In this document: in pieces, positions 1 through 64,000 of the stretch
Position numbering within the stretch: the first letter of the stretch is position 1
Layout: the number at the start of each line of letters is the position of its first letter
Source: an uncultured bacterium
GTDB taxonomy: Bacteria > Desulfobacterota > GWC2-55-46 > JAJCZF01
Length of the DNA stretch: 64,000 bases
Reading direction: 5' to 3'
Assembly (NCBI GenBank): GCA_965372515.1
Contig: CBDVCO010000001.1
Location: 686-64,685 of the forward strand
Translations under genes and position numbers: made by a program
The notes under the pieces: generated by a model
Seen by the model: only the letters and a program-made list of their open reading frames with translations
What the model was told of the DNA's origin: nothing
Databases searched by the model: none

Positions 1-442
1 GAAGTAGTAGACCCCCGCGATTATAATAATACCTATGGCAACCAGAGTCAGCGTCAGAAACTTTCTAACCGGATAGGACCTCTCCGCCACATCCAACGAC
101 TTGGGTTTTTTAGCGGGCTCTTCAAACTCGGCTACCTCCTGCAGATACAGCTCGTAGCGAAGTAACGCCTCGTTCCCATCGACCCCGAGATATTTACAAT
201 AGGCCTTGATGAAGCCCTTGACAAAGGCGGTGTGGGGCAGGGCCTGGTAGTCGTCGGCCTCAAGCGCCTTCAAGAGCCTGACAGAGACCTTTATCTCACT
301 GGAGATATCCTCAAGGGAGACCTCCCTTAATTCCCTCTCTCTCTTTAAGTATTCACCCGGACAATCCATACTCACCACTTTTTAGTACTAATCATTATCA
401 ATCGTAGCTTTTCTATTACCGACCTTTATCAGGCAGAGCCCT

Positions 443-1216
443 TTACGGGGCGCTCATTAGGTCCTCTATATAGCGCCTTGCGCTAACGGCCCACGTTGAG
501 CCCGGCGCCGCCTCCATAACTACATTAAACTCCTTCAAGGCCCCGGCCTTATCACCATTCCTCATAAGCAAGAGGCCAAGGTTTAGATGGGCGGGGGCAA
601 AATTCTCGTCTATATTTATCGCGTTCATATAGGCCATCCTGGCCTCCTCATCCTTACCAGCCCTCTCTAACGCCAGACCAAGGTTGTTATATCCCCATCT
701 ATATTTTGGACTTATCTCCACCGCCTTTGTGAGATTTTTCACGGCGCCGTCGGTATCGCCCTTGTTTAACATGCCCCATGCGATATTATTATAGGCGAAC
801 TCCGGCGTCTTATAAAAAACATTCTTTAACGCGCCCTGAGACGCCTCGATAGCCTTATCCCATTCTTTCAATTTCAAGTAGAGGGCGCCAAGATTTACAT
901 ATGCCTCGCTAAACATCGGATCGAGCGCGATCGCCTTTGAAAAGTGCTCTTTCGCGCGGTCATAATGGCCCCTTGCGCCGTAAGCCAAAGCAAGGGCGTC
1001 ATGGAACCTGGCCTCCTCGGGCGCAAGCTCAACGGCCCTTGTAAGAGACTTTAAGGCCTCAAGATATTTTCCGTCATTAAAGTGAACAGAGCCCATCTGA
1101 TAGGCGTTGGTCGCCATATCCATCGTCATCTCCTCCCTGGCCTGCTTGTCCTTGGCGCCGCAAGAGACAAGAAGAGAGAGAAGCATAAAAGCTGCTAAAA
1201 TTCTAAAGGAGGACAT
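443..1216 (-). CDS. TPR-repeat lipoprotein. The ORF track starts at 1276, but the signal peptide with lipobox LLVSCG begins at the internal Met (1216).
   Basis: Signal peptide plus lipobox, then tandem TPR-like repeats (AxxYxxLG patterns) in the translation. Confidence 0.55.
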   Translation of the reverse strand: MSSFRILAAFMLLSLLVSCGAKDKQAREEMTMDMATNAYQMGSVHFNDGKYLEALKSLTRAVELAPEEARFHDALALAYGARGHYDRAKEHFSKAIALDPMFSEAYVNLGALYLKLKEWDKAIEASQGALKNVFYKTPEFAYNNIAWGMLNKGDTDGAVKNLTKAVEISPKYRWGYNNLGLALERAGKDEEARMAYMNAINIDENFAPAHLNLGLLLMRNGDKAGALKEFNVVMEAAPGSTWAVSARRYIEDLMSAP

Positions 1217-1318
1217 AGGCTTGATCAATTGGATACTCACCTGGTTAATGACTGAAACGATACTTTGACAGCGCAATCTCCCCGTATCGGGGACTACGCA
1301 TAACCATTGAATATAATA

Positions 1319-2230
1319 TCATAAATCCTCAAAATGGGTCAACCGCTTAAACTCGCCGTAGCGCTCGTTGATCTCATCCTCAGAGAGCTCCTTTAAGCGT
1401 TCAAGGCTAAAGGCCTCGACATTGAACGAGGCCATGGCGCTCCCGAATATTATGGCCTTACGGATATTGGCCTCGGTGAGGTCGTCGCTCTTGGCGAGAT
1501 AACCCATAAGCCCGCCCGCAAAGCAGTCTCCCGCGCCTGTCGGGTCGAATATATCTTCCAGGGGATAAGCCGGGGCGCTAAAGACACTCGTGCCGTTAAA
1601 CATAAGCGCGCCGTACTCTCCGCGCTTTACGATCAATACCTTGGCCCCAAGATCGAGTATGGTCCTGGCGGCCTTAACGAGGCTCGCGTCCGAGGCGAAC
1701 TCCCTTGCCTCCCCCTCGTTTATCACAATGAGATCGACCGACTTGAAGAGTTTTTTTAGCACTTCGGGCTTACTCTCTATCCAGAAGTTCATCGTGTCGC
1801 AGGCGACCATCTTCGGGCTATCAACCTGCTCCAGGACCTTCAATTGCAGTTCAGGATCGATATTTGCGAGAAACACATAAGGCGCTTTCTTGTAGGAATC
1901 GGGTATGACCGGGTCGAAGTCGCTAAAGACGTTAAGGTGCGTTTCAAGCGTGTGGGCCTGGTTAAGGTCATATTCGTAGCGCCCCTTCCAGCGAAATGTC
2001 TCGCCGGGGACCTTCTTTAGACCCTCCAGGTCGACGCCTTTGTCTTCGAGCACCTTGACGTACTCGTCGGGGAAGTCCTCGCCCACAACGGCTACGAGGC
2101 TTATCTTGGAAAAGTAGCTCGCGGCAACGGAAAAGTAAGTACCCGAACCGCCGAGCACATCCTCGGCCTTTCCAAACGGGGTCTCAACACTGTCGAAAGC
2201 AACGGAGCCAACCACTAAGATGTTACTCAT
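1319..2230 (-). CDS. PfkB-family carbohydrate/nucleoside kinase (ribokinase-like).
   Basis: N-terminal ILVVGSVAFD and C-terminal DPTGAGDCFAGG motifs. The start at internal Met (MSNILVVGS) avoids overlap with mtnP. Confidence 0.7.
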   Translation of the reverse strand: MSNILVVGSVAFDSVETPFGKAEDVLGGSGTYFSVAASYFSKISLVAVVGEDFPDEYVKVLEDKGVDLEGLKKVPGETFRWKGRYEYDLNQAHTLETHLNVFSDFDPVIPDSYKKAPYVFLANIDPELQLKVLEQVDSPKMVACDTMNFWIESKPEVLKKLFKSVDLIVINEGEAREFASDASLVKAARTILDLGAKVLIVKRGEYGALMFNGTSVFSAPAYPLEDIFDPTGAGDCFAGGLMGYLAKSDDLTEANIRKAIIFGSAMASFNVEAFSLERLKELSEDEINERYGEFKRLTHFEDL

Positions 2231-2264
2231 ATAATCCTCTTCTTTATACGGGTTAAAAATCCCC

Positions 2265-3122
2265 TTACAGATATTTTCCAAAGATAAGGTCCACCTTCTC
2301 TCTGGTCTCTTTTCCTATGGTCGAGGGGTCGGTCACAACGGCATACTTCATGGCCTCGGAGCAGGAGCACGCTCTGGGTGCTTCGAGCTTCCCGACCGCC
2401 CCCTTTATAATATCCTTTGAAACGGTTACGTTCTTCTTTATGGTCTCGAGTATCATCTCCACGGTAACAGACTCCTCTGTCTCATGCCAGCAGTCGTAGT
2501 CCGTGCTCAAGGCGAGCGTGGCGTAGCAAATTTCTGCTTCTCTCGCTAGCTTTGCCTCGGGGATATTGGTCATCCCTATAACGCTTACGCCCCATGAGCG
2601 GTAGAGATTCGACTCGGCCCTTGTAGAGAACTGCGGCCCCTCGATGCATACGTATGTCCCGCCCTTGTGGATGGTCGCGCCTACACTCTTGCCAGCGTCA
2701 AAAAGCGCGCCGCTCAGATCGGCGCATACCGGGTCTGCGAACTCAACATGGCCTACGATGCCGGAGCCGAAAAATGTAGACTCCCTCGCTCTGGTCCGAT
2801 CTATAAACTGGTCGACCACGACGATATGGCCGGGCTCGATCTCCTCACGCATGCTTCCAACGGCCGAGACCGATATTATGCGCTCTACCCCGAGCTTCTT
2901 CATCCCGTAGATATTAGCGCGGTAGTTAAGCTCCGAAGGCATGAGCCTGTGCCCACGGCCGTGGCGGGGCAGAAATACCATATCTACGTCGCCGAGCTTT
3001 CCGGTTATATAGAGGTCGCTCGGAGGGCCGAAAGGTGTGTCGACCTTAACCTCACTAACGTCGGTAAGGCCCTCTATCTCATAGAGGCCGCTACCGCCTA
3101 TAACGCCTACAACTGTGCCCAT
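2265..3122 (-). CDS. mtnP: S-methyl-5'-thioadenosine phosphorylase.
   Basis: GVIGGSGLY N-terminus and the PNP/MTAP-family pattern throughout. Adjacent to the PfkB kinase, consistent with a salvage pair. Confidence 0.85.
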   Translation of the reverse strand: MGTVVGVIGGSGLYEIEGLTDVSEVKVDTPFGPPSDLYITGKLGDVDMVFLPRHGRGHRLMPSELNYRANIYGMKKLGVERIISVSAVGSMREEIEPGHIVVVDQFIDRTRARESTFFGSGIVGHVEFADPVCADLSGALFDAGKSVGATIHKGGTYVCIEGPQFSTRAESNLYRSWGVSVIGMTNIPEAKLAREAEICYATLALSTDYDCWHETEESVTVEMILETIKKNVTVSKDIIKGAVGKLEAPRACSCSEAMKYAVVTDPSTIGKETREKVDLIFGKYL

Positions 3123-3267
3123 TCAAAGCTCCTTGAACTTTCCTCTGAAATCAGTGAAAAACATACTTTTTTACCATCAAAAGCGCCCAATGGTCAAGGG
3201 GTTTCCAAACTACGCATAATTTTATCGATTTGGAAGGGAAACTGCCCAGCCGGGATGAAAAAAAGAC

Positions 3268-3304
3268 AAAAAAAAGCCCCTCTCCCGTATAACGGAAGAG
3301 GGGC
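3268..3304 (-). terminator. Rho-independent terminator downstream of cspA.
   Basis: GCCCCTCT...AGAGGGGC 8-bp GC stem, followed on the minus strand by an 8-U tract. Confidence 0.7.
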
Positions 3305-3320
3305 TATATAAATCAAGAAA

Positions 3321-3521
3321 CTAGAGTTCTACTACCCTCGACGCCTGGGGCCCCTTGGGACCTTCGGAAACATCGAACTGAACACGCTGGCCTTCTCTAA
3401 GGGTCTTAAAGCCCTCATTCTCGATGGCGCTGTAATGTACGAATACATCACCGCCGGAATCCTGCTCGATAAAGCCGAACCCCTTGGTCTCGTTAAACCA
3501 TTTTACTGTTCCTTCCGCCAT
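3321..3521 (-). CDS. cspA: Cold-shock protein (CspA family), 66 aa.
   Basis: [18 protein letters not shown] with RNP motifs. A perfect AAGGAGG SD lies 7 nt upstream of ATG 3521. The longer ORF-track start at 3572 is rejected. Confidence 0.9.
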
Positions 3522-3747
3522 AATACAAAACCTCCTTTCTAAAAATTTCATCAGTCCTGGGGTTTTGCACAATCGGAAAGATTATATTGAAAAACCCATT
3601 TTTAAACATAATGATTAGTACCCTTTTACAATCAATTTACAGCAAAGTCAAGGCATTTTGGTCCAGGAATCGACAAAAAATACTCAACAAAAAAGGGCCT
3701 TGAAAACACCCCCGGCCCCACGGCCAGCCCCCTTGTTTGCCGCCCAT

Positions 3748-4782
3748 TTATCGCCCCTTTTGAGAGAGCTGTCCGCAGGCGGCGAGAATATCGGTGCCCT
3801 TACTCGTCCTCACAACCGCTACAAAACCTGCTTTGATAAGTGTATCCTTAAAAGAAAAGATGTCCTCAGGCTCCGGCGCGGCGTAAAGGGAGCCTTTGTG
3901 CGGGTTAAAGGGTATGAGGTTTATCTTGACCCGGATCCCCTTTAAGAGGCTCGCCAACCTCTTTGCGTCGGCACGCGTGTCGTTTACACCCTTTATAAGC
4001 ACGTACTCTATAGTGATGTGGCGGCTCTTGGTAAGCGGGAATTCCTTTAACGCCTTGATAAGTTCGGCGAGAGGATACTTCTTGTTTATCGGCATAAGCC
4101 TTGAGCGTACCTCATCGGTCGTTGCGTTAAGAGAGACCGCCAGGTTGATATTGCTATCCTCGCCGAGCCTCGCTATCATCGGCACGATACCGGCGGTCGA
4201 CAGGGTCACCCTCCTCGGGGCAAAGGCAAGGCCCTTTTGATCTACAAGGAGATTGACGAACTTTATTACCTCATTATAATTAAGTAGCGGCTCGCCCATT
4301 CCCATCAACACGATATTGGTGATCCTGTCATCCTCGTCTATAAGAGCCCTGCCAACGAAGAACTGGGCAGTCATCTCGCTTAAGAAGAGGTCTCTTCCGG
4401 CCCCTCCGGCCCCTGTGAGACAGAACCCACAGCCGAGCGCGCATCCCGCCTGCGTTGAGACGCAGAGCGTCAATCTGCCGTCGTCCTTCATGCTCGGTAT
4501 GACCACGCTCTCAATCCGAGCGCCGTCCTTAAGCTTTAATACGAACTTTATCGTACCGTCTTCGCTACAAAGCTCCTCGCAAAGTTCAGGGGCTTCAAGA
4601 ACGGCACGCTCCTTTAGCTTTTCTCTAAGCTCCTTTGAAAGATCGGTCATGGAATCTATATCAAAAACGCTCTTAGTGTATATCCAGGCGTATATCTGCT
4701 CAGCGCGATAGGCTCGCTCATTAAGCGTGCCTACGAACTCCGTAATCTCATCTTTTGTCATATCGAGTAAGTTTATCATCAC
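3748..4782 (-). CDS. rlmN: 23S rRNA (A2503 C2) / tRNA methyltransferase RlmN, radical SAM.
   Basis: CALGCGFC radical-SAM CxxxCxxC motif and RlmN/Cfr-like overall pattern. Confidence 0.85.
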   Translation of the reverse strand: MMINLLDMTKDEITEFVGTLNERAYRAEQIYAWIYTKSVFDIDSMTDLSKELREKLKERAVLEAPELCEELCSEDGTIKFVLKLKDGARIESVVIPSMKDDGRLTLCVSTQAGCALGCGFCLTGAGGAGRDLFLSEMTAQFFVGRALIDEDDRITNIVLMGMGEPLLNYNEVIKFVNLLVDQKGLAFAPRRVTLSTAGIVPMIARLGEDSNINLAVSLNATTDEVRSRLMPINKKYPLAELIKALKEFPLTKSRHITIEYVLIKGVNDTRADAKRLASLLKGIRVKINLIPFNPHKGSLYAAPEPEDIFSFKDTLIKAGFVAVVRTSKGTDILAACGQLSQKGR

Positions 4783-4945
4783 TTAAGAGGGCACCCTAAA
4801 ACCCTTTGTGGGTTAAAATAGAACGATAAGACTAGGCCCCGGCCTCTTAGGCTAGAACCATGAGAAAACATTAAATCTCAAAAACCTTTACAAATCAAGC
4901 GGATTTAAGCCACTTAAGAGAGCGAAATCTCTTGATTTTTGTTAT

Positions 4946-4953
4946 TGTATACA
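4946..4953. promoter_or_regulatory. Perfect 8-bp palindrome TGTATACA (GT-N-AC core), candidate GntR autoregulatory operator.
   Basis: Lies 15 nt upstream of the gntR start. GntR-family operators have a GT..AC palindromic core. Confidence 0.3.
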
Positions 4954-4967
4954 GTATATATTAATTT

Positions 4968-5669
4968 ATGGGCAAAGAAAACAAGCTGGATTATCCGATA
5001 GAGCGCCACCTTACTCTACGTGAACGGATAGTGGAGTTCATTAAGGACGCCGTTATAAGCGGCTCCCTTAAGCCCGGCGAGCGCGTACCTGAAAGCGAAA
5101 TAGCAGAGCGCTTCGGCATCAGCAGGACCCCCATAAGAGAGGCCTTCCGCCAGCTGGAGAGCGAGGGCTTTTTGATAATGACCCCTCGAAAGGGCGCGGT
5201 GGTAAGCCCCATCACCGACAAGGACGTCCGCGAATTCTACGCCATAAAGAGCCTGCTCGAGGGCTATGCCGCTGAGAAGGCCTGCATGGAGCTAACCGAC
5301 AAGGAGATAAAGAAGCTAAAAGACCTGAACGCGGAGATGGAAAAGAGCCAGGAGAAGGGAAATGTTAAAAACTTCTTCAAGCTCGACAACCAGTTTCACG
5401 AGGTATTCATAAAGGGATGCAGGAACGAAAAGCTATGCGCCCTTATACACCAGCTCGTGGAGCAGTTTGAACGCTTCAGGATCACGGCGCTAAGCCTGCC
5501 GGGGAGGATGCAGAACTCGGTAATGCAGCACAAGGAGATAATCGAAGCTATTGAGGACAAAAAGACCGATCTCGTGGCAACGCTCGTCAGGGCGAACGCC
5601 GAGAGCAACTGTGAAGTCCTTGTTCGCGAACTCTTAAAGGAGAGCGCCGAAACTTCGGCCGACAAATAG
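4968..5669 (+). CDS. GntR-family transcriptional regulator (FadR/FCD-type C-terminal domain).
   Basis: N-terminal wHTH ESEIAERFGISRTPIREAF and a helical FCD-like C-terminus. Confidence 0.75.
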   Translation: MGKENKLDYPIERHLTLRERIVEFIKDAVISGSLKPGERVPESEIAERFGISRTPIREAFRQLESEGFLIMTPRKGAVVSPITDKDVREFYAIKSLLEGYAAEKACMELTDKEIKKLKDLNAEMEKSQEKGNVKNFFKLDNQFHEVFIKGCRNEKLCALIHQLVEQFERFRITALSLPGRMQNSVMQHKEIIEAIEDKKTDLVATLVRANAESNCEVLVRELLKESAETSADK

Positions 5670-5776
5670 AAGGGGGCAGCAAAGAAAGGTCCGCCACCCA
5701 GGACGGATATAGATCCATACTCAACTCAACCGCTCCAAATCTTTCAACCCCCTCCTGCCAGAGGACAAAAAAATCC

Positions 5777-6727
5777 ATGCCGACGAACCACACCTTTACA
5801 ACCTCTGAGAACGACGCCAAAGAGAGGCTCGACATCTTTCTCCATGAGAAACTGCCCGGGACCACACGGTCGAACCTGAAGCATATTATCAGCGAGGGGC
5901 TCGTCAAGGTTGGCGGCAAGCGGGTAATGAAGGCCGGACACAGGCTAAAGAGCCATGAAGAGGTAGAGATCACGCTCCCGGAGGTTGAGACGGACGAACT
6001 CAAAGCCGAACCGATAGAGCTCGATATCCTTTTTGAGGACGACTCTCTTATAGTAATAAACAAAGGGGCGGGGCTTGCCGTCCATCCGGGAGCCGGAAGG
6101 CTCACAGGCACCCTCGCCTCGGCCCTGCTCCACCACACGGAGAAGCTCTCAAGCGTCGGCGGCCCGCTTCGCCCCGGCATAGTACATCGCCTTGATAAGG
6201 ATACCACAGGCGTAATGGTCGTTGCCAAAGACGACGAGACGCACAATAAGCTAGCCAAACAGTTCAAGGAACATACGATCAAACGCAGCTACCACGCCGT
6301 TGTCTGGGGGGTCACGGATGATGACGAAGGAGATATAGATATGCCGCTAGGCCGCTCGCCAAAGGACCGGAAGAAGATCTCTATCGACGCTAAAAAGACA
6401 AGGGAGGCCCGCACGCACTACAAGGTGCTAAAGCGTTTTGACGGATTCTCGCTCCTTGAGCTCACCCCGCACACAGGCAGGACGCACCAGATACGCGTAC
6501 ATCTGGCGGCAATAAACCACCCGGTTGTGGGCGACACTCTCTATGGAAAGAGAAAGATACCGAGCGCGCTCGGTAAGCCCATAGCCGACAGGATAAAGGG
6601 AGTAAAACGCCAGTGCCTGCACGCCATAACGCTTGGCTTTATCCACCCGCGTTCAGGAAAAGAGATGAACTTTGAAGCCCCGTATCCGAGTGATATAGAG
6701 CGGCTTATTGAGGAACTTGGTAATTGA
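5777..6727 (+). CDS. rluD: 23S rRNA pseudouridine synthase, RluD family.
   Basis: S4 domain N-terminus and the HRLDKDTTGVMVVAK catalytic motif. Confidence 0.85.
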   Translation: MPTNHTFTTSENDAKERLDIFLHEKLPGTTRSNLKHIISEGLVKVGGKRVMKAGHRLKSHEEVEITLPEVETDELKAEPIELDILFEDDSLIVINKGAGLAVHPGAGRLTGTLASALLHHTEKLSSVGGPLRPGIVHRLDKDTTGVMVVAKDDETHNKLAKQFKEHTIKRSYHAVVWGVTDDDEGDIDMPLGRSPKDRKKISIDAKKTREARTHYKVLKRFDGFSLLELTPHTGRTHQIRVHLAAINHPVVGDTLYGKRKIPSALGKPIADRIKGVKRQCLHAITLGFIHPRSGKEMNFEAPYPSDIERLIEELGN

Positions 6728-7446
6728 TGACCACAGGCGAAAAGACGTATTTCTTTTCCGAAGTTCTTGACACTCCGGGCGTAAAGCACGCCTTCCTTGG
6801 CAGATTCGATAGCCCCCGGGGGCTTGACGGATCGACCATGGAGATATTCGGCCACCCGTCCAGGGAGGTCATAACAATAGAGCAGGTCCACGGCAACTCT
6901 ATTTTGCTGCTGGACAAGCCGCTTAAGGAAATGTCATTCTACTCTGAGGTTACCGGCGACGCCATAGTGACGGCGCTCCCCGGTCTCCCAATAGCCATAA
7001 GGAGCGCGGACTGCCTGCCGATACTCCTCTATGATGATAGCATTATGGCCATCGGCGCCGCGCACGCGGGATGGAAGTCCACACTGGAACAGGTCGCCAT
7101 AAAGACCGTAGAGGCAATGCAAAAGGAGTTCGGCTCCAGGCCGGAAGATATTAAAGCCGCTTTCGGCCCGCATATAGGGCCGTGTTGCTACATTGTGAAC
7201 CCTGACCTGGCTGAAAAGTTCGACAGGGCAGGCGTTGGCCGAAAAGCTTTTATTACAACAGATGGTTCCACAAGGCTCGATCTCGCGCGCGCGAATATGG
7301 ACCAGCTCCTTCAGGGCGGGCTTAAAGAGGAAAATATCTCAAGCAGGGCCCCGTGCACGAGCTGTAATACCGAACACTACTACTCTTACAGAGTGGAGGG
7401 TGAGAGTGCGGGAAGACAACTTAGTATTATTATGATGGGAGGGTAA
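6724..7446 (+). CDS. pgeF: Peptidoglycan editing factor PgeF (YfiH/DUF152 laccase-domain protein).
   Basis: DUF152 pattern (HAGWKS, CCY motifs). Overlaps rluD by 4 nt (ATGA). Confidence 0.8.
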   Translation: MMTTGEKTYFFSEVLDTPGVKHAFLGRFDSPRGLDGSTMEIFGHPSREVITIEQVHGNSILLLDKPLKEMSFYSEVTGDAIVTALPGLPIAIRSADCLPILLYDDSIMAIGAAHAGWKSTLEQVAIKTVEAMQKEFGSRPEDIKAAFGPHIGPCCYIVNPDLAEKFDRAGVGRKAFITTDGSTRLDLARANMDQLLQGGLKEENISSRAPCTSCNTEHYYSYRVEGESAGRQLSIIMMGG

Positions 7447-7448
7447 CA

Positions 7449-8051
7449 TTGATCATAGGACTAACAGGCGCCATTGCCTCGGGCAAGAGCCTTGTGGCCG
7501 ACGAGTTTGAAAAACTCGGCGCGAGGATCATAGACGCCGACATCATAGCGCGCGAAGTGATCAGCCCGGGCGAGGAGACCTTTAAGATGGTCGTTAAAGA
7601 GTTCGGCGATGATATCCTATCCGATACCGGAGAGATTGAGCGCACAGCACTGGCCGATATCGTCTTTAACGACTGTGAGAAACTCTCAAAGCTCAACCAG
7701 ATCACCCACCCGGAGATAATCAAGAGGATACTCGACCGCATTGAAGAGATCAGAGCAGAGTCCCCGGACGCCTTGATAGTATTAGACGCTCCGCTCCTAA
7801 TAGAGGTCGGGCTCCATGAAAAGGTAGACCGGGTGGTGGTGGTATATGTCGACGACCCGACACTTGTAGAGAGGATAATCGAGAGAGACAAGCTCAATCC
7901 GAAAGAGGCCGCAAAGAGGCTCTCGTGCCAGATGCCGCTTAAGGAGAAGATAGAGTACGCCGACTACGTCATCTACAACAAGGCCACGATCGAAGAGACA
8001 CTCAAGCAGGTTGGCGAAATATTTGCCGATATAAGCGAAAGCCAGGCATAG
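7449..8051 (+). CDS. coaE: Dephospho-CoA kinase.
   Basis: IGLTGAIASGKS P-loop and CoaE-like overall pattern. TTG start. Confidence 0.85.
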   Translation: MIIGLTGAIASGKSLVADEFEKLGARIIDADIIAREVISPGEETFKMVVKEFGDDILSDTGEIERTALADIVFNDCEKLSKLNQITHPEIIKRILDRIEEIRAESPDALIVLDAPLLIEVGLHEKVDRVVVVYVDDPTLVERIIERDKLNPKEAAKRLSCQMPLKEKIEYADYVIYNKATIEETLKQVGEIFADISESQA

Positions 8052-8072
8052 ATCAATACAGCTGACGCGGTA

Positions 8073-8813
8073 CTAGAGGGCCTTGTAGACAAGTAACACG
8101 CCTGAGACAAAAAGAAATACCGCGAAAATCTTTCCGTACTTCTCATTATCGATATTCGTATATACAAATTTATCGATCAGAAAAAATATCACCACACCGG
8201 TCACTAAATATATCACATTCTCCCTATACCTGATGTCCGGGCCGGGTCCGGCTGAGATCAGGGCCGAACCTGCGAGCGTAAGTATTTGAAAGAGAGCGAA
8301 TGTTCCGTAGGAGGCCGCGCAGGTAACCCGGGTTATATCCTTTTCCGGGTAATTCTTTCCATGCACTATGGCCGTAAGCAGTGAGCCACCGAGGTTGGTC
8401 AATCCGTGTATTATACCCATGACGATAAAATAAGTCCTCTCAAAACGCACCATGGACTCGAGTATCCGCTCTATCCTCTTTGAATAGCTCTTGAGCGCGA
8501 CAAATACCAGGAAGAGCCCGATAATAATGCCGATATTAATACTGAACTTTGTTACGAGGAAAAGAAATATGATCACGAACGGAATGGTAAATATGATTAT
8601 CTTCTTATAGAAATCCCTGTCTATGTGCTTATAGTCTTTAATGACCTGAAAGAGATTGATGGTGATCGAAATCGGCAAGAGGATTATCAATGCATGCTCA
8701 AACGGGTAACCCAGGAGCAAGAGCGCCGGTGTCCCGAACAGCAGGACCCCAACGCCGAAGATCGATTGGATCGTCGCGGTGACTATGATTGTCAAAAGAA
8801 TATCTATGGCCAT
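8073..8813 (-). CDS. TauE/SafE (DUF81) family anion exporter-like membrane protein.
   Basis: About 8 TM segments with duplicated Gly-rich motifs (FGVGVLLFGTPALL; GLTNLGGSLL). Confidence 0.55.
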   Translation of the reverse strand: MAIDILLTIIVTATIQSIFGVGVLLFGTPALLLLGYPFEHALIILLPISITINLFQVIKDYKHIDRDFYKKIIIFTIPFVIIFLFLVTKFSINIGIIIGLFLVFVALKSYSKRIERILESMVRFERTYFIVMGIIHGLTNLGGSLLTAIVHGKNYPEKDITRVTCAASYGTFALFQILTLAGSALISAGPGPDIRYRENVIYLVTGVVIFFLIDKFVYTNIDNEKYGKIFAVFLFVSGVLLVYKAL

Positions 8814-8962
8814 AGAAGTAAGGTGCTGTAGTAGAGTCAGCGACTAATATTGCAAAAATACCCTCACCTGTCAAACATTTTATATCCGCACTGGTAGCGA
8901 TTGACTTTCTCTTAACTATGTTATAAATTGGAGCCAAATCCACACCAAATCCGTAGAGAGCC

Positions 8963-9463
8963 ATGAAACTGGATCAGCATTCAAAGATGCTTCGCATATA
9001 TATAGGCGAGGACGACAAGTGCGAGGATCGCCCGCTCCACGAGGTGATAGTGAAGAAGGCCAGAGAGGCGGGCATGGCCGGAGCGACCGTATTTCGCGCA
9101 TTAGGGGGCTTCGGCGCCAACAGCCGCGTGCGCTCATCCGGCTTGCTTGGGCTCTCAAGAGACCTCCCGATAATAGTAGTGCTGGTAGATACCCCCGAAC
9201 GCATTGAGTCCTTTGTCCCGACTCTCGAAGAACTCATCCAGGACGGACTTGTCACTATAGAGGATATAGAGGTCGTCCTCTACCGCTCGGCCTCCATGAA
9301 CAGACTTGAAGAGGGCACTGAAGAAGAAAAGGACGCGGAAATAGAACAGGTGAAGGAAGAGATGAAAGATGAGATCAAGGAGACCATTAAGGAAGAGATC
9401 AAAGAAGAGATCATAGAGGCGGTTATTGACGCGGCAAAAGAAGAGATAGAAGAAGATTTTTAA
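8963..9463 (+). CDS. DUF190 (PII-like fold, COG1993) protein with an acidic Glu/Lys-rich repetitive C-terminal tail.
   Basis: LRIYIGEDDK...PLHEVIVKKAREAGMAGATVFRALGGFG matches the DUF190 signature. The EEIKEEI-type tail is encoded by GAAGAGAT-like DNA repeats. Confidence 0.6.
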   Translation: MKLDQHSKMLRIYIGEDDKCEDRPLHEVIVKKAREAGMAGATVFRALGGFGANSRVRSSGLLGLSRDLPIIVVLVDTPERIESFVPTLEELIQDGLVTIEDIEVVLYRSASMNRLEEGTEEEKDAEIEQVKEEMKDEIKETIKEEIKEEIIEAVIDAAKEEIEEDF

Positions 9464-9481
9464 CGTGGCCCACCGCTCCGC

Positions 9482-9763
9482 TCACCCCCCGCTATCCGCA
9501 TTGAATTTATCCCTGCACTCACTGCCGCAAAAATAATAAGTCTTACCTTCACGAACGACCTTTATCGCGATCTCCTTTGCCACATAACTCCCGCATACAG
9601 GATCGAGCACCGTCTCCTCGGTCTCAAAATCACCGCCGTCGCCAGCATCCCCCTTCCCTGCTTTGCCCCTGTCCCATCTGGCAGGCCCTTTCGTTGAGAC
9701 AAGGATCTTCTTTACCACTACATATACGATATACGCGATTATAATATAGAATAAAAGTCTCAA
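9482..9763 (-). CDS. Small membrane-anchored YHS/TRASH-domain metal-binding protein.
   Basis: N-terminal TM helix, then DPVCGSYV...YYFCGSECRDKF, which is a YHS-domain pattern. Confidence 0.55.
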   Translation of the reverse strand: MRLLFYIIIAYIVYVVVKKILVSTKGPARWDRGKAGKGDAGDGGDFETEETVLDPVCGSYVAKEIAIKVVREGKTYYFCGSECRDKFNADSGG

Positions 9764-9800
9764 ACGAGTCGCCTCCTAAAGAACCCTTTAAAATATCTCA

Positions 9801-11507
9801 TCAAGTGAGCCAGTCAAGTTTCTTGTGGAGCCCGGACCACACATCCGGGGTGCAGATCACCACAACCATATCGCCGGCCACAAGAAGCTCCTTCGAGTTC
9901 GAGAGCAGGAGATCGTCGCCGCGAATTACCGCCACAAGCCCTACTCTATCATTCGGGTCATCAAGAAAAGCCGAGGCAATCGGTCTGTCAACGTAGACAC
10001 TCTCTTTGGAGAGAGGGCTTACATGGAATCGATTTCCCTCCGGCAGACCGAGCGTTATCCCGCTACGCAAAAGCGTCATGAGATCGAATTGATTGAACCT
10101 GCTGTAGCCGCTGACCTTTTGTTGGCGAAGCAGTTTGACCGCTTTTTGCATATGCTCCATCATATGGGCGGGCGAATCGCTCCTCGTATCCACCTGCGAC
10201 TCGAAGAGGGTATCGTGGATCGTCTCGGTCTTGATCTTCGAAGAAATTCCCCTTTGAACGAGGAAGCTTATCACCGCGGCTAGCGATGCGGGTACTAAGA
10301 GCGCGTAGCCCCCTGTCATCTCCGCGACCATCAGTATAGTGGCTATTGGAACACGCCCCGCGCCTGCGAATACAGAAGCCATGCCGACGATCACGAAACC
10401 GGCGGGAGGCAGGTTAAAAAGCTGGGCCAACGCCCCGCCGAGCATCGCGCCGATAAAGAGGGTAGGACCGAATACACCGCCGCTGCCTCCGGAAGAGACC
10501 GTCAGGGTAAACGAAAGTATCTTGGCGAGCATCAAAGCGATCAGAAAGACCACGGTGAAACGCCCGTCGATAGCCTCCTGTATCCATCCGTAGCCTCCGC
10601 CAAGTATCTGGGGTATGGCCATTGCGATAAGCCCAACCGCCAGCCCGCCGATAGCGGGTTTAAAGTGCGGTGGGATTGGGATAGAGACAAAAGCGTCGCG
10701 CACCTTATAAAAGAATATCGGCACCCCGGTCGCCATAAGGCCGCAGGCTACGCCAAGGACCGCATAACAAAAATATTGAAAGAGGCTCGATACCGCGAGA
10801 TCCGGCGGGACCTGAAAGAGCGGCTGCCAGTCGACGAACGGACCGTTTACGGTATAGGCGACGACAGCGGCAAGGATCGCGTAAAGCAGAGCGCGCGATT
10901 CGTACTCCATGTCGCGATAGAGTATTTCGACCGCGAATATCGCCGCCCCGATAGGAGACCTGAAGATCGCGGACAGCCCGGCGGCCATTCCCACCAAGAG
11001 CAAGACCTGCCGCTCCTTTTCACTGCGGCGCATAATAACAGCGTACGCGGAACCGATACTACCGGCGATCAATGTAACCGGGCCCTCCCTGCCCCCTGAG
11101 CCTCCGGAGCCGAGTGTGATGGCGGTAGCGAGAATTTTAAGCGGAGCTACACGGTAACGTATCTTGCCGGCGAAAATATGAAACGCCCTGATGGCCGGGT
11201 CTGTTCCGCCGCCCTCGGCCTCGGTAGCGATACCGTAAACCAAAAATCCGGCAATAAGTCCGCCAAGGGTCGTGACTACGGGGATAAGGAGAAGGCCATG
11301 GGGGCCGATTACCTCCAGGAGAACGCCGCCCTCCCCCGGCAAACCAGGCGCTTGATAACCGGCGATCCTTGACATGAAGAACCATTTCGAAAAGCTCAGC
11401 GTGTAAGTAAAGACCTGCGCGCAGACCGCGCCAAGCACGCCCAAGATCAGCGCATCCAGGACAAGCTTACGCTGACGTCTCTGGTTTACATCGACCTTCT
11501 TTTTCAT
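9801..11507 (-). CDS. CLC-family anion channel/antiporter with a C-terminal TrkA-C-like domain.
   Basis: GSGGSGGREGP (GREGP motif with gating Glu) and GGVFGPTLFIGAMLGG (GxFxP). The first selectivity motif is divergent (GGGTD in place of GSGIP). Confidence 0.8.
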   Translation of the reverse strand: MKKKVDVNQRRQRKLVLDALILGVLGAVCAQVFTYTLSFSKWFFMSRIAGYQAPGLPGEGGVLLEVIGPHGLLLIPVVTTLGGLIAGFLVYGIATEAEGGGTDPAIRAFHIFAGKIRYRVAPLKILATAITLGSGGSGGREGPVTLIAGSIGSAYAVIMRRSEKERQVLLLVGMAAGLSAIFRSPIGAAIFAVEILYRDMEYESRALLYAILAAVVAYTVNGPFVDWQPLFQVPPDLAVSSLFQYFCYAVLGVACGLMATGVPIFFYKVRDAFVSIPIPPHFKPAIGGLAVGLIAMAIPQILGGGYGWIQEAIDGRFTVVFLIALMLAKILSFTLTVSSGGSGGVFGPTLFIGAMLGGALAQLFNLPPAGFVIVGMASVFAGAGRVPIATILMVAEMTGGYALLVPASLAAVISFLVQRGISSKIKTETIHDTLFESQVDTRSDSPAHMMEHMQKAVKLLRQQKVSGYSRFNQFDLMTLLRSGITLGLPEGNRFHVSPLSKESVYVDRPIASAFLDDPNDRVGLVAVIRGDDLLLSNSKELLVAGDMVVVICTPDVWSGLHKKLDWLT

Positions 11508-11618
11508 TTCGCCATGGGGTCCTCTTGTGAAATGTCAAAGCGAGAAAGATGTCACAAAGTAAAAAAGAGGAAGGTAGCGGTTAAGAATAGCACTTTAAGA
11601 AAAAATTCGCAAATAGAG

Positions 11619-12146
11619 CTATGGGGCTTTAATTACGCTTGTCTTGTCGACGGGAGCCACGCTGTCCAGGAGTTCTCTAACACTCTTTTTTAGCTCCGGG
11701 TGAACCGCCTCCGGAGCTATTTCTGAGAGAGGTACGAGGACAAAGGCCCTCTCGTGCATCAGGGGGTGAGGGATTCTAAGTCCTTCCTGCGCGTCCTGCC
11801 CTTTCTGGCCATTCTGATTGATAACCATATCGCCAAAGAGAAGAATATCGAGATCGATAAGCCTCGGCCCCCAGCGCGGCACGCTTGCAGAGTCTGCTCT
11901 TCCCATGCGTCTCTCTATCTCCTTTAGACCGGCTAAAAGCTCAACAGGCGAGAGGGCCGTAGAGATCTCAAGCACGCAATTTATAAATCGCGGCTGGTCC
12001 AGCTTACCCCAGGGCGCGGTCTCATATAACGATGAAGTGGATTTAATCTCGGCGATCTCAGTTAGGAAGGAGGCGGCCTTCTTACAGTTGGCCGCCCTAT
12101 CACCCAGGTTGGAACCGATGGAGATATATACGGCCGTCTCTTTCAT
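11619..12146 (-). CDS. folK: 2-amino-4-hydroxy-6-hydroxymethyldihydropteridine pyrophosphokinase (HPPK).
   Basis: YISIGSNLGDR...ETAPWG...RLIDLDILLFGD HPPK signature. Confidence 0.85.
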   Translation of the reverse strand: MKETAVYISIGSNLGDRAANCKKAASFLTEIAEIKSTSSLYETAPWGKLDQPRFINCVLEISTALSPVELLAGLKEIERRMGRADSASVPRWGPRLIDLDILLFGDMVINQNGQKGQDAQEGLRIPHPLMHERAFVLVPLSEIAPEAVHPELKKSVRELLDSVAPVDKTSVIKAP

Positions 12147-12186
12147 AAGCGCATATCCCCGGGCATTGTCAACAAAGGAGGCGGAG

Positions 12187-13440
12187 CTAAAAACGCAGGT
12201 CGAGAGCCATCAGCCTCTCCTTAAGCTCATTGGCCACCCTGCGCTCGTCACCCTCGCTACCTGCCGCAAATGTAGCGGAAAACCTCAGGAAAGCGCCCGC
12301 GTCATCCCACGGCACGGTGCTTATATGGGCGTTCTTTATCAGATACTCAGAGGCCTCTTCGCCGCTAGAGAAGTTCACATCCTTACCCGCGCCCCTGGGA
12401 GCCGAAACATAGAGGTAGAACGAACCCCCCGGCATGGCGGCCGAAAAACCCGCCTCGCTCAATGCCATTACCATAAGGAGCATACGCCTCTTATATTTGG
12501 CGAGTATCTTCTCTGTTATCTCCGGATGTTGGAGCGCATAGATGCCCGCCTTCTGGATGGCAATGAACTGGCCCGAGTCGTAGTTGTCCTTTACATTGGC
12601 AAAGGCACTTATGACCTTAGGAGAGCCTGCGAGGAAGGCAAGCCTCCAGCCGGTCATATTAAACGCCTTTGAAAAAGAATGTATCTCAATACCAACGTCG
12701 ATTGCGCCCTCAACCGAGAGAAAGCTCAAAGGGGCCTCTCTTAGAGAAAGCGCGGCGTAAGCGGCGTCGTGCACAATGATGATCTCGTTATCGCGCGCGA
12801 AGGCGATCGCTTCAGTAAAAAATTCCTCTGTGGCGCTCGCCCCTGTGGGGTTATTCGGGTAATTAAGATAGAGAAGTTTCGCCGCCTTTCTATCCGCATC
12901 GCTGATTTTACTAAGGTCCGGGAGAAAACCGTTCTCTTCCAATAGAGGCATATCAACTACGTAGCCGCCGCGCCACTTGGCGTGCGTGGCCATGACAGGA
13001 TAACCCGGCACGGTCATAAGGACGGCGTCGCCTTCATTTATGAAGGCGTCGGGCAGCATGGCAAGCGCCGGCTTGGAGCCTATGGAGTGAATCACCTGCG
13101 AGTCGGGGTCGAGGCCTGAGACATAAAAGACTTCGTCCAGGTACTTTACAGCCGCGCGCTTCAATTCGTCTATGCCGTTATCGGCATAACCCCTGTTCTC
13201 GGACTTTCCGCACTCTATCCTCAATGCCTCTACCACCATAGGGAGCGCCATCTCGTCGGGTTCGCCCACGCCGAAGTCGAGCAGTTCCTTATTGGGGTCG
13301 GCCTTTCTGGCGGCCGCCTTCGCCCTCTTTATCTTCTCGAACTTATAGATCGTCGTATCTTTACCAAAGCCGGCTCCGCCGATCCTGTCGGCGAATAGGC
13401 CCTGAATGTAATCGTCGCTCATACTCTTTTTAACCTCCAA
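12187..13440 (-). CDS. dapL: Class I/II PLP aminotransferase, best match to LL-diaminopimelate aminotransferase (DapL-type). The true start may be the Met at 13422.
   Basis: Aminotransferase I/II pattern (NNPTGA, SFSKAFNMTGWR). GFLPDL and YKFEKIKRAK resemble DapL. Confidence 0.55.
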   Translation of the reverse strand: MEVKKSMSDDYIQGLFADRIGGAGFGKDTTIYKFEKIKRAKAAARKADPNKELLDFGVGEPDEMALPMVVEALRIECGKSENRGYADNGIDELKRAAVKYLDEVFYVSGLDPDSQVIHSIGSKPALAMLPDAFINEGDAVLMTVPGYPVMATHAKWRGGYVVDMPLLEENGFLPDLSKISDADRKAAKLLYLNYPNNPTGASATEEFFTEAIAFARDNEIIIVHDAAYAALSLREAPLSFLSVEGAIDVGIEIHSFSKAFNMTGWRLAFLAGSPKVISAFANVKDNYDSGQFIAIQKAGIYALQHPEITEKILAKYKRRMLLMVMALSEAGFSAAMPGGSFYLYVSAPRGAGKDVNFSSGEEASEYLIKNAHISTVPWDDAGAFLRFSATFAAGSEGDERRVANELKERLMALDLRF

Positions 13441-13470
13441 ATAAATACATTCTCTTTTCTGTTGCTGAAA

Positions 13471-14271
13471 CTACTCTGCGCTCACGACATTCACTAAACT
13501 GCCTATGCCATCGATCCTAACCTCCACCTCGTCACCCGGTTTCATCTTACCTACACCAGAGGGCGTACCGGTCGCTATGACGTCTCCGGGCTTTAGCGTC
13601 ATCACGTGAGAGACGAAACTAAAGAGCTCTTCGACAGAGAAGATCATATCGCTCGTCGAAGAGCTCTGCCTCGCCTCAGAGTTAAGAAAGCTCTCGATCT
13701 TTACATCACTCGTATCGAGCTCGGTCTCAATCCACGGACCCATCGGCGCGAAAGTGTCGAAGCCCTTGGCCCTTGCGTACTGCTTATCTTTACCCTGCAG
13801 GTCTCTCGCGGTAACGTCGTTAAAGCAGGTAAAGCCCAGTATATACTCTCTCGTCTCATATGTGGGAATTTTGTACGCTTGCCTGCCAACGACTATGGCC
13901 AGTTCCGCCTCAAAGTCCACCCTGTGGGACATATGCGAGGGATAGATGATCTTATCACCGGGGCCTATAACGGCCGTCGGCGGCTTAAAGAAGAACATCG
14001 GCTCGTCAGGTATCGTGAGATCGAACTCGGCGGCGTGGGCCTTATAGTTTAGCCCGATGGCGACGATCTTTGTTGGGACCGAGGGCGCGAGAAGCTTTAT
14101 ATCCTTCAAGAGATGCGGCTCGCCCTGCTCCTTTGCCATCGCTACAATGCCTGCCACGGCATGTTCAAGGCCCTCGCTAAACGGATCAATGGCGAGCTCG
14201 AAAACTCTGTCGCCCTCAACCACGCCATAGGTTTTTTTATTATCATTGACAGAAAATCTCGCAAGCTTCAT
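13471..14271 (-). CDS. Fumarylacetoacetate hydrolase (FAH) family protein.
   Basis: FAH-fold C-terminal domain pattern (GTPSGVG, metal-binding E/D). Confidence 0.75.
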   Translation of the reverse strand: MKLARFSVNDNKKTYGVVEGDRVFELAIDPFSEGLEHAVAGIVAMAKEQGEPHLLKDIKLLAPSVPTKIVAIGLNYKAHAAEFDLTIPDEPMFFFKPPTAVIGPGDKIIYPSHMSHRVDFEAELAIVVGRQAYKIPTYETREYILGFTCFNDVTARDLQGKDKQYARAKGFDTFAPMGPWIETELDTSDVKIESFLNSEARQSSSTSDMIFSVEELFSFVSHVMTLKPGDVIATGTPSGVGKMKPGDEVEVRIDGIGSLVNVVSAE

Positions 14272-14278
14272 GAGCTCT

Positions 14279-15496
14279 CTATTTCCCTGCCTTGCCCATG
14301 GCCTTAAGCTTCAGCCTGAGGGCGTTTATATTTATAAAACCCTCGGCATCCTTTTGATCGTAAACTACATCCTCTTCAAAAGTGGCAAGCTCCGAGCTAT
14401 AGAGCGTCTTCCTGCCTTTTCGACCCCTTCTTCCAATGACAATGACATTACCCTTATAGAGCTTCACCCTCACCGTGCCGGTTACTCCCTTAGCGGCTTC
14501 ATCAATAAGGGCCTGGAGAGCCTCGCGCTCCGGTGAGAACCAATAGCCGTTATAGATCATCTGCGAGTAGCGGGCAGAGAGTGAATCGCGAAGCTGCATC
14601 ACTTCACGGTCCATGGTGATAGATTCCATAGCGCGCCGGGCAATAAACAAGACAGTCCCTCCCGGGGTCTCGTAAACTCCGCGCGACTTCATACCGACGT
14701 AACGGCTCTCGACCATGTCGACACGGCCGATTCCATTTTTACCGCCAAGCGTATTAAGCCTCGCCAGAAGCCTTGCCGGCGTGTAGGATTTATTGTTTAT
14801 CTTCTTCGGGTCGCCATTAACAAAATCTATGTCGATAGAGGTCGCCTTGTCCGGGGCCTTCTCAGGAGAGACACTTAAGCGGAACATCTCCTCGGGCGCG
14901 GGCGTCCAGGGGTCTTCCAATACGCCGCCCTCAAAGCTCAGGTGAAAGAGGTTACCATCAGAGCTATAGGGTTTTTTCTTCGTAACCGGCACGTGTATGG
15001 AGTGTTTCTTTGCGTACTTTATAAGATCGTCGCGGCCCTTCATATCCCAGATGCGCCAGGGCGCGATGACCTTTATCTTCGGGTTGAAGGCGTAGTAGCC
15101 AAGCTCAAAGCGCACCTGGTCATTGCCCTTGCCGGTTGCGCCGTGCGATACCGCGTCCGCCCCAACGGCCTTGACCACATCCATCTGGGCCTTACTTATG
15201 ATGGGCCTCGCTATCGACGTACCCAGAAGATAGGCCCCTTCGTAGAGCGCCGCCCCCCTTAACATCGGAAAGACGTAGTCCTTGACGAACTCCTCTTTAA
15301 GGTCCTTTATATATATCTTGGACGCGCCGCTGGCTAATGCCTTCTTCCTCAAGGGCTTAATTTCAGCGCCCTGCCCAACGTCGGCTACATAGGCGATCAC
15401 CTCGCAGGCATACTTTTCCTTTAGCCACCGGATGATGACCGAGGTGTCGAGACCGCCCGAGTATGCGAGCACTACCTTCTTTGGTTTTTTAGACAT
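14279..15496 (-). CDS. argG: Argininosuccinate synthase.
   Basis: [14 protein letters not shown]-loop and ArgG pattern throughout. Confidence 0.9.
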
Positions 15497-15499
15497 CTA

Positions 15500-16417
15500 C
15501 TATTCCTCCGGTTCTACCAAAAGCCACTCAAGGATCGCCTTTTGTATATGGAGCCTGTTCTCGGCCTGGTCCCAGACGGCCGATTGCTTACCCTCTATGA
15601 CTTCGTCTGTAATTTCCTCATTCCTGTGTGCGGGCAGGCAGTGGAGCACTATCGCGTCTTTTGCTGCTTTCTTTAAGACAGATGCGTTTATCTGAAAACC
15701 CTTAAAGGCGTTTACCCTCTTTTTCTGCTCTTCTTCCTGCCCCATCGACGCCCACACATCTGTATTTAGAACATCGGCGCCTTTTACGGCCTCTTCCACG
15801 CTCGTCGTTATCGTCACCCGCGCCGCTTTGTCGCTCTTCACCCTCTTTAGTATCTCACCACTTGGCTCATAACCCTTTGGACAGGCGAGCCTTAGCTCAA
15901 AACCGAGCCTCAAAGACGCCTCTATCCAGGAGTTGGCCATATTATTGCCGTCCCCTATCCAGGCGACCTTCACACCCTCAAGCCCGCCCTTCTTCTCAAC
16001 AACGGTCAAAAGATCGGCGAGCACCTGACAGGGGTGATGGAGGTCGGTAAGGCCGTTTATGACAGGAACCGTAGAAAAACTGGCGTACTCCTCTATTGTC
16101 TCGTGGCCGAAGGTCCTTATGACCACGGCGTCCACGTAGCGGCTCATCACCCTGGCGGTATCCTTTATGGGCTCGCCCCGGCCGATCTGCGAATCTCGAT
16201 GGCTTATAAAGATCGCGTCCCCCCCCAGATGGCTCATGGCGGTCTCAAAGGAGACGCGCGTCCTGGTGGAGGGCTTTTCAAATATCAGCCCGAGCGTCTT
16301 GCCCCGCAGAGGATTATACGGTATGCCCGCCTTGTGGCGCTCCTTAAGGGCTCCGGCGCGCGCGATCAGTTCTTCGATTACTTTTTTTTCGAGTTCGAAT
16401 ATGCTTAGAAGATCCAC
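15500..16417 (-). CDS. argF: Ornithine carbamoyltransferase.
   Basis: STRTR carbamoyl-phosphate motif and HCLP ornithine-binding motif. Confidence 0.9.
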   Translation of the reverse strand: MDLLSIFELEKKVIEELIARAGALKERHKAGIPYNPLRGKTLGLIFEKPSTRTRVSFETAMSHLGGDAIFISHRDSQIGRGEPIKDTARVMSRYVDAVVIRTFGHETIEEYASFSTVPVINGLTDLHHPCQVLADLLTVVEKKGGLEGVKVAWIGDGNNMANSWIEASLRLGFELRLACPKGYEPSGEILKRVKSDKAARVTITTSVEEAVKGADVLNTDVWASMGQEEEQKKRVNAFKGFQINASVLKKAAKDAIVLHCLPAHRNEEITDEVIEGKQSAVWDQAENRLHIQKAILEWLLVEPEE

Positions 16418-16445
16418 TTAAAAATCCTTCATAATAAAAAAAAGA

Positions 16446-16859
16446 TTATATCGCCCTGGCCCTCGGCTTAAGGAAGGCCCCAAGGGCCTTATCAACCTTG
16501 CTCACATGATCTACGAGCCAGTCGCAGAGCCTCTCTCTAAGCTCAGTGGTAAGCGCCTCTGTCACGCCTCCCTCCTTATAGGCCGCCCTCAATTCATCTA
16601 TCGCGCGAGAAAAAATATTGTGCTGTTCAATGTGGGCCGCCATATCCGGATATTTATAGACCCCCATGGCCTTCTGTTCCATGGCGAAGTGCGAAGCGGC
16701 GTACTCTTCTAAAAAAACAAAGAACCGCTCTATATGCTCTGAGCTATCGAGAGAATCCATCGCACTAACAAGGTCGTTGATCCTGGCAAACAATACCTTG
16801 TGCTGAATATCTATCTCTCTTACGCCGACAGCGAGTTCCTCTGTCCAGACGAAATCCAA
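16446..16859 (-). CDS. Hemerythrin-like (bacteriohemerythrin) protein 1.
   Basis: IDxQH, EEYxxxHF and HxxQH diiron-ligand pattern, 137 aa. Confidence 0.7.
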   Translation of the reverse strand: MDFVWTEELAVGVREIDIQHKVLFARINDLVSAMDSLDSSEHIERFFVFLEEYAASHFAMEQKAMGVYKYPDMAAHIEQHNIFSRAIDELRAAYKEGGVTEALTTELRERLCDWLVDHVSKVDKALGAFLKPRARAI

Positions 16860-16930
16860 GCGCTGCTCCCATCATGTAAAAATTCAAACTTTTGGTCCAC
16901 AAAAAACTTTTTTCTTTTCAAAGAGATCGA

Positions 16931-17356
16931 TCAGTCCTCTGTAGGCTTATCCTGGAGAAAAGCGCCCAGTTTCCTGTCCGATATTGAGACATGCTCCATC
17001 AGCCAATTGACGAGCTTTCGCTGGAGCATCGTCTTTAGCGAGCTTGTCGTACCCCACCCCCACTCAAGATACTTTTCCTTTAGATAGGTAACGGTCTCTG
17101 AAAAGTACCGATGTTGAGCAAGATGCTCATCATAGAGGGGGTAATCGTGCTTGCGCATAGCACTCTCTTCAGTATTAAAATGCACCCCGACATAGTCCTC
17201 AAGAAAGGTAACGACAGCGGCGAGTTCGTCATTATTGTCGGCGTTCTCAACCGAGTCCAGAAAGGCGTTGACCGCCCTGAATAAAGCCCTGTGCTGGCCG
17301 TCTATCTCATCGACGCCTACACTCAAGCCATCATGCCACTCTACACGTTCTACCAT
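16931..17356 (-). CDS. Hemerythrin-like protein 2.
   Basis: Same diiron His/Glu ligand pattern, about 35% identical to its neighbours. Confidence 0.7.
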   Translation of the reverse strand: MVERVEWHDGLSVGVDEIDGQHRALFRAVNAFLDSVENADNNDELAAVVTFLEDYVGVHFNTEESAMRKHDYPLYDEHLAQHRYFSETVTYLKEKYLEWGWGTTSSLKTMLQRKLVNWLMEHVSISDRKLGAFLQDKPTED

Positions 17357-17378
17357 CTTTCCTCTCCTAAGAGCTTTC

Positions 17379-17837
17379 CTAAGAGCTCTCCTCAGAACTA
17401 TCCGCAGTCTTATCCCTTAAAAACTCTCCAAGCTTCCCATCCACATTCTTTATGTGCGTCATGATCCACGCGGCGAGCTGAGATTGAAGGACCTTCAGGA
17501 AAGGCTCGGTCGCGCCGAACTCCTCGTAACGCTCCTTAAAATTGCCGAGCGTATTCACAAATAACGCGTGCTGGTCCTTATGCGCCTCGGCTCCCGGATA
17601 AGAGAACATATCCATATACTTCTCCTCTTCACCGAAATGCTCGACTACGTAATCCTCAAGAAAATCAAAAGCCATAGCGAAGCACTCCGAATCCTTGCCT
17701 TCGCCTACAAAATCCATAAGGTCGTTAACGAGACATAAGAGCTCTTTGTGTTGATAGTCTATCTTCTCTATGCCGACGCTCATCGAAGGGGCCCAGTGGA
17801 TCTTCTCCTGATTGGCGCCCGGTCTTAATACACTCAC
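17379..17837 (-). CDS. Hemerythrin-like protein 3.
   Basis: Same ligand pattern. The start overlaps the argD stop by 4 nt. Confidence 0.7.
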   Translation of the reverse strand: MSVLRPGANQEKIHWAPSMSVGIEKIDYQHKELLCLVNDLMDFVGEGKDSECFAMAFDFLEDYVVEHFGEEEKYMDMFSYPGAEAHKDQHALFVNTLGNFKERYEEFGATEPFLKVLQSQLAAWIMTHIKNVDGKLGEFLRDKTADSSEESS

Positions 17838-19033
17838 TTCGCACCCACCTCTTCATCAAAGATCGCCGAGAGGATCGAGACCATCTCGTCCACCTCATCA
17901 TTACCTATAATTAATGGCGGCAGGAACCTCAAGACCGTATCGGCGGTACAATTTATAAGGAGCCCCCTGCTAAGCGCACGCTCTACGATCGGCGCGCCCG
18001 GCATCTCTATCTCCATCCCTACGATCAGCCCCATGGCGCGGATCTCTTTTATGAAACCGTAGCGTTCTTTAAGGCCGTTTAGTCTATCCAACAAATAGGC
18101 CCCGGTCTTAACGCAGTTTTCAAGCACCCCCTCATCGAGCATGACCTTTATCGTCGCCACACCCGCGGCGGTGCTGATCGGGTTACCCCCGAACGTTGAA
18201 GCGTGCGTGCCTGGCGTAAAGGCCTGAGCCACCTCGTCGGTCGCGCACATCGCTCCTATAGGCACCCCGTTGGCGAGCCCCTTGGCAAGCGTCATAATAT
18301 CGGGCGAAACGCCGTAATGCTCATACGCGAATAGCTTGCCGGTCCTTCCCATGCCGACCTGCACCTCATCGTATATGAGAAGCACGCCGGCCTCCTTCAG
18401 GAGCGCCTTTAGATCTTTTAAAAAAGAGCGCGGCGCGATATTTACCCCGCCCTCCCCCTGCACCGGCTCAAGGAGCACCGCGGCGGTAGTCGGACCAAGC
18501 GCGCTCTTTACGGCCTCGACATCTCCGAACGGTACATAGGTAAACTCCTCAAGGTGCGGCTCAAAGCCCTTTTGGACCTTCTCCTGCGCGGTCGCGGCGA
18601 GAGCGGCGAAGGTGCGGCCGTGAAAACTCTTCTCCATGCTGATAATATTCGGCCTGTCAATACCCTGGCTTGAAAAGTACCTCCGCGCGAGCTTTATCGC
18701 CGCCTCGATCGCCTCGGCCCCGGAGTTAGCGAAAAATACCTTATCGGCAAATGAGTTCTCGCAAAGGAGCTTCGCAAGCTCGGCCTGCGGGGCTATATGA
18801 TAGAGGTTCGAGACATGAAAGAGCTCACCTGCCTGAGCGCGCACGGCCTCTACCACCTTTGGGTGGCAGTGGCCTAAATTCGTAACCGCAAGGCCGGCGA
18901 CAAAGTCCAGGTAGCTCTTGCCGTCAGCGTCAAAGACTTGGGCGCCCTCGCCCCTGGTAATGGCTATCGGAAAGCGTTTATAGGTGCTCGCGACATACTT
19001 TTCAGTAAGCGCTATTATCTCGCTATTTGTCAC
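17834..19033 (-). CDS. argD: Acetylornithine aminotransferase (class III PLP).
   Basis: Class-III aminotransferase pattern (TLAKGLANG lysine motif). Confidence 0.8.
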   Translation of the reverse strand: MTNSEIIALTEKYVASTYKRFPIAITRGEGAQVFDADGKSYLDFVAGLAVTNLGHCHPKVVEAVRAQAGELFHVSNLYHIAPQAELAKLLCENSFADKVFFANSGAEAIEAAIKLARRYFSSQGIDRPNIISMEKSFHGRTFAALAATAQEKVQKGFEPHLEEFTYVPFGDVEAVKSALGPTTAAVLLEPVQGEGGVNIAPRSFLKDLKALLKEAGVLLIYDEVQVGMGRTGKLFAYEHYGVSPDIMTLAKGLANGVPIGAMCATDEVAQAFTPGTHASTFGGNPISTAAGVATIKVMLDEGVLENCVKTGAYLLDRLNGLKERYGFIKEIRAMGLIVGMEIEMPGAPIVERALSRGLLINCTADTVLRFLPPLIIGNDEVDEMVSILSAIFDEEVGAK

Positions 19034-19073
19034 TGCTAATACCTTAAAAAATCATTTCGATTATTAGTAAAAT

Positions 19074-20006
19074 TTAGGAGAGAGTGGCCTTGACCACACG
19101 GGCTATACGCTGCAAATCATTAGAGTGTTTAATGCCCTTAAAAGAACCGGTCTCCTTAATTAAAGCCTTTACGTCCTTTGCGTGATCAAAGCCGACCTCT
19201 ATCATAAGCATGCCGCCGGGCTTAAGCCAGGTGGAGGCTCCCTTGACGATCTTCTTGATATATTTTAGCCCGTCAGGGCCGGCGACCAGAGCCTCCTTCG
19301 GCTCGTGGTCCTTAATCTCCGGACTAAGCTCCTTGTACTCGGAAGTACTTACATAGGGCGGGTTCGAGACAATAAAATCAAACGCGCCTTTGAGCGAATC
19401 ACCATCTAGCTCGAACCCCTTCTTAATCTTCGTGTTCGGCTTATAATCCTTAAGAGCGCCGAAGAGGTCACCGCTGAGGAACTCTATGCGTTTCGACACA
19501 CCAAGCGAAGAGGCGTTCTCTTTAGCGATCTCTATCGCGTCTTTTGAGATATCCGTCGCAATGAGCGCCGCCTTTGAGATCTCTTTAGCGAGTGTTACGG
19601 CCAGAGCCCCGCTACCTGTACAGAGATCGAGGATCAACGGGGGCCGGCCTTTTTTCCTCGCGTCCTTTAAAGCGCCTTTAACCTCGTCCACCAGAAGTTC
19701 TGTCTCAGGCCTTGGGATCAAAACACCGGGCCTTACCTTGAACTTATGGCCGTAGAACTCCTGCTCGCCGATAATATACTGGATAGGCTCGTACTTGAAC
19801 CTCCTCCTGATAGCGTAGCTTAAGTTCCTGTACTGTGCTTCAGTAATAACATCTTCCCCCTTGAGCCGAAGCTTGGCCGGTTTACAGCCTACATAATGGG
19901 ATATAAGGAAGACGGCCTCCTTCTCCGCTTCCTCAATACCGACGATCTTAAATGATTCGCAGGTCAAAAAAAGAACATCCTTTATTCGTCTATCTTCAGG
20001 ATCCAT
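19074..20006 (-). CDS. prmC: Release-factor glutamine N5-methyltransferase PrmC/HemK.
   Basis: SAM motif LDLCTGSG and substrate motif NPPY. Confidence 0.8.
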   Translation of the reverse strand: MDPEDRRIKDVLFLTCESFKIVGIEEAEKEAVFLISHYVGCKPAKLRLKGEDVITEAQYRNLSYAIRRRFKYEPIQYIIGEQEFYGHKFKVRPGVLIPRPETELLVDEVKGALKDARKKGRPPLILDLCTGSGALAVTLAKEISKAALIATDISKDAIEIAKENASSLGVSKRIEFLSGDLFGALKDYKPNTKIKKGFELDGDSLKGAFDFIVSNPPYVSTSEYKELSPEIKDHEPKEALVAGPDGLKYIKKIVKGASTWLKPGGMLMIEVGFDHAKDVKALIKETGSFKGIKHSNDLQRIARVVKATLS

Positions 20007-20026
20007 TCTTCATTCCTTTTCTATCT

Positions 20027-20908
20027 CTATGACAGGGCTCTATGCCCTAAGTGATACCGGGCACTGATGACCGTACCAATGCCTGAGTCTGTAAAGATCT
20101 CCAGAAGCACCGCGTGTTCAACCCTGCCGTCTATTATATGGGTGTTATGAACCCCGTTATCGAGGGCGTCCATACAACAGTTGAGCTTTGGCACCATGCC
20201 ACCTACGGCTACATTATCTTCTATAAGCTTCTCTGTCTCGGCCCGCGTCATCTCCGATATGAGCTTACCCTCCTTGTCGAGCACCCCCTCGACATCCGTC
20301 AGGAGTATCAGCTTCTCGGCCTTTAAGGCAATGGCCAGCGCGCCCGCGACAGTATCCGCGTTGACATTATACGCGCCCGGGTCCTCGCCATAAGCGACCG
20401 GGGCTACTACCGGAATAAGCCTCTTGTCGTCGAGCCCCTCTATTACCGACGGGTCTATGCTATCGACCTCCCCTGCCCGGCCGAGCGTTTCGCCCTTGAC
20501 CTTCATCGCGCGTGCCCTGATAAGCTCGCTCTTTTTGCCTGCGAGTCCCACGGCCTTGCCGCCGAAATCCTCGATAAGGGCCACTATCTCTTTATTTACC
20601 TTATCTACGAGTACCTTTTCGACAACCGCCATGGTATCATCATCGGTGACGCGAATGCCATCGACAAAGCGGGACTGGATCCCGAGCCTCGTAAGCTCTT
20701 CCCCGATCTGCGGGCCGCCGCCGTGAACTATCACCGGGTTGAGGCCCACGTACTTCATAAGCACGATATCGCGGGTAAAACTCTTCTTTAATTCATCTTC
20801 GACCATTGCGCTTCCGCCGTACTTAATGACAATGGTCTTTCCGTGAAAACGCTTGATATATGGCAGTGCCTCAAAGAGCGTCTTGATCTTCTCTATCTTT
20901 TTTTTCAT
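20027..20908 (-). CDS. argB: Acetylglutamate kinase.
   Basis: [10 protein letters not shown] and the amino-acid-kinase fold pattern. Confidence 0.9.
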
Positions 20909-20935
20909 TTTGAAACGGTCCGCCCTGCCCCTGCC

Positions 20936-22291
20936 TTAAAGTATATACCTGCTGAGGTCTTCGTCCTTTACTATCTCGTCCAAGCGCTCCCTCACGTACG
21001 CGGCGTCTATGGTAATCTCTTTTTCCTTCATATCCGGCGCGTCGAAACTTATCTGATCGAGCATCTTCTCCATTACCGTATGGAGCCTTCTGGCGCCTAT
21101 ATTCTCCATCCTGTCGTTTACGCCTGTGGCGATATCGGCGATCTCCTTGATGGCGTCGTCCGTGAATGTGATCGTAATATCCTCTGTCTTAAGGAGCGCC
21201 TCGTACTGCCTCGTGAGCGCGTTCTCCGGTTCAGTCAGTATGCGGACGAAGTCGTCTACGCCCAGGCTCTGCAATTCGACCCTTATGGGAAAGCGCCCCT
21301 GAAACTCCGGGATAAGGTCCGAGGGCTTGGCCACATGAAAGGCCCCGGAGGCGACGAAGAGTATATGGTCGGTCTTGACCATACCGTACTTCGTGTTGAC
21401 TGTCGAGCCCTCGACTATAGGAAGGAGGTCCCTCTGCACACCCTCCCTTGACACGTCCGGCCCCTGCCCCGATGAACGTCCGGTAATCTTATCTATCTCG
21501 TCTATAAAGACTATGCCCGACTGCTCGACCCTTTCAACGGCCTCCTTAATAACATTATCCATATCGATAAGCCTCTGGGCCTCCTCCTGAGCCATAAGTT
21601 CAAAGGCCTCGGGAACCTTCACCTTCCTTCTCTTCGTCTTCTTGGGCATGAAGTTCGAAAAGAGATCCTTAAGGTTCATATCCATCTCTTCGACACCCGC
21701 GGCGGAAAATATCTCGATATTCGGCATCTTCTGATCCGCGCTCTCTATCTCCACGGTTCTGTCGTCGAGCTTACCCTCTCTGAAGAGCTTTCTTAGCTTC
21801 TGCCTTGTGTTGGCCTGAAGCTCACGGTCCTTCGCGAGATGCTCTTCGTCCGGTTTAGATAGGGGCGAGGCGGTAGCCGGAGGAAGCAGCGCGTCAAGGA
21901 GCCTCTCTTCGGCCATCTCTTTCGCCTTTATCTGCACCTTTATACGCTCTTCGTCCTTGACCATCTTCACCGAGAGCTCGGTCAGGTCCCTTATAATGCT
22001 CTCGACATCCCGGCCGACGTAGCCCACCTCGGTGAATTTACTCGCCTCGACCTTTATGAACGGGGCCTGGGCGAGTCTGGCGAGCCTTCTCGATATCTCG
22101 GTCTTGCCGACGCCCGTGGGGCCGATCATGATGATATTCTTCGGCGCTATCTCGTCACGAAGCTTGGGGTCGACATGCTGGCGCCTCCACCTGTTCCTGA
22201 GCGCTATGGCCACGGCCCTCTTTGCCTCGTTCTGGCCTATAATATACTTATCGAGTTCGCTTACTATCTCTCTCGGGGTAAAACTCTTCAT
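20936..22291 (-). CDS. hslU: ATP-dependent protease ATPase subunit HslU.
   Basis: [13 protein letters not shown] Walker A and HslU I-domain. Confidence 0.9.
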
Positions 22292-22347
22292 CTAAATTCA
22301 CACTCCTATTATTTAAAGCACCTCTAAAAATTAGATATTTTTTCCGA

Positions 22348-22454
22348 GGACGCTCGCGCCGTATTCGAGGCGGAATGAAAATAAAAAGCAAAGCATATAT
22401 GAACATATGTGAGCATTTTTATTTTTATTCCAACAAAGGACGCTCGCGTCGTAA
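22348..22454. repeat. 17-bp direct repeats AGGACGCTCGCG(C/T)CGTA flanking an AT-rich 73-bp segment in the unusually long (184 bp) hslV-hslU spacer.
   Basis: Copies at 22348-22364 and 22438-22454, read directly from the sequence. Confidence 0.6.
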
Positions 22455-22475
22455 AATCGGGAAAAAGAGCAATTT

Positions 22476-23009
22476 TTATAGCTCTTCGACGCTTATCACG
22501 TCGTTAGTGTATATACAAATATCCGCGGCCGTCCTAAGCGCCTCCTCCGATATCTCTTTCGCGCTCATCTTGGTATGCTTCAAGAGCATCCTCGCCGCCG
22601 CCTGCGCGTAAGGGGCGCCGGAGCCTATTGCCGCTATCCCGTCCTCCGGCTCTATGACGTCGCCCGAGCCTGAGACCACAAAGCTGTGGTCCTTATCGAC
22701 CACTATCAAGAGCGCTTCGAGTTTCCTAAGATACTTATCGGTCCTCCAGTCCTTTGCAAGCTCCACAACGGCCCTCATGAAATTCCCCCGAAACTCGTCG
22801 AGCTTAGCTTCGAATTTATCAGAGAGCGTCATGGCGTCTGCCGTAGAGCCGGCGAAACCAGAGAGCACGGAGTCCTTAACGCGCCTTATCTTGACGGCGC
22901 TCTTTTTCATAACCGTATTGCCGAGCGTAACCTGCCCGTCGCCCGCTATGGCGACCTTACCATCACGCCTTACGGAAATAATAGTCGTACCGTGAAAGTC
23001 GTATTTCAA
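22476..23009 (-). CDS. hslV: ATP-dependent protease subunit HslV.
   Basis: [22 protein letters not shown]-terminal Thr protease motif. Confidence 0.9.
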
Positions 23010-23031
23010 GAAGCTACCTCCATCTTAAAAA

Positions 23032-24000
23032 CTACTTGGTGCCTTTAGCCCGCGGATGGCCTTTATCATAACTCTCCATCAACCCCTCTATGCTGACCTT
23101 TGTATACCTCTGGGTGGTCGAGAGGTTCTTGTGTCCGAGCAGTTCCTGAATCGCCCTTAGATCGAGACCCGCGTCCAGGAGGTGCGTGGCGAAAGTGTGC
23201 CTCAGTGAATGCGGCGTAGGGCGCTTATCTATATTACTCTTAGAGACATACTTCTTGACAATCCTCTGGACAGTTCTGGTCGTAAGCCTGCTCCCGGCCC
23301 TTCCGTAAAAGAGCGGGGCTCTACCTTTGGCCGTGACATTACCATTGACAAAAGCCGTGACATTACCCTTGACAAAAACCCTGTCGACCCAGTCATTATA
23401 CGCGCCAATGGCGCCAAGGGCATGCGAGCCCATATAGGCGATACGCTCAACGCCCCCTTTGCCCATCACCCTTAAAGTGCCGCGCTTAAAATCCAGATCC
23501 GCACGGTTCAGGGCGACGAGTTCGCTTACCCTCACTCCCGCCGAGTATAAAAGCTCAAGTATTGCGCGGTCCCTAAGAAGCATCCCGAGCTTTGCCGGAT
23601 TAGTTGCGCCACGAGTAGTAACCCCGCTATCCGGGGACGTTACAAGCTCCTTGGCCTCGTCAACGGTAAGTACCGTCGGCAGGAACTTACCGACCTTCGG
23701 AACGGGCACAAACTCGGCGGGGCTCTTCTTAAGCTCCCCCTTTTTTAAAAGAAATGTATAAAAACTCCTTATGGAAGAGAGCTTTCTGGCTATGCTCGAT
23801 CTCTTAAGACGGCCATGAAGGCTTGCTATATAGTCCTTTACCTGCGCCTCGCCTACGCCTTTAAGAGTAACTGCGGCCCCAATATCCTTAAGAAAAGCCA
23901 CGAATTCAAGAAGGTCTCTCTTATAAGCGGCCCTGGTATGTACTGAGGCGTTTCGCTCGACGTCAAGGTAAATGTCGAATCTCTCTATAGCGCTTTTCAA
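23032..24000 (-). CDS. xerC: Tyrosine site-specific recombinase XerC/XerD (chromosome dimer resolution).
   Basis: N-terminal SAM-like domain, R..HxxR..Y catalytic pattern (HSLRHTFATHLL, RYT). Conserved xerC-hslV-hslU synteny. Confidence 0.8.
   Translation of the reverse strand: MKSAIERFDIYLDVERNASVHTRAAYKRDLLEFVAFLKDIGAAVTLKGVGEAQVKDYIASLHGRLKRSSIARKLSSIRSFYTFLLKKGELKKSPAEFVPVPKVGKFLPTVLTVDEAKELVTSPDSGVTTRGATNPAKLGMLLRDRAILELLYSAGVRVSELVALNRADLDFKRGTLRVMGKGGVERIAYMGSHALGAIGAYNDWVDRVFVKGNVTAFVNGNVTAKGRAPLFYGRAGSRLTTRTVQRIVKKYVSKSNIDKRPTPHSLRHTFATHLLDAGLDLRAIQELLGHKNLSTTQRYTKVSIEGLMESYDKGHPRAKGTK
23330..23377. repeat. Perfect-frame 24-bp tandem duplication (1 mismatch) inside xerC, giving a duplicated GNVTA peptide.
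   Basis: gccgtgacattacc(a/c)ttgacaaaa occurs twice, head to tail. Confidence 0.8.
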
Positions 24001-24063
24001 TAGAGCACCTATAGCGTCAATATTTAATAAGCTTTGTGTTGTGTAAACAGCATCTTATCACAC

Positions 24064-24819
24064 TCAGCGAATGATATCCAAGAACCGCCTGAACCTGATC
24101 GTCGCCTTCACGCTATCCCATGACCAGTATATTATAAGCGCCTTTCCTTTGAGCTCCGAGACAGGCACAGTGATATTCGCCGGATTTTCAAGCCCCCAGT
24201 AGCGGCTGTCATAACTGTTGTCCCTGTTGTCGCCCATAACAAAGACCCTTCCCTCCGGGATGATATAAGGTCCGAAATCCCTTATAATGCTCGACCCCCT
24301 GACATATGGACCCTTAAAGACCGCCTGAGGAGTAATTGCCACTTCACCATTAATATATACTACATCTCTCTTGATCTGGATCGTATCATTAGCGACGGCG
24401 ACTACCCTCTTTATGTAATCCTTGCTCCTGTCGTTAGGATAGCGAAAAACAACTATGTCTCCCCTCTTGACACTACCCCAGATATTATAGAGCTTTGTCT
24501 CAAAGAACGGGATCCTCACGCCAAAGAGCTTGATCATCGCCGGGCGCGGTACCTGCAGGCCGTAAGAGAATTTATTGACCAGAAGGTGATCGCCCACCAG
24601 GAGCGTGTCCTCCATGGAGCTTGAGGGTATCTTAAATGCCTGCAAGACAAAGGTACGTATAAAGAGGGCGAGGATAATGGCTATGATTATAGCCTCGATG
24701 GTCTCCCTTGCCTGCCCCTTCTTTCGCTTCTTACCTTGACTGCTACCCTGACGGCTACCCAGTTCCTCTTCCCCTTTAGAGCCGCCGCCTCCCCCTTTTA
24801 ATATATCGAATATACTCAT
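24064..24819 (-). CDS. lepB: Signal peptidase I.
   Basis: SSSMEDTL catalytic-Ser box and the GDNRDNSYDSRYWG box E. Confidence 0.85.
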   Translation of the reverse strand: MSIFDILKGGGGGSKGEEELGSRQGSSQGKKRKKGQARETIEAIIIAIILALFIRTFVLQAFKIPSSSMEDTLLVGDHLLVNKFSYGLQVPRPAMIKLFGVRIPFFETKLYNIWGSVKRGDIVVFRYPNDRSKDYIKRVVAVANDTIQIKRDVVYINGEVAITPQAVFKGPYVRGSSIIRDFGPYIIPEGRVFVMGDNRDNSYDSRYWGLENPANITVPVSELKGKALIIYWSWDSVKATIRFRRFLDIIR

Positions 24820-25043
24820 ATATTTTCTTGTTACCTTTGGTGGATCTAATTAAAACCGAATCAATAAATTTATTCCTTTAAAGGTCTAAAGTCAAGTACG
24901 CTTACAGGTATTTTACCCCTGCCCGGCGGGACCGGCCTTCTGTATCGTAGCCTATCTTTAAATAACTACGCCGCGTACTGAGGCGGTCCGTATGCTATGG
25001 ATCTTTGCCGCGCGGTATAATACCGGGCTGGCCCGGCAAAAGG

Positions 25044-26843
25044 TCAATCGATCTTCAAGACCGCGAGGAATGCCTCCTGGGGAAGCTCCACATTGCCCAC
25101 CCGCTTCATCCGTTTCTTACCCTCTTTTTGCTTTTCAAGGAGCTTCCTCTTTCTCGTTATGTCGCCTCCGTAGCACTTGGCGGTCACGTTCTTCCTAAGC
25201 GCCCTTATGCGCTCACTCGCTATGACCCTCGACCCTATAGAGGCCTGGATGGCGACGTCGAACATCTGCCTCTGTATGATCTCCTTCATCTTAACGGCGA
25301 TCTCTTTGCCCCTCATATATGCCTTCTCCTTGGGAACTATAAGGCTGAGCGCGTCCACGGGGTCGCCGTTCAGGAGTATATCGAGCTTTACGAGATCAGA
25401 CTCCCTGTAATCGAGATACTCATAATCCATGGAGGCGTAACCCCTGGTCACGGTCTTAAGGCGGTCGTAAAAGTCCATCACCACCTCATTGAGCGGTATC
25501 TCATAGGTGAGCATCACGCGCTCCTCGCTAAGATAGTTTATATCCCTCTGCACCCCCCTTCGCGCTTCGCACAGAGTGATAACCGGCCCCACGTACTCGC
25601 TTGGCAAGTGGAGGGTTGCGAGGATAAAGGGCTCTTCGATCTTGTCTATATAGTTAGCCGCCGGAAGCTCCGATGGGTTATGGACCATCACCACCTCATT
25701 ATCCTGCTTTGTAACCTTATACACAACTGTCGGCGCGGTCGTAATGAGCGACAGGTCGTATTCGCGCTCCAAACGCTCCTGGATTATCTCCATATGAAAG
25801 AGGCCGAGAAAACCGCACCTGAAGCCGAAGCCGAGCGCCAGAGATGTCTCGGGCTCGAAGGTAAAGGAGGAGTCGTTAAGCCGCAACTTCTTTACCGCCT
25901 CCTTCAGGTTCTCATACTGCACGGAATCTGTCGGATAGAGCCCGCTAAAGACCATGGGCATGATCTCCTTGTAGCCCGGCAGCGGCTCGGCCGCGGGGTT
26001 ATCGGCCAGGGTTATCGTATCCCCGACACTCGTGTCGCGCACTTCCTTTATCGCCGCCGTGAAAAACCCGACCTCTCCTACTGAGAGCTCCTTAACCTCG
26101 GTAGCGCCCGGAGAAAAGACCCCGACACTGTCCACGTCAAAGCTCTTGCCCGTAGAAAAGAATTTTATTCTTTGGCCCCTCTTTATCTTTCCGTCGAAGA
26201 CCCTGATCTGTACGACGACCCCCTGATAAGGGTCGTACCATGAATCGAATGCAAGGGCCTTCAATGGCGCGTCCGGGTCGCCTTCGGGAGGGGGTATGCG
26301 CTCGACTATCGCCTCAAGTACATCTTCAATACCTATGCCTTTCTTCGCGCTCGTGAGTACCGCGCTCTCGGCGTCAAGGGCCAAAAGCTCCTCTATCTCG
26401 CCCTTTACCCGTTCCGGATCGGCACTCGGCAGGTCGATCTTATTAAGTACGGGAAAGATCTCCAACCCTACGTCCATCGCCGTATACAGGTGCGCGAGAG
26501 TCTGGGCCTCGACCCCCTGAGAGGCGTCGACGACCAGGACCGCCCCCTCGCAGGCCGATAGAGAACGGCTGACTTCGTAGCTGAAATCAACATGGCCCGG
26601 CGTGTCTATTAGATTTAAGACATACTCCTGACCGTCTCTCGCCTTATAGCTAAGCCTCGCGGTCTGCGCCTTGATCGTAACGCCGCGTTCTCTTTCCAGG
26701 TCCATCTTGTCCATGAACTGGTCGGTCTTTTCGCGATCACTGAGCGCCCCGGTCAATTCCAGGATCCTGTCCGAAAGCGTTGACTTGCCGTGGTCTATAT
26801 GGGCGATTATGGAAAAGTTGCGTATAAGTTTGCTCTGAGCCAT
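25044..26843 (-). CDS. lepA: Translation elongation factor 4 (LepA).
   Basis: [18 protein letters not shown]-domain and LepA C-terminal domain. Start at MAQSK, not the upstream ORF-track Met. Confidence 0.9.
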
Positions 26844-26907
26844 TTCTTTTGCCTTTAGGGGATAATTTAATAGATAAGTATATGGAACTAACCGCACTTT
26901 GTCAAAA

Positions 26908-27246
26908 GAAACCCCGCCAGCGGGGTTTTATACCACGCAACATTACGCACATAACATACGGACCGCCGCACTACGCGGCAACCCCATCTAAAGATCGCCT
27001 GGAGTATAAAAAGAAACCCCGCCAGTCCGCCGGACCAGTCCGGTCTTATACCACGCAACATTACGCACATAACATACGGACCGCCGCACTACGCGGCAAA
27101 GCCATCTAAAGATCGCCTAGAGTATAAAAAGAAACCCCGCCAGCCCGCCGGACCAGTCCGGTTTAATGCCACGCAACATTACGCCCATAGCATACGGCCC
27201 GCGACACTACGCGGCAAAGTCATTTAAAGATTGCCCGGGGTATAGA
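26908..27246. repeat. Three head-to-tail copies of a 105-118-bp unit, each with two hairpins and ending in TATAAAAAG.
   Basis: Copy boundaries at 26908, 27013, 27131. The core CCACGCAACATTACGCACATAACATACGGACCGCCGCACTACGCGGCAA is conserved. The 5' hairpin is AAACCCCGCcagGCGGGGTTT in copy 1 and CCGGACcaGTCCGG-containing in copies 2 and 3. Confidence 0.75.
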
Positions 27247-27281
27247 TTGAAGCCATCCGGTTTTTATGTTATTTCATATCA

Positions 27282-29390
27282 ATGACCTCGATGCCTGACA
27301 AGTACAACGCCCCCGACATTATCAAGGCGCTCTTTATCGTCATAGTGACATTTGTCGTATATATCCGGGCCATCCATGGCGGTTTTATATGGGACGATCA
27401 GACTTTTATCGTAGAGAACAGGTTCCTCCTCGACCTTGACGGGCTTTGGTCCATCTGGTTCACCACCGACCTCTCACACCAGTACTACCCGCTTGCTTCA
27501 ACCATCTTCTGGATAGAACGCCACATATTCGGCCTGAATCCAATTGGATATCACACTTTAAATATCGCCCTTCACTCTATAAACGCCCTGCTCGTTTGGG
27601 TCGCATGCCGAAGGCTAAAGCTTGGCGGGGCCTACGCTATCGCTCTGATCTTCTCACTCCACCCGGTGCACATAGACAGCGTGGCCTTTGTAAATGAAAT
27701 GAAGAACCTCGTCTCAGGGCTCTTCTACCTCTTGGCGCTCTTAAGCTTCCTCACCTTTGAAGAGAAAGGCTCAAAACGCTGGTACGCGCTCACGCTCCTT
27801 GCATTCGTATTAGCGCTTCTCAGTAAGACCGTCGCCGGCACCCTGCCGGCCGCGCTCTTGATAATACGCTGGATGAGACATAAAGATATAGGCCCCGGCT
27901 ACATCCTGAGGCTTGTACCGTTCTTTATTATAGCCGCCGCCTTCGCCGTTGTGACAATAGCCGTTGAGGTGGAAAATACCGGAGTGGATATCGGCATCAG
28001 CTTTGCACAGAGGCTGCTTGTAGCAGGGCGCGCCTCCTGGTTCTACGCGACGAAGCTTATATATCCAATGAAGCTCTCATTTATCTACCCGCGCTTTACT
28101 CCCGATATCACGAGCTTAACCCAATGGGCCTACCCGCTCGGGGTCGTGGCCCTAACGCTTCTACTCTTTGGCTTAAGAAAGAGGCTCACTCGCGCGCCTG
28201 TGGCCGCCGTAGCCTTTTTTCTCGTTACCATCTTCCCGGCCCTGGGCTTTGTCGACATAAACTTCTTTAACTACTCTTACGTAGCCGACCACTTCCAGTA
28301 TCTGGCCAGCCTTGCGCTCATAGCGCTCGCAGTCGGTGTTATTTGCCGCCTGATCAAAAACCTGCCAGGGCCCGTAGCTTACATAACGGCAATCTCAATA
28401 GTCTTTATCCTTGGAGTGCTTACCTTGAGCCGCTTAAGCGTGACCACGAACCACGAATTGCTCTGGAGGGATACCATAAAAAAGAACCCCGCGTCATGGG
28501 CGGCACACAACAATTTCGGCAATCTCCTCTTCGCCCAAAAACGCATACCGGAATCTATAAAAGAGTTTCAAATGTCGATCAGCATAAACCCCTACAGTGA
28601 GAAAGCCAGAGGCAACCTCGCTAACGCCTTGACCGAGACCGGCCGCTTTGATGAAGCGATAGACCAGTACGAAGCGGCGCTAAGGATAACCCCGGACAAT
28701 CCGCTCACGCTTATTAATATCGGCATAAATTACACACTGCAAAACAAATTCGAAGAGGCCGTCCGGAAATTCGAGCGCTCCATAGAGCTAAACCCTTATG
28801 ATTCATACGCTTTTTATAACTACGCACTGGCGCTTACGGGGCTAAATAGAGCAATTGATGCTGAGCGCGCCTATCTAAAGGCCATAGAGCTAAACCCCGC
28901 GGATACGGATTCAAGAAATAACCTGGCCAATATATACATGGACAAAAATGACCTTGACCGGGCTATGGCGCTCTACACTGAGGTGATAGAACTGCTCCCG
29001 ACCCACGCCCGGGCCAATAATAACCTCGGCATTATCATGAGCATAAGAAAAGAATACGAATTAAGCCTCTCCTACTTTGAGGTGGCCATAAAAGCTGACC
29101 CGGAATATGCCGATGCCCATTATAACTTCGCGATAACGCTTGAAGATATCGGCAGGCATAAAGAGGCCCTGGAAAAATACCAGGCGGTCTTAAGGCTTGA
29201 ACCGGACCACGCTGAAACAAATAATAATATCGGCTCCATCCTCTTAAAAGAGGGCGATCACCAGGCAGCGAAAGGATATTTTCAACAAGCGCTAAGGCTA
29301 GACCCGTCAAGCCCGATATACAAAAAGAACCTGGAGATCGCAGATAAACTCACCAGGGGCGACAGGGCCCGCGGCCTTAAAAGGCATTAA
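27282..29390 (+). CDS. TMTC/PMT-like GT-C glycosyltransferase-fold membrane domain (DUF1736-like) fused to C-terminal TPR repeats, 702 aa.
   Basis: About 11 TM N-domain with a loop-1 acidic motif (GGFIWDDQTF), then at least 8 TPR repeats. Paralogue of 41417..43525. Confidence 0.6.
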   Translation: MTSMPDKYNAPDIIKALFIVIVTFVVYIRAIHGGFIWDDQTFIVENRFLLDLDGLWSIWFTTDLSHQYYPLASTIFWIERHIFGLNPIGYHTLNIALHSINALLVWVACRRLKLGGAYAIALIFSLHPVHIDSVAFVNEMKNLVSGLFYLLALLSFLTFEEKGSKRWYALTLLAFVLALLSKTVAGTLPAALLIIRWMRHKDIGPGYILRLVPFFIIAAAFAVVTIAVEVENTGVDIGISFAQRLLVAGRASWFYATKLIYPMKLSFIYPRFTPDITSLTQWAYPLGVVALTLLLFGLRKRLTRAPVAAVAFFLVTIFPALGFVDINFFNYSYVADHFQYLASLALIALAVGVICRLIKNLPGPVAYITAISIVFILGVLTLSRLSVTTNHELLWRDTIKKNPASWAAHNNFGNLLFAQKRIPESIKEFQMSISINPYSEKARGNLANALTETGRFDEAIDQYEAALRITPDNPLTLINIGINYTLQNKFEEAVRKFERSIELNPYDSYAFYNYALALTGLNRAIDAERAYLKAIELNPADTDSRNNLANIYMDKNDLDRAMALYTEVIELLPTHARANNNLGIIMSIRKEYELSLSYFEVAIKADPEYADAHYNFAITLEDIGRHKEALEKYQAVLRLEPDHAETNNNIGSILLKEGDHQAAKGYFQQALRLDPSSPIYKKNLEIADKLTRGDRARGLKRH

Positions 29391-29505
29391 TTCTTGCACT
29401 AAAAGCGCCTTTATAGTAAGAGTTATAATAAAGATATATTCGTCTTTATATAATAAATACCGCCTAAACACTCTATCTTTAGAGTATTAGATCCAGGGAG
29501 CCCCC

Positions 29506-30150
29506 TTGAATAAGCCTGTACGCAAGAGAGTTCTAAAGACAATATTCGCCCTCTTCTTTCTGTGCTTCCTCTCTATTTCAGGATGCGAGAGTTTGAAGGA
29601 GGCGCTCGACCATAAATACTATCCACCCGGAAGCCTTGACGAAGAAGGCAAAGTAAAGACCAGCCAGACCGACAAGACCGAATACTACAACAAGTTCTAT
29701 GCTCAAATAACGCGCAGATTCACTATGAAGCAAGGAGAGATGAGAAATGTCACGCTCGATAGCCTTCCCAAAGGGCACGGAGGAGAGATCAACTGGACAG
29801 CCGCCGTGCTGGAGGGCTATATCAGCCCGCGAGGTTCGCTCGACCCGGACGCTGAAGAGGTACCCCCGCTCGACCTGAATATCTTTATAGAGGCCAAGGT
29901 CCCTCTGATGGCAAATGTGCTGTTTCCCCACTCTATCCACACGTACTGGCTTAGTTGCAACAACTGCCACCCGAAGATATTCATCCCGCAGGCCGGAGCC
30001 AACCCGATCAGCATGAACGAGATCTTCGAAGGCAAATGGTGCGGCCGGTGCCACGGCAAGGTGGCCTTCAAATTCTTTCCCATCGCCAATTGCAGGAGGT
30101 GCCATATCGTCATGAAATATCAATCCCTTGAAGAAGAGCACTTTAGATAG
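29506..30150 (+). CDS. Lipoprotein with a C-terminal triheme cytochrome c7-like (cytochrome c3 family) domain.
   Basis: Lipobox ISGCE. FPHSIH...CNNCH...CGRCH...CRRCH matches the c7 (PpcA-like) heme arrangement. TTG start with an AGGGAG SD. Confidence 0.65.
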   Translation: MNKPVRKRVLKTIFALFFLCFLSISGCESLKEALDHKYYPPGSLDEEGKVKTSQTDKTEYYNKFYAQITRRFTMKQGEMRNVTLDSLPKGHGGEINWTAAVLEGYISPRGSLDPDAEEVPPLDLNIFIEAKVPLMANVLFPHSIHTYWLSCNNCHPKIFIPQAGANPISMNEIFEGKWCGRCHGKVAFKFFPIANCRRCHIVMKYQSLEEEHFR

Positions 30151-30207
30151 GCCCGGGCCTTAAGACCCGTCCCCGGTCAATGGAGAGCACATTGAACGCC
30201 CGCCCCA

Positions 30208-31071
30208 ATGGGCACTATCGGGCCAGCGAGTTTACTAATGATAGATAGAAAAACCCTGGAGATAAGTTCCTTCTCGTTCTTTCTTCTGATTATTATCTCC
30301 ATCTATTCCATTTTGACTTACGAGAGAAACTCCCACTGGGCCGACGAGTTGACCCTGTGGGAGGATGCGCAATTAAAATCACCATCTAAATCAAGGCCTT
30401 ATACCTACGCAGGTGTTGCTTACGCAAAAGATAAACGCCTGAAGGAGGCCTACAATAACCTCTCTCGAGCGGTTATGCTAAACCCGGCCGATATAGAGGC
30501 CAGATATAACCTCTCGATATTATATATGGAGCTTGGGAGATTTGATCTTGCTGAGGTTGGGTTCAAAAACGCCATAGAGAGCAGGCCGGAACTCAAAGAG
30601 TCCTATCTGGCGCTCTTTGACCTCTACTCTAAACAAGACCGCCCCGAGAAAGCGGCCTCCATTCTCGCTAGCGCCCAGTCCATGTGGCCTAATAATATAG
30701 GGATACGCCTGAAACTCGCCACCGCAAACGCCAGGAGCGGAAAGCTAAAAGAGGCTAAAGAGGGATACAATTGGGTTTTAAAGCGCGCTCGTGCCCGGAC
30801 GGAGGCGATAAGCGGACTCGGCAACATATATATGCTTGAGGGAAACTACACCCTTGCGCTCTCATATTACGAAAAGGCCATTGAGCTTCGCCCAGGCGAC
30901 CCGGTTGCCATCTACAACGCGGCACTTGTCTCAGAAAAACTTGGTGATAATGAGAAGGCCCTGAAATTCTACGCTCTCTTCATCAAGGCCGCTTCGGCTT
31001 CTGCCGAGCCTTATAATGAAGCCGTAAGAAATGCAAGGGAACGGGTCATACAAATAAGATCAGGTAACTAG
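30208..31071 (+). CDS. Membrane-anchored TPR-repeat protein (alternative start at 30238).
   Basis: One N-terminal TM helix, then about 6 TPR repeats. Confidence 0.5.
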   Translation: MGTIGPASLLMIDRKTLEISSFSFFLLIIISIYSILTYERNSHWADELTLWEDAQLKSPSKSRPYTYAGVAYAKDKRLKEAYNNLSRAVMLNPADIEARYNLSILYMELGRFDLAEVGFKNAIESRPELKESYLALFDLYSKQDRPEKAASILASAQSMWPNNIGIRLKLATANARSGKLKEAKEGYNWVLKRARARTEAISGLGNIYMLEGNYTLALSYYEKAIELRPGDPVAIYNAALVSEKLGDNEKALKFYALFIKAASASAEPYNEAVRNARERVIQIRSGN

Positions 31072-31225
31072 GTGCTTTAGAAATATGGCCCGGGCCGCAG
31101 TACCAATGGCCGGCACGAAAACCTTGACACCAATATTTTTACTATAGTATCATAAAGAATAGTGCATATAGACAAATAGACGCTATCCTGACTTGATCAC
31201 CTAAAAGAAAAGAGAAAAATTTACC

Positions 31226-32284
31226 ATGATAAAAAATAAGCTCCTAAAGATACTCTTCTCTCTTGCCGTGCCTTTGATGCTCTTCAGCTGCGGAGAGCCG
31301 AAGCTGAAAGAGCTCGTATGGCCCAACCTCCCGGACATACCTAGAATCAGGTACGTAAAGAGCTATCGCGGCCCTTCGGACATAGTTAAGAAGAGTTTCC
31401 TCATAGAGTCCCTGCTTGGCTCTTCAGGGTCGGTACGCTTTAGTAAACCGATGGGCATACTCTACGACGACAAAAGAGACAGGCTCATAATTGCGGACAC
31501 CGCCAAAAAGACCATCTTTATCATGGACAAAAAAAATGAGAGCTATTCAGCCCTGCACATAAGAGGCAGAGAGGCGTTTACTAAGCCGATTACCCCCAGA
31601 CTGGACTCCAAAGGCAGAATATTCGTCACAGACAGCGCCGGCAAACAGGTTTTGATGTTCACCAATGCCGGCAAATACATAAAACATGTCTTCAAGGACG
31701 GCAGATGGACAAGGCCCAGCGGAATCGCAATAGACAAAAAAAGAAAGAGGATCTACGTCTCAGACACGCACAAGCACAGGATTCAGGTATTTGACGAAGA
31801 TAGCCTGAAACTCATCCAGACCATAGGGGGCATACGTGGAACGGAAGAGGGGGAGATGAACTTCCCCACACACATGTTCGTCAATAAAAATAACGGAGAC
31901 CTGCTAGTCACAGACACAATGAACGCCAGGGTGCAGATCTTTGACTACAAGGGACGTTTTAAACTCACATTCGGCCAATTCGGCGACGGGCCCGGATTTT
32001 TCGCTCGTCCCAAAGGGATCGCCGTAGACTCTGAAGACCATATCTATGTAGCGGACGCGGGCTTCAATAACATTCAAATATTTGATTACGAAGGCAACAA
32101 CCTCATGGCCTTTTCAGGCTTCGGACGGGGTAGAGGGGCCATGATCCTTCCTGCCGGGATCTATATAGACGATGACGACATTATCTATGTATCCGACTCC
32201 TTCAATGAAAGAATTAATATCTATGAATTCATGGGGGATAAGTACAAAGAGAGGAAAAAGAAGGGTATAGTCCTGGATAGATGA
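31226..32284 (+). CDS. NHL-repeat (6-bladed beta-propeller) lipoprotein.
   Basis: Lipobox LFSCG. Repeated YV(S/A)D...(I/V)Q(V/I)FD NHL blades. Confidence 0.65.
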   Translation: MIKNKLLKILFSLAVPLMLFSCGEPKLKELVWPNLPDIPRIRYVKSYRGPSDIVKKSFLIESLLGSSGSVRFSKPMGILYDDKRDRLIIADTAKKTIFIMDKKNESYSALHIRGREAFTKPITPRLDSKGRIFVTDSAGKQVLMFTNAGKYIKHVFKDGRWTRPSGIAIDKKRKRIYVSDTHKHRIQVFDEDSLKLIQTIGGIRGTEEGEMNFPTHMFVNKNNGDLLVTDTMNARVQIFDYKGRFKLTFGQFGDGPGFFARPKGIAVDSEDHIYVADAGFNNIQIFDYEGNNLMAFSGFGRGRGAMILPAGIYIDDDDIIYVSDSFNERINIYEFMGDKYKERKKKGIVLDR

Positions 32285-32477
32285 TTTGCGTGCAGGGGCC
32301 TTTAGCGTAATACGGATGCAAATTTACTCCCCGCCAGGTCAATAATAGCGTAACCAACTGTAATATATACACAAGTTCACCTCCACGCAAGCACTTATCC
32401 GGCAAGCCAACCCCGCCTTATCCCCCAATATTAAGAAAAAAATGCACGATATTGATTAAAATCCGTTAATTTTTTCC

Positions 32478-32506
32478 TTGACAGATTTTAATATTGGGTA
32501 TAATAT
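32478..32506 (+). promoter_or_regulatory. Sigma-70-type promoter (TTGACA, with TATAAT at a 15-nt spacer or TAATAT at 17 nt) about 270 nt upstream of the tetraheme cytochrome gene.
   Basis: Consensus hexamers read directly from the sequence. It implies a 5' leader of about 265 nt. Confidence 0.45.
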
Positions 32507-32648
32507 TGGTAGTAACTACGGATCAACATGGCTCATGAAGGGCCCTCTAGCTCCGGAGTACATAGAGGTTATGTACCTGTCGATTCATGACGGATCAGCA
32601 GGTATTAATGGCGATGATGCCGCAATACTGCCTACGGCTGGCAGTTTT

Positions 32649-32677
32649 GAAGGTATTTTTTTATTTAAAATACCTTC
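32649..32677 (+). promoter_or_regulatory. Perfect 11-bp AU-rich hairpin (GAAGGUAUUUU/AAAAUACCUUC) in the long leader of the tetraheme cytochrome gene.
   Basis: Inverted repeat read directly. It overlaps the 3' end of a possible 51-codon uORF. Confidence 0.4.
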
Positions 32678-32777
32678 AAAAGACGACTGACGAGGGTTGT
32701 CTTCCAGATCTACCGTCCCTTTATAGTAAAGAGACGGAGATTAAAAAGATTTAGTTGTTTTTGAAAGGAGTTACACA

Positions 32778-33719
32778 ATGAAAAAGCTACTTACTTTTGC
32801 AGTAGGTCTCGGCCTCGTCTTCGCCGTAGCCAGCACAGCGTCAGCCATTACAAATCCTACAGACTACTCTGATGGCGACATAGCTAACGGTATTGTAAAC
32901 TCAAGGCACAACCTTGGTTCAACAGGCGTTCACTTCAGGGCCGACAACACGAACTCATCAACCGACACTGCTTCAGGCGGCGGCGGCACGAGTGAGGTCT
33001 GTATCTTCTGTCACACTCCTCACCACGGTTCAACCAACGCTCCGTTGTGGAACAAAGGCTCACAGTCTACAGCTAACTACACAACCTACGGTACAACGGT
33101 TGGCGGAACAAGCGCCGACACCACTCCTGGCGCCGCGACACTCGCGTGCTTGAGCTGCCACGATGGTGTTAACACCTTTGACACCATTGTCAACTGGCCT
33201 GGTAAGAGCGGTACGGGTACCAACGATAACGGCGGCGTGTCAACAGACATGGGCTGGTTATTCACCGAAGATGGTAACACCATGAGCGACTACATGACTT
33301 CAGGCAGGTTGAACCTCGGTACCGATCTACGTAATGACCACCCGGTATCCATAACCTACACTGAGGACAGAGCGTCACTCAGGCCTGTAAGCACTCAGAT
33401 CACCAGTGTAACCATGGAGAACGATGTGCTTACCGTTGTAGCGACCACATCAACATCAGCCACGACAACTGAGAACCTGTGGGCTGTAGGTGGTTACCTT
33501 GACGGAACCGCTTCCATTGACGGTATCCTCAGGAACGGTAAGGTCGAGTGTTCTTCATGCCACGACCCGCACTTCAAAAACCAGTCTTGGGATGAAGTCG
33601 CCGGTACATGGGGCGGTGGTAATGTCGTTGATGGTTCAGACGACATGGACGGTCTCTTCCTTAGAAGGGTCGGCGGTAACAGTCTCAGCGGTGTATGCAG
33701 AACCTGCCACAACAAGTAA
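32778..33719 (+). CDS. Secreted Thr/Gly-rich tetraheme c-type cytochrome of the doubled-CXXCH family.
   Basis: Sec signal ending ASA. Four CxxCH motifs (CIFCHTPHH, CLSCH, CSSCHDPH, CRTCH) with the SRHNL...C.FCHTPH pattern. Poly-Thr/Gly linkers. AAGGAG SD. Confidence 0.65.
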   Translation: MKKLLTFAVGLGLVFAVASTASAITNPTDYSDGDIANGIVNSRHNLGSTGVHFRADNTNSSTDTASGGGGTSEVCIFCHTPHHGSTNAPLWNKGSQSTANYTTYGTTVGGTSADTTPGAATLACLSCHDGVNTFDTIVNWPGKSGTGTNDNGGVSTDMGWLFTEDGNTMSDYMTSGRLNLGTDLRNDHPVSITYTEDRASLRPVSTQITSVTMENDVLTVVATTSTSATTTENLWAVGGYLDGTASIDGILRNGKVECSSCHDPHFKNQSWDEVAGTWGGGNVVDGSDDMDGLFLRRVGGNSLSGVCRTCHNK

Positions 33720-33772
33720 TTGTTCTGGCATAAGAAAAAAGAAAACGGTTAGAGCTAAAGATAACCGTTTAG

Positions 33773-33811
33773 AAAAAAAAGACGGGCCGTTCTTCGGCCC
33801 GTCTTTTTTTT
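33773..33811. terminator. Strong bidirectional intrinsic terminator.
   Basis: A8-GACGGGCCG-ttctt-CGGCCCGTC-T8, preceded by a second hairpin at 33743-33770. Confidence 0.8.
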
Positions 33812-34115
33812 ATCTTCTCTTTGCCTTTCTCCGTCAATAACCAGAGAGAGATAAGCCGCGCCAAATTAAAATCTTTTAATAACCGCCTAATCATGATTTT
33901 ATGCTATCCGGTTAAAATAGTGCCAGAATATTAATGTCTTACAGGTACTCGCGGGGCTATATATTTGCAGATCATACCGTTAAAAATATCTTTCGTTCTT
34001 AACGCACTCGAGAATTTATCCTTATTGACAAGAGATAATCGCTACGGGAACCATAACCACCTTGCCACCATTACTTAAACGGGTGTCAAGACAAACTCTT
34101 ACGGAGACAGTCGCC

Positions 34116-35159
34116 ATGAAGAAATTCTTTTCCCTCTCTCTATCTTTCATTCTACTGCTAACCTTATCCATCGGTCTATATATATCGGAGGTCAAGGCTG
34201 AAGAGGGCACATCTGCCGAGCAAACCCCCGCGGATGAAACATATGACCCTGATAAAGATCTCGTGGCAAAGGTAAACGACCATGAGATAACATATACAAA
34301 CTTCCAGATAGCCATAAACAACTTAATGCCAAAATTGGCCTATCATAAGTCAGTCAGTGAAAGACGCATGAAGATGATAGAAGAAAAGGCCCTGAATAAT
34401 CTTATAATGGACCATCTACTCTATGAAGAGGCAATAAATAGATCCATCAAGGTAACCAAAAGAGAGATCAAACAGGCAACAAGAAATTTTCAAAACAAAC
34501 TGCCAAAAGGCACGACTCTTAGAAAGGTATTGAAACAAAGCAATATGACCAGAGATGACCTTAAAGAGGTATTTAGAAGGTCGATGCTGATCCGGAAGAT
34601 CAGAGACGAATCAAACGAGGAATTCAACAAAAAGGTAGAAGAGCGGGTCAACGAAGAGTACATGAAAGAGTACTATGACAATAATCTCGACAAATTCGTA
34701 GAGCCTGAGAAACTACACCTGAGCGAGATACTCTTGAAGGCGGATCCTTCAGGCGGCAAGAGGCACTGGCTGGAGGTAAGGGATCAAACACTCGCCGTAG
34801 AAGCCAGAATTCGTGGTGGCGCTGACTTTGCCGAGGTGGCAAAAGAGGTCTCTCAAGACGCTTATGCTCCCAAGGGGGGCGATATGGGTTGGGCGCACTC
34901 AGGTACCCTGACAGTAGGACTTGAGGAAGCGGCACGAAAGCTTAAAGCCGGAGAGATAAGCGGTCCGATAGAAACACTCTACGGCTATCACATCATAAAA
35001 CTTCAGAAAAGAAAGCCCAAAAAGCTTAAGCCGTACGATGAATTGAATCATGAGAAATTGAAGAAAGAACTCAATATGTCCGAGTATAAAAGGCTAAAAG
35101 ATGAATGGCTTGATTCTCTTAAAGAGAAGGCCGTAATCGTATATTTTGATGATAAATAA
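34116..35159 (+). CDS. Periplasmic SurA/PrsA-like peptidyl-prolyl cis-trans isomerase (parvulin/PpiC type).
   Basis: Signal peptide, SurA-N-like helical domain, parvulin domain (GGDMGW...GYHIIK). GGAGA SD before ATG 34116. Confidence 0.7.
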   Translation: MKKFFSLSLSFILLLTLSIGLYISEVKAEEGTSAEQTPADETYDPDKDLVAKVNDHEITYTNFQIAINNLMPKLAYHKSVSERRMKMIEEKALNNLIMDHLLYEEAINRSIKVTKREIKQATRNFQNKLPKGTTLRKVLKQSNMTRDDLKEVFRRSMLIRKIRDESNEEFNKKVEERVNEEYMKEYYDNNLDKFVEPEKLHLSEILLKADPSGGKRHWLEVRDQTLAVEARIRGGADFAEVAKEVSQDAYAPKGGDMGWAHSGTLTVGLEEAARKLKAGEISGPIETLYGYHIIKLQKRKPKKLKPYDELNHEKLKKELNMSEYKRLKDEWLDSLKEKAVIVYFDDK

Positions 35160-35649
35160 GAATCCACATCTTCTAATTACGGCTTTTACGGCTGCCTTGC
35201 TCCTTTCATTTGCCGGTGGTTGCGGTCAGGATAGGGCTGAGAAGAGTTCAAAAAAAGAACCTCTTGCCGCCAGCACTACCCCGGCCAGCTACGTTAAAGA
35301 GATACCTCCGGCAGAGCCTGGAGATATTGCTCTAGGCAAGCTCGTCTATGAAAAACACTGCCATTACTGCCATGGAAGAAAAGGGCGTGGCAAAGGTGCG
35401 GTCTCAATAGCGGTCGTCCCTAACCCGGCCGATTTTATACGCGACGAAAAACGTATGGCAGTAACCGACGAAGCACTCTTTAAGTCATTGACATACGGGA
35501 TTACCAAGGAGAGCGGCGGACAAAAGCTTGAGAAAGCGCTGGCAATGCCTCCTTTTAAGGGGGTCTTAACAGTCAAAGAACGTTGGGACGTTATTGCCTA
35601 CATAAGGGAGCTTGTCAGAGAATCAGGGAGCGAAAAAAAAGAAAATTAA
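35146..35649 (+). CDS. Monoheme class-I cytochrome c lipoprotein.
   Basis: Lipobox FAGGCG, single CHYCH heme site, distal Met region (LAMPPF). Overlaps the PpiC gene by 14 nt. Confidence 0.6.
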   Translation: MMINKNPHLLITAFTAALLLSFAGGCGQDRAEKSSKKEPLAASTTPASYVKEIPPAEPGDIALGKLVYEKHCHYCHGRKGRGKGAVSIAVVPNPADFIRDEKRMAVTDEALFKSLTYGITKESGGQKLEKALAMPPFKGVLTVKERWDVIAYIRELVRESGSEKKEN

Positions 35650-35683
35650 CTACATTTCTTATTATTTATAAAGCTTTAGACTT

Positions 35684-35692
35684 TGTTATAAT
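35684..35692 (+). promoter_or_regulatory. Extended -10 promoter element (TGtTATAAT) upstream of the cyt-FGE operon.
   Basis: TGnTATAAT read directly, about 107 nt upstream of ATG 35799 in an AT-rich spacer. Confidence 0.3.
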
Positions 35693-35798
35693 GAGGTGTA
35701 TATGATATAATTTCTTTAGCAATTACAATATCTTAAGCAATAGACAACTATAGACTGACATCAGGATTAGACCGGCCTTCTCTCAATATCTTAAATGG

Positions 35799-36818
35799 AT
35801 GGATACCCCAATGAAACATTCAAGTTTTAAAAGATTATCTTCTTTTCTACTCTTTTTCGCCGTTCTCCTAATCTCCATGCCTGCCTTTTCAAACCCGAAC
35901 GATTACCATCCGGAAACCGGCGAGCCCAAGTGCATGAACTGCCATACCCCTGATAGAAAATACTCAATAGATTATACACGCCAGGAGAGTTGCGCCGAGT
36001 GCCACGGATCAGGCTTGAGCGAACGATATCTATCCATAAACGGGCGCTATCAAAAGATAGAGGATCATGCCGGAAACGAGCCCATAATAGTGGCAAAAGT
36101 GAACTCGGCTAAAAAAAATCCAACCAAAGCCTCCACAAAGGAGATGATCCTTATAAAGGCAGGCGAATTCACCATGGGGTCTAACGACTGGTGGCCCAAG
36201 AGCCAACCGGAGCACAAAAGAGACCTGAAAGCATTTTATATAGATAAATTCGAGGTGACCAACCGCCGCTACATGGAATTCGTCAAGGCTACCGGCTACC
36301 CCCATCCAAAACACTGGAGAGGAGGAGTAATACCGCCGGACAGGCTGGAACACCCGGTAACTTATGTAAACTGGTTCGATGCCGATAATTTCTGCAGGTG
36401 GGAGGGTAAGAGGCTTCCCACCGAACCTGAGTGGGAAAAGGCGGCCAGAGGAACCGACAAAAGGACCTTTCCGTGGGGCGATAAATTCGATAAAGAGAAA
36501 GGGAATACGCCGCAATACGGCCACGGCGATACTCTACCGGTTGGGAGCTTTACCAGCGGTGTAAGCCCCTACGGTGCCCATGATATGGCCGGCAATGTCT
36601 TTGAATGGTTAAGCGACTGGTTTCAACCGTATCCCGGGAACAACCACCCGGATGAAAACTACGGCGAGCTGTACAAAATTGTCCGCGGCGGTTCATGGTA
36701 CGACTGCACATATTATAAATGCGGAATCAGCGCGCCTACCTATAACCGTATATTCTTCAACCCCTACACAAAGAACAATAATTTCGGTTTCAGATGTGTG
36801 AAAGATGATAAGAAATGA
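35799..36818 (+). CDS. Exported fusion protein: N-terminal diheme cytochrome c plus an FGE-sulfatase (SUMF1/formylglycine-generating-enzyme family) domain that retains the Cys-x4-Cys pair.
   Basis: Signal peptide, CMNCH and CAECH heme motifs. FGE-family core (HPVTYVNWFDA..FCRW.GKRLPTEPEWEKAARG; RGGSWYDCTYYKCG; FGFRCVKD). Confidence 0.65.
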   Translation: MDTPMKHSSFKRLSSFLLFFAVLLISMPAFSNPNDYHPETGEPKCMNCHTPDRKYSIDYTRQESCAECHGSGLSERYLSINGRYQKIEDHAGNEPIIVAKVNSAKKNPTKASTKEMILIKAGEFTMGSNDWWPKSQPEHKRDLKAFYIDKFEVTNRRYMEFVKATGYPHPKHWRGGVIPPDRLEHPVTYVNWFDADNFCRWEGKRLPTEPEWEKAARGTDKRTFPWGDKFDKEKGNTPQYGHGDTLPVGSFTSGVSPYGAHDMAGNVFEWLSDWFQPYPGNNHPDENYGELYKIVRGGSWYDCTYYKCGISAPTYNRIFFNPYTKNNNFGFRCVKDDKK

Positions 36819-38401
36819 AAAACTCTGAGAGAGAATTAAAAAACGGTGCCAGGTTCTTCGTCTTTACAACCTTTGTAAGCGGTGCCGTTATAATGGTCGT
36901 TGAGTTGCTAGGCTCAAGGATTATCGGCCCTTCTTTCGGAGTAAGCCTCTTCATCTGGACTTCTCTTATAACCGTCACTCTTGTGTCCCTCGCACTTGGT
37001 TACTGGCTCGGCGGGAAGCTCGCCGACCACAAGAGCTCCCCTACCGTACTCTTCACCATCATCCTCGTTGCCGGACTCTCACTCCTGCTGGTCCCGCTTA
37101 TAAAGAGCTTTATAATTTCCAACGCCCTCTTTCTCGGACTGAGGCTTGGCACCCTTGTAAGTTCTTCCATACTTTTCGGCCCGCCTCTCTTCCTCCTTGG
37201 CATGGTAACGCCCTATATTGTAAAGCTCAGCTTCGAGGACAAAACTACAATTGGAAAGACCGTCGGGTGGTTATATGCCATCAGCACGGCAGGGAGCGTA
37301 GTCGGAACCGTCTTAACCGGTTTTCTACTGATACCGAGACTTGGGGTAGACAATATAGTATACCTATCTTCGCTGGTACTTATTTCCTTAAATGCGATCT
37401 ATTGGCTCTTTTTTAAGAATCGATACATCTATCTTTGCCTGATTTTAATTCCTGTTGCGCTGATACTGATGCCTGAGAGACAGTTAAGTGTCTTACGCGA
37501 AGATGGTACCAAAGTCTCTGTTAAAGTTAATAAGGACAGCCCTTACGGACAAATCAAGGTGGTTGATTACTCATACGGCGACACACTTTACAGGGAATTC
37601 CTTATTGAGAATATAATACAGGGAGGAATTGACGTCAACTCCGGGTTATCGATCTTTAAATACCAATACCATCTCGAACAACTCGCGCACGCGTACGCAA
37701 ATGACGCCAGCAATGCATTAATAATAGGGCTTGGCGCCGGAATCGTGCCCCAAAGGTTCAAGCAGTTTTATAATATAAAGAGCGATATCGCCGAGATCGA
37801 CGAGATGGTGGTTAAGACGGCCAAAGAATACTTCTTTTTTGAACCGGATGAAGGCTCTGTCTTTACGCTCGACGGCCGTTACTTTCTACGCTCAACCAAT
37901 GGACGTTACGACATAATAATACTGGATGCTTTCTCAGGGGACAGTCCGCCAAGCCATATGGTAAGCATTGAAGCCTTTGAGCTTATGAAAAAGAGACTCT
38001 CACGAGACGGAGTATTACTCATTAACTTCCTTGGAAGCAATGAGAAAGAGAATACGTTTGTCCTTTCATCACTTGATAAGACACTAAGGGAGGTTTTTAA
38101 CTTTGTCGATGTCTATGTATCGGAAGAGTACTATCATCAATCGGCGCGGATCTTGAATTTTACATTTGTAGCCTATCTTGAAGACAAGAAGAAGGGAAAA
38201 AAGCTATCAATTCGCCCGCCTATACACGCGCAGTTCACCAGGGACCTGGAGGGACTTCTTGACAGACGGATTTTACTTTCCGGCGACGCCATTACACTTA
38301 CGGACAACTACAACCCAATCGACTTCTACGACATGAAAATGAGAGAATGGCTCAGGGAAGAGAGCATAAAAACAGCCGATCGAATGATTGTCGTTCATTA
38401 G
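36815..38401 (+). CDS. Fused multi-TM membrane domain plus spermidine-synthase-like (aminopropyltransferase-fold) domain.
   Basis: About 7-8 TM N-terminus, then a SpeE-like Rossmann core (LIIGLGAGIVP...DIIILDAF). Start overlaps the upstream gene by 4 nt. Confidence 0.6.
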   Translation: MKNSERELKNGARFFVFTTFVSGAVIMVVELLGSRIIGPSFGVSLFIWTSLITVTLVSLALGYWLGGKLADHKSSPTVLFTIILVAGLSLLLVPLIKSFIISNALFLGLRLGTLVSSSILFGPPLFLLGMVTPYIVKLSFEDKTTIGKTVGWLYAISTAGSVVGTVLTGFLLIPRLGVDNIVYLSSLVLISLNAIYWLFFKNRYIYLCLILIPVALILMPERQLSVLREDGTKVSVKVNKDSPYGQIKVVDYSYGDTLYREFLIENIIQGGIDVNSGLSIFKYQYHLEQLAHAYANDASNALIIGLGAGIVPQRFKQFYNIKSDIAEIDEMVVKTAKEYFFFEPDEGSVFTLDGRYFLRSTNGRYDIIILDAFSGDSPPSHMVSIEAFELMKKRLSRDGVLLINFLGSNEKENTFVLSSLDKTLREVFNFVDVYVSEEYYHQSARILNFTFVAYLEDKKKGKKLSIRPPIHAQFTRDLEGLLDRRILLSGDAITLTDNYNPIDFYDMKMREWLREESIKTADRMIVVH

Positions 38402-38436
38402 TAGAGGAACACAAATATAATATGGGAGAAAAATTA

Positions 38437-39243
38437 ATGAATCACCTATTTCATCAAGCAAAGATAAAATCGAAATTCTACCTTCCTCTTATGGCTATCC
38501 TGATCCTTTTATCCGGCTGCTCAAGGCCTCCTGAAGGAATGGTCAATATCGCCGAAGGGGAGACTATTATTGGCAGCAACGAGATAGACGCCGAAGGTAA
38601 GGCCATACAGTACGGTAATAAGAAACCGTGGTTTCTAAACGAACATCCGGAGCACAAGATCATTGTAAAAGAATTCTATATAGACAAGTTTGAAGTAACA
38701 AATAAAGACTATCGGGAATTCGTAGCCGCCACAAATCACAGAGCACCTTCCTACTGGCAACAAGGTTCGTTCCCGTCCAACTTGTCAGACAACCCTGTCA
38801 ACATGATCAGTTGGTTCGATGCAAAGGCGTACTGTAAATGGAAAAACAAGCGGCTGCCAACCGAGGCTGAGTGGGAAAGAGCGGCACGCGGGAACGACGG
38901 AAGAAGATTCCCATGGGGCAACGACTTCGACCTCAAAAAGCTCAATACCATGGGGATGCACGGTGGCACTACCCCGGTAGGGACATTCATGGAAGGCAAG
39001 AGCCCTTACGGTCTCTTTGATATGGCTGGTAACGTTCAAGAATGGACCCTGGACTCTTACAAGGCGTATTCTGGAAACGATTATGAGGATAACGACTTTG
39101 GCGAAAGGTTTAAAGTAGTACGCGGTGGAGGATGGGGCGGCATAGGCCATTACGCTTCAGAGGTATATGTAAGAACCGCATACAGAAACTATGCCCCGCC
39201 GGGAGGTACCTACGATGACGTTGGATTCAGATGTGCATGGTAG
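38437..39243 (+). CDS. FGE-sulfatase-domain lipoprotein lacking the catalytic Cys pair (PvdO-like, probably non-catalytic).
   Basis: Lipobox LLSGCS. FGE core (NMISWFDAKAYCKWKNKRLPTEAEWERAARG; RGGGWGG...VGFRCAW) without the Cx4C motif. GGGAGA SD before ATG 38437. The ORF-track start at 38347 is rejected. Confidence 0.65.
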   Translation: MNHLFHQAKIKSKFYLPLMAILILLSGCSRPPEGMVNIAEGETIIGSNEIDAEGKAIQYGNKKPWFLNEHPEHKIIVKEFYIDKFEVTNKDYREFVAATNHRAPSYWQQGSFPSNLSDNPVNMISWFDAKAYCKWKNKRLPTEAEWERAARGNDGRRFPWGNDFDLKKLNTMGMHGGTTPVGTFMEGKSPYGLFDMAGNVQEWTLDSYKAYSGNDYEDNDFGERFKVVRGGGWGGIGHYASEVYVRTAYRNYAPPGGTYDDVGFRCAW

Positions 39244-39301
39244 TAATTTTAACCTGAATGACAGACTTGAAAATGTCACTTATTGATCGAGGCTCAAAAA
39301 T

Positions 39302-41284
39302 ATGCTCAACTTCAAGAACATACGGACATCTCTCGATTACGCATATTCCAGCCTATCCTCCAGAATACTGTTGTGTGGAGCTATCCTACTCTTAGTCATC
39401 CTGTTTAAACCAACTCTGTCATATAGCCGTTTAGCGCCCTTAGACCCGCGTGATCCGTATATACATAGAACATTGACCCTGGACGTGGGCTTTAATTTTA
39501 GGACCTCTTCATCCAAAATAGGAGACTTTCAGTCAAAACGAAGATGGAGCTTCGGCGAAAGCTATAAAGTATCTATACGCGGCAGCGTGATCGACCCGAG
39601 ATTTATGGTCTACGACTATTATACGTTTTATTCTCAAAGCCGGAATTCCACCAATCAAACTGGGAGCAATCTTGGCCTGGGTATAAAATCAACCATTTTC
39701 AGAAAGTTCAGATTTCCGGTTACCTTATATGAATACCGCTTTTATGGCAAAGATGTAATCAGAGATTCGTTCGGTGCCAGATCGCTCTTAAGGTTCAGGA
39801 GACTTCCTACTACCAGACTAAGAGCAAATTATGACAGGACGGAAACCGACACCAATATCTCCTTCAATTCAAACTATCAATTGAAGATGGATAAGAATAT
39901 TGGTCCAACATCTAATACGTTGAATTACGCTTATTCTATAAATGACAATGGCGCTACGCAATCTAATCTTGCCATAACCAATGGAACGCGTTTATCGCGA
40001 GCCACAAAAATGAACGCCGTTCTAGCTCATAATGTGGCCACTCCATCTGATATATCGGACGAGGACAAAACAAGTACAGGATTTACAATGTCGCTAGTGT
40101 CCAGGACGAGCGATGACTTCAGGCAGTTACACCAATATGCGGCCTACTCAAGCGAAACCACTTCGACTGAAGGAACCGTGACTGTCGATGGACAAAGCTA
40201 CAACGGAGGATGGAATTTTGCATTACTAAAAAATCTATCTACAGGCGGAGGAATATCCGTTTCAGAGAGTAATTCTCATGGCATCTCCAGTGAGAGCACT
40301 TCAGAAAGTTTTTCTGCACACTGGAACCTGAATTATACCATTACCAGGGGACTATCCCTTGTATGGGACTCATCATATCGAAGCACTCGTTCAAGTATTA
40401 TCTCGATATCGACCGACGAATCGAGCAGCGAGTATTTCAATACCAACATGGGCGTTACGTACTCTAGACGGATTCGCTCCGCCTCATTCTCATCAAGTTA
40501 TAGGGTCGGCTATGTTGAAGAGCTCTCCCTGCCTCTTAATGGCGGAGGAACAGGACTACGTCAGGGGATTAGTTTAGGTCTAGGCAACCTACATTATAAA
40601 AAAGTCTACGTCAATACCTCGTACAATGCAAGCCGCGTTGACGTTCTGACTGGCGACATCTGGTCCACATCACAATCCCTATCCGTTACAGCAACACCAA
40701 GATACTGGACAAAATATGGAAGCATAGGCTCTTCATATAGATTCAGAACCTCTAGGAACTGGCGTAACCCTGAAGCGGTCTCATCACATAATTTAAACTT
40801 TAATGCCAGGAGCAGAGAAATAAGAAGGACAAGAGGATCTGCAAGCCAGAACTTTTCAATAGAAAAGTCCGGTCATTTAAGCGATTCTACAAATAAAATA
40901 AGTTCTTCCAGGCTTTCCATTTCTCACAACAGAACAGTCATGGGAGGAAAAACTCAACTTTCTTTCTTAATCAATTATCGCAAGCACGAGCATGGAAGGG
41001 CTCTTAACAAGCGTATAGATGCAAGATTCAAAGCGGGGTACTTTAGGCCACTTTTTAGGCGCGTCGCTTGGCGTTCCTATTTCGACTACTCTAGAGGCAA
41101 AGACCTTAGCAATAACACAAGCCATTCCGATACGAGCTTCGCAAACACTCTCGCATACAATCTAAGGAGTTGGAGCATTTTTGCGGAGCATCAAATTACA
41201 CATTCTTCAAGCAAGCATACCGCTACTATTATTAAAGAACAATTTATGTTAATCTTAAAAAGATCTTTCGTCAGGGGATTCTGA
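39302..41284 (+). CDS. Putative large outer-membrane beta-barrel protein, Ser/Thr/Asn/Arg/Tyr-rich, 660 aa.
   Basis: Signal-like N-terminus. Pervasive alternating hydrophobic/polar beta-strand pattern. C-terminal Phe (VRGF) typical of an OMP beta-signal. Confidence 0.45.
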   Translation: MLNFKNIRTSLDYAYSSLSSRILLCGAILLLVILFKPTLSYSRLAPLDPRDPYIHRTLTLDVGFNFRTSSSKIGDFQSKRRWSFGESYKVSIRGSVIDPRFMVYDYYTFYSQSRNSTNQTGSNLGLGIKSTIFRKFRFPVTLYEYRFYGKDVIRDSFGARSLLRFRRLPTTRLRANYDRTETDTNISFNSNYQLKMDKNIGPTSNTLNYAYSINDNGATQSNLAITNGTRLSRATKMNAVLAHNVATPSDISDEDKTSTGFTMSLVSRTSDDFRQLHQYAAYSSETTSTEGTVTVDGQSYNGGWNFALLKNLSTGGGISVSESNSHGISSESTSESFSAHWNLNYTITRGLSLVWDSSYRSTRSSIISISTDESSSEYFNTNMGVTYSRRIRSASFSSSYRVGYVEELSLPLNGGGTGLRQGISLGLGNLHYKKVYVNTSYNASRVDVLTGDIWSTSQSLSVTATPRYWTKYGSIGSSYRFRTSRNWRNPEAVSSHNLNFNARSREIRRTRGSASQNFSIEKSGHLSDSTNKISSSRLSISHNRTVMGGKTQLSFLINYRKHEHGRALNKRIDARFKAGYFRPLFRRVAWRSYFDYSRGKDLSNNTSHSDTSFANTLAYNLRSWSIFAEHQITHSSSKHTATIIKEQFMLILKRSFVRGF

Positions 41285-41416
41285 CAACGTTAGGACCGAG
41301 CGAAAACAAAAGCATTATAATGCAACATTCCATTTTATTCATATTTCTTATCATTGTCCTTAAGGATGGGAAATAAGGCAAACTCGAATAGAGCATATTA
41401 CTAATATTGCCAAGCG

Positions 41417-43525
41417 TTACCTTCCGGATCTTCCAATGGATTTTGCTCTATTTAGCCTGGCTTTAGCCTCTCTGTAGTCTGGATCGATCTCAAGGACCTT
41501 CTCGAAACTCTCGATTGCCGCCTCGAACTCGCCACTGTCTAAATATATAAGACCCAGATTAAAGTACGCGTCAGGCCCTTTGGGATCAACCATAACTGTC
41601 TCCTTATAGTAGCGCTCGGCCAGGCGAATATCACCGACATAGTGATAGACCCAGGCAAGGCCGTAAAGCGCCCTTGCGTTCTTTGGTTCAAGTCTCACGG
41701 CCTCTTTAAAAGAATTGATCGCACTCTGGTTATCCCCTACCTCCTGAAAACTCCATGCAAGATTATAGTGGGCAATACTACTAAAGGGATTTAACTCTAC
41801 TGCCTCTTTATAAAAACCAAGAGCGGCGGCCGGATTTCCGCTCTGCTTATAGGCCTGGGCGAGGTTGCCCCTGGCCCTCTCGTTTAATGGATTTACACGG
41901 ATTGTCTCCTTATAAAAATGAATCGCCTTCTCAACATCCCCTGCCTGATCATAAATAACCGCAAGGTTAAAAAAGGCCTTGTCGTTTAACGGATTTAATC
42001 TGATTGTCTTCTCATAGTAAGCCGCTGCATTCAATTGATCGTCCATATCATTATAAATAAGAGCCAGGTTATAGTACGGTTTATAGTTAAAGGGCTCAAG
42101 CCTGACGACCCGTTTATAGTACTCGATAGCCTCCTCGTTATCTCCCTGCTCGCGAAAAGCCGCCGCCAGACCCAGATTTACTATCGCGCTTTCAGGGGCC
42201 GAGTTTACCGTATCGGACCAAAGGCTCATGGAGTCCGTCCATACCATACTCCTCCTCACAGTAAAGACTCCGTATAGGGCAAAAATTGCGAGCAAAACAA
42301 TCAAGACGGCCTTTCGCCTCTCTGCGGCTCTCAAAAAAATGGCATGAAATATCACGGCGACTATCATGGCGAACCCGGCCGATGGCAGATAGAGATACCT
42401 GTCGGCAAAGCCGCCCGTCGAAACTACCGGTATATAGAGTACCGGCAGGAGCGGAATAATGATCCATAAAATAGGGAAGAATACGGCGGCCCTTCGCCTG
42501 AACGCCACAAGGAGCAAGCAAATAACAACCATTACCGCTATAGAGAGTAAGACCATAGGCTCGAAGAGCGAATAAAAAGGTTCAAGGACGTAGATGACGC
42601 TTAAGTTAGCGGGCCATAGGAGTTTGCCCATATAACGCAGGATTGCAGGAAAGATATTCACCATGGATCCATAAAGCCCGGTACCGGCCATCTCCTTTTG
42701 CGCAAACCCTCCAAGGGCATATGTACGAAGCACCATATAAATTACAGCCGCAAGAATATATGGGATATAGGTAAGATAGCGCTTTATGAAGGAGCGCCCT
42801 TTTGTCGAGAAGTCATAGCACCAGATAATGAGCAAAAAAGCCATGGCCGTCTCTTTACTGAGGAGCGCTATAAAGAAGAGGATAACAGAGAGAATCGTCC
42901 ATAGGGTTCTGCCCCTTAAGAACGCGTTCAGGTCGAGCCTTATGTATATATAGAAGGCCGCCAGAAGAAAGAGCGTGTATAGAAGCTCCGGAAGAGCAGA
43001 GACCCAGTTGACCACCTCGCTGTTAATGGGGTGAAGCGCGAAGATCAGGGCGGCAACAAAGGCCCAGTACGTAGCGCTTGAAGAGTGCGCCCTCTCAAGT
43101 GCAGCCTCTAGCTCCCCTTCCTGTTCCCCTTCGGACTTGTTCACCCCAAAGCCCATGGACCTAAAGAGCGTCGAGACGACGAGAAAGACGAAAAGGCTGT
43201 TCAGGGAGTGTAGGATAATATTTAAGAGATGAAAAACCACCGGGTAAAAACCGAAAAGATGATACTCGGCCAGAAATACCAGATGCATCACGGGCCTATA
43301 ATAATTTGACCCTGCCGTCTCCTTCATAAACGACCAGGAGGCGGAGAAGAAAATATCACCAAGATGCGCCGTATCGACGATCCAGGGATTGCCGAGCACC
43401 TGCTCCATATCGTCGTATACAAAGCCGTGAAATAGTGTCGGCAGATATACGATACAAGTTACTAGAAAGAGCGTAGCGAACAAAACGTATCCAACGCTCT
43501 TCTTGTGAGTTGGCAATATAGCCAT
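41417..43525 (-). CDS. Second TMTC/PMT-like GT-C membrane domain plus TPR protein, also 702 aa. Paralogue of 27282..29390.
   Basis: Same architecture (HGFVYDDMEQV loop motif, multi-TM, C-terminal TPRs). Confidence 0.6.
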   Translation of the reverse strand: MAILPTHKKSVGYVLFATLFLVTCIVYLPTLFHGFVYDDMEQVLGNPWIVDTAHLGDIFFSASWSFMKETAGSNYYRPVMHLVFLAEYHLFGFYPVVFHLLNIILHSLNSLFVFLVVSTLFRSMGFGVNKSEGEQEGELEAALERAHSSSATYWAFVAALIFALHPINSEVVNWVSALPELLYTLFLLAAFYIYIRLDLNAFLRGRTLWTILSVILFFIALLSKETAMAFLLIIWCYDFSTKGRSFIKRYLTYIPYILAAVIYMVLRTYALGGFAQKEMAGTGLYGSMVNIFPAILRYMGKLLWPANLSVIYVLEPFYSLFEPMVLLSIAVMVVICLLLVAFRRRAAVFFPILWIIIPLLPVLYIPVVSTGGFADRYLYLPSAGFAMIVAVIFHAIFLRAAERRKAVLIVLLAIFALYGVFTVRRSMVWTDSMSLWSDTVNSAPESAIVNLGLAAAFREQGDNEEAIEYYKRVVRLEPFNYKPYYNLALIYNDMDDQLNAAAYYEKTIRLNPLNDKAFFNLAVIYDQAGDVEKAIHFYKETIRVNPLNERARGNLAQAYKQSGNPAAALGFYKEAVELNPFSSIAHYNLAWSFQEVGDNQSAINSFKEAVRLEPKNARALYGLAWVYHYVGDIRLAERYYKETVMVDPKGPDAYFNLGLIYLDSGEFEAAIESFEKVLEIDPDYREAKARLNRAKSIGRSGR

Positions 43526-43686
43526 CTTCTGAGCCTTAAATAATGAGAACGAATTGTTAAATAGGCATAATTAAAGGATTTCCCCTGCAAGGCCTACATC
43601 ATTGGACATTTTAACTCAATTAAGGAGGAATTTTCAAGGCCAAGCATCTACTTGATTTAATTCGTATTTTGCTATAGACTGTATCC

Positions 43687-46422
43687 ATGCTTACCTCCTA
43701 CAACAATGACAAGATATCGCTATTTGCCCCCCTAATAAAGAACAGGGAAGTTTTCCTGAGCGGTATGCCATGGCTACTGGATCCCGCAAAAATTCGCTTC
43801 AAGCTCGGTGAGACCCTCAAGGATCTCAAAGTGCCCTACCACATGGGCAAAGAGGATGAAGCTATTATTGGTAATGCCATCACGAGCCTCGTCTCCCTCT
43901 TACAAACGCGCTATCAAAAGGACTCCCCTGAGGCCGGAAAGAAGAAGCAGAGCACATTCAGCTCAACCCCCACAACAAAGAGCGAACCCCTGATGGATAC
44001 GACCTACTGGCTAGGAGTATTCAAGCAGGATTCTCTCGAGATGAGTCTCGCCAAAGATATACTTCGTACAACACCATTGATTGACAGCGCGATTCTCAAG
44101 CAATGGCTCGATAAGAACGGTAAGGGCGGAAAACTACTTCAATGGACAATGACAATCCTTGAAAAAGCACTTTGCGAGGAAGCAGGAGATGAAAGCGGAG
44201 AGATGACCTCATACATGGTGCTACTGGCCATAATTACGACCATTGTCAAGAAGAAGGAACGGATAAAGGATTTTACAATCAAGGGCGCTTCGCTTGAAAG
44301 GATAGACGTAGCGACCGGTTCCACACTCTTTATGACCATTAAAGCCGCGGTGGAAGAACTCTTTAAAAAGATCAAGACCTCCGAGTCGATCTACTGCAAC
44401 CCGGCGACCGAATCTATTCTTAAAAGCACGGTTATCCCCGAGTCATTCCTGCTGATACCCAGCGTACTCCTTAGTAACTCGCTGAATCCATACGGGATAA
44501 GGAATGAGACGGCTGAGATCATATCCGCGTACACACCCGAGACCAGCCAGTGGCCTGATGATGTCGAAAAACTCATAAATAAATCTTTTAAACAACTCAC
44601 AGGAAATAAGAAGGACAAACAAAAGCTCTGGACTTACTGTCTGATCACCAAGTTCAGGGAGCATATAATAAACTATCTCATGCAATACGACCTGCCGGGC
44701 ACAAAAGGGCACGAGTTATTCTACGACCTCTATCGTGAGGATCGTCATATGCATATACTCGACCCCAAGACGCTCGACTCTTTAAGCTCTCTTTTGGACG
44801 AGTTTACGGACAAATACGGGAAGGATCAGGAAAGGATTGAGAAATTTACTTTATTAAAACACCTGATTGAAATATTAAGAAGTGAAAAAACCATGGCAAA
44901 GGAAGCCAAATCAAAACAAGGCGCCCAGATCATATCCGACATGGTCAGGGGTTTCATAGCTTACAAACTGGACTCACATGCCTCTCAATTCATAGGCGCT
45001 TCGAGAGGGGCCCTCGTTAACAGGCGCGAGAAATACACCGGCGACCTTCTTTTGGAAGAATTCAAAAATGGCAGACTATACAGGTTTTCAAGCGACCGCA
45101 GGGAGATTCTCTGCGGGCTGACCATCAAACAAGAGGGTCAACTTATCATCGACATGAAGGATTTCACAAAAAAGACCTTGAAATTAAAAGAGATCGCAAT
45201 GGCCGACTTTATGAAAGAGAATTTTTATGAACCGATACTAAACGAGGCAAAGAAATACGGGATCGATAAGGGGCTTGTTGACAAAGATGCCGGCATTACC
45301 CTTAACGGCTTGCCTGGAGACGCCGCAATATTCTCAGGCGGCGTCGGCAACCTGATCTCTCTTGCAGAGGATATAAGCAAGGTTATCAAAGACTACCGCG
45401 AGAAGGTAAAAGAGAAATTTCTGCCAAAGCTTGACAAACACATCCAGACGATACATGAAAGATACCTGAGCCAACAGAAACGGGAGGCAGAGGAGAAGGA
45501 AGACTTGAGGGAGTTGATCGGTCTTGATGACAGCCTCGTCTCGCTTGATGACGCAGAGGATATGGTCGAACAAATCACGCGCGATGAGTTGGAAGCCACT
45601 ATCACCGAGGAGATGGATGCCGGCCTCTTCATCTCTTACGGCGTAAAAGCTGAGACAATGCTACTAGAGACTAAAGACGGGACTAATGAGCCTCCCGTCA
45701 AGGTAGCTATCGGCGAGAAGATCAACGAGTCCAGCAGGGGAACGGACCGGAACCTTGCCGTCATGAATAAGAGCGCCGCGCTCCTGGAGGAGGAGAAGCA
45801 TCAAAGAAGTAACGATAGCTTAATCAATCCTTTTGAGGTCCACATAGACAAGATATTCAATATTCGCATACCTGCTGAAATTGAAAATATGCTTGGAAAA
45901 GAATTTCGTGGAGAGGCCAAACACGACACTTCCGAGCTTATCGAAAAGCTTATGGATGAATATTCAAACGACCTTGAAAAAATACGTCAGGATATGCCGC
46001 CTGACTCACTTAAGGCCCTTCACATAAGAACGCAGCTTTACAACAAGGGTCACGCCCTATCCAAAGAAGCGCTCAACGCCTATATAAGAGAGGCGACCGG
46101 CAGGAAGTTCTTCTTTAAAAAAGAACTTCCTGTCACAGATCTTTCGCCAGCCATACAAGAAAATTTCTATTTCCCACGGAATATAAATGAGTTCTGGTTC
46201 AGCGTGGAGGTAAAAAAGGGCGTTGAAAAGGTCGAGCTCTTCTCCAGGGTCGGAGAGATGGTCTTCAAGGGTTTTGAATCCTCTCCGCCGACCGAAATCT
46301 ACGAGATCATCGATCGGGACGGAGAGTTCTTTAAGGCAATTTTAAACGATCACTTCAACGGTTGGTTCAAGGAGGCTCAAAAGGCCGCTAACGTCAAATA
46401 CGAAACCCCGGCCGAGAAATAA
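43687..46422 (+). CDS. Large (911 aa) cytoplasmic hypothetical protein, K/E-rich, with cryptic class-III nucleotidyl-cyclase-like motifs in the central region.
   Basis: No signal peptide or TM helices. Motif series IIDMKDFT ... LPGDAAIFSGG ... GEKINESSR parallels FxDIxGFT / IGDAYM / GDTVNxASR of adenylyl/guanylyl cyclase catalytic (CHD) domains. The region has lower GC than its neighbours. Confidence 0.5.
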   Translation: MLTSYNNDKISLFAPLIKNREVFLSGMPWLLDPAKIRFKLGETLKDLKVPYHMGKEDEAIIGNAITSLVSLLQTRYQKDSPEAGKKKQSTFSSTPTTKSEPLMDTTYWLGVFKQDSLEMSLAKDILRTTPLIDSAILKQWLDKNGKGGKLLQWTMTILEKALCEEAGDESGEMTSYMVLLAIITTIVKKKERIKDFTIKGASLERIDVATGSTLFMTIKAAVEELFKKIKTSESIYCNPATESILKSTVIPESFLLIPSVLLSNSLNPYGIRNETAEIISAYTPETSQWPDDVEKLINKSFKQLTGNKKDKQKLWTYCLITKFREHIINYLMQYDLPGTKGHELFYDLYREDRHMHILDPKTLDSLSSLLDEFTDKYGKDQERIEKFTLLKHLIEILRSEKTMAKEAKSKQGAQIISDMVRGFIAYKLDSHASQFIGASRGALVNRREKYTGDLLLEEFKNGRLYRFSSDRREILCGLTIKQEGQLIIDMKDFTKKTLKLKEIAMADFMKENFYEPILNEAKKYGIDKGLVDKDAGITLNGLPGDAAIFSGGVGNLISLAEDISKVIKDYREKVKEKFLPKLDKHIQTIHERYLSQQKREAEEKEDLRELIGLDDSLVSLDDAEDMVEQITRDELEATITEEMDAGLFISYGVKAETMLLETKDGTNEPPVKVAIGEKINESSRGTDRNLAVMNKSAALLEEEKHQRSNDSLINPFEVHIDKIFNIRIPAEIENMLGKEFRGEAKHDTSELIEKLMDEYSNDLEKIRQDMPPDSLKALHIRTQLYNKGHALSKEALNAYIREATGRKFFFKKELPVTDLSPAIQENFYFPRNINEFWFSVEVKKGVEKVELFSRVGEMVFKGFESSPPTEIYEIIDRDGEFFKAILNDHFNGWFKEAQKAANVKYETPAEK

Positions 46423-46428
46423 AGAGTC

Positions 46429-47322
46429 CTATCCCTCTCCTTCTGAAATATTCAAGACCTCGTTCATACTTCCGGTGCGGAAACCCTGAAGATCAAGGGT
46501 GATATATACAAAGCCGATACGCTTAAAACTCTCGACTATCTCCCTTCTAATATCATCCTTCATCATGCCCGCGATCTCCGCAGGACCCACCTCGATCCTG
46601 GCCGTCTCCCCGTGATACCTGACCCTGAACTCTTTAAAACCGAGCGCCTTGATAACGCCTTCACATTCGCTGACAAGCTTAAGCCGCTCTTCTGTTATCC
46701 GGGTTCCATAGGGAAAACGTGACGAGAGGCACGCTAGCGCAGGCTTATCCCAGGAGCTTACGCCGAGATATCGGCCAAGCTCGCGCAACTCATCCTTAGT
46801 AAGACCGGCCTCAACGAGCGGACTCCTTACCTCCAACTCTTTAGCGGCCTCCATGCCGGGACGATAATCCGTGAGATCGTCCACATTGGTCCCGTCGGCC
46901 ACGAAGGTGAGCCCCCTCTCCCCTGCCCTCGCCTTACAGATCTTAAAGAGTTCGCTCTTGCAATGGTAGCAACGCGACGGCGAATTCTCAGCGAAATTCT
47001 CTATCTCAAGCTCATTTGACTCTACGATAATATGATCTACTTGAATATTTGCGGCAAAGAGTTTCGCCTCTTCGAGTTCACTTTCAAGATATGTAGGGCT
47101 CGTGGCGGTAAGTGCCGAAACTTTGCCTTTAAGCGTAAGCGCGGCAACGTGGAGGAGAAACCCCGAGTCAACGCCGCCTGAGAAGGCGACAAGAAGAGAG
47201 CCCATCTCATTAATAATTCGTCTTAGATACTCGAGCTTGCCTAAAAGCTCCTTTGAAGGTGTCTCCTGATGGACCGTTTCACAACGCGCAACGTGAGCCC
47301 CGCTCTCCTTATTTGTCAGCAT
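46429..47322 (-). CDS. larE: LarE-like PP-loop ATP pyrophosphatase (TIGR00268-type, putative sulfur transferase).
   Basis: SGGVDS PP-loop and LarE-family pattern. Confidence 0.6.
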   Translation of the reverse strand: MLTNKESGAHVARCETVHQETPSKELLGKLEYLRRIINEMGSLLVAFSGGVDSGFLLHVAALTLKGKVSALTATSPTYLESELEEAKLFAANIQVDHIIVESNELEIENFAENSPSRCYHCKSELFKICKARAGERGLTFVADGTNVDDLTDYRPGMEAAKELEVRSPLVEAGLTKDELRELGRYLGVSSWDKPALACLSSRFPYGTRITEERLKLVSECEGVIKALGFKEFRVRYHGETARIEVGPAEIAGMMKDDIRREIVESFKRIGFVYITLDLQGFRTGSMNEVLNISEGEG

Positions 47323-48416
47323 ACATTATACTCCATGATCTCACTCTCACTCTCGCTCTCCTTGCCACTGTGAATGTTGTCGACAAGCTCCACCTCTTTT
47401 GTCTCTTCGCCACATGTAATACGCACCCTGGGCTCAACGCCAGCCTTGGAGGCGCTGTAGCGAATGAGCAGATCGAAAACGAAACGTGCCGTAGCCTCGT
47501 CCCCATTCCAATCCCCATCCAATGGACCGCAGACAACGGCATTCGGGCCCGGAAAGTTCACAGGCTCTATAAGGCTCTCACCCTCTTGAACGAGATTGGT
47601 GAGTCTGAGATTATCGGCCTTGTCCCTGCCGATAACCACCTTCGTACCATTAAAACGAAAGTGCCTACCGGTCTTCAGCATCTGCAGGTCCTTAGTAGTG
47701 ACCGTCTCCTTGTGGTCGAGTAAGTCCCTCACCTTCTTTGAGAATATCTTATCGGTAAGGAGACACCCCCCAGACGGGCACGGGTAGTCGTCTATATCCA
47801 GCTCGTCCGCTTTATCCATTATGGGTCTTCTTCCCCTGCCCGCGACATCCATGAGTTTTTCTCTATCGACCAGCCCCTCTTTTTCAGGAACGGTCTCTTC
47901 GAGATTGAGCGCGCACAGAGGCCTCAAGATCAAACCCTCAAGGCCGCTCTCACGTTCGATAGTTGCAAAATTGGCCCTCCTCTGGCTCATGGGCCTTTGC
48001 CCGACGACCTCACCCGTTATCACGAAAGAGGCCCCTATCTCCTCCATATAACGCCTGGCCGAGCGGAACATAAATATGCGGCAATCGACACAGGGGTTTA
48101 TCCCTTTGCCGTAGCCGTACTTGGGGTTCCTTACGATGTCGATATATTCAGGGCCCTTATTGATAACCTTGATAGGAACGCCGAACTTTTCACTAACCAG
48201 CCTTGCCTGCCCCTTACAGCCCGCCTGCTCACCCTGGATATGGCCGGAGGCGAGCGCTATCACCTCTCCCGCACCCTTCTTCTTTGCCCCTGAATCGCAG
48301 GTACAAAAAGCGGAAGTAAAGTTCAGGGCATATACCTCTATGCCCTGGTCTATCATAAGCTTCACGGCAAGCGTTGAGTCGAGCCCGCCGGAAAGTAGTG
48401 CTATTGCCTTAGTCAT
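47316..48416 (-). CDS. ThiI-like PP-loop ATPase (tRNA-thiolation-type adenylation domain without a THUMP domain).
   Basis: LSGGLDS PP-loop and NPCVDCR...ITGEVVGQRPMSQ resemble the ThiI AANH domain. Overlaps the larE-like gene by 7 nt. Confidence 0.6.
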   Translation of the reverse strand: MTKAIALLSGGLDSTLAVKLMIDQGIEVYALNFTSAFCTCDSGAKKKGAGEVIALASGHIQGEQAGCKGQARLVSEKFGVPIKVINKGPEYIDIVRNPKYGYGKGINPCVDCRIFMFRSARRYMEEIGASFVITGEVVGQRPMSQRRANFATIERESGLEGLILRPLCALNLEETVPEKEGLVDREKLMDVAGRGRRPIMDKADELDIDDYPCPSGGCLLTDKIFSKKVRDLLDHKETVTTKDLQMLKTGRHFRFNGTKVVIGRDKADNLRLTNLVQEGESLIEPVNFPGPNAVVCGPLDGDWNGDEATARFVFDLLIRYSASKAGVEPRVRITCGEETKEVELVDNIHSGKESESESEIMEYNVC

Positions 48417-48588
48417 AGTGCCGTATAACCTCCATATTAGAATTCTTCTTCATTAATATAGTATTATACTTTGAAGCCCGCGATATTGCAATTTCATATA
48501 CAAGAACCCCTCTATTTATGATAGAATTTAAAGGTTTACGGGGTAACAGTATGGATCTTAACCATAAAATTCAAGGCAGGTATGCCGT

Positions 48589-49464
48589 ATGAACGAGACG
48601 AAAAGCCATATAGAAGCGCATAGTAAGCCTAAAGTGCTCGTGCCGATAATTCTCTTTATCATAACGCTCATTACCACTACCACCAGCGGGGCGCTCTACG
48701 AAGGGGAGAACCCGCTTAGAAACCCGATGGGCCTTTTTAAGGGCCTGCCTTTCTCGGCCTCGCTGCTCCTTATTCTTGGTACGCATGAACTCGGCCACTA
48801 CTTCGCGTCCATGAGACACCGGGTAGTGACAACGCTACCTTACTTTATCCCCGGGCCGCCGTTTTTTCTCATGATCGGCACATTCGGCGCTGTCATAAGG
48901 ATAAAATCCCCGATAGAGAGCAAAAAGGCCCTCGTTGATATCGGGGCCGCCGGGCCGCTTGCGGGCTTTGCAGTGGCGATCGTCGTGGTCTTCATCGGGC
49001 TGCACCTGTCCCAGGTGATCCCTGTGCCCGAGACGGTCATGAACATAAATCTCGGCTCGTCGCTGATGTTCAGCTTTATAGAGTATCTGGTATTCGGCCC
49101 GGTAGCCGAAGGGCACGACATCTTCCTCCATCCCGTGGCCTTCGCCGGATGGATCGGGATGCTTGTAACGTGCCTTAACCTCCTGCCTATCGGCCAGCTT
49201 GACGGGGGGCACATCCTCTACGCGATATTCGGCAAACAGCACAGGAGGGTGTCGATAATGATGATCTGCACGCTTCTGGCCTTTGGAACACTTGCCTGGA
49301 AAGGCTGGCTCGTCTGGGGCGTACTCGTAACAATCATCGGCATCTGGCACCCACCGACACTCGATTACGACGTACCGCTCGACCCGAGAAGGAAGGTCGT
49401 CGGCGCTATCACCCTTCTTGTATTTCTGTTGACATTCACTCCGACTCCATTCTATATTAGTTAA
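48589..49464 (+). CDS. Peptidase M50 (site-2-protease-like) family membrane metalloprotease.
   Basis: HELGHY zinc motif in a TM helix, multi-TM topology, LDGG motif. Confidence 0.7.
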   Translation: MNETKSHIEAHSKPKVLVPIILFIITLITTTTSGALYEGENPLRNPMGLFKGLPFSASLLLILGTHELGHYFASMRHRVVTTLPYFIPGPPFFLMIGTFGAVIRIKSPIESKKALVDIGAAGPLAGFAVAIVVVFIGLHLSQVIPVPETVMNINLGSSLMFSFIEYLVFGPVAEGHDIFLHPVAFAGWIGMLVTCLNLLPIGQLDGGHILYAIFGKQHRRVSIMMICTLLAFGTLAWKGWLVWGVLVTIIGIWHPPTLDYDVPLDPRRKVVGAITLLVFLLTFTPTPFYIS

Positions 49465-49468
49465 CGCT

Positions 49469-49717
49469 ATGAGCGAAACGAAAAAATTTAACGAAGAGAG
49501 CCTCTCTGATTTCGACGGCACCGACCCGGATAAGCCTGCCTATATAGCCTATAAAGGAAAGGTCTACGACGTGACCGGCAACCCGCTTTTTGTAGACGGG
49601 CTCCACTTCGAGCATACGGCAGGCATGGACCTGACAGAGGATATGGAAGAGGCCCCGCACACGGACGAGGTCATGGAAGAACTCACTGTGGTTGGCGAAT
49701 ACACAGAGGACGACTGA
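49469..49717 (+). CDS. Small cytochrome-b5-like heme/steroid-binding domain protein.
   Basis: FDGTD...YIAYKGKVYDVTG...H..G.DLT matches the cyt-b5-like domain pattern, with an acidic C-terminal tail. Confidence 0.5.
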   Translation: MSETKKFNEESLSDFDGTDPDKPAYIAYKGKVYDVTGNPLFVDGLHFEHTAGMDLTEDMEEAPHTDEVMEELTVVGEYTEDD

Positions 49718-49727
49718 GGGTACGGCT

Positions 49728-50498
49728 ATGAAAGTCCGTATACTCGGCTCTGGCACTTCCACCGGCGTTCCGGTAATAGGCTGTACGTGCAGTGCGTGTA
49801 CTTCCACCCATCCCGGCAACAAGAGGAGCAGGTCGAGCATAGCCGTTGAGTTTTCCAATAGTACCATCCTCATCGACACATCCACCGACTTGAGAATGCA
49901 AGCGCTCTCGAGCGGCCTTAAAAGGGTCGACGCCGTTTTATACACCCACTATCACGCCGACCATATCCACGGGATAGACGACCTGAGGTCTTATAACCGC
50001 CTGCAGAATGAAGAGACGATCCCCTGCTACGGAGATAAAGATACAATAGAGAGGATCCGTCGTTCCTTTGAATATATATTCGCTACAAGTGGAAGCAAAC
50101 ATGAGGGCGGATGGAAGCCCAACCTCAAAACAGTTGTAATAGAGGCTCCCTTCTCTCTCTTCGATCATGAGATCATTCCCATTAAAATAGAACACGGACC
50201 AAGATCGATCCTCGGCTATCGCTTTGAGAATTTCGCTTACCTGACCGACTGTAGCGGCATCCCCCCCGAGAGCATGGAGCTCCTTAAAGGCACAGAGGTA
50301 CTCATTATCGGAGCGCTCCGGCAAAGGCCCCACCCCTCGCACTTCAGCATCGGGCAGGCCATCGAGGCCTCTGTTGAGATCGGCGCAAAGAGAACGATAC
50401 TTACCCACCTGGGCCACGCCGTTGACTTTGAGGCCGTAAGCCCGACACTGCCGGACGGGGTAGAGCTTGCCCGCGACTCCATGGTGATAGAGCTTTAA
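49728..50498 (+). CDS. MBL-fold metallo-hydrolase (PhnP/GPMC-like).
   Basis: HYHADHIHG metal-binding motif. Start at MKVRILGSG preferred over 49692. Confidence 0.65.
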   Translation: MKVRILGSGTSTGVPVIGCTCSACTSTHPGNKRSRSSIAVEFSNSTILIDTSTDLRMQALSSGLKRVDAVLYTHYHADHIHGIDDLRSYNRLQNEETIPCYGDKDTIERIRRSFEYIFATSGSKHEGGWKPNLKTVVIEAPFSLFDHEIIPIKIEHGPRSILGYRFENFAYLTDCSGIPPESMELLKGTEVLIIGALRQRPHPSHFSIGQAIEASVEIGAKRTILTHLGHAVDFEAVSPTLPDGVELARDSMVIEL

Positions 50499-50618
50499 AA
50501 AAAAATATCCCCTCTCTTTTACTGCCTAAAAAAATATCATCATTTCCCATGATCCTTGATTTTTTTATTGCCTTTATGACGCGGGGCTGTTATGATGCCT
50601 ATTATTTAGGCAATCGAT

Positions 50619-51710
50619 ATGACAACCTACCCTACAAATGAAGATATGATAGAGAATATGAGCGAGGCGATCATAGCCATAGAGCCGTCCGCTTCAATGG
50701 AGGTCGCCATCTTCAACCAGGGTGCGGAGAGAATAACCGAGATGAGCAGGGAGAAAGTCTCGGGAAGGGCTCTTAGCGAGAGCTTCTCGCGCGACCCCTG
50801 GCTCGTTGAGATCGCAAAGGAGACGCTCCGGACCGGCAAGCTCTACAGCGAATACGAGGGGACCCTTCACAGGTGGTTCTCCAGCCCGATACCTGTCGGG
50901 GTTTCAACCAACAGGATATTCGACCCGCTCGGTGAGCTTTCAGGGGCCGCCCTTATAATCAAAGACCTCTCCGGTATCAAGTCGATCGAGGCAGATACCA
51001 CTAGAAAGGACCGCCTCGCCTACCTCGGCACATTCGCCGCAAAGCTCGCCCATGAGATAAGAAACCCGCTTGGCGGGATAAGGGGCGCGGCACAACTGGT
51101 AGACAGGAAGATCGACGACCCGGAGATCAAGGAGTTCTCATCGCTCATTATAAGTGAAGTAGACCGCCTGGCGATCATAGTTAAGGAGATGCTCAACTTC
51201 ACCCGTATTGGAAAGCCCGATACAAAAGGCATCAACATACACATGCTCCTGGATCAAGTGCTCCTCATCCTCTCCAAGGAAGAATCTTTTGAAAAAGTTA
51301 TCAAGGAATACGACCCGAGCCTTCCCCTGATATCAGGAGACGAGAACCAGCTTACCCAGGTATTCCTGAATCTTTTAAAGAACGCCCGCGAGGCCTCAGG
51401 CGACGATAGTGAGATCAAGGTGGCGACAAGGATGGCGACCGACTTTCACCTTTTAAAGGAGGGTAATGTCGGTAGTTCTTTCGCGCTCATCGAGATAAAG
51501 GACAACGGCACTGGCATTGAAGCCGAAGATATAGAGAAGATATTCACGCCATTTTTTACCACAAAGAAGAGCGGGAGCGGGCTTGGCATGAGCATCTCGC
51601 TCAGCATTATAAAGGATCATGGCGGGTTTATGAAGGTTACGTCTGAACCAGGAGAAGGCACCTCCATGCTTGTCTATATACCAACCTTTAAAGAGAAGAA
51701 GGATCAGTAA
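50619..51710 (+). CDS. Cytoplasmic sensor histidine kinase, NtrB-like (PAS + HisKA + HATPase).
   Basis: H-box LAHEIRNPLGGI, N/G boxes. No TM segments. Confidence 0.8.
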   Translation: MTTYPTNEDMIENMSEAIIAIEPSASMEVAIFNQGAERITEMSREKVSGRALSESFSRDPWLVEIAKETLRTGKLYSEYEGTLHRWFSSPIPVGVSTNRIFDPLGELSGAALIIKDLSGIKSIEADTTRKDRLAYLGTFAAKLAHEIRNPLGGIRGAAQLVDRKIDDPEIKEFSSLIISEVDRLAIIVKEMLNFTRIGKPDTKGINIHMLLDQVLLILSKEESFEKVIKEYDPSLPLISGDENQLTQVFLNLLKNAREASGDDSEIKVATRMATDFHLLKEGNVGSSFALIEIKDNGTGIEAEDIEKIFTPFFTTKKSGSGLGMSISLSIIKDHGGFMKVTSEPGEGTSMLVYIPTFKEKKDQ

Positions 51711-53137
51711 TGAAAGAAACTAAAGTACTTATAGTTGATGACGACAGATCGATCCTTCTGGTCCTTGAGCGCCTTTTAACGGACAAGGGACTAAAAACCG
51801 AGACGGCTGATAACGGCAAGAGCGCGGCCAAGCTCCTCGGTTCCGGGCAGTTCACTATCGCGCTCCTTGACATTAATATACCGGGCAAAAACGGCCTTGA
51901 ACTCTTAACGGAGGCCAAGGAGGCCGAAGTCAACACGCAGATCATAATCATGACGGCCGAGCAGACGATGACCAATACGCTTGAGGCTATGAAGAGAGGC
52001 GCCTTCGACTATATAACCAAACCCTTCGACTTAAGCGAGCTGGAGATAATAATCGAACGGGCAATGGAGAACGACAGGCTCATTAAAGAGCTCTCCAGAC
52101 TCAAACACAGGCTCAAGGAAGAATTCTCGAAAGAGACGACCTTCATTGGAAAATCGAGGAAGATACAAAACGTTTTCAAAACGGTAGGGAAGATCGCGCT
52201 CCAGGATGTAACCGTCCTCGTGGAAGGCGAGAGCGGCACCGGCAAGGAGCTGCTCGCAAAGCTCATACACACCAACAGCAAACGCGCGGACGGCCCCTTT
52301 GTAGCGGTAAATACCGCGGCAGTGCCCAAGGATCTTATGGAGAGTGAGCTATTCGGCTTTGAAAAAGGCGCCTTCACGGGCGCTACAGAGAGGACTCTCG
52401 GTAAGTTCGAGCTCGCAGAAGGCGGCACCATCTTCCTCGACGAAGTGGGCGATATGAGCTTAGAGCTGCAATCGAGACTGCTTCGTATTATTCAGGAAAG
52501 AGAGTTCTACAGGATAGGCGGTAAAGAGCCGATAACAATTGATACAAGGATAATCGCGGCCACCAACCACGACATTGAAAAACTGATCGAGAAGAAAAAA
52601 TTCCGCGAAGACCTTTTTTTCAGGCTCAATGTGGTACGGATCGAACTGCCCCCGCTGCGTGAAAGAAAGAGCGATATCGCGCTGCTGGCGGAGTACTTCC
52701 TGAGCCTCTTTAGCGTCGAAATGGGGGTGGAGAGAAAGAGTCTGGCCAAGTCCAGCCTAAAGAGCATGGAGAGCTACACCTGGCCGGGCAATGTCAGGGA
52801 GCTTGAGAATATCTTAAGACGCGCCGTACTCTTAAGCCCGAATATCATGCTCTCCCCCGACGACCTTAGACTGCCGCAAAAGAGGAAGAACAAGGACTCT
52901 CTAGAGGATATCATCACGGAAAGACTTATGGAATTCATGGAGAAGACGCCTGACAAAGGAACTCAAGAGCTATACGATACGATAATCCCCATTATGGAAA
53001 GACCGCTTATCAAACTGGTACTAAAGAAGACACGCGCCAACCAGGTCCATGCGGCACAACTCCTGGGGATAAACAGGAACACCTTGAGAAAGAAAATAAA
53101 AGAACTTAATATAGACCTGAAAGATATAAAAGTCTAG
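51710..53137 (+). CDS. Sigma-54-dependent response regulator, NtrC family (REC + AAA+ + HTH).
   Basis: REC Asp pocket. GESGTGKE Walker A, GAFTGA sigma-54 contact loop, C-terminal Fis-type HTH. Confidence 0.85.
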   Translation: MKETKVLIVDDDRSILLVLERLLTDKGLKTETADNGKSAAKLLGSGQFTIALLDINIPGKNGLELLTEAKEAEVNTQIIIMTAEQTMTNTLEAMKRGAFDYITKPFDLSELEIIIERAMENDRLIKELSRLKHRLKEEFSKETTFIGKSRKIQNVFKTVGKIALQDVTVLVEGESGTGKELLAKLIHTNSKRADGPFVAVNTAAVPKDLMESELFGFEKGAFTGATERTLGKFELAEGGTIFLDEVGDMSLELQSRLLRIIQEREFYRIGGKEPITIDTRIIAATNHDIEKLIEKKKFREDLFFRLNVVRIELPPLRERKSDIALLAEYFLSLFSVEMGVERKSLAKSSLKSMESYTWPGNVRELENILRRAVLLSPNIMLSPDDLRLPQKRKNKDSLEDIITERLMEFMEKTPDKGTQELYDTIIPIMERPLIKLVLKKTRANQVHAAQLLGINRNTLRKKIKELNIDLKDIKV

Positions 53138-53138
53138 G

Positions 53139-53828
53139 ATGATCGATATAAAAAGCCAGAATCAAACGGCCCTCTCCGGACTCTATCCAATCATCGACCT
53201 TGAATACCTCTCCCTCTCTCATGGCAAGGCCGCTCATGCGGCGGGCATTATCCTTGATGCCGGGAAGAACAGAATCAACATCCTCCAGCTTAGAGCCAAG
53301 GGCCAAAGCGCCAATGAAATTTTAAAGGCCGCTAGAGAGATACGCTCTCTAAAAGACTCTTTTGATTTCTTTTTTATAATCAACGACCGTATCGACATAG
53401 CACTGATGAGCAACGCCGACGGCGTCCACCTGGGCCAGGAAGATATACCTTTGAATGAGGCACGAAAATTACTAGGCGACGAAAAAATAATCGGGCTCTC
53501 CACGCACAATGCCACTGAGGCACTAGAGGCTAAAGAGCTCGGCGCAGACTATATCTCGTTCGGCCCGATATTTAAGACGCGCACAAAAAAAGACGCGCAC
53601 AGTCCACGGGGTCTCGATGGACTTTCAAAGGTTACCGGCACGCTAAACAAAGATAAGCTGCCGATAGTGGCGATAGGCGGGATCACAAAAGAGAGTATTA
53701 CAGAAGTGTTGGCCACTGGCGCGTCCATGGCGGCTCTTATAAGCGAGATACTCCTCGCTGAAGATATCGGGAGCGTAGTCAAAGAACTCATAATGGAGAT
53801 AGGCCCTCCCCCTACCCGCCGCCAATAG
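53139..53828 (+). CDS. thiE: Thiamine-phosphate synthase.
   Basis: LYPIID...GVHLGQEDIP...IGLSTHN...IAIGGI ThiE pattern. Confidence 0.75.
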   Translation: MIDIKSQNQTALSGLYPIIDLEYLSLSHGKAAHAAGIILDAGKNRINILQLRAKGQSANEILKAAREIRSLKDSFDFFFIINDRIDIALMSNADGVHLGQEDIPLNEARKLLGDEKIIGLSTHNATEALEAKELGADYISFGPIFKTRTKKDAHSPRGLDGLSKVTGTLNKDKLPIVAIGGITKESITEVLATGASMAALISEILLAEDIGSVVKELIMEIGPPPTRRQ

Positions 53829-53877
53829 GCTGACGAATAGAAGAAGGGCCACTCCCTCACTTAGGGTAAGTAAGTGC

Positions 53878-55206
53878 TCACTTCCCTTTTATCACAAAGT
53901 CGTTGTAAGCGACCATGCCGTGCTCACCAACGTCAAGACCTTCCATCTCTTCATCCGCTGAGACCCTTATACCCTTTACTAACTTTATAACGCCGAAGAT
54001 AATAAAGGCTGTCACAACGCAGAAGACGCCGTAGGCTACGACACCGGCGAACTGCTTGCCCAACTGGGAGGCCCCGGCCATGTCGCCGAAGATTCCAACG
54101 GCGAGCGTGCCCCATATGCCGCAAACGAGGTGCACTGAGATAGCGCCCACCGGATCGTCTATCCGGACGCGGTCGATGGTGATTACCGCGATGACCACTA
54201 TGATCCCTGCGATTGCGCCAATAATAAGGGCGGACCACATGTACATCTGGTCCGCTCCGGCGGTTATACCGACGAGACCGGCCAGTATACCGTTTAGGCC
54301 CATTGAGAGGTCGGGCATCTTGCTGACCGACCATGAGGTAAACATAGCGGCTAAACCGCCCGCGGCAGCGGCAACGCAGGTCGTCATGAGTACCCTGGAG
54401 GTCAGCCCCGGATCTGCGCTCAAGACAGAGCCGCCGTTAAACCCGAACCATCCGAGCCATAATAGAAAGACACCGATGGTTGCAAGCGGCAGGCTATGGC
54501 CGGGTATGGGCCTTATTCCAGCCTTGGTGTATTTACCCAGACGGGGGCCGAGCAGGAGAGCGCCTATGAGGGCGGCCCAACCGCCTACTGAGTGAACGAG
54601 CGTGGAGCCGGCGAAGTCGTAAAATCCCAAAGCGTCGAGCCAGCCGCCGCCCCACTTCCATGAACCCGCGATGGTATATACGAATGTGACGTATATAACG
54701 GTAAAGATCATAAAGGAGCTTAGCTTAATACGCTCGGCAACCGCCCCCGATACGATAGTTGCGGCAGTCGCGGCGAACATCCCCTGGAATAAAAAGTCCG
54801 TCCAGTAGGTATACCCTCCGTCAGCATAGGCGGCGGTAAGTCCTGCCGCGTCGGTCTGCACAAAGACCCCGGGCGCGAGCCCGACCCAACCGTCGATCAG
54901 CCAGGCGTCTCCGGGATACATAAGGGCAAACCCTATAACAGCGTAACTGATCGTGCCGACGCATATGATAAATGTATTCTTAAATAGAATATTCACCGTG
55001 TTCTTCTGCTGCGTCAAACCGCACTCAAGTGTCGCGAAACCGAGGTGCATAATAAATACCAGCCCCGCGGCAAGCATCATCCATATGTTATTGGCCGTAA
55101 AGAGCGCAGCGGAGATATCCCCATCTGCGGCCAACGCCGCTTTCGGAGCCAGGACACCGACAAGCAAAAATATTAAAAGCAACTTTATATATAGAAATCT
55201 CTTCAT
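53878..55206 (-). CDS. amt: Ammonium transporter (Amt family) with signal peptide.
   Basis: 11-TM Amt pattern including twin-His region. Confidence 0.85.
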   Translation of the reverse strand: MKRFLYIKLLLIFLLVGVLAPKAALAADGDISAALFTANNIWMMLAAGLVFIMHLGFATLECGLTQQKNTVNILFKNTFIICVGTISYAVIGFALMYPGDAWLIDGWVGLAPGVFVQTDAAGLTAAYADGGYTYWTDFLFQGMFAATAATIVSGAVAERIKLSSFMIFTVIYVTFVYTIAGSWKWGGGWLDALGFYDFAGSTLVHSVGGWAALIGALLLGPRLGKYTKAGIRPIPGHSLPLATIGVFLLWLGWFGFNGGSVLSADPGLTSRVLMTTCVAAAAGGLAAMFTSWSVSKMPDLSMGLNGILAGLVGITAGADQMYMWSALIIGAIAGIIVVIAVITIDRVRIDDPVGAISVHLVCGIWGTLAVGIFGDMAGASQLGKQFAGVVAYGVFCVVTAFIIFGVIKLVKGIRVSADEEMEGLDVGEHGMVAYNDFVIKGK

Positions 55207-55294
55207 AACTCCTCCTTAAAAATCAAAATCCTGATTTAAAATCTGAAAAAAATTTCAACCCAGACAATCAGAAAAAGAACCTGCCATAGCTTCT

Positions 55295-55657
<363 letters not shown>

Positions 55658-55667
55658 TTAGACGCAT

Positions 55668-55712
55668 AAAAAAAGGGCGCCTTCCTCAATAGAGAAAGGC
55701 GCCTTTGCCTTC
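55668..55712 (-). terminator. Intrinsic terminator between amt (upstream) and glnK, only about 35 nt before the glnK RBS.
   Basis: On the minus strand: extended GC stem around the GGCGCC palindrome, followed by U7. Confidence 0.65.
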
Positions 55713-55783
55713 TTTGAAAAAACTTCTTAGGAAAGTATACTGCCCCGTATACCCCGTTTATATTGCCTTAGCCTGGCACTCCC

Positions 55784-57133
55784 CTAGAGCGAATAACCGC
55801 GCTCTCCGTGCTGGCTTAGATCAAGACCTTCCACTTCCTCTTCATTTTCTACCCTGAGCCCGCATATCGCCTTGACTATCATCAGTATTATAAATGTAGC
55901 GACTACCGCGAGAACAATCGTCGCAACAACACCCACCACCTGTATACCGAATTGCTTGGGGTTGCCGAAGAACGCCCCCTTTGCGCCGACCGAGGCGAAA
56001 AGCCCTGTTGCGAGAGCGCCCCATATGCCGCCTATTCCATGGATGCCGAATACGTCGAGCGAATCGTCATACCCGAGCTTGGGCTTTAGCCAGCTTACGG
56101 CAAAGTAGCAGAGAACCCCGGCTACGCCGCCCATGATAATCGCGCTCATCGGACCGACAAAGCCCGCGCCGGGAGTGATCGCCACAAGGCCTGCCACAGC
56201 CCCTGATACCGCACCGAGGACAGTCGGCTTCCCTGTCTTTATCCACTCCGCACAGGTCCATGTAAGGGCCGCCGCCGCTGCCGCCGTGTTGGTGGTGACA
56301 AAGGCGAGTGCCGCGAGGCCGTCCGCGGCGAGCGCGCTGCCCGCGTTAAAGCCGAACCAGCCGAACCACAGGAGCGCCGTCCCGATCACGGTAAGCGTCA
56401 GGTTATGCGGCATCATCGCCTCCCTGGGATAGCCCTTCCTCTTACCTATAACTATGGCGAATACGAGCGCGGAGACGCCAGAGCTTATATGAACGACCGT
56501 TCCGCCGGCGAAGTCGAGAGCGCCCATAGTGCCGAGCCAACCGCCTCCCCATACCCAATGGCATATCGGGTCATAGACGAATGTCGCCCAGAGAATACTG
56601 AAGATGACGAATGCCGAGAACTTTATCCTCTCGGCAAAGGCCCCTGTTATAAGCGCCACGGTAATGATGGCGAACATGCCCTGGAACATCATAAATGTAT
56701 AGTGCGGTATTGTGCCGCTCGCCTCACTGCCCACGCCGTTAAGCCCGAAGTATGAAAGCCCTCCGGAGAGCCCGCCCAGGATGTCCGTTCCAAAAGAGAG
56801 GCTGTAGCCCCAGACAACCCATTGTATGCTTATAAGGCAGAGAATAAAGAAACTGTGCATTATGGTTGCGAGCACGTTCTTTGTGCGCGCCATGCCGGCA
56901 TAGAAGAGACCGAGCCCCGGGATCATCAGCATCACGAGCGCCGTAGAGATCATTATCCAGGCCGTATCACCGGAGTCTATCTGAGCTTCCCCGGCCAGGG
57001 CCGTATCGGCCAGGGCCAGGACTATCAGGGTAATAATTGCCGGCCATCTTGCCGCCGCGTAAAACTTTCTGAGTATTTCTCTTTTAGTATGCGTTCTTAC
57101 CGGTCGAATCAAAGCACCTAACAACATTGTCAA
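55784..57133 (-). CDS. amt: Ammonium transporter (Amt family), second copy.
   Basis: Amt family pattern; paralogue of 53878..55206. Confidence 0.85.
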   Translation of the reverse strand: MTMLLGALIRPVRTHTKREILRKFYAAARWPAIITLIVLALADTALAGEAQIDSGDTAWIMISTALVMLMIPGLGLFYAGMARTKNVLATIMHSFFILCLISIQWVVWGYSLSFGTDILGGLSGGLSYFGLNGVGSEASGTIPHYTFMMFQGMFAIITVALITGAFAERIKFSAFVIFSILWATFVYDPICHWVWGGGWLGTMGALDFAGGTVVHISSGVSALVFAIVIGKRKGYPREAMMPHNLTLTVIGTALLWFGWFGFNAGSALAADGLAALAFVTTNTAAAAAALTWTCAEWIKTGKPTVLGAVSGAVAGLVAITPGAGFVGPMSAIIMGGVAGVLCYFAVSWLKPKLGYDDSLDVFGIHGIGGIWGALATGLFASVGAKGAFFGNPKQFGIQVVGVVATIVLAVVATFIILMIVKAICGLRVENEEEVEGLDLSQHGERGYSL

Positions 57134-57228
57134 GTTTCCTTCCTTTTAATTATGGCCTCAGCGCCTGCTGCTCAAAAAAGAAAGCCGCTAAATTTTATTG
57201 CTGCCTGTTAAACTACCTATATAAAACT

Positions 57229-57984
57229 CTAGAAACCCACGGAAATACCAATGCCGCCATAGATCACGCTGCTATCGCCATCAGCGTCTATTGCTTTTAG
57301 AGCGTCCTCGGCATCGTCGGAGAGTGCGAAGCTATAAGCTACCATCGGTGTGACCACGATATTTTCATCAAACGGTAAGGCAAAGGGCACGGAGGCCGAG
57401 ACCTCGCCGTTGTAGAGGGCCGTAAAGGCGTTGCCCGTGCTATCGGTGCCCAAGGCGAACTCATTTTCGAAATTCGCGCTGGCCGACGCTCCGAGGCTCA
57501 CAACGATGCCGTCGGCGACCTCCAGATCATGGCCAATGGAAGCGACCGCGAAAGTGCCGCCGGTATCCTGCTCGATATCCGTGTAAATTGTAACGTTCGG
57601 GCTAAGAAAGGTGTCGTAGCCGACGCTTATATATATCTCCTGGGTGTCATCGATCCCGGCACCGGCGAGCGAATAATATATATAGCCCACGTCAATCGAT
57701 ACCTTATCTATGGCACGAGAGTAACTGACCGTAAGGTCGGTCTCGGTATTGATCTGTGTCTCTGTATCGTAATTCGCCCACAGATTTACGGTTATAGGAC
57801 CGTATGTACCCTCAACCGAAGGCTGCAGTACAAATGAATCGTCGCTCAGTTGAGTGCCCCTCCATACGTACTGACTCATGTAATCCACACCGAAACTGGC
57901 CGACGTATCAACGGCCTGGGCCTTAAGCGGAATCAGTGAAAAACCAAATGCAATAATCGCTAAAATTAGAATCCTGATCTTCAT
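57229..57984 (-). CDS. Putative outer-membrane beta-barrel porin encoded upstream of amt.
   Basis: Signal peptide (start at MKIRIL, AGGAGG SD), alternating beta-strand pattern, C-terminal Phe. Confidence 0.5.
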   Translation of the reverse strand: MKIRILILAIIAFGFSLIPLKAQAVDTSASFGVDYMSQYVWRGTQLSDDSFVLQPSVEGTYGPITVNLWANYDTETQINTETDLTVSYSRAIDKVSIDVGYIYYSLAGAGIDDTQEIYISVGYDTFLSPNVTIYTDIEQDTGGTFAVASIGHDLEVADGIVVSLGASASANFENEFALGTDSTGNAFTALYNGEVSASVPFALPFDENIVVTPMVAYSFALSDDAEDALKAIDADGDSSVIYGGIGISVGF

Positions 57985-58143
57985 TCCCTCATCCTCCTGA
58001 AAACATCCTCGGTTAAAAATCCCTAAATTTTCCGATAGCCTCCAGAACGCCGTAAATGCCAAAGACGCTCCTTAATATAGGTCGTTAGCTTAGAGTAACG
58101 GCCTGACATATAAAGGCGCCTTTGCCTTAAAGTCGATAAAAGC

Positions 58144-58176
58144 CTGTTTCATGAAAAAGACCCGGCCACGACCATG
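58144..58176 (-). promoter_or_regulatory. Leader hairpin with an AUGGUC hexaloop followed by a U-tract (terminator/attenuator-like), about 25 nt after the predicted sigma-54 start site.
   Basis: Minus-strand RNA: CCGGCUAC-AUGGUC-GUGGCCGG then UCUUUUUC. The loop has A1/G4 as in ANTAR-target hexaloops. Confidence 0.4.
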
Positions 58177-58210
58177 TAGCCGGAAGTTGCTTTATCTCTT
58201 GATATGTAAA

Positions 58211-58225
58211 GCAACTAACGTGCCA
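58211..58225 (-). promoter_or_regulatory. Sigma-54 (-24/-12) promoter TGGCAC-N5-TTGC directing the porin-amt operon.
   Basis: Minus strand reads TGGCACgttagTTGC, a perfect consensus. An NtrC-type regulator is encoded nearby. Confidence 0.65.
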
Positions 58226-58300
58226 ACACAAAATCTAATTAAAACAAACAGTTAGGGGGTAGGTTTGGAGTAAAAATGCCTTGAATTTAAGCAGGGTTGC

Positions 58301-59011
58301 CTAGATTTCAATCAGGTCGAAGAAGTTTGAGAAGACCTTCTCTCCATAGCCCTTAAGAGGGGGGATATGCGCCCTTGTCTCGCGTATGATAACGCGGGGG
58401 TCAATCTGACCCTTTAATCCGTCCAGCTCCGCCCTGTTAATCTCTATCCACTCCCTTATCATGACATCCATGACCTCGAGGTGGAACTGCAGCGCGTAAC
58501 CGTTTTTTCCGATGCGGATGAGCTGGTTCGGGAAGCGCAGAGACGAGGCAAGGAGTGTGGCCCCGGAAGGAACGTCAAATGTATCGCCGTGCCACTGAAA
58601 TACCGTGAACTCTTCGGGAAGACCTGTAAAGAGCGGGTCTCTTTGCCCATCGCTTGTCAAAGAGAGCCCGTACCAGCCGATCTCTTTTGTCTCTCCCTGA
58701 TAAACAACAGAGCCGGCGGCCCTTGCCATGAGTTGCGCGCCGAGGCAGATGCCCAGGACCGGCATGTCGAGAGCCAGGGCCTTCTCTATCAATTTGAGTT
58801 CCGCAGCTATGAAAGGATATATATTTTCTTCGTAGACGCCCATAGGGCCGCCCATGATTATCAGGCAGGAGTATTCACGAAGCTCATCGGGGAGCTCATG
58901 GCCCATGTAGAGCCGTATATAGTCCGCCTTGATCCTCCTTGAAACAAGCTCGGAAAATATGGTGCCAAGCCCTTCGTGAGCCACGTGCTGCAGTACGAGC
59001 GCCTTTGTCAA
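58301..59011 (-). CDS. Class-I glutamine amidotransferase-like protein.
   Basis: GICLGAQL catalytic-Cys motif and the HLE(V) C-terminal His-Glu dyad. Confidence 0.65.
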   Translation of the reverse strand: MTKALVLQHVAHEGLGTIFSELVSRRIKADYIRLYMGHELPDELREYSCLIIMGGPMGVYEENIYPFIAAELKLIEKALALDMPVLGICLGAQLMARAAGSVVYQGETKEIGWYGLSLTSDGQRDPLFTGLPEEFTVFQWHGDTFDVPSGATLLASSLRFPNQLIRIGKNGYALQFHLEVMDVMIREWIEINRAELDGLKGQIDPRVIIRETRAHIPPLKGYGEKVFSNFFDLIEI

Positions 59012-59031
59012 AGTCTATACCTTTAAGAAAA

Positions 59032-59604
59032 TCAATCCAGCCCCATTGCTGAAATTATGACCTCGGCTATCTCCTTCATGGACTTACGCTTGTCCATGCT
59101 TATCTTTCTAATACGCCCAAAGGCCTCCCTCTCGGTAAGCCCTTCTTTTTCAATAAGTAAGCCCTTGGCCTTCTCTATGATCTTTCTCGCGTCCAGAGCA
59201 TTCTGGAGGTCCTTGTTCTCGTCTATGAGCCTCTTGAACTCCTTGAACCTCGATACGGCAAGCTCTATAGCGGCGTATAGCTCCTCGCTCTTTACAGGCT
59301 TTACAAGGTAGGCCATGACGCCTGCGTCAACGGCGCGGCGGATAGTCTCGTCGTCGTCATTTCCGGTTATGAGCACTACCGGTGTCGGACAGCGGCTGTT
59401 GATATCCTGGGCGGCCTCGATACCGTCCTTACCCGGGATAGTTACATCCATAAGAACGAGGTCAGGCGTAAGCTCACCACAAAGCCTTACCGCATCAACG
59501 CCGTTATCGCTTGATCCGACGACCTTAAACCCCCTATCCTCCAGGAGCCCCTTTACCACGATCATCTGCGCGGGATCATCTTCTATCAAGAGAACGTTCT
59601 TCAT
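59032..59604 (-). CDS. Response regulator with an ANTAR RNA-binding output domain (AmiR/NasT/GnfR-like antiterminator).
   Basis: REC domain (LLIEDD, phospho-Asp in LMDV, K near C-term), then the ANTAR helical domain (ALDARKIIEKAKGLL...EAF..IRK.SM). Confidence 0.8.
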   Translation of the reverse strand: MKNVLLIEDDPAQMIVVKGLLEDRGFKVVGSSDNGVDAVRLCGELTPDLVLMDVTIPGKDGIEAAQDINSRCPTPVVLITGNDDDETIRRAVDAGVMAYLVKPVKSEELYAAIELAVSRFKEFKRLIDENKDLQNALDARKIIEKAKGLLIEKEGLTEREAFGRIRKISMDKRKSMKEIAEVIISAMGLD

Positions 59605-59699
59605 ACTTGCATAACAATAGCAAATATGATGCCATTCTATTAACCTCTTGTTTTCCCTTTATTATCACAATTACCACAAAAAGGTCTACAGAAAAACGC

Positions 59700-61145
59700 C
59701 TAAAGTTTAGGCATATTTTTCAACGCCTGCCTATAAAGCAACTCGTACTCCCCGGCCGAGACCTCCCATGAGAAATCCTCTTCCATGACCTTTCTCATAA
59801 GTTTAACCCACGGAGCTCCCTCCTTATATAAAGCGAGTGCCTCTCTAAGCTTCGCGATTAGCGCCTTTGAAGAGTACTTCTTGAACTTAAAGCCGTTACC
59901 CTTGCCGCCTCTATAGTCCTCAATCGTGTCGTTAAGCCCTCCGGTAGCCCTCACAACCGGGATCGTCCCGTACCTGAGGCTGTATATCTGATTCAAGCCA
60001 CAGGGCTCATAGTGTGACGGCATGAGGAATATATCGGAGCCCGCCTCGATCAAGTGGGCAAGCTCGTTATCATATCCGATCTGTACACCGACCTTGCCGG
60101 GGTTATCGCGCGCCAGTTCCTCAAAGAAACTCTCATACTCGCTATCTCCCGAACCAAGCACTACCAGAGAGAGATCCATCTTCATCAATTCCTTTACAGA
60201 CCCGGCGATGATATCAAGCCCCTTTTGCGGCGCGAGACGCCCGACCATGCCTACTATAGGGGTGCCGGCGGGCGTGGTAAGAGAAAAACGCTCGATAAGC
60301 TCACGTCTGGAGAAGAGCTTACACTTAGGATCAGCGGACGAATAATTGGCCGGGATAAGCGGGTCTGTCTCAGGGTTCCAGATCGAGTAGTCCACACCGT
60401 TCAGGACCCCGAAGAGCGCCTTTTCCCTTAATTTCAAGACCCCCTCCATGCCCGAGCCGTATTCCTTGGTCTGTATCTCCTTACAATAAGTACTACTCAC
60501 TGTCGTAACAATATCCGAGAAATTGATGCCCGCTTTAAGAAAGCTGATACTGCCCCAGAACTCAAGGCCGTCGACGGAGTTAAGCGCCAAAGAGAGCCCA
60601 GTCTCTATAAAACGGGAGGCGTTGAAGATGCCCTGAAAGGCCAGGTTGTGGATGGTAAAAAGAGAGGCGGTCTTATTAAAGAACTCATCCTTAGCGTAGA
60701 TGTCCCTTAGATATGCGGGTATAAGCCCGGTCTGCCAATCGTTACAGTGGATAATATCGGGCTTAAAGCCGACTGCCTTGAGTGTTTCCAGCACTCCTCT
60801 GGAGAAGAAGGTGAACCTACTGAAATTATCAAAATATTCGCCGGACTTCGTGCCGTAGAGATGGGGGCGGTCGAAGAATATGTCGCACTTTAAGAGATAT
60901 ACTGTGACGTTCTCCATGGAAGAGGTAAATATCTTCCCCTCCACCACCCTATCACCAATGGGGACCTTAATGGAAAGGCCGGTCGGCTCGATTACCACTC
61001 CGCTTGAATCGACCTCTCTATAGTAGGGCATAAAAAGAGACGTCTCCATGCCGAGCCTCTTCAAGGCTACGGGCAGGGCGCCCGATACGTCGGCGAGACC
61101 GCCAGTCTTGGCAAAGGGCGTCACCTCGGAGGAGACAAAGGCCAC
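59700..61145 (-). CDS. glgA: Glycogen synthase. A GTG start at 61145 gives a canonical N-terminus; the ORF-track ATG at 61202 would add a Lys-rich 19-aa tail.
   Basis: KVAFVSSEVTPFAKTGGLADV N-terminus, GT-B GlgA pattern, AAAGGGG SD before the GTG. Confidence 0.8.
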   Translation of the reverse strand: MAFVSSEVTPFAKTGGLADVSGALPVALKRLGMETSLFMPYYREVDSSGVVIEPTGLSIKVPIGDRVVEGKIFTSSMENVTVYLLKCDIFFDRPHLYGTKSGEYFDNFSRFTFFSRGVLETLKAVGFKPDIIHCNDWQTGLIPAYLRDIYAKDEFFNKTASLFTIHNLAFQGIFNASRFIETGLSLALNSVDGLEFWGSISFLKAGINFSDIVTTVSSTYCKEIQTKEYGSGMEGVLKLREKALFGVLNGVDYSIWNPETDPLIPANYSSADPKCKLFSRRELIERFSLTTPAGTPIVGMVGRLAPQKGLDIIAGSVKELMKMDLSLVVLGSGDSEYESFFEELARDNPGKVGVQIGYDNELAHLIEAGSDIFLMPSHYEPCGLNQIYSLRYGTIPVVRATGGLNDTIEDYRGGKGNGFKFKKYSSKALIAKLREALALYKEGAPWVKLMRKVMEEDFSWEVSAGEYELLYRQALKNMPKL

Positions 61146-61257
61146 CTTTAACCCCTTTACCCCTTTTGACCCTTTTGTTTTTTTTGCCGCCTTTGTCGCC
61201 ATATGGGGAGCTTAACAAAATAAGAGCCCCTTGCTCAAGGAGTTTTGCCATTTGACA

Positions 61258-62484
61258 CTACTTCACATCGATCCTCTTCACCCCAACAGGCCTCCATGCA
61301 GGGCTTATCACGCCGCTTGGCTCCTTATCATCAGCAAGTACAGCCCATGTAACTGTAAAACTCCCGAAGCGATCGTTTATCGAGTCCATCATCGAAAGCA
61401 GCTCCCCCCTCCTCCTGTCCGTCTCAAAGAGCTCCACCTGAGCGTCGCCCTTGACGAGTTTGCCTATACTTACGCCAATGAGCCTTAGCGCCATGGCGGG
61501 CCTTACCCTATCAAGGATAGAGCGCGCCGCAGAGCTTATCACACGCGCGTCGTCTGTAAACTCAGGGAGCGTAGCCTGTCTGCTGAAGGTAGTAAAATCC
61601 GCGTACCTGAGCGTCAATGCGACCTTCCCCCCCTTTAGAGCGTGGCGCCTGGCCCTGGCGGCGACCATCTCCGAAAGCTTTAAGATATACCTCTCTATAA
61701 GCGCGCGCTCTGAGATATCGCGTGGCAGCGTGGTGGAGTGGCCGATGCTCTTTACCTCTCCCCTATCCTCTTCAGTAGGTAAGAGAGGGGAAGGGTCCAT
61801 GCCGCGCCCCATGAGCGACAATCTCTCGCCGATTATGCCGAACCTGCTTCTTAAGAGCCCCTTAGGGCAAGCGGCGAGTTCGGAACACGTCCTTATATTC
61901 ATAAGGGCGAGCTTTGCACTAAGTTTAGCGCCTATACCGCAGAGCGCGCTTACCGGGAGCCTCCTCAAGGTCTCTTCAATATCGCCCTTTCCTATCACGG
62001 TCAATCCGTCGGGTTTTTCCATGGAAGAGGCGAGCTTCGCCATGAGTTTATTGGGCGCTATTCCAACGGAACAGGTAATGCCCACCTCACACCTGATACT
62101 CTCCTTTATGGCGCGGGCAATATCTTGAGGCTCTTTTAGATTAAGCCCCCTAAACTCCAAAAATGCCTCATCCACCGAATAGACCTCGACCAGAGGGGTA
62201 AAACGCTTAAAGATTGAGAATATGCGTGTGGAGGTGTCCGTGTACTTCCGGTTATCCGCTATAACGAATATAAGGGAGGGGCAAACGCGTCTGGCCTCGT
62301 ACTTGTTCATACCGGTCTTTACGCCAAGCGCGCGGGCTTCATACGAGCAGGTGGTAACGATTGTCCTTTCCCCCGAGCCTACGACCGCTATGGGCCTGCC
62401 TCGAAGCTTAGGGTTACACCTCTGCTCGACAGAGGCGAAAAAGGCGTTCATATCGATATGCATAACGACCCTTGGCATTGCCAT
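61258..62484 (-). CDS. dinB: DNA polymerase IV (Y-family).
   Basis: VMHIDMNAFFASVE N-terminus and the Y-family palm/fingers/little-finger pattern. Confidence 0.85.
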   Translation of the reverse strand: MAMPRVVMHIDMNAFFASVEQRCNPKLRGRPIAVVGSGERTIVTTCSYEARALGVKTGMNKYEARRVCPSLIFVIADNRKYTDTSTRIFSIFKRFTPLVEVYSVDEAFLEFRGLNLKEPQDIARAIKESIRCEVGITCSVGIAPNKLMAKLASSMEKPDGLTVIGKGDIEETLRRLPVSALCGIGAKLSAKLALMNIRTCSELAACPKGLLRSRFGIIGERLSLMGRGMDPSPLLPTEEDRGEVKSIGHSTTLPRDISERALIERYILKLSEMVAARARRHALKGGKVALTLRYADFTTFSRQATLPEFTDDARVISSAARSILDRVRPAMALRLIGVSIGKLVKGDAQVELFETDRRRGELLSMMDSINDRFGSFTVTWAVLADDKEPSGVISPAWRPVGVKRIDVK

Positions 62485-62497
62485 ATATACCTTACCC

Positions 62498-62854
62498 CTA
62501 CTCTATATTCTCAAGCGTCCACTGCATGGTGGCCTGGTTATAGGCGAGCTCATATAGGCTTGTTCCGTCGGTCACCGAGAAATGGGCTATCTTCATAGCC
62601 CCATCGCGGGTCTCCCACGAGTATGTGACCTCTTTGATCGAAAAATCCCTTTCTCGCCACGAGAACTTAACCGGCCTTAGCCCACCAAGCCCGCCAGCCC
62701 CTATATCAAATATAACGGCGACCCTTACGGGGTCGCCAACACTTGTAGACACAAAAAATCTCCGTAGAAACAAATAGTTAGATAGCAGAACAAGAAAAAA
62801 CCCATTTAGGTAACGTTTGTTACCTATTCTACTCATATAGAGCGCGCTTGTCAA
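62498..62854 (-). CDS. Hypothetical small protein immediately upstream of dinB. Start uncertain; possibly only the C-terminal 80 aa are real.
   Basis: ORF only. 14-nt gap to dinB suggests co-transcription. No recognisable motif. Confidence 0.3.
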   Translation of the reverse strand: MTSALYMSRIGNKRYLNGFFLVLLSNYLFLRRFFVSTSVGDPVRVAVIFDIGAGGLGGLRPVKFSWRERDFSIKEVTYSWETRDGAMKIAHFSVTDGTSLYELAYNQATMQWTLENIE

Positions 62855-62886
62855 GAAGGGTATTTGAGGGAGGTTCTATCTTGAGA

Positions 62887-64000
62887 TTAAAGGGGGATCC
62901 TCGTATTGAAGACCGGATAGGCTATTGGCTCAATATTATCATAGCCTATCGCCCTTCTCCGATCTTCATCGAGAAGGTGGTATCGAATGGTAACGTCAAG
63001 GGCTTTGGCAGTATTGCCGTTGTCCTTGAACTGAAAGTTGTATTTCCTCGGTAGGCCGTAGGCAAGGCGCGTGTCCTCGAGGTCAACGATAAAGGGTCTC
63101 CACAGTATCCGCCTCCTCATCTTATAGATTTTTTCTTTGATAAGACCCCCCGCACTGTCGAGCAGTCTCAGCTCAAGGGTAAGGTGTCTGTCCGGCGTTC
63201 CGGTGGGAAGATAATGGGCCGCGCCAGTATTCGTGATCGTAAAGACAAACTTTGTCAGATCCCCGTCTTTGCTGATCTCCTTCTCATATTCGACCTTCAA
63301 GGCATTCCTAACAGTAGCGGGATGATGGCCGCCCCTGAAAAAATGCTTGCGGCCAATGCGTTCTTTCCCTCCCGTCGCCACAGGCCGCCTGACCTCCGGC
63401 ATGTGGCAGCCCACGCAATCCGGCTCTTGCCCGCCTTCTTTTATCTCCGCCACGGTCCCGCACGGTGGAATTCTATAAAATGTGTCCCACCTCTTACCTG
63501 AAACCACGTGACATCTCTCGCAGTACTTCATGCCGCTCCTCATCTGCGGGTCAACAATTACAGCGTGAGGGGCGCTGGTCGTCTCAAAAGGCCCGACAAT
63601 CTTACCTGCCTTTATATGGCAGACGGCGCAGGTCACTCCCTCGTCCCTTAGCGCGCCGTCATAGTTCGGGTTAGGCTCTAGAATTGGTTTGAATTTACCG
63701 GCGTCCTTGAATCCGAGGACAAGCCCTTCCTGTTGGTTGACGAGCGGGGTATGGCAGTTCAGGCATATCTGCTGTGATCCGTCATAAACAAAATCTACCT
63801 GAAAATAAGGGTCCTCCCAGGCAAGCGCGTGCATGGAGCCTGACCATTCTTTGTATATCTCCACGTGGCATGAGCCACACTCCCTGGCGCTTATAGACTT
63901 TAACCCCTCAGGGGTCTCGACCTGAATCGGCATGGAGAAGCTTTCATCTACAACGAAGATATTTATTGGACGAAGAAAACGCCAGCCGAAGAAGGCGACA
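62887..64000 (-). CDS. Multiheme (at least 5 CxxCH) c-type cytochrome, 5' end outside the window.
   Basis: CGSCH, CLNCH, CAVCH, CERCH, CVGCH. The reading frame stays open upstream of Met 63933 to the window edge, and the upstream residues look like the end of a signal/TM segment. C-terminal non-heme domain with a TNTGAAHYLPTG motif. Confidence 0.65.
   Translation of the reverse strand, partial: VAFFGWRFLRPINIFVVDESFSMPIQVETPEGLKSISARECGSCHVEIYKEWSGSMHALAWEDPYFQVDFVYDGSQQICLNCHTPLVNQQEGLVLGFKDAGKFKPILEPNPNYDGALRDEGVTCAVCHIKAGKIVGPFETTSAPHAVIVDPQMRSGMKYCERCHVVSGKRWDTFYRIPPCGTVAEIKEGGQEPDCVGCHMPEVRRPVATGGKERIGRKHFFRGGHHPATVRNALKVEYEKEISKDGDLTKFVFTITNTGAAHYLPTGTPDRHLTLELRLLDSAGGLIKEKIYKMRRRILWRPFIVDLEDTRLAYGLPRKYNFQFKDNGNTAKALDVTIRYHLLDEDRRRAIGYDNIEPIAYPVFNTRIPL

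Follow-up and report, generated by a model that had tools for sequence, protein, structure and literature searches.

The DNA analyzed here (termed the window) is a 64-kb stretch from an uncultured Thermodesulfobacteriota ('Deltaproteobacteria') lineage, whose best species representative has only 80% LepA identity. The minus strand carries, in the gene order given by Pfam, lepA, lepB, xerC, hslV and hslU. lepA (EF4; Pfam LepA_C/GTP_EFTU) is at positions 25044-26843 and lepB at 24064-24819. Divergent from lepA is a plus-strand gene (positions 27282-29390) with PMT_2 and TPR motifs by Pfam, termed here the TMTC-like gene. The lepA core promoter (TTGACA-17-TATACT, positions 26877-26905, minus strand) is kept in relatives with and without the repeat described below, and a lepB promoter-like site (TTGACT-17-TAAATT, positions 24867-24895, minus strand) is also conserved in relatives.

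Tandem Repeats Finder places an array between lepA and the TMTC-like gene at positions 26924-27244, with a period of 118, 2.7 copies, 90% matches and a score of 523; the runner-up repeat in the 64-kb window has a score of 89. A repeat search with MAFFT alignment gives three units with a mean column identity of 91% and sets the array start at position 26904, where it shares 2 nt with the lepA -35 box. The strand of a unit is given as the one on which a T-rich tail comes after the hairpin (T-sense), and this is the plus strand for all three. Unit 1 (positions 26904-27008, 105 bp) adjoins the lepA promoter, is without a 13-bp duplication and has an nhmmer score of 97.8 bits. Unit 2 (positions 27009-27126, 118 bp) is 96% identical to unit 1. 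Unit 3 (positions 27127-27244, 118 bp) is 87% identical to units 1 and 2 and abuts the -35-like TTGAAG of the TMTC-like gene. A preliminary description of this DNA reported three head-to-tail units a few substitutions apart, and this is borne out (105, 118 and 118 bp; 87-96% identity).

Each unit contains a G+C-rich hairpin, and the difference reported between the first copy and the other two is present in the sequence as described. The unit 1 hairpin (positions 26911-26926) is ACCCCGC-CA-GCGGGGT, or in a longer form AAACCCCGC-CA-GCGGGGTTT at positions 26909-26928. With TTTTATAC as its plus-strand tail and TTTCTTTT as its minus-strand tail, it looks like a terminator in both directions. The hairpins of unit 2 (positions 27030-27043, plus strand, tail TCTTATAC) and unit 3 (positions 27148-27161, plus strand, tail TTTAATGC) are both CCGGAC-CA-GTCCGG. 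The 13-bp hairpin indel noted earlier is real and represents a local duplication of CCAGTCCG; as a result unit 1 has CCCCGC-CA-GCGGGG where units 2 and 3 have CCGGAC-CA-GTCCGG. A second short inverted repeat, GCCGC-ACTAC-GCGGC, is found in units 1 and 2, and a shifted form of it, CGCGACACTACGCG, in unit 3. The TATAAAAAG sequence, previously taken to be a box at the 3' end of each unit, is present only at the two internal unit boundaries and is simply the unit junction, consisting of TATA plus the A-tract that lies beside the lepA -35 box. Just beyond the array, at positions 27253-27268 (plus strand), is a half-hairpin-like fragment with a tail (CCATCCGGTTTTTATG). The TTTTTATGTTA part of it is also found in relatives without the array, and thus the fragment is probably ancestral promoter-region sequence.

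The array is not protein-coding. Its period of 118 bp is not a multiple of three, so that open reading frames crossing it cannot be conserved coding frames, and the short open reading frames are not kept in a fourth copy (below). This agrees with their earlier description as repeat artefacts. With xerC nearby and CGCACATAACATA present, a dif/Xer site was considered; on direct reading the order of the arms and their spacing do not fit the 28-bp dif layout. The IHF consensus site (WATCAANNNNTTR) is likewise absent from the element on direct reading. A consensus scan of both strands yielded no passing sigma-70-like promoter inside any unit. Relatives that have no array keep the core promoters of both lepA and the TMTC-like gene, and these promoters lie beyond its borders; a reiterated core promoter is thus not what the array represents.

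Searches of the window with the units (blastn and nhmmer) show exactly one further copy, copy 4, at positions 24941-25040 on the minus strand (nhmmer 90.3 bits, E = 4e-26). It is diverged (73-79% identity to units 1-3) and inverted relative to the array. The spacer that separates lepA from lepB, 224 bp long, holds this copy, with the lepA stop codon on one side of it and the lepB promoter-like site on the other. Its hairpin (positions 25023-25036, minus strand) reads CCGGGC-CA-GCCCGG in the lepA sense, a compensatory variant, and has the tail TATTATAC. It starts 7 nt past the lepA stop codon and is a candidate lepA terminator. lepA is thereby bracketed by inverted copies whose hairpin ends point toward the gene on both sides, and the upstream hairpin abuts the -35 box of the lepA promoter.

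Distribution of the repeat among related loci

Contigs carrying lepA from related organisms were selected by way of closer LepA proteins in a large protein collection, and all loci obtained are syntenic. The presence of the repeat was scored by nhmmer and covariance models. The window (three tandem copies upstream of lepA, one inverted copy in the lepA-lepB spacer) is most closely approached by L081 (97% LepA identity), which has two tandem copies upstream (297-416 and 405-533) and two inverted tandem copies downstream (2391-2500 and 2501-2601). L083 (92%) has about 1.5 copies upstream (a partial copy, L083a, at 5600-5667, amounting to half a unit, and another at 5662-5774) and none downstream. 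No copies are seen on either side of lepA in L082, L084, L085, L086-L089 and L100, nor downstream of lepA in L095/L096, whose contigs are without the upstream flank (LepA identity 92-82% for all of these).

The empty sites show what the locus looks like without the repeat. In L082, L084, L085, L086, L089 and L095 the upstream spacers are 127-255 bp and the lepA-lepB spacers 23-97 bp. The divergent spacer of the repeat-less relatives with 90-92% LepA identity is 127 bp, with the two -35 boxes about 31 bp apart, and in repeat-less relatives almost nothing separates the lepA stop codon from the lepB site TTGACT-17-TAAATT. The core promoters are conserved in all loci and the repeats are placed just outside them. 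Comparison of filled sites (window, L081, L083) with empty ones (L082, L084, L085, L095) reveals no direct duplication at the borders, and no terminal inverted repeats at the unit ends beyond about 6 nt (ACCCCG). The empty upstream site of L084 is itself a hairpin, CCCGGC-N12-GCCGGG-TTTTCTTT.

At these syntenic loci (90-97% LepA identity) the units are direct and head to tail and their number differs, and a copy number that changes at fixed sites between relatives is minisatellite-like behaviour. The upstream and downstream copies constitute two subfamilies, each orthologous between the window and L081: copy 4 is 87% identical to the L081 downstream copy L081c, as against 73-79% to the upstream units of its own genome. 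It follows that both sites were already occupied in the common ancestor and that tandem duplication came later or is ongoing. The earlier view of the array as a maintained element, rather than the product of recent slippage, is supported by the diverged copy 4, by the orthologues in two relatives and by the hairpin module in a third (below). The copies outside the array also show that the unit is not confined to it.

The conserved core of the repeat is a 42-nt module. Its hairpin, GCCNNNC-CA/AG-GNNNGGT, is G+C-rich and 6-7 bp long, and on one strand a T-rich tail and CGCGC (TTTTATAYCGCGCAAC) come after it. The 105-118-bp unit of the window clade combines this module with some 70 nt of body sequence. 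A more distant relative, L001 (a contig of the MAG OFTM14, 80% LepA identity), has a 29-nt inverted repeat flanking lepA. Its modules (n = 4 in the alignment) share with those of the window the layout G-CCNNNC-(CA/AG)-GNNNGG-T-TTTATWTCGCG, but have the stems CCACAC/GTGTGG. A covariance model (R2) built without L001 was run over 14 loci (132 kb), and its two best matches were the L001 modules that flank lepA (21.3 and 21.1 bits, with a rough E-value of about 5e-4). Each has the orientation expected of it, and one of them overlaps or directly follows the lepA stop codon. The module at the lepA flanks of L001 indicates that the 42-nt module is older than the 105-118-bp unit. Its distribution by LepA identity is patchy: it is present at 100, 97, 92 and 80% and absent at 92, 90, 90 and 82-83%. 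Nor was it found in the more distant LepA loci L098, L100, L002-L006, L018 and L048.

All 14 modules in the four genomes adjoin lepA. Away from the lepA flanks, the 64-kb window and about 150 kb of the relatives' loci yielded no further module, and about 210 kb of other sequence from the same genomes and relatives is without any; an empty 62 kb is nevertheless compatible with up to about 100-170 copies per genome. The core pattern GCCGCGTANTGNNGCGGNCCGTATGNTATG gave 0 matches in the genome contigs of GTDB species representatives and in JGI metagenome contigs. A looser pattern, which fits all nine full copies, gave five metagenome matches and one viral match (IMG/VR), and these are chance occurrences in high-G+C coding DNA with no flanking similarity. 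A blastn search of plasmid and phage collections with the array yielded no match. Rfam at its gathering threshold gave no match in the whole window, L001, L081 or L083. A permissive Rfam scan of the region gave chance-level matches only (rsmX, Leu leader, sX5 and istR), the best being rsmX with 16.1 bits versus a threshold of 56. A search of the literature for comparable elements gave nothing relevant.

Hairpin pairing, tail polarity and conservation

The pairing of the 7-bp hairpin is maintained in the 14 modules. Ninety-nine percent of the 98 cells are paired, and changes on both sides are present at four of the seven pairs (19 cells). The covariation score is 0.60, compared to 0.22 in shuffled alignments (0 of 500 reach the observed value), and slid partners give 0.09 or less. 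Outside the hairpin no covariation is found in the unit body. The second hairpin (GCCGC...GCGGY) was considered as a further supported structure and rejected: it is 84% paired, compensatory changes are lacking and L083b has it in broken form. Covariation, proposed earlier as a check, thus supports the first hairpin but not the second or the rest of the unit. RNAalifold on either strand retains only the terminal hairpin and one invariant helix. The whole unit does not have a distinctive RNA fold; folding z-scores of -0.6 to -2.6 on either strand are unremarkable.

The hairpin has a polarity. On the tail-bearing strand the outermost pair is G-U in nine modules, G-C in three and A-U in two, and on the other strand the nine G-U pairs become A-C. 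In all 14 modules there are 3-7 T residues among the 8 nt past the stem on the tail strand. On the opposite strand there is mostly one T, the exceptions being the promoter-proximal unit 1 (seven, TTTCTTTT) and the L081 copy L081a (five). T-sense corresponds to the sense of lepA for the downstream copies, which start 0-14 nt past the lepA stop codon in three lineages, and to the sense of the TMTC-like gene for the upstream array. The stems are short (6-7 bp, dG -6 to -11 kcal/mol) and several of the tails are poor, e.g. CAATATTA, TACTCTAC and TATTATAC. A strict terminator scan picks up only some of the modules.

Between the window and L081 the elements are 82-87% identical, the 4-fold sites of lepA 70.5% and nine other intergenic spacers 91%. 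Between the window and L083 the elements are 70-77% identical and the lepA 4-fold sites 51%. The element is therefore slower-evolving than synonymous sites and faster-evolving than the promoter-bearing spacers, and with other spacers of the same two genomes at 91% the constraint on it is only intermediate. This constraint is concentrated in the hairpin and in the blocks TCTTTAAAT, GCCGCGTA, CCGTATGYTATG and TGTTGCGCG.

These values bear on the possibility that the array is an inert duplication, i.e. a minisatellite of local intergenic origin that is neutral and leaves expression unchanged. Consistent with it are the lower conservation of the element relative to other spacers, a copy number that varies freely, the 96% identity of units 1 and 2, which points to a recent duplication, and the observation that relatives without the repeat show no other changes at the locus. 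A purely neutral sequence would not, however, be expected to exceed the 4-fold sites in identity in both comparisons, to keep its hairpin by compensatory changes over 14 modules, or to persist on either side of lepA in a lineage where synonymous divergence has reached saturation. The excess over 4-fold sites and the upkeep of the pairing also speak for the maintained element of the preliminary description, and an entirely inert duplication is considered unlikely.

The preliminary description also raised the possibility of a tandem array of small RNA genes. In such an arrangement every unit would specify one short RNA, read in the lepA sense: a weak promoter (TTGCCG-17-TATGTT) would come first, next a conserved TGTTGCGYG "seed" left single-stranded, and last the hairpin. 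The most invariant block outside the hairpin (TGTTGCGNG) is indeed just 5' of the hairpin on this strand, and unit 1, L081b and L083b end there in the hairpin followed by TTTCTTTT. The weak rsmX-like Rfam match is on the same strand (16 bits, E = 1.7), an RNAalifold helix, CGCGUA/UGCGYG, has G-U pairs that exist on the lepA-sense strand only, and the copies are, as shown above, more conserved than 4-fold sites. The putative promoter, however, scores 8 of 12, and no copy of it passes the scan; three copies have ACGCCG as the -35, L083b has lost the -10, and the half unit L083a does not have the promoter at all. There is no U-tract after the hairpin on the lepA-sense strand in units 2 and 3, copy 4 or L081c and L081d. 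The opposite strand has the right polarity, but copy 4 would then be without a downstream terminator. With a promoter or terminator missing in at least one copy on either strand, the reading fails in those copies, and the polarity of the T-rich tail suits a self-contained gene in only some of the copies. In addition, folding z-scores are unremarkable, covariation is confined to the terminal hairpin and no Rfam family reaches its gathering score. Small RNA genes are accordingly somewhat less probable again than an inert duplication.

Interpretation of the repeat family

The observations are well explained by a lineage-restricted family of non-coding intergenic repeats, REP/BIME- or minisatellite-like, whose core is an intrinsic-terminator-type hairpin; this assignment is well supported. 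A fuller proposal, in which the members of this family act as weak-to-moderate terminators or insulators and the amplification upstream of lepA is near-neutral, is read from the sequence and is put forward tentatively, at a little below an even chance. The most likely description is that of a REP/minisatellite-type element that does no more than insulate transcription, if it has a role at all.

In this proposal the number of units would expand and contract by unequal recombination or slippage. The hairpin with its U-rich tail may act as a weak-to-moderate intrinsic terminator. The downstream module faces the lepA transcript and would end or attenuate it ahead of lepB, a gene that has its own promoter-like site. 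The upstream modules face away from lepA, and their only possible effect there would be to stop divergent or antisense transcripts from passing between the back-to-back promoters; extra upstream units are probably a near-neutral amplification. Two features do not fit easily. The upstream array is in a strand-switch region, where a terminator is not obviously needed, and this counts against the terminator reading. The conserved blocks in the 70-nt body are explained neither by a pure terminator model nor by a filler model.

The restriction of the modules to lepA, shown for about 64 kb plus short contigs, invites a more specific explanation, namely that the inverted modules are a dedicated regulatory device for EF4, or else a mobile terminator cassette of a new, site-specific type directed at the lepA flanks. 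In the former case the units might encode short RNAs, or an antisense transcript from the downstream copy might cross lepA, end at the upstream hairpins and so tune lepA. Either version would explain why two lineages with saturated synonymous sites have modules to the left and right of lepA and nowhere else examined. Shared descent accounts for part of this distribution. A device or cassette of this type is regarded as improbable, more so than small RNA genes.

The body of the unit might instead be a regulator-binding platform, with sites for a protein that co-regulates the TMTC-like gene and lepB, which are downstream of the repeats in the same orientation. At both sites the body is upstream of a core promoter and in the same relative orientation to the gene. 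It has conserved blocks that do not covary, and a (G/C)CGTA(N)TG motif recurs in it quasi-periodically, every 11-16 nt. The products of both genes, a signal peptidase I (lepB) and a PMT-family enzyme (the TMTC-like glycosyltransferase), act on exported proteins. The body is, however, 2, 22 or 45 nt away from the -35 box in different cases and the copy number ranges from 0 to 3, relatives with 90-92% LepA identity are without the element, and the periodic motif is not kept in the downstream subfamily. There is no adjacent regulator gene; the neighbours are xerC, hslVU and cytochromes. Such a platform is given little probability.

An equally small probability is given to a non-autonomous mobile element (a MITE, PATE or REPIN-like element) that is site-specific near lepA and gained by transposition: it would account for the patchy distribution among relatives, the copies in both orientations, the TATAC at the start of upstream units, and the alignable filled and empty sites, including the L084 hairpin, which looks as if the unit sat inside an older palindrome, but the junctions show neither target-site duplication nor terminal inverted repeats beyond about 6 nt, no other copies were found in the 64 kb plus 150 kb or in plasmid, phage and viral collections, and the orthologous subfamilies of the window and L081 point to vertical descent and not to recent jumps.

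Comparison with known systems and significance

Of the three types of element named in the preliminary description, the REP/MITE-like type is the closest to the lineage-restricted repeat family favoured here, but no known REP family matches. REP/BIME sequences of enterobacteria and pseudomonads, and REPINs, are likewise extragenic, G+C-rich imperfect palindromes with compensatory changes, occurring in both orientations and in clusters. They are often located at the 3' ends of genes and can act as weak terminators or mRNA stabilisers. REPs are 20-40 nt long, are dispersed in tens to hundreds of copies, have a GTAG-type head and are tied to a RAYT transposase. The lepA repeat, in contrast, is a 105-118-bp unit with a long non-palindromic body, in which the palindrome makes up 14-16 nt; it is present in direct tandem copies and is seen only at the flanks of one gene. 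A REP-type GT[AG]G head was not found beside the palindrome; the only GTAG is that of the second-hairpin loop in some copies, where others have GTAC. No Y1 transposase was found among ten neighbouring proteins scanned against Pfam.

With respect to tandem intergenic units and variable copy number, the lepA repeat is like the MIRU-VNTR loci of Mycobacterium and the BOX elements of Streptococcus pneumoniae. Both of these have direct tandem intergenic units of about 45-110 bp whose copy number differs between close strains. BOX elements have a reiterated middle module and stable hairpins and number more than 100 per genome. MIRUs are found within operons at about 40 loci and often carry short open reading frames that couple translation. 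Neither is known to be confined to the flanks of one gene or built on a terminator-type hairpin.

The module also resembles intrinsic (Rho-independent) terminators, including those that are partly bidirectional, in its G+C-rich stem, its T-rich tail and the position of the downstream copies just past the lepA stop codon; unit 1, with an A-tract, a stem and a T-tract, has the bidirectional form. It differs from them in its short stem and weak tails, in being reiterated and fused to a conserved 70-nt body, and in its placement between divergent promoters. The LhrC1-4 genes of Listeria and PrrF1/PrrF2 of Pseudomonas are similar in that they are head-to-tail, near-identical intergenic units of about 100-200 bp that end in a hairpin. 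Those units, however, each have a recognisable promoter and a proper terminator, whereas the lepA units have no promoter that passes the scan and an inconsistent polarity of hairpin and U-tract. Correia elements (CREE) of Neisseria are also non-coding repeats of about 100-150 bp, which bring terminator and promoter activities to neighbouring genes, but their 26-nt terminal inverted repeats, TA target duplication, IHF site and hundreds of copies have no counterpart in the lepA repeat.

If the repeat-family interpretation is true, this is one more lineage-specific intergenic repeat and of no more than local interest. It could serve as a VNTR marker for strain typing in this uncultured Thermodesulfobacteriota clade, and it would be an example of a terminator-type hairpin that has been copied, inverted and amplified around a housekeeping gene. 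The regulation of EF4 expression is poorly understood. Should the modules prove to be exclusive to lepA genome-wide, the repeat would be of wider importance, as a sign either that EF4 expression has a dedicated control or insulation of its own or that a mobile terminator is targeted to this gene.

Hairpin sequences on either side of lepA

The locus of L084, a relative whose LepA is 90% identical to that of the window, does not carry the array. At the site equivalent to that of the array (L084 positions 2965–3003) it displays a single hairpin, CCCGGC-N12-GCCGGG, which is followed by TTTTCTTT and adjoins the −35 box of lepA. The stem sequence of this hairpin is identical to that of some of the element hairpins. 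The array in the window may therefore have arisen from a palindrome already present at this site, or have expanded into one.

L001, a more distant relative (80% LepA identity) that does carry the hairpin module, has about 1 kb 5′ of lepA (positions 1–1060) with no fully contained open reading frame longer than 67 aa; longer reverse-strand open reading frames begin here and extend into lepA. Hairpin modules are found in this region at positions 325–338 and 575–588, and both orientations are present. Directly past lepA (positions 2855–2911) there are two hairpins with a mere 27 nt between them, and the contig terminates within a module. An Rfam search of L001 yielded no matches at the gathering threshold.

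Promoter-like sequences of the TMTC-like gene and lepB

Direct reading of window positions 27247–27284 shows no Shine-Dalgarno sequence ahead of the TMTC-like gene, and a conserved promoter-like sequence, TTGAAG-17-TATTTC, ends 6 nt 5′ of its ATG. The L084 counterpart is TAAGTT, 6 nt ahead of a GTG. The mRNA may therefore be leaderless.

In relatives without the repeat, a promoter-like TTGACT box for lepB begins 2–25 nt past the lepA stop codon (L082, 7050–7075; L085, 3525–3550; L095, 1725–1760). The gap between lepA and lepB is just 27 nt in the relatives with 82%–83% LepA identity. Thus lepB appears to have gained its own promoter within this clade.

Other repeat and palindromic sequences in the window

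Positions 33781–33803, 3′ of the multihaem cytochrome gene (32778–33719), form a perfect 9-bp G+C stem, GACGGGCCG-ttctt-CGGCCCGTC, between A8 and T9 runs. This is predicted to be a textbook bidirectional terminator, and its sequence is unlike that of the hairpins flanking lepA. Two repeats lie inside open reading frames: two copies of a 24-bp unit, GCCGTGACATTACCATTGACAAAA (positions 23330–23377, 95% identity), in the xerC-like open reading frame (23032–24000), and a degenerate 12/24-bp repeat, GAAGAGATGAAA (positions 9343–9417), in the open reading frame at 8963–9463; the degenerate repeat probably encodes a Glu/Lys-rich low-complexity stretch.

The non-coding spacer between hslV and hslU (positions 22292–22475, 184 nt) shows 94% identity to L081, the relative with 97% LepA identity. 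This exceeds both the value for long blastn alignments of the surrounding, mainly coding DNA (about 87.5% nt identity) and that for the 4-fold sites of lepA (70.5%). The spacer also has a direct repeat, CG(A/G)CGCGAGCGTCCT, with copies about 95 nt apart, and a palindromic A/T-rich centre, CACATATGTTCATATATG. It gave no Rfam match at the gathering threshold. The high identity, together with the direct repeat and the palindromic centre, points to a regulatory region or an RNA that is conserved ahead of hslU.

Follow-up and report, generated by a model that had tools for sequence, protein, structure and literature searches.

Gene content of the cluster

The window analysed here, a stretch of 64,000 nucleotides from an uncultured bacterium, holds the following features:

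27282..29390, + strand, GT-C/TPR protein A (702 aa; 'A-type' TMTC-like subfamily)
29506..30150, + strand, c7-type trihaem cytochrome lipoprotein (three CXXCH, lipobox ISGC)
30208..31071, + strand, membrane-anchored TPR protein (287 aa; Pfam TPR families)
31226..32284, + strand, NHL-repeat six-bladed beta-propeller lipoprotein (lipobox LFSC)
32478..32506, + strand, promoter-like site TTGACA-17-TAATAT, in the 493-nt gap upstream of the subunit gene
32778..33719, + strand, OmcE-family tetrahaem c-type cytochrome, putative nanowire subunit (313 aa)
33773..33811, strand unassigned, strong bidirectional intrinsic terminator (17-bp perfect stem, A8 and T8 flanks)
34062..35159, + strand, SurA-like periplasmic peptidyl-prolyl isomerase, PPIase (Pfam Rotamase E 6e-20, SurA_N_3)
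35146..35649, + strand, monohaem class-I cytochrome c lipoprotein (Pfam Cytochrome_CBB3 / Cytochrom_C)
35799..36818, + strand, secreted FGE-fold protein with N-terminal dihaem extension (two CXXCH; Pfam FGE-sulfatase E 1.6e-59)
36815..38401, + strand, fused MFS / spermidine-synthase-like membrane protein (NCBIfam NF037959, 250.7 bits, cut-off 40)
38347..39243, + strand, FGE-fold lipoprotein (lipobox LSGC; Pfam FGE-sulfatase E 7.5e-56)
39302..41284, + strand, large outer-membrane beta-barrel (660 aa), C-terminal Phe (...SFVRGF)
41417..43525, - strand, GT-C/TPR protein B (702 aa; 'B-type' TMTC-like glycosyltransferase)
43687..46422, + strand, 911-aa protein that lacks both a recognisable domain and a signal peptide

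The two 702-aa ORFs lie on opposite strands, as the preliminary description had reported, and all the genes that it listed between them are present, namely those for the c7 lipoprotein, TPR protein, NHL lipoprotein, tetrahaem cytochrome, PPIase, monohaem cytochrome, FGE unit and 660-aa outer-membrane protein. The c7 gene lies 115 nt downstream of the A gene and in the same direction, and its product matches Pfam Cytochrome_C7 (E 1.3e-12) and the NCBIfam model TIGR04257 nanowire_3heme (63 bits, cut-off 40). The NHL lipoprotein matches Pfam NHL (E 4.5e-31) and also DUF5128. The true start of the PPIase is probably the ATG at 34116, and that of the FGE-fold lipoprotein likely lies near 38437. The latter lacks the CxxxxC pair kept at the C-terminus of the other FGE-fold protein (35799..36818; DCTYYKC), whose PDB homologues are ToxD, FGE, EgtB and PorK. 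Among 80 OmcE-like loci taken from GTDB, from other lineages and many phyla, an NHL propeller is the most conserved neighbour of the OmcE-like gene (53/80), followed by PPIase (47/80), c7 (41/80) and cytochrome c (22/80) genes. The orthologue of the TPR protein adjoins the barrel gene, before or after it, in contigs L004, L089 and L090.

The tetrahaem protein carries a Sec signal peptide with an ASA cleavage site and, judging by its sequence, is homologous to the nanowire subunit OmcE of Geobacter. A phmmer search of the PDB returned 7tfs, the OmcE filament (E 1.8e-15), and 9yuq (E 1.5e-11); with a profile these two entries, both OmcE filaments, were the sole PDB matches (E 2e-22 and 8e-16), the significant alignment being limited to the N-terminal two-haem half of a subunit that is some 80-100 aa longer. 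Its four CXXCH motifs are kept across 25 homologues together with invariant H44, H82, H188 and H265, candidate distal ligands. This homology is the key fact absent from the preliminary description, whose expectation of an exported, filament-like redox protein agrees with it and with accessory genes that match published nanowire clusters. The poly-Thr/Gly linkers ascribed to the tetrahaem protein, on the other hand, were overstated: the longest Ser/Thr run is 5 residues, and the Ser plus Thr content of 24% is normal for OmcE-like cytochromes (median 21%, range 15-26%). Ser/Thr richness is thus family-wide, and it is independent of GT-C neighbours. The promoter-like site upstream of the gene emerged from a consensus scan as a pattern match only (10 of 12 positions), and the terminator lies directly 3' of the gene; weak Rfam matches at 33773..33811 are due to its hairpin only.

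The model of the barrel (pLDDT 90) has 32 predicted strands, and MtrB (6r2q_B) is among its structural matches, with 429 residues aligned. The barrel belongs to a rare family. Beta-barrel outer-membrane proteins are generally Ser/Thr-rich, so that the composition of this 32-strand barrel is typical of its class and lends no specific support to its proposed role as a glycosylation acceptor.

The GT-C/TPR proteins A and B

Proteins A and B align end to end (28% identity, E 3e-57), and an HMM of the A-type N-domain picks up B at E 6e-42, which marks them, at the level of sequence, as distant paralogues. Their equal length is a coincidence, since orthologues span 653-702 aa. In A, an 11-TM GT-C domain (approximately residues 1-400) precedes periplasmic TPRs, and C-terminal TPRs are present in both proteins. 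The N-domain of A matches PMT_2 (31 bits, cut-off 26.1), that of B matches no Pfam family, PMT and PMT_2 included, and neither matches DUF1736. The AlphaFold (AF2) model of the A N-domain (pLDDT 86, pTM 0.89) retrieved, as its top 23 Foldseek matches in the PDB, GT-C enzymes without exception, including STT3, ArnT, PglB, Pmt4, Pmt1/2, AftD, AftA and EmbB.

The characteristic motifs are FIWDD, SHQYYP, SKTV and ADHFQY in the A-type, and FVYDD, SNYYRP, SKET, PLLP and ADRYLY in the B-type. In an alignment of 17 sequences, the DD of WDDQ / YDDM is invariant across both types, as are the EL3 Lys, the HP motif and the EL5 Tyr. According to the hydropathy profile and the pattern of K/R residues, the DD motif falls in the first periplasmic loop, and approximately 11 TM helices are predicted, with the N-terminus inside and the TPRs outside. 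When compared to Table 4 of PMC7801869, B retains the TMTC motifs M1, M2, M4, M6 and M7, while the A-type has neither the metal-binding Glu of M4 nor the Arg of M7. The preliminary description had proposed GT-C N-domains with an acidic first loop, joined to TPRs in a TMTC-like architecture, and the model of A, the invariant DD and the predicted topology support this assignment.

Linkage and genomic setting

The B-type enzyme stays with this variant of the cluster in six further contigs (42-85% identity), among them L084, L086, L087, L089 and L090. In L086 and L087 its gene converges on that of the barrel. In L084, where the left-hand genomic context is different, it lies inside the cluster between subunit and PPIase. 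In L089 and L090 (42-44% identity) it stands at the end of the cluster, and L089 has two copies, adjoined by a small GT2 and a hexapeptide transferase. L083 has a third GT-C/TPR subtype, immediately 5' of an orphan OmcE-like gene, so that each of three subtypes immediately adjoins an OmcE-like gene in this lineage. The relatives of the A-type (52% and 46% identity) occur in unrelated housekeeping contexts. Scattering away from cytochrome genes, which had been named as evidence against the proposal, is therefore what we find for the A-type, whereas the B-type remains linked to the cluster.

A conserved housekeeping block (911-aa protein, ThiI, M50) accompanies the B-type gene in every case, and part of the linkage of the B-type could thus be inherited synteny. 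The 911-aa gene, whose product has no Pfam or NCBIfam match, is always divergent from the B-type gene and is a conserved neighbour in L086-L090. Beyond this lineage, a GT-C gene lies within 10 kb of just 2 of the 80 OmcE-like loci. The co-occurrence of TMTC-like genes with cytochrome loci does not extend to these loci in general, and the 78 without such a gene argue that GT-C glycosylation is no general requirement of the OmcE-like family. The GT-C/TPR family itself is very large: of 8000 candidates scored, more than 2000 match A and 946 match B at E<=1e-20. It ranges over Deltaproteobacteria, Verrucomicrobia, Elusimicrobia and Methanoperedens.

The region had been described as an accessory island, and its GC content (approximately 0.45, against 0.52 in the flanks) is in line with this idea. 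However, no tRNA and no bracketing repeats were found at the putative island, the sole integrase found is of the Xer type, and in relatives, too, the cluster is bordered by lepA and, at its opposite end, by the genes for the 911-aa protein, ThiI and M50. There is no sign of a recent island, and on these grounds the case for an accessory island is weak. The scanned ORFs of the window include no gene for a polyprenyl-phosphate sugar synthase or for sugar-nucleotide synthesis, and the locus is therefore not self-contained, contrary to what had been suggested. Nor do A and B bracket the cluster as a unit, since A reads in the same direction as the cluster, while B runs towards the barrel gene as a transcription unit of its own.

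A putative filament and its possible glycosylation

We propose, with a probability of roughly 0.55, that the cluster at 29.5-41.3 kb serves the biogenesis of an OmcE-type filament and that B is most likely a dedicated O-glycosyltransferase. The subunit gene would be transcribed on its own, between the promoter-like site and the strong terminator, and its product would leave the cytoplasm through Sec and acquire four bis-His haems. The SurA-like isomerase and the NHL propeller lipoprotein may handle it in the periplasm, before it is passed through, or anchored in, the very large barrel, and the c7 and monohaem cytochromes could supply electrons to the filament. A and B, GT-C enzymes of the inner membrane, would depend on a polyprenyl-phosphate sugar, with periplasmic TPRs as likely binding sites for acceptor proteins, by analogy with eukaryotic TMTCs. 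B would glycosylate the subunit, while it still awaits export, on Ser/Thr residues of its coil-rich surface loops, in parallel with the glycosylated OmcE of G. sulfurreducens. A belongs to a subfamily of broad distribution, probably joined the cluster more recently, and may act on the same or another envelope protein.

Glycosylation of the secreted cytochrome by the flanking enzymes, already put forward in the preliminary description, is plausible and not new in kind, because OmcE filaments of G. sulfurreducens are reported to be extensively glycosylated (PMC9473688) and GT2/4/39 and TPR genes follow the Geobacter omcE clusters (bioRxiv 10.1101/2025.10.22.684050). This precedent and the B-type linkage speak for the idea; the missing correlation between Ser/Thr content and GT-C genes, the scattered A-type and the barrel do not. 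In this regard, the OmcE of D. soudanensis is reported to be unglycosylated.

Two other roles for the GT-C/TPR proteins have to be weighed. They could serve the envelope in general, with many periplasmic or outer-membrane proteins, or else a glycolipid, as targets of glycosylation, and lie beside the cluster only through inherited gene order, with no dedicated role. We regard this as a serious but less probable account: it is consistent with the size and breadth of the family, the housekeeping contexts of A-type relatives, the scarcity of GT-C genes near other OmcE-like loci, the constant 911-aa / ThiI / M50 neighbourhood and the separate transcription unit of B, but it does not readily explain the B-type gene inside the cluster of L084 with its different left flank, the three subtypes beside OmcE-like genes, the expansion of glycosylation genes at the same junction in L089, or the glycosyltransferase/TPR genes independently reported after Geobacter omcE clusters (bioRxiv 10.1101/2025.10.22.684050). 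That they are catalytically inactive scaffolds or chaperones, whose TPRs retain subunits that are still unfolded while haem is inserted or export takes place, seems improbable. TPR proteins often serve as assembly factors, the cluster encodes a further one, the A-type misses the M4 Glu and M7 Arg, and B has no Pfam glycosyltransferase match; yet the invariant DD, EL3 Lys, HP and EL5 Tyr, the 5/7 TMTC ligand-binding motifs of B and the small GT2 beside the B-type genes of L089 point to catalysis.

As for the cluster itself, it might encode a porin-cytochrome trans-outer-membrane conduit (Mtr/Pcc-like), in which the barrel sheathes cytochromes and the tetrahaem protein is a cell-surface terminal reductase. 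The match of the barrel to MtrB and the several periplasmic cytochromes fit such a conduit, which we nevertheless consider unlikely, as no relative of the tetrahaem protein other than the OmcE filaments has a solved structure, no deca- or multihaem partner of the MtrA/OmaB type was found, and the monocistronic subunit gene with its strong terminator suggests an abundant structural protein. The NHL, PPIase and c7 set is moreover the nanowire-assembly signature, as judged from the 80 OmcE-like loci and from PMC13194489.

The proposed filament can be compared with those of G. sulfurreducens (PDB 7tfs) and Desulfuromonas soudanensis (9yuq) and with their gene clusters. The subunit shares with OmcE the collinear haem motifs (R/K)H(N/D)L, CxxCHTPH, PLWNR, C(L/M)SCHDG and NLGTDLSNDHP(V/I), and further on C(S/G)SCH and C-terminal CxxCHxK, together with a Sec signal peptide and a coil-rich sequence. 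The omcE clusters likewise combine two multihaem cytochromes, beta-propeller lipoproteins and a large beta-barrel (bioRxiv 10.1101/2025.10.22.684050), followed in freshwater Geobacter, whose filament is glycosylated, by GT2/4/39 and TPR genes. They have two NHL propellers where one is found here, and do not share the SurA-like PPIase, the FGE / MFS-spermidine-synthase / FGE block or the 32-strand barrel; the 15-70-gene glycosylation region of Geobacter contrasts with two fused GT-C and TPR genes. The host belongs to an uncultured Thermodesulfobacteriota-like lineage, and its filament is a prediction from genes, unlike the solved OmcE filaments.

Window genes may also have counterparts of similar role in the omcS-companion (osc) operon of G. 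sulfurreducens. In the accessible part of the account of the osc operon (Shen et al. 2025; PMC13194489), folding is assigned to OscH, secretion to OscE/F/G and periplasmic cytochromes to OscI and OscJ; candidates here would be the PPIase (folding), the NHL protein and barrel (secretion) and the two small cytochromes. The likeness is one of role, as the subunit is of OmcE type (four haems) here and of OmcS type (six haems) in osc, and that part of the account does not mention FGE, MFS-spermidine-synthase or GT-C/TPR genes.

Like eukaryotic TMTC1-4 (PMC7801869), A and B combine some 11 TM helices with a C-terminal TPR array on the lumenal or periplasmic side, with ArnT and STT3 as nearest solved folds. 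The B-type shares with them the EL1 DD, a SHKSYRP-like motif, EL3 KET, TM9 PxxP and EL5 (E/D)RxxY; the A-type has KT for KE and DH for ER, and neither protein has the DUF1736 match of TMTCs. Undecaprenol, in place of dolichol, would carry the donor sugar, and the acceptors cannot be cadherins. Full-length prokaryotic TMTC homologues, one of them deltaproteobacterial, had already been noted (PMC7801869). With actinobacterial and fungal PMTs (GT39), A and B share the GT-C fold, the acidic loop-1 motif, the weak PMT_2 match of A and possibly, by analogy, action on Ser/Thr-rich secreted proteins, whereas a TPR array replaces the MIR domain, identity to Pmt structures is only 10-14% and B matches neither PMT nor PMT_2.

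This kind of locus is already known, and we describe another version of it, from an uncultured bacterium, in which flanking membrane sugar-transferases may decorate a putative OmcE-type conductive cytochrome filament.

The cytochrome cluster and its putative nanowire subunit

Ten co-directional genes lie between A and B, the two genes for 702-aa GT-C/TPR proteins. On homology and gene content, the locus, from an uncultured and probably Thermodesulfobacteriota-related bacterium, is best described as an OmcE-type cytochrome-nanowire biogenesis cluster with a lineage-specific accessory block and two putative TMTC-like GT-C/TPR glycosyltransferases. The features referred to here are as follows.

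24939-25000: partial inverted copy of a 118-nt unit, between lepA and lepB
26917-27270: three tandem copies of the 118-nt unit, in the divergent lepA/gene A intergenic region
27282-29390 (+): gene A
Cluster gene 1: c7-type trihaem lipoprotein (TIGR04257, 'nanowire_3heme')
Cluster gene 2: membrane-anchored TPR protein
Cluster gene 3: NHL propeller lipoprotein
32478-32506: promoter-like site TTGACA-17-TAATAT, in the 493-nt gap upstream of the subunit gene
Cluster gene 4, 32778-33719 (+): 313-aa tetrahaem cytochrome (the subunit)
33773-33811: bidirectional intrinsic terminator (perfect 17-bp stem between A8 and T8), directly after the subunit gene
Cluster gene 5: SurA-like PPIase
Cluster gene 6: monohaem cytochrome c
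35799-39243 (+): FGE / MFS-spermidine-synthase / FGE block (cluster genes 7 to 9)
Cluster gene 7: FGE-fold protein with an N-terminal dihaem extension
Cluster gene 8: fused MFS/spermidine-synthase protein (NF037959)
Cluster gene 9: second FGE-fold protein, a lipoprotein
Cluster gene 10, 39302-41284 (+): 660-aa outer-membrane protein, no family match (the barrel)
41417-43525 (-): gene B
43687-46422 (+): 911-aa protein, no Pfam or NCBIfam match, no signal peptide
62887-63933 (-): multihaem c-type cytochrome ORF with 5 CXXCH, at the right window edge, about 20 kb from the cluster

The 313-aa cytochrome is homologous to OmcE, which forms nanowires in Geobacter. With phmmer it matched 7tfs (E 1.8e-15) and 9yuq, the OmcE of D. 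soudanensis (E 1.5e-11), and a 25-sequence profile of its family had these two entries (E 2e-22 and 8e-16) as its sole PDB matches. The haem motifs are collinear; the alignment is significant over residues ~34-195, and the two motifs nearest the C-terminus have low scores. The subunit has 4 CXXCH motifs; across 25 homologues H44, H82, H188 and H265 are invariant and H83 is nearly so, and conserved histidines are thus numerous enough for the predicted bis-His ligation of four haems. The OmcE-like family is very large: more than 5000 of the candidates scored matched, and among GTDB species representatives, spread over many phyla, at least 553 loci were confirmed. Some close homologues in the subunit alignment (P0132, P0240) bear an insert behind the second haem motif that contains a further Cys pair (CNLCHN / CYICH), resembling in this the five-haem OmcE-like proteins of bioRxiv 10.1101/2025.10.22.684050.

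The subunit gene has its own promoter-like site and a strong terminator, which suggests a monocistronic and probably highly expressed gene, as expected of an abundant structural protein. A Rfam scan of 22-48 kb gave sub-threshold matches only, at the terminator hairpin, and therefore no riboswitch upstream of the subunit.

The surroundings of the subunit gene were compared with those of other OmcE-like loci by searching their flanks, to a distance of at most 10 kb either way, with the proteins of the window. Among the best 80 of at least 553 such loci, the genes found beside the OmcE-like gene were those for the NHL propeller (53 loci), the PPIase (47), the c7 cytochrome (41) and the monohaem cytochrome (22). 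In the published omcE cluster, the subunit is joined by two multihaem cytochromes, by beta-propeller lipoproteins and by a large beta-barrel (bioRxiv 10.1101/2025.10.22.684050). Subunit, multihaem cytochromes, propeller lipoprotein and large barrel are shared with the window, whereas the window cluster has one propeller and the published assembly cluster two. Assembly clusters of the osc type include a prolyl isomerase, as does the window. The gene content of the window also agrees with the account of the omcS-companion operon, in which OscH serves in folding and OscE/F/G in secretion (Shen et al. 2025, as summarised in PMC13194489).

The 660-aa protein encoded at the end of the cluster is predicted to be all-beta, with 32 strands (pLDDT 90). 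If it forms one closed barrel it would be, to our knowledge, among the largest single-chain outer-membrane barrels. Its family has no Pfam model and is rare, with 63 representatives at 50% clustering among 1.84 billion proteins. The FGE/MFS/FGE block is kept together with the barrel in two other genomes (L004 and L084); in a third (L085) its first two genes are visible before the contig ends, and in L089 and L090 FGE-fold genes adjoin the barrel, the visible stretch containing no MFS gene. Of the two FGE proteins, the first is a secreted one with a pair of CXXCH motifs near its N-terminus; it retains the CxxxxC pair (DCTYYKC), which the second, a lipoprotein, does not have. None of the cluster proteins contains the FGE substrate motif [CS]x[PA]xR (CxPxR-type). 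The T9SS ring lipoproteins PorK/GldK share the FGE fold (weak matches), making a structural role of the cluster FGE proteins possible.

Two old GT-C/TPR paralogues

Both same-length ORFs of the preliminary description are present, with 702 aa each. A and B align over their full length with 28% identity (E 3e-57) and are therefore old paralogues. The shared length is a coincidence, as orthologues vary in length between 653 and 702 aa; a recent duplication, which equal length might have signalled, is ruled out by the low identity and the differing orthologue lengths. About eight C-terminal TPRs extend in each protein from residue ~405 to the end.

In Pfam, A exceeds the PMT_2 cut-off of 26.1 with 31 bits, the N-domain of B matches no glycosyltransferase model, and the TMTC loop model DUF1736 is matched by neither N-domain, even at E<=10. 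The MIR domain is absent from A and B in the Pfam scan, and with it the combination of PMT/PMT_2 and MIR that marks PMT (GT39) enzymes. PDB sequence searches with both N-domains and with a 17-sequence profile returned no match, and the fold had to come from modelling. An AlphaFold (AF2) model of A residues 1-403, built from an alignment of 17 sequences covering both subtypes, reached pLDDT 86 and pTM 0.89. The best 23 Foldseek matches of this model in the PDB are all GT-C enzymes (probability 0.90-1.00, TMq 0.34-0.51), namely STT3, ArnT, PglB, Pmt4, Pmt1/2, AftD, AftA and EmbB. The model thus assigns the N-domain of A to the GT-C fold. B aligns with A across the entire N-domain, is matched by the A-type HMM at E 6e-42, and on this similarity is assigned the same fold.

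Invariant in the 17-sequence alignment, across both types, are D38, D39, H127-P128, K182 and Y340, the DD motif lying directly after TM1. Hydropathy, model helices and the alternation of K/R-rich loops predict ~11 TM helices with the N-terminus inside, a topology consistent with a periplasmic location of both the DD loop and the TPR array. The GT-C fold, which had been proposed from the sequence together with a periplasmic acidic loop, was in this way recovered for A, with an acidic loop that is conserved and predicted to be periplasmic.

The likeness to eukaryotic TMTC proteins that had been noted earlier holds for the layout, a GT-C domain of ~11 predicted TM helices and then, up to the C-terminus, TPRs predicted to be non-cytoplasmic; in the strict sense, A and B are possible TMTC members. 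Both proteins were compared by eye with the seven ligand-binding motifs M1-M7 of human TMTC1-4, which are DD, SHKSYRP, RxD, KE(T/Q)xxT, DW, PxxP and ERxxY (Table 4, PMC7801869). B carries FVYDD (M1), SNYYRP (M2), SKET (M4), PLLP (M6) and ADRYLY (M7). The counterparts in A are FIWDD, SHQYYP, SKTV (without Glu), PALG and ADHFQY (His replacing Arg), so that A has KT where TMTC1-4 have KE, and DH where they have ER. M3 and M5 were not located by eye in either protein. That uncharacterised prokaryotes, a deltaproteobacterium among them, have full-length homologues of TMTC proteins has been noted before (PMC7801869).

Linkage of the GT-C/TPR genes and history of the locus

A GT-C N-domain occurs within 10 kb at only 2 of the best 80 of at least 553 OmcE-like loci, both in Gallionellaceae, even when an HMM is used, so that enzymes of this kind do not belong to the general OmcE-like module. 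In the lineage with the FGE/MFS/FGE/barrel variant, B-type genes recur at the cluster. In L087 (85% identity to B) and L086 (60%) the gene converges on the barrel gene and diverges from the 911-aa gene; in L089 (44%) and L090 (42%) it lies at the cluster end, and L088 has two tandem copies. The 911-aa gene is divergent from the B-type gene in all relatives examined (L086-L090), and the B-type gene is also always beside the block of 911-aa, ThiI and M50 genes, so that part of this linkage may be plain synteny. In L084 (47%), which has another left flank and one more convergent TPR protein after the barrel, the B-type gene sits inside the cluster, between subunit and PPIase. L084 is the main evidence for B moving together with the cluster.

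A-type genes behave differently from B-type genes. They adjoin the cluster in two cases only, the window and L001 (68% identity to A), and the relatives in L002 (52%) and L091 (46%) lie among housekeeping genes with no cytochromes. The scattering of the paralogues away from cytochrome genes, which the preliminary description had named as an outcome that would speak against its reading, is hence seen for A and not for B. A is more likely a general enzyme that chances to lie at the edge, or a recent recruit. In L083, an orphan OmcE-like gene is immediately preceded by a gene of a third GT-C/TPR subtype, ~30% identical to A and to B. In L089, a groundwater deltaproteobacterial MAG, a small glycosylation island occupies the junction of the 911-aa gene and the cluster, the position of gene B in the window:

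L089, 9591-12897: two tandem B-type GT-C/TPR genes, a 239-aa GT2 (weakly PgfS-like) and a hexapeptide-repeat transferase

The region had also been taken for an accessory island. Its lower GC is real, falling from ~0.52 to ~0.45 across 29-46 kb (about 6-7 points lower), whereas GC3 overlaps that of the flanks. The window contains no tRNA, no repeats bracket the region, and the only integrase is of the Xer type and adjoins HslV/HslU-type genes (proteasome and AAA families) in L001. In relatives, too, lepA and the 911-aa / ThiI genes border the cluster, and in more distant genomes (L004, L084) the module is found in other contexts. The cluster is modular over long times and is not a recent insertion in the window. 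The 118-nt unit beside gene A, whose further tandem copies have 93% and 71% identity to the first, has no Rfam match and a predicted folding no better than that of shuffled sequences; it may be a REP/MITE-like intergenic repeat.

Possible glycosylation of the putative filament

Extra densities on the OmcE filaments of G. sulfurreducens have been read as extensive glycosylation (PMC9473688). Behind the omcE cluster of Geobacter and Geomonas lie 15-70 genes, among them glycosyltransferases of GT2, GT4 and GT39 as well as TPR proteins; marine genera, to which D. soudanensis and its unglycosylated filament belong, are without such genes (bioRxiv 10.1101/2025.10.22.684050). By analogy with these systems, the earlier proposal that the flanking enzymes may O-glycosylate an exported cytochrome is reasonable and precedented, and as a concept it is not new.

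The compositional arguments brought for that proposal fall away. The 24% Ser+Thr of the cytochrome is typical of its family (median 21%), in which the content is 15-26% everywhere and does not track GT-C neighbours. Beta-barrel outer-membrane proteins are generally Ser/Thr-rich, and the Ser/Thr richness of the 660-aa protein is that expected of a barrel, in keeping with its all-beta model. Nor does the locus appear self-contained: no gene for the synthesis of a polyprenyl-phosphate sugar donor was found among the scanned window ORFs, and the scanned flanking ORFs are housekeeping or regulatory.

We regard B as a credible dedicated filament glycosyltransferase, with a probability of roughly 0.4-0.5. 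The wider proposal, in which B would be a dedicated OmcE-filament O-glycosyltransferase and, at the same time, the barrel, the two FGE proteins (one dihaem, one a lipoprotein) and the MFS protein would form an undescribed apparatus for nanowire export and anchoring, is unlikely as a whole.

Relatively little is known about the assembly of cytochrome nanowires (reviewed in PMC12307469), and their folding, decoration and export are an acknowledged open question. The catalytic activity of TMTC proteins in animals is still argued chiefly from sequence and models, and the locus is a possible bacterial entry point to enzymes of this type. If the proposed role is true, B would be the first member of the large uncharacterised family of prokaryotic TMTC homologues with an assigned substrate and function. 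Whereas Geobacter has 15-70 glycosylation genes after omcE, the window holds a compact ten-gene cluster with two candidate glycosyltransferases; with only two candidates, one of them linked to the cluster across several genomes, the filament-glycosylating enzyme would be easier to pin down here than in Geobacter, and the effect of the glycan on conductivity, bundling or insulation could be addressed at this locus.

Follow-up and report, generated by a model that had tools for sequence, protein, structure and literature searches.

Long-range extracellular electron transfer is based on cytochrome nanowires. To our knowledge few of these have been solved, and every one of them comes from a cultured member of the Desulfuromonadia or from one of two archaea. 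Solved members of the OmcE family polymerise into extracellular conductive filaments. The family has been delimited by four CxxCH motifs, four further conserved histidines, a β-propeller lipoprotein and a nearby porin (bioRxiv 10.1101/2025.10.22.684050). Cytochrome genes of Geobacter are controlled by GEMM-Ib riboswitches through terminator/antiterminator switching (PMC6456294), and in Desulfovibrio ferrophilus IS5 an NHL β-propeller gene lies beside extracellular multiheme cytochromes, an arrangement widespread in sediment bacteria (PMC5815863).

The window, i.e. the whole 64,000-nt stretch of DNA that was analysed, contains an OmcE-like gene accompanied by the following features.

27282..29390, + strand: membrane PMT_2 (GT39-like) and TPR protein, candidate O-glycosyltransferase
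29506..30150, + strand: triheme c7-type cytochrome lipoprotein (Pfam Cytochrome_C7; three CxxCH motifs)
31226..32284, + strand: NHL-repeat β-propeller lipoprotein, lipobox LFSC (Pfam NHL, E = 4.5e-31)
32455..32470, + strand: AT-rich inverted repeat ATTAA-N6-TTAAT directly 5' of the -35 box, candidate UP element or operator
32478..32506, + strand: predicted sigma-70-type promoter, -35 TTGACA at 32478-32483
32512..32777, + strand: structured 5' leader of ~266 nt, start approximate (folding, alignments, covariance model)
32764..32770, + strand: Shine-Dalgarno (SD) AAAGGAG, 7 nt before the ATG
32778..33719, + strand: OmcE-family tetraheme c-type cytochrome, 313 aa (homology, profile and structure comparison)
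33743..33770, + strand: 3' hairpin 1 (AAACGGUUA ... UAACCGUUU), with compensatory changes in L003
33773..33811, no single strand: strong intrinsic terminator, 17-bp stem with A8 and T8 flanks, retained in relatives
34062..41284, + strand: conserved downstream block, from a SurA/PpiC chaperone to a 660-aa putative β-barrel

The cytochrome is a secreted tetraheme member of a longer (~300 aa), Thr/Ser/Gly-rich OmcE subfamily. As claimed in the first-pass annotation, it carried a Sec-type signal (MKK...ASTASA/ITNP), was rich in Thr (14.1 %), Gly (12.8 %) and Ser (9.9 %) and possessed four CxxCH motifs (CIFCH at residue 75, CLSCH at 124, CSSCH at 258 and CRTCH at 307). The CxFCHTPH style that had been attributed to all the hemes was found in the first motif only, the others reading CLSCHDG, CSSCHDPH and CRTCHNK. 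The four motifs, together with H44, H82, H188 and H265, were invariant among 61 homologues and aligned with the OmcE motifs KHDL, CHTPH, NDHP and CH..H; these four histidines are predicted from the alignment to be the distal heme ligands, the structural model itself holding no hemes.

Homology was established computationally with both solved OmcE proteins, at E = 1.8e-15 (single-sequence phmmer) and 1.9e-21 (profile) for 7TFS, and at 1.5e-11 (single sequence) and 7.1e-17 (profile) for 9YUQ. A Foldseek comparison with OmcE and OmcS had been suggested beforehand; Foldseek found no PDB match for the model, whose pLDDT of 63.5 is modest, but OmcE was otherwise the sole structural match, and by this computed comparison the cytochrome has the OmcE fold. 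Pfam Paired_CXXCH_1 was matched at 27.7 bits (gathering threshold 20.6) over short stretches of the protein only, and NCBIfam TIGR01905 scored 19.5, under its cut-off of 25.2; the doubled-CXXCH label is weakly informative for this protein.

When compared with OmcE of G. sulfurreducens (GSU0618, 7TFS) and D. soudanensis WTL (9YUQ), the protein was homologous across the whole heme core, with CxxCH motifs and distal histidines in the same order and context (KHDL/RHNL, CxFCHTPH, CxSCHDG, NDHPV, CxSCHxxH and CxxCHxK), a mostly coil fold and a Sec signal. The likeness extended to the surroundings, which encode a multiheme cytochrome and a β-propeller lipoprotein, probably also an outer-membrane barrel, and contain GT39-like/TPR genes as in freshwater Geobacter clusters. 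In contrast, identity was ~29 %, the mature protein was ~290 aa against ~200, filaments are predicted here where those of OmcE are solved, and there were four insertions, among them a stretch rich in Thr and Ser (VVATTSTSATTTEN) and a small β unit. H83, a ninth histidine that is almost invariant, might supply the ligand for a heme that in OmcE needs the neighbouring subunit. The accessory genes also differed, comprising an NHL-type propeller, SurA/PpiC, FGE-domain proteins and a fused MFS/spermidine synthase, and the gene lies outside the purHDE...ffh syntenic slot described for Desulfuromonadia.

The cytochrome cluster was syntenic with loci L001, L003, L164, L165 and L004, and the downstream block 34062..41284 with L003, L164, L165 and L004. 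The block encodes the SurA/PpiC chaperone, a monoheme cytochrome c, an FGE-domain protein with two CxxCH motifs, the fused MFS/spermidine synthase, a second FGE-domain protein and the 660-aa putative outer-membrane β-barrel (39302-41284). The last of these had a signal or anchor at its N-terminus, ended in ...VRGF and was given a predicted all-β structure of ~25 long strands; it is probably a large outer-membrane β-barrel; it matched no Pfam or NCBIfam family and has three known homologues only, and a fold search was dropped owing to the low confidence of its model (pLDDT 47). Upstream, the triheme cytochrome (29506..30150) matched NCBIfam TIGR04257 (nanowire_3heme) at 63 bits against a cut-off of 40. 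In 144 of the 168 loci examined, which span many phyla, the NHL gene lay next to an OmcE-like gene in the same orientation. No homologue of the NHL protein was detected in five Desulfuromonadales loci, where the β-propeller may belong to another family. L048 was rejected as a canonical omcE cluster, its context being an FG-GAP propeller, a giant multiheme cytochrome and a sigma-54 two-component system. Overall, the cluster of the window looks like a set of genes for exporting and assembling, and possibly glycosylating, a cytochrome of the outer surface or of filaments.

The same neighbourhood could serve a monomeric carrier of the outer surface or periplasm that works with the NHL β-propeller, much as in D. 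ferrophilus, rather than a filament subunit. This is a credible alternative, if a somewhat doubtful one: no neighbour is better conserved than the NHL partner (the 144 loci above), NHL propellers have been proposed as scaffolds of outer-membrane cytochrome complexes (PMC5815863) and canonical Desulfuromonadales loci are without this NHL protein, whilst H83, the insertions (~90 residues in all) and accessory genes unlike those of the published omcE cluster also set the protein apart. The likeness to D. ferrophilus IS5 lies in an NHL β-propeller gene that adjoins an extracellular multiheme cytochrome, whereas the cytochromes of that organism are larger, OmcS-like multihemes (PMC5815863) and not OmcE-like tetrahemes, and no leader RNA is known to have been described for them. 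A filament subunit is favoured by the invariance of all eight OmcE heme ligands, N-terminal histidine included, by OmcE being the only structural match and by a monocistronic, high-expression architecture typical of a major subunit; moreover, the published OmcE criteria themselves include a β-propeller lipoprotein, which is present here as the NHL gene 31226-32284, and a nearby porin. From homology and gene neighbourhood we infer a filament or surface location for the cytochrome.

The near-consensus promoter noted in the first-pass annotation was, as a consensus match by itself, no better than chance (4 sites seen against 3.9 expected), but TTGAC was retained at the equivalent position in each of the 11 loci whose upstream sequence was long enough. 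Leaders had a long form in orthologues down to 62 % protein identity and a short form at 45-49 %, and TTGAC preceded the ATG by 292-344 nt in long-form loci and by 215-227 nt in short-form loci. The -10 box of the window could be TATAAT (32499-32504) after a 15-nt spacer or TAATAT (32501-32506) after a 17-nt spacer (10 of 12 matches), whilst the promoter of L002 was a perfect TTGACA-17-TATAAT. The inverted repeat ATTAA-N6-TTAAT was retained in orthologous promoters, including those of the distant L004, L084 and L165, and UUUGAAAGGA at the Shine-Dalgarno was invariant in 10 leaders. Both hairpins that had been claimed 3' of the gene were present (33743-33770 and 33773-33811) and kept in relatives, the second being potentially bidirectional because it is flanked by A8 and T8. 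With a strong conserved promoter predicted at 32478-32506 and the strong terminator at 33773-33811, the cytochrome gene is its own transcription unit.

Between promoter and gene, the leader contained the following elements.

32530..32544, + strand: helix P1, GGCUC-AUGAA-GGGCC, whose loop contains the supposed start codon of an upstream ORF (uORF)
32535..32690, + strand: 51-codon ORF (MKGPLAPEY...), judged spurious; ATG at 32535, stop at 32688-32690
32573..32605, + strand: helix P-A, 13 pairs, apical loop AUGAC, double-sided changes in 7 of the 13 pairs
32609..32622, + strand: helix P-B, UGGC-GAUGAU-GCCG, almost invariant, overlapping the terminator 5' arm
32616..32662, + strand: predicted intrinsic terminator of the leader, with hairpin 32616-32657 leading into U7 (32656-32662)
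32645..32681, + strand: AU-rich hairpin P-D, an alternative fold of the terminator 3' arm, the U-tract and segment Z
32681..32702, + strand: helix P-E, 8 pairs, two double-sided changes, 97.5 % of cells paired
32713..32737, + strand: helix P-F (CCGUC.CUU ... AAG.GACGG), with an extra inserted hairpin in four orthologues

A long structured leader had been claimed from the sequence, and folding agreed with this (MFE -93.9 kcal/mol, z = -6.25; none of 200 shuffles was equal). The leader was conserved in 12 orthologous loci and covaried: 97 % of the cells in pairs were base-paired, 15 compensatory pairs were counted against 2-4 in slid controls, and none of 500 shuffles was as good, although these statistics are weak because they come from 10-12 leaders of closely related lineages, whose kinship inflates the shuffle controls. 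The set stayed at 12 because scans of genomes and metagenomes yielded, besides L004 (49 %) and L084 (45 %), only distant relatives of ≤38 % identity. A covariance model, R1, matched 32530-32706 at 184 bits, with a single copy in the window, and when run on ~1.6 Mb of loci plus the window found no copy beyond the training set and L004. All 12 copies lay directly upstream of an omcE-like gene and co-oriented with it, including that of the paralogue L002, which has a different context. No Rfam riboswitch family was detected in the leader at E ≤ 10, and nothing reached the gathering score across the whole window. The leader is a conserved structured element, previously undescribed and without an Rfam family.

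In P1, pair 2:14 was AU in three, GC in three and GU in three sequences, with 100 % of cells paired, whilst P-B showed no covariation because its bases are invariant. Several other pairings and sites were tried and rejected. A pseudoknot between a P-B loop GAAGAU and GUCUUC of P-E did not covary, and the window has GAUGAU; pairing of segment Z with the UUUUGAAAGG SD region was absent from L004; the long-range pairing of the 5' end with the SD-proximal region in the MFE of the window was absent from L003 and L170; and CsrA-type GGA sites in the two AUGAN loops gave no clean match, P1 having an invariant GGG.

The leader terminator consists of X (GAUGCC), the inner helix P-C (32624-32648) and Y (GGUAUU), and truncated leader RNA folded into this hairpin at -18.2 kcal/mol. 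Its computed geometry was found in 12 of 12 leaders (-17 to -24 kcal/mol; stem ending 1-2 nt into U5-U9) and was retained in L004 and L084, where the hairpin sequence is wholly different; the U-run was invariant even without a pairing A-run (L165 and L084). X and Y were compatible in 10 of 10 leaders, with one-sided variation (GC in six, GU in four) that is no true covariation, whilst P-C covaried, pair 108:120 being AU in four, GC in four and GU in two. The stem in the window is a moderate one (-18 kcal/mol) that includes G-U pairs and is interrupted by an internal loop, and a simple scan for terminator consensus did not flag it. The first-pass annotation also overlooked it, having recorded the AU hairpin, which reuses the 3' arm and U-tract of the terminator.

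That AU-rich hairpin, placed at 32649-32677 in the first-pass annotation, was present and longer than claimed, with 15 bp at 32645-32681 (-16 kcal/mol, z = -5.5). Compensatory pair 133:154 was CG in six and UA in four sequences, and P-D displaced X:Y in the full-length MFE of eight of the 10 long-form leaders. It covaries, but cannot be an antiterminator because it lies downstream of the U-tract. The antiterminator candidates, P-B (32609-32622) and GGUAU:AUGCC, were possible in most leaders, one being broken in L165, and are without covariation support because both rest on invariant bases.

Because the leader is conserved, covaries and contains a premature intrinsic terminator with a competing fold, transcription attenuation is indicated, which supports and sharpens the earlier suggestion of post-transcriptional control. 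Conservation, covariation and terminator geometry were computed; actual termination, the switch and its effector are what we infer from them. About 105-150 nt into the leader, a 42-nt hairpin leading straight into U7 would act as an intrinsic terminator, at which most transcripts would stop by default. An effector (small molecule, protein or RNA) would hold the terminator 5' arm in another pairing, either inside the invariant hairpin P-B or against the P-A 3' arm, and thereby permit read-through, after which the terminator 3' arm and U-tract would refold with the downstream complementary segment into the AU hairpin. Since the conserved leader has a built-in transcription stop signal, production of the cytochrome is probably switched on or off before the gene is read. 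Our main reading, a monocistronic gene for an OmcE-type filament cytochrome under predicted transcription attenuation by an effector, is given a probability of about 0.62.

A more far-reaching version holds that a new riboswitch-like class of attenuator, responsive to a ligand or factor, gates a nanowire-type cytochrome and that the NHL-linked ~300-aa OmcE-like proteins are a second filament system; both halves together are put forward tentatively and are rather improbable. In its leader half, an uncultivated Thermodesulfobacteriota-like lineage would have a functional counterpart of the Geobacter cGAMP riboswitches. The filament system would be far more widespread, in Nitrospirota, Bacteroidota, Verrucomicrobiota, Planctomycetota and others, and would have assembly machinery of its own in the SurA-like chaperone, FGE-domain proteins and β-barrel. 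Like the GEMM-Ib (cGAMP) and GEMM-I (c-di-GMP) riboswitches (RF01051), the element is a long 5' leader preceding the gene of an extracellular multiheme cytochrome; its expression platform is an intrinsic terminator, it has a competing fold and its default state is presumably OFF (PMC6456294). It differs in matching neither GEMM nor any other Rfam family, even at E ≤ 10, and in its layout, where P1, P-A, P-B and the terminator are followed by a hairpin that forms on refolding; it may be something other than a riboswitch.

Attenuation has to be weighed against a passive role, in which stacked hairpins would shield the mRNA of an abundant structural protein from RNases with no sensing, and in which the hairpin and U-run would not terminate usefully. 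Such mRNA-stabilising 5' UTRs are known for ompA and S-layer protein genes. The locus has the look of high expression (consensus promoter, AT-rich upstream element, strong SD and its own strong terminator), in the full-length MFE stable hairpins follow one another and leave the SD free, and neither an effector nor an aptamer-like junction could be identified in the leader. We nevertheless consider a passive leader unlikely, given that a hairpin followed by a U-run was kept in every leader despite the unrelated hairpin sequences of L004 and L084, that the U-run persisted even where unpaired (L165, L084), and that stabilisers require a hairpin at the 5' terminus rather than a terminator further in; the 18-nt P-B segment, which hardly varies, also suggests specific recognition.

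Still less likely is an independent trans-acting sRNA of ~150 nt running from the promoter to the leader terminator, with cytochrome mRNA arising by leaky read-through, or an element of dual function like the 5'-UTR-derived sRNAs Vsr217 or Rli51. The unit from promoter to terminator is complete and conserved in structure, and cis-attenuating sRNAs derived from 5' UTRs are documented (PMC8265627, PMC11394854). Rli51 (Listeria mpl) and Vsr217 (Vibrio malK) resemble the leader as promoter-proximal structured RNAs with a premature terminator in the 5' UTR, and differ in that their sequences and organisms are unrelated to it. The constant position of the 12 copies upstream of omcE-like genes, L002 paralogue included, and the absence of a free-standing copy from the window and the 1.6 Mb of loci argue for a function in cis, as does conservation that extends beyond the terminator (Z, P-E, P-F) to the SD. 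The cytochrome gene also has no separate promoter: none that is conserved was found between leader terminator and ATG, and the one internal candidate, TTGTCT-19-TATAGT, was rejected for poor spacing and its replacement by the inserted hairpin in four orthologues.

The 51-codon uORF proposed in the first-pass annotation was present in the window but not conserved as a coding feature, ranging overall from 8 to 51 codons (15 in a 92 %-identical relative, 8-17 in five other orthologues), and it was rejected as coding, as was a second ORF (32587-32754), both having start codons that sit within hairpin loops and that orthologues have lost. Attenuation of the trp type, with translation of the short ORF from the P1 loop selecting between hairpins, is thus largely refuted and highly improbable: segments resembling 1:2, 2:3 and 3:4 complementarity (GUACC, GGUAU, AUGCC, GGYAU) exist and the ORF stops near the P-A 5' arm in several orthologues, but the start is ACG in three of 10 (L166, L167 and L165), the peptide is unconserved, there is no SD, the AUG sits in the loop of a covarying hairpin and the second ATG (32587) is AAG in L164 and L167.

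The locus thus holds a well-defined OmcE relative from an uncultured lineage that is longer, possibly glycosylated and accompanied by different conserved helper genes, a set that could show how cytochrome filaments are exported and assembled. Its leader, a compact and conserved RNA outside known families with a predicted terminator of its own, could serve as a regulatory part in engineered conductive biofilms and, if it senses a signal, would reveal the cue for nanowire building. As the NHL-propeller/OmcE-like pair recurs in 144 of 168 loci from many phyla, wiring of the OmcE type may be far more widespread than in the iron reducers studied to date.

The product of the gene at 32778–33719 (+) is a 313-aa protein that has a typical Sec signal (MKKLLTFAVGLGLVFAVASTASA, followed by ITNP) and, as the first-pass annotation had described, four CxxCH motifs (residues 75, 124, 258 and 307). 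These contain all eight of its cysteines; the protein also has 10 histidines, and T, G and S make up 14.1, 12.8 and 9.9 % of its residues. The CxFCHTPH style previously ascribed to the heme sites holds for the first motif, but not for the other three. Searches of Pfam and NCBIfam gave only weak, generic multiheme matches. Among all PDB sequences, the sole significant matches were the OmcE nanowires of G. sulfurreducens (7TFS; E = 1.8e-15, or 1.9e-21 with a 61-sequence profile) and Desulfuromonas soudanensis (9YUQ; E = 1.5e-11, or 7.1e-17 with the profile), the latter identified as such in bioRxiv 10.1101/2025.10.22.684050. By the definition in the same preprint, putative nanowire-forming OmcE homologues have four CxxCH motifs plus four further conserved heme-ligand histidines, and genes for a β-propeller lipoprotein and for an outer-membrane porin or large β-barrel lie close by. 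In 61 homologues of the cytochrome, H44, H82, H188, H265 and all four CxxCH motifs were invariant, and they align with the OmcE motifs. Judged by its sequence, the cytochrome is an OmcE homologue, as had been proposed.

The novelty of the protein is that it represents a longer variant inside this known and large family (E ≤ 1e-3 for >5,000 database clusters) and is encoded among a different set of accessory genes. Relative to OmcE, four insertions, among them the Thr/Ser-rich VVATTSTSATTTEN, add about 90 residues, and the subfamily has a ninth near-invariant histidine, H83 (33024–33026), right behind the distal ligand H82 (CHTPHH), a position occupied by HN or HG in the two OmcE proteins of solved structure. 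A nine-histidine OmcE-like protein has been speculated to be a filament ‘stopper’ (bioRxiv 10.1101/2025.10.22.684050). The gene block is as follows.

27282–29390, PMT_2 (GT39-like) and TPR membrane protein
29506–30150, triheme c7-type lipoprotein, passing TIGR04257 (‘nanowire_3heme’)
30208–31071, TPR protein
31226–32284, NHL β-propeller lipoprotein
32778–33719, strand +, OmcE-like tetraheme cytochrome
34062–35159, SurA/PpiC-type chaperone
35146–35649, monoheme cytochrome c
35799–36818, FGE-domain protein with two N-terminal CxxCH
36815–38401, fused MFS/spermidine synthase (NF037959, 250 bits)
38347–39243, second FGE-domain protein
39302–41284, 660-aa protein of no family
41417–43525, strand −, further TPR protein

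The block was syntenic in five related loci (L001, L003, L164, L165 and the distant L004). The nearest relatives of the window's organism that bear a name are MAGs of ‘Deltaproteobacteria’ or Thermodesulfobacteriota. An NHL homologue was present on the same strand in 144 of the 168 loci encoding a cytochrome relative, and lay 5' of it in 120 (median gap 140 nt). These loci span many phyla (e.g. L009, L014, L019, L028 and L043), and include MAGs labelled Nitrospirota, Bacteroidota, Verrucomicrobiota, Planctomycetota and Desulfobulbaceae and one Thermoplasmata archaeon. Among the 168 loci, no NHL homologue was found in five from Desulfuromonadales, one of which (L048) was inspected and had a different gene context. 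In D. ferrophilus, NHL propellers had already been observed beside multiheme cytochromes of the outer surface (PMC5815863). A rival reading of the protein, as a non-filamentous surface cytochrome associated with the NHL protein, has a fair chance of being correct, though short of even.

At its N-terminus the 660-aa protein carries a signal or anchor, its C-terminus ends in VRGF, and its predicted fold is all-β with approximately 25 long strands; a large β-barrel is plausible at most, the model being poor (pLDDT 47). O-glycosylation has been proposed for G. sulfurreducens OmcE (bioRxiv 10.1101/2025.10.22.684050), and the GT39-like and TPR genes, with the Thr/Ser-rich loops, suggest it for the present cytochrome. 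The diheme-bearing FGE-sulfatase-domain protein, the MFS/spermidine synthase fusion and the second FGE-domain protein form a conserved trio (35799–39243), also found in L003, L164, L165 and L004; its FGE domains fell below the cut-offs for EgtB/SenA and for the T9SS ring lipoprotein PorK/GldK. The coordinates given for the chaperone count from a TTG at 34062. A likelier start is the ATG at 34116, with which the signal-peptide-like MKKFFSLSLSFILLL begins. Two ORFs at the cluster edge, of 911 aa (43687–46422, +) and 296 aa (46429–47322, −), matched nothing in Pfam or NCBIfam and had no homologue among the fetched loci.

Upstream of the cytochrome gene, TTGACA (32478–32483) is followed by TATAAT at 15-nt or TAATAT at 17-nt spacing. 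The bare consensus match is at chance level (four sites found, 3.9 expected), but conservation makes the sigma-70-like promoter claimed earlier credible: wherever an orthologous locus extends far enough upstream, TTGAC occurs at the same relative position. An AT-rich inverted repeat, ATTAA-N6-TTAAT (32455–32470), lies directly 5' of the −35 box, with an extra TTAAT in the spacer (32488–32492); every orthologous promoter retains the repeat, even the most distant ones (L004, L084 and L165), and it could be an UP element or a transcription-factor operator. The two hairpins reported 3' of the stop codon are both present and conserved in relatives, the second (33773–33811) having a 17-bp stem between A8 and T8. 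Given the promoter and these hairpins, the gene is a monocistronic unit.

The claim of a structured leader was borne out: folding of the 281-nt segment that starts at 32510 gave z = −6.25, a gap of 320–530 nt precedes the gene in every close orthologue, and the leaders align end to end across 10 loci (62–92 % protein identity). RNAalifold and explicit pair counting gave six helices (P1 and P-A to P-E), with 97 % of cells paired and 15 pairs showing double-sided changes. Sliding the pairing partner by one to three columns gave 38–54 % and two to four double-sided pairs, and none of 500 column shuffles matched the observed values. A covariance model found one copy in the window (32530–32706, 184 bits) and, beyond its training set, only L004 (30.7 bits) in ~1.6 Mb of loci; the element is thus clade-specific. 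No Rfam family matched even at E ≤ 10, apart from miRNA-precursor hairpin look-alikes. The element always lies directly 5' of an omcE-like gene, including a paralogue in an unrelated neighbourhood (L002).

This paralogue (L002 7720–8930; 80 % identity) has the same leader and promoter, the latter a perfect TTGACA-17-TATAAT followed by an 18-nt insertion; a TPR protein lies upstream and a small OMP β-barrel downstream, and its metagenome is shared with L001 and L167. A further leader helix, P-F, has an additional hairpin inserted into it (GGGAUAUC ... GAUAUCC; columns 244–280 of leader alignment A3) in L003 (4190–4240) and, at the corresponding positions, in L166, L167 and L164; the window lacks this insertion. 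The hairpins at 32530–32544 and 32583–32595 have a common apical motif, YUC-A(U/C/A)GA(N)-GGR, which may be a repeated protein or RNA recognition site; related sequences are UGAAGG in the terminator 3' arm and UGAAAGG at the Shine–Dalgarno.

Within the leader, an invariant U-run (32656–32662) stands right behind GGUAU (GGCAU in six leaders), which pairs with an invariant AUGCC (32617–32621) to enclose helix P-C. When the RNA was truncated where polymerase reaches the U-run, it folded into a 42-nt hairpin (32616–32657, −18.2 kcal/mol) running into the U-tract. All 12 leaders gave such a hairpin (42–45 nt, −17 to −24 kcal/mol), its stem ending 1–2 nt into a U5–U9 run, and the geometry recurs in the short-form leaders of L004 and L084 despite unrelated hairpin sequences. 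The outer helix (GAUGCC/GGUAUU) is compatible in 10 of 10 leaders, with pair 97:133 GC in six and GU in four. The U-run is retained in L165 and L084 without an A-run to pair with, which shows that it is conserved for its own sake. The leader thus has a predicted premature intrinsic stop, its key feature, which the first-pass annotation, otherwise largely right, had missed. No conserved promoter was found between this terminator and the ATG in the orthologous leaders, and the cytochrome mRNA must therefore arise by read-through.

The AU-rich hairpin reported earlier is real and extends to 15 bp (P-D, 32645–32681). It forms in full-length RNA, where the terminator 3' arm and U-tract pair with a second copy of the 5' arm further downstream (AUACC/AUGCC and an A-run); it has a true compensatory change (CG in six, UA in four) and, in the MFE structures of eight of the 10 long-form leaders, takes the place of the lowest part of the terminator stem. 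Its downstream segment is transcribed only after the U-tract, which rules the hairpin out as the antiterminator. Two candidates form earlier, and most leaders could adopt either: P-B, a nearly invariant hairpin (32609–32622) overlapping the terminator 5' arm, and the P-A 3' arm GGUAU (32601–32605) paired with AUGCC. Neither shows covariation, because the bases are invariant.

In the proposed mechanism, a strong promoter would fire constitutively or under a DNA-binding factor, perhaps acting at the inverted repeat (32455–32470), and transcription would by default end at about +150. A postulated effector would stabilize an alternative fold of the terminator 5' arm and allow read-through; the longer RNA would refold into a row of stable hairpins with the Shine–Dalgarno free, and the gene's own strong terminator would close the message. 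In function, the leader would most resemble the GEMM-Ib cGAMP riboswitch, through which antitermination activates many cytochrome genes of Geobacter (PMC6456294); the present leader is itself not a GEMM. A passive stabilizing UTR is an unlikely alternative: it would fit the stable hairpins, but not a U-tract kept without a pairing partner. An independent or dual-function sRNA, compatible with a short terminated transcript but less so with the constant position ahead of omcE-like genes, is slightly less probable still.

Control by a leader peptide is essentially refuted. The ATG of the supposed 51-codon uORF (32535) lies in the loop of P1 (GGCUC-AUGAA-GGGCC), a helix that covaries (pair 2:14 is AU, GC and GU in three sequences each); the start is ACG in three orthologues, and the frame runs for 15, 17, 10, 11, 12, 51, 8, 44 and 34 codons, stopping after 15 in a relative with 92 % identity. 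A second ATG (32587), in the P-A apical loop, is AAG in L164 and L167.

The leader is best regarded as a previously undescribed candidate for a cis-regulatory RNA, clear in its terminator logic and represented by 12 related sequences. The finding would gain much in interest should the leader turn out to act as a ligand-sensing switch, or the NHL-linked family to form filaments.
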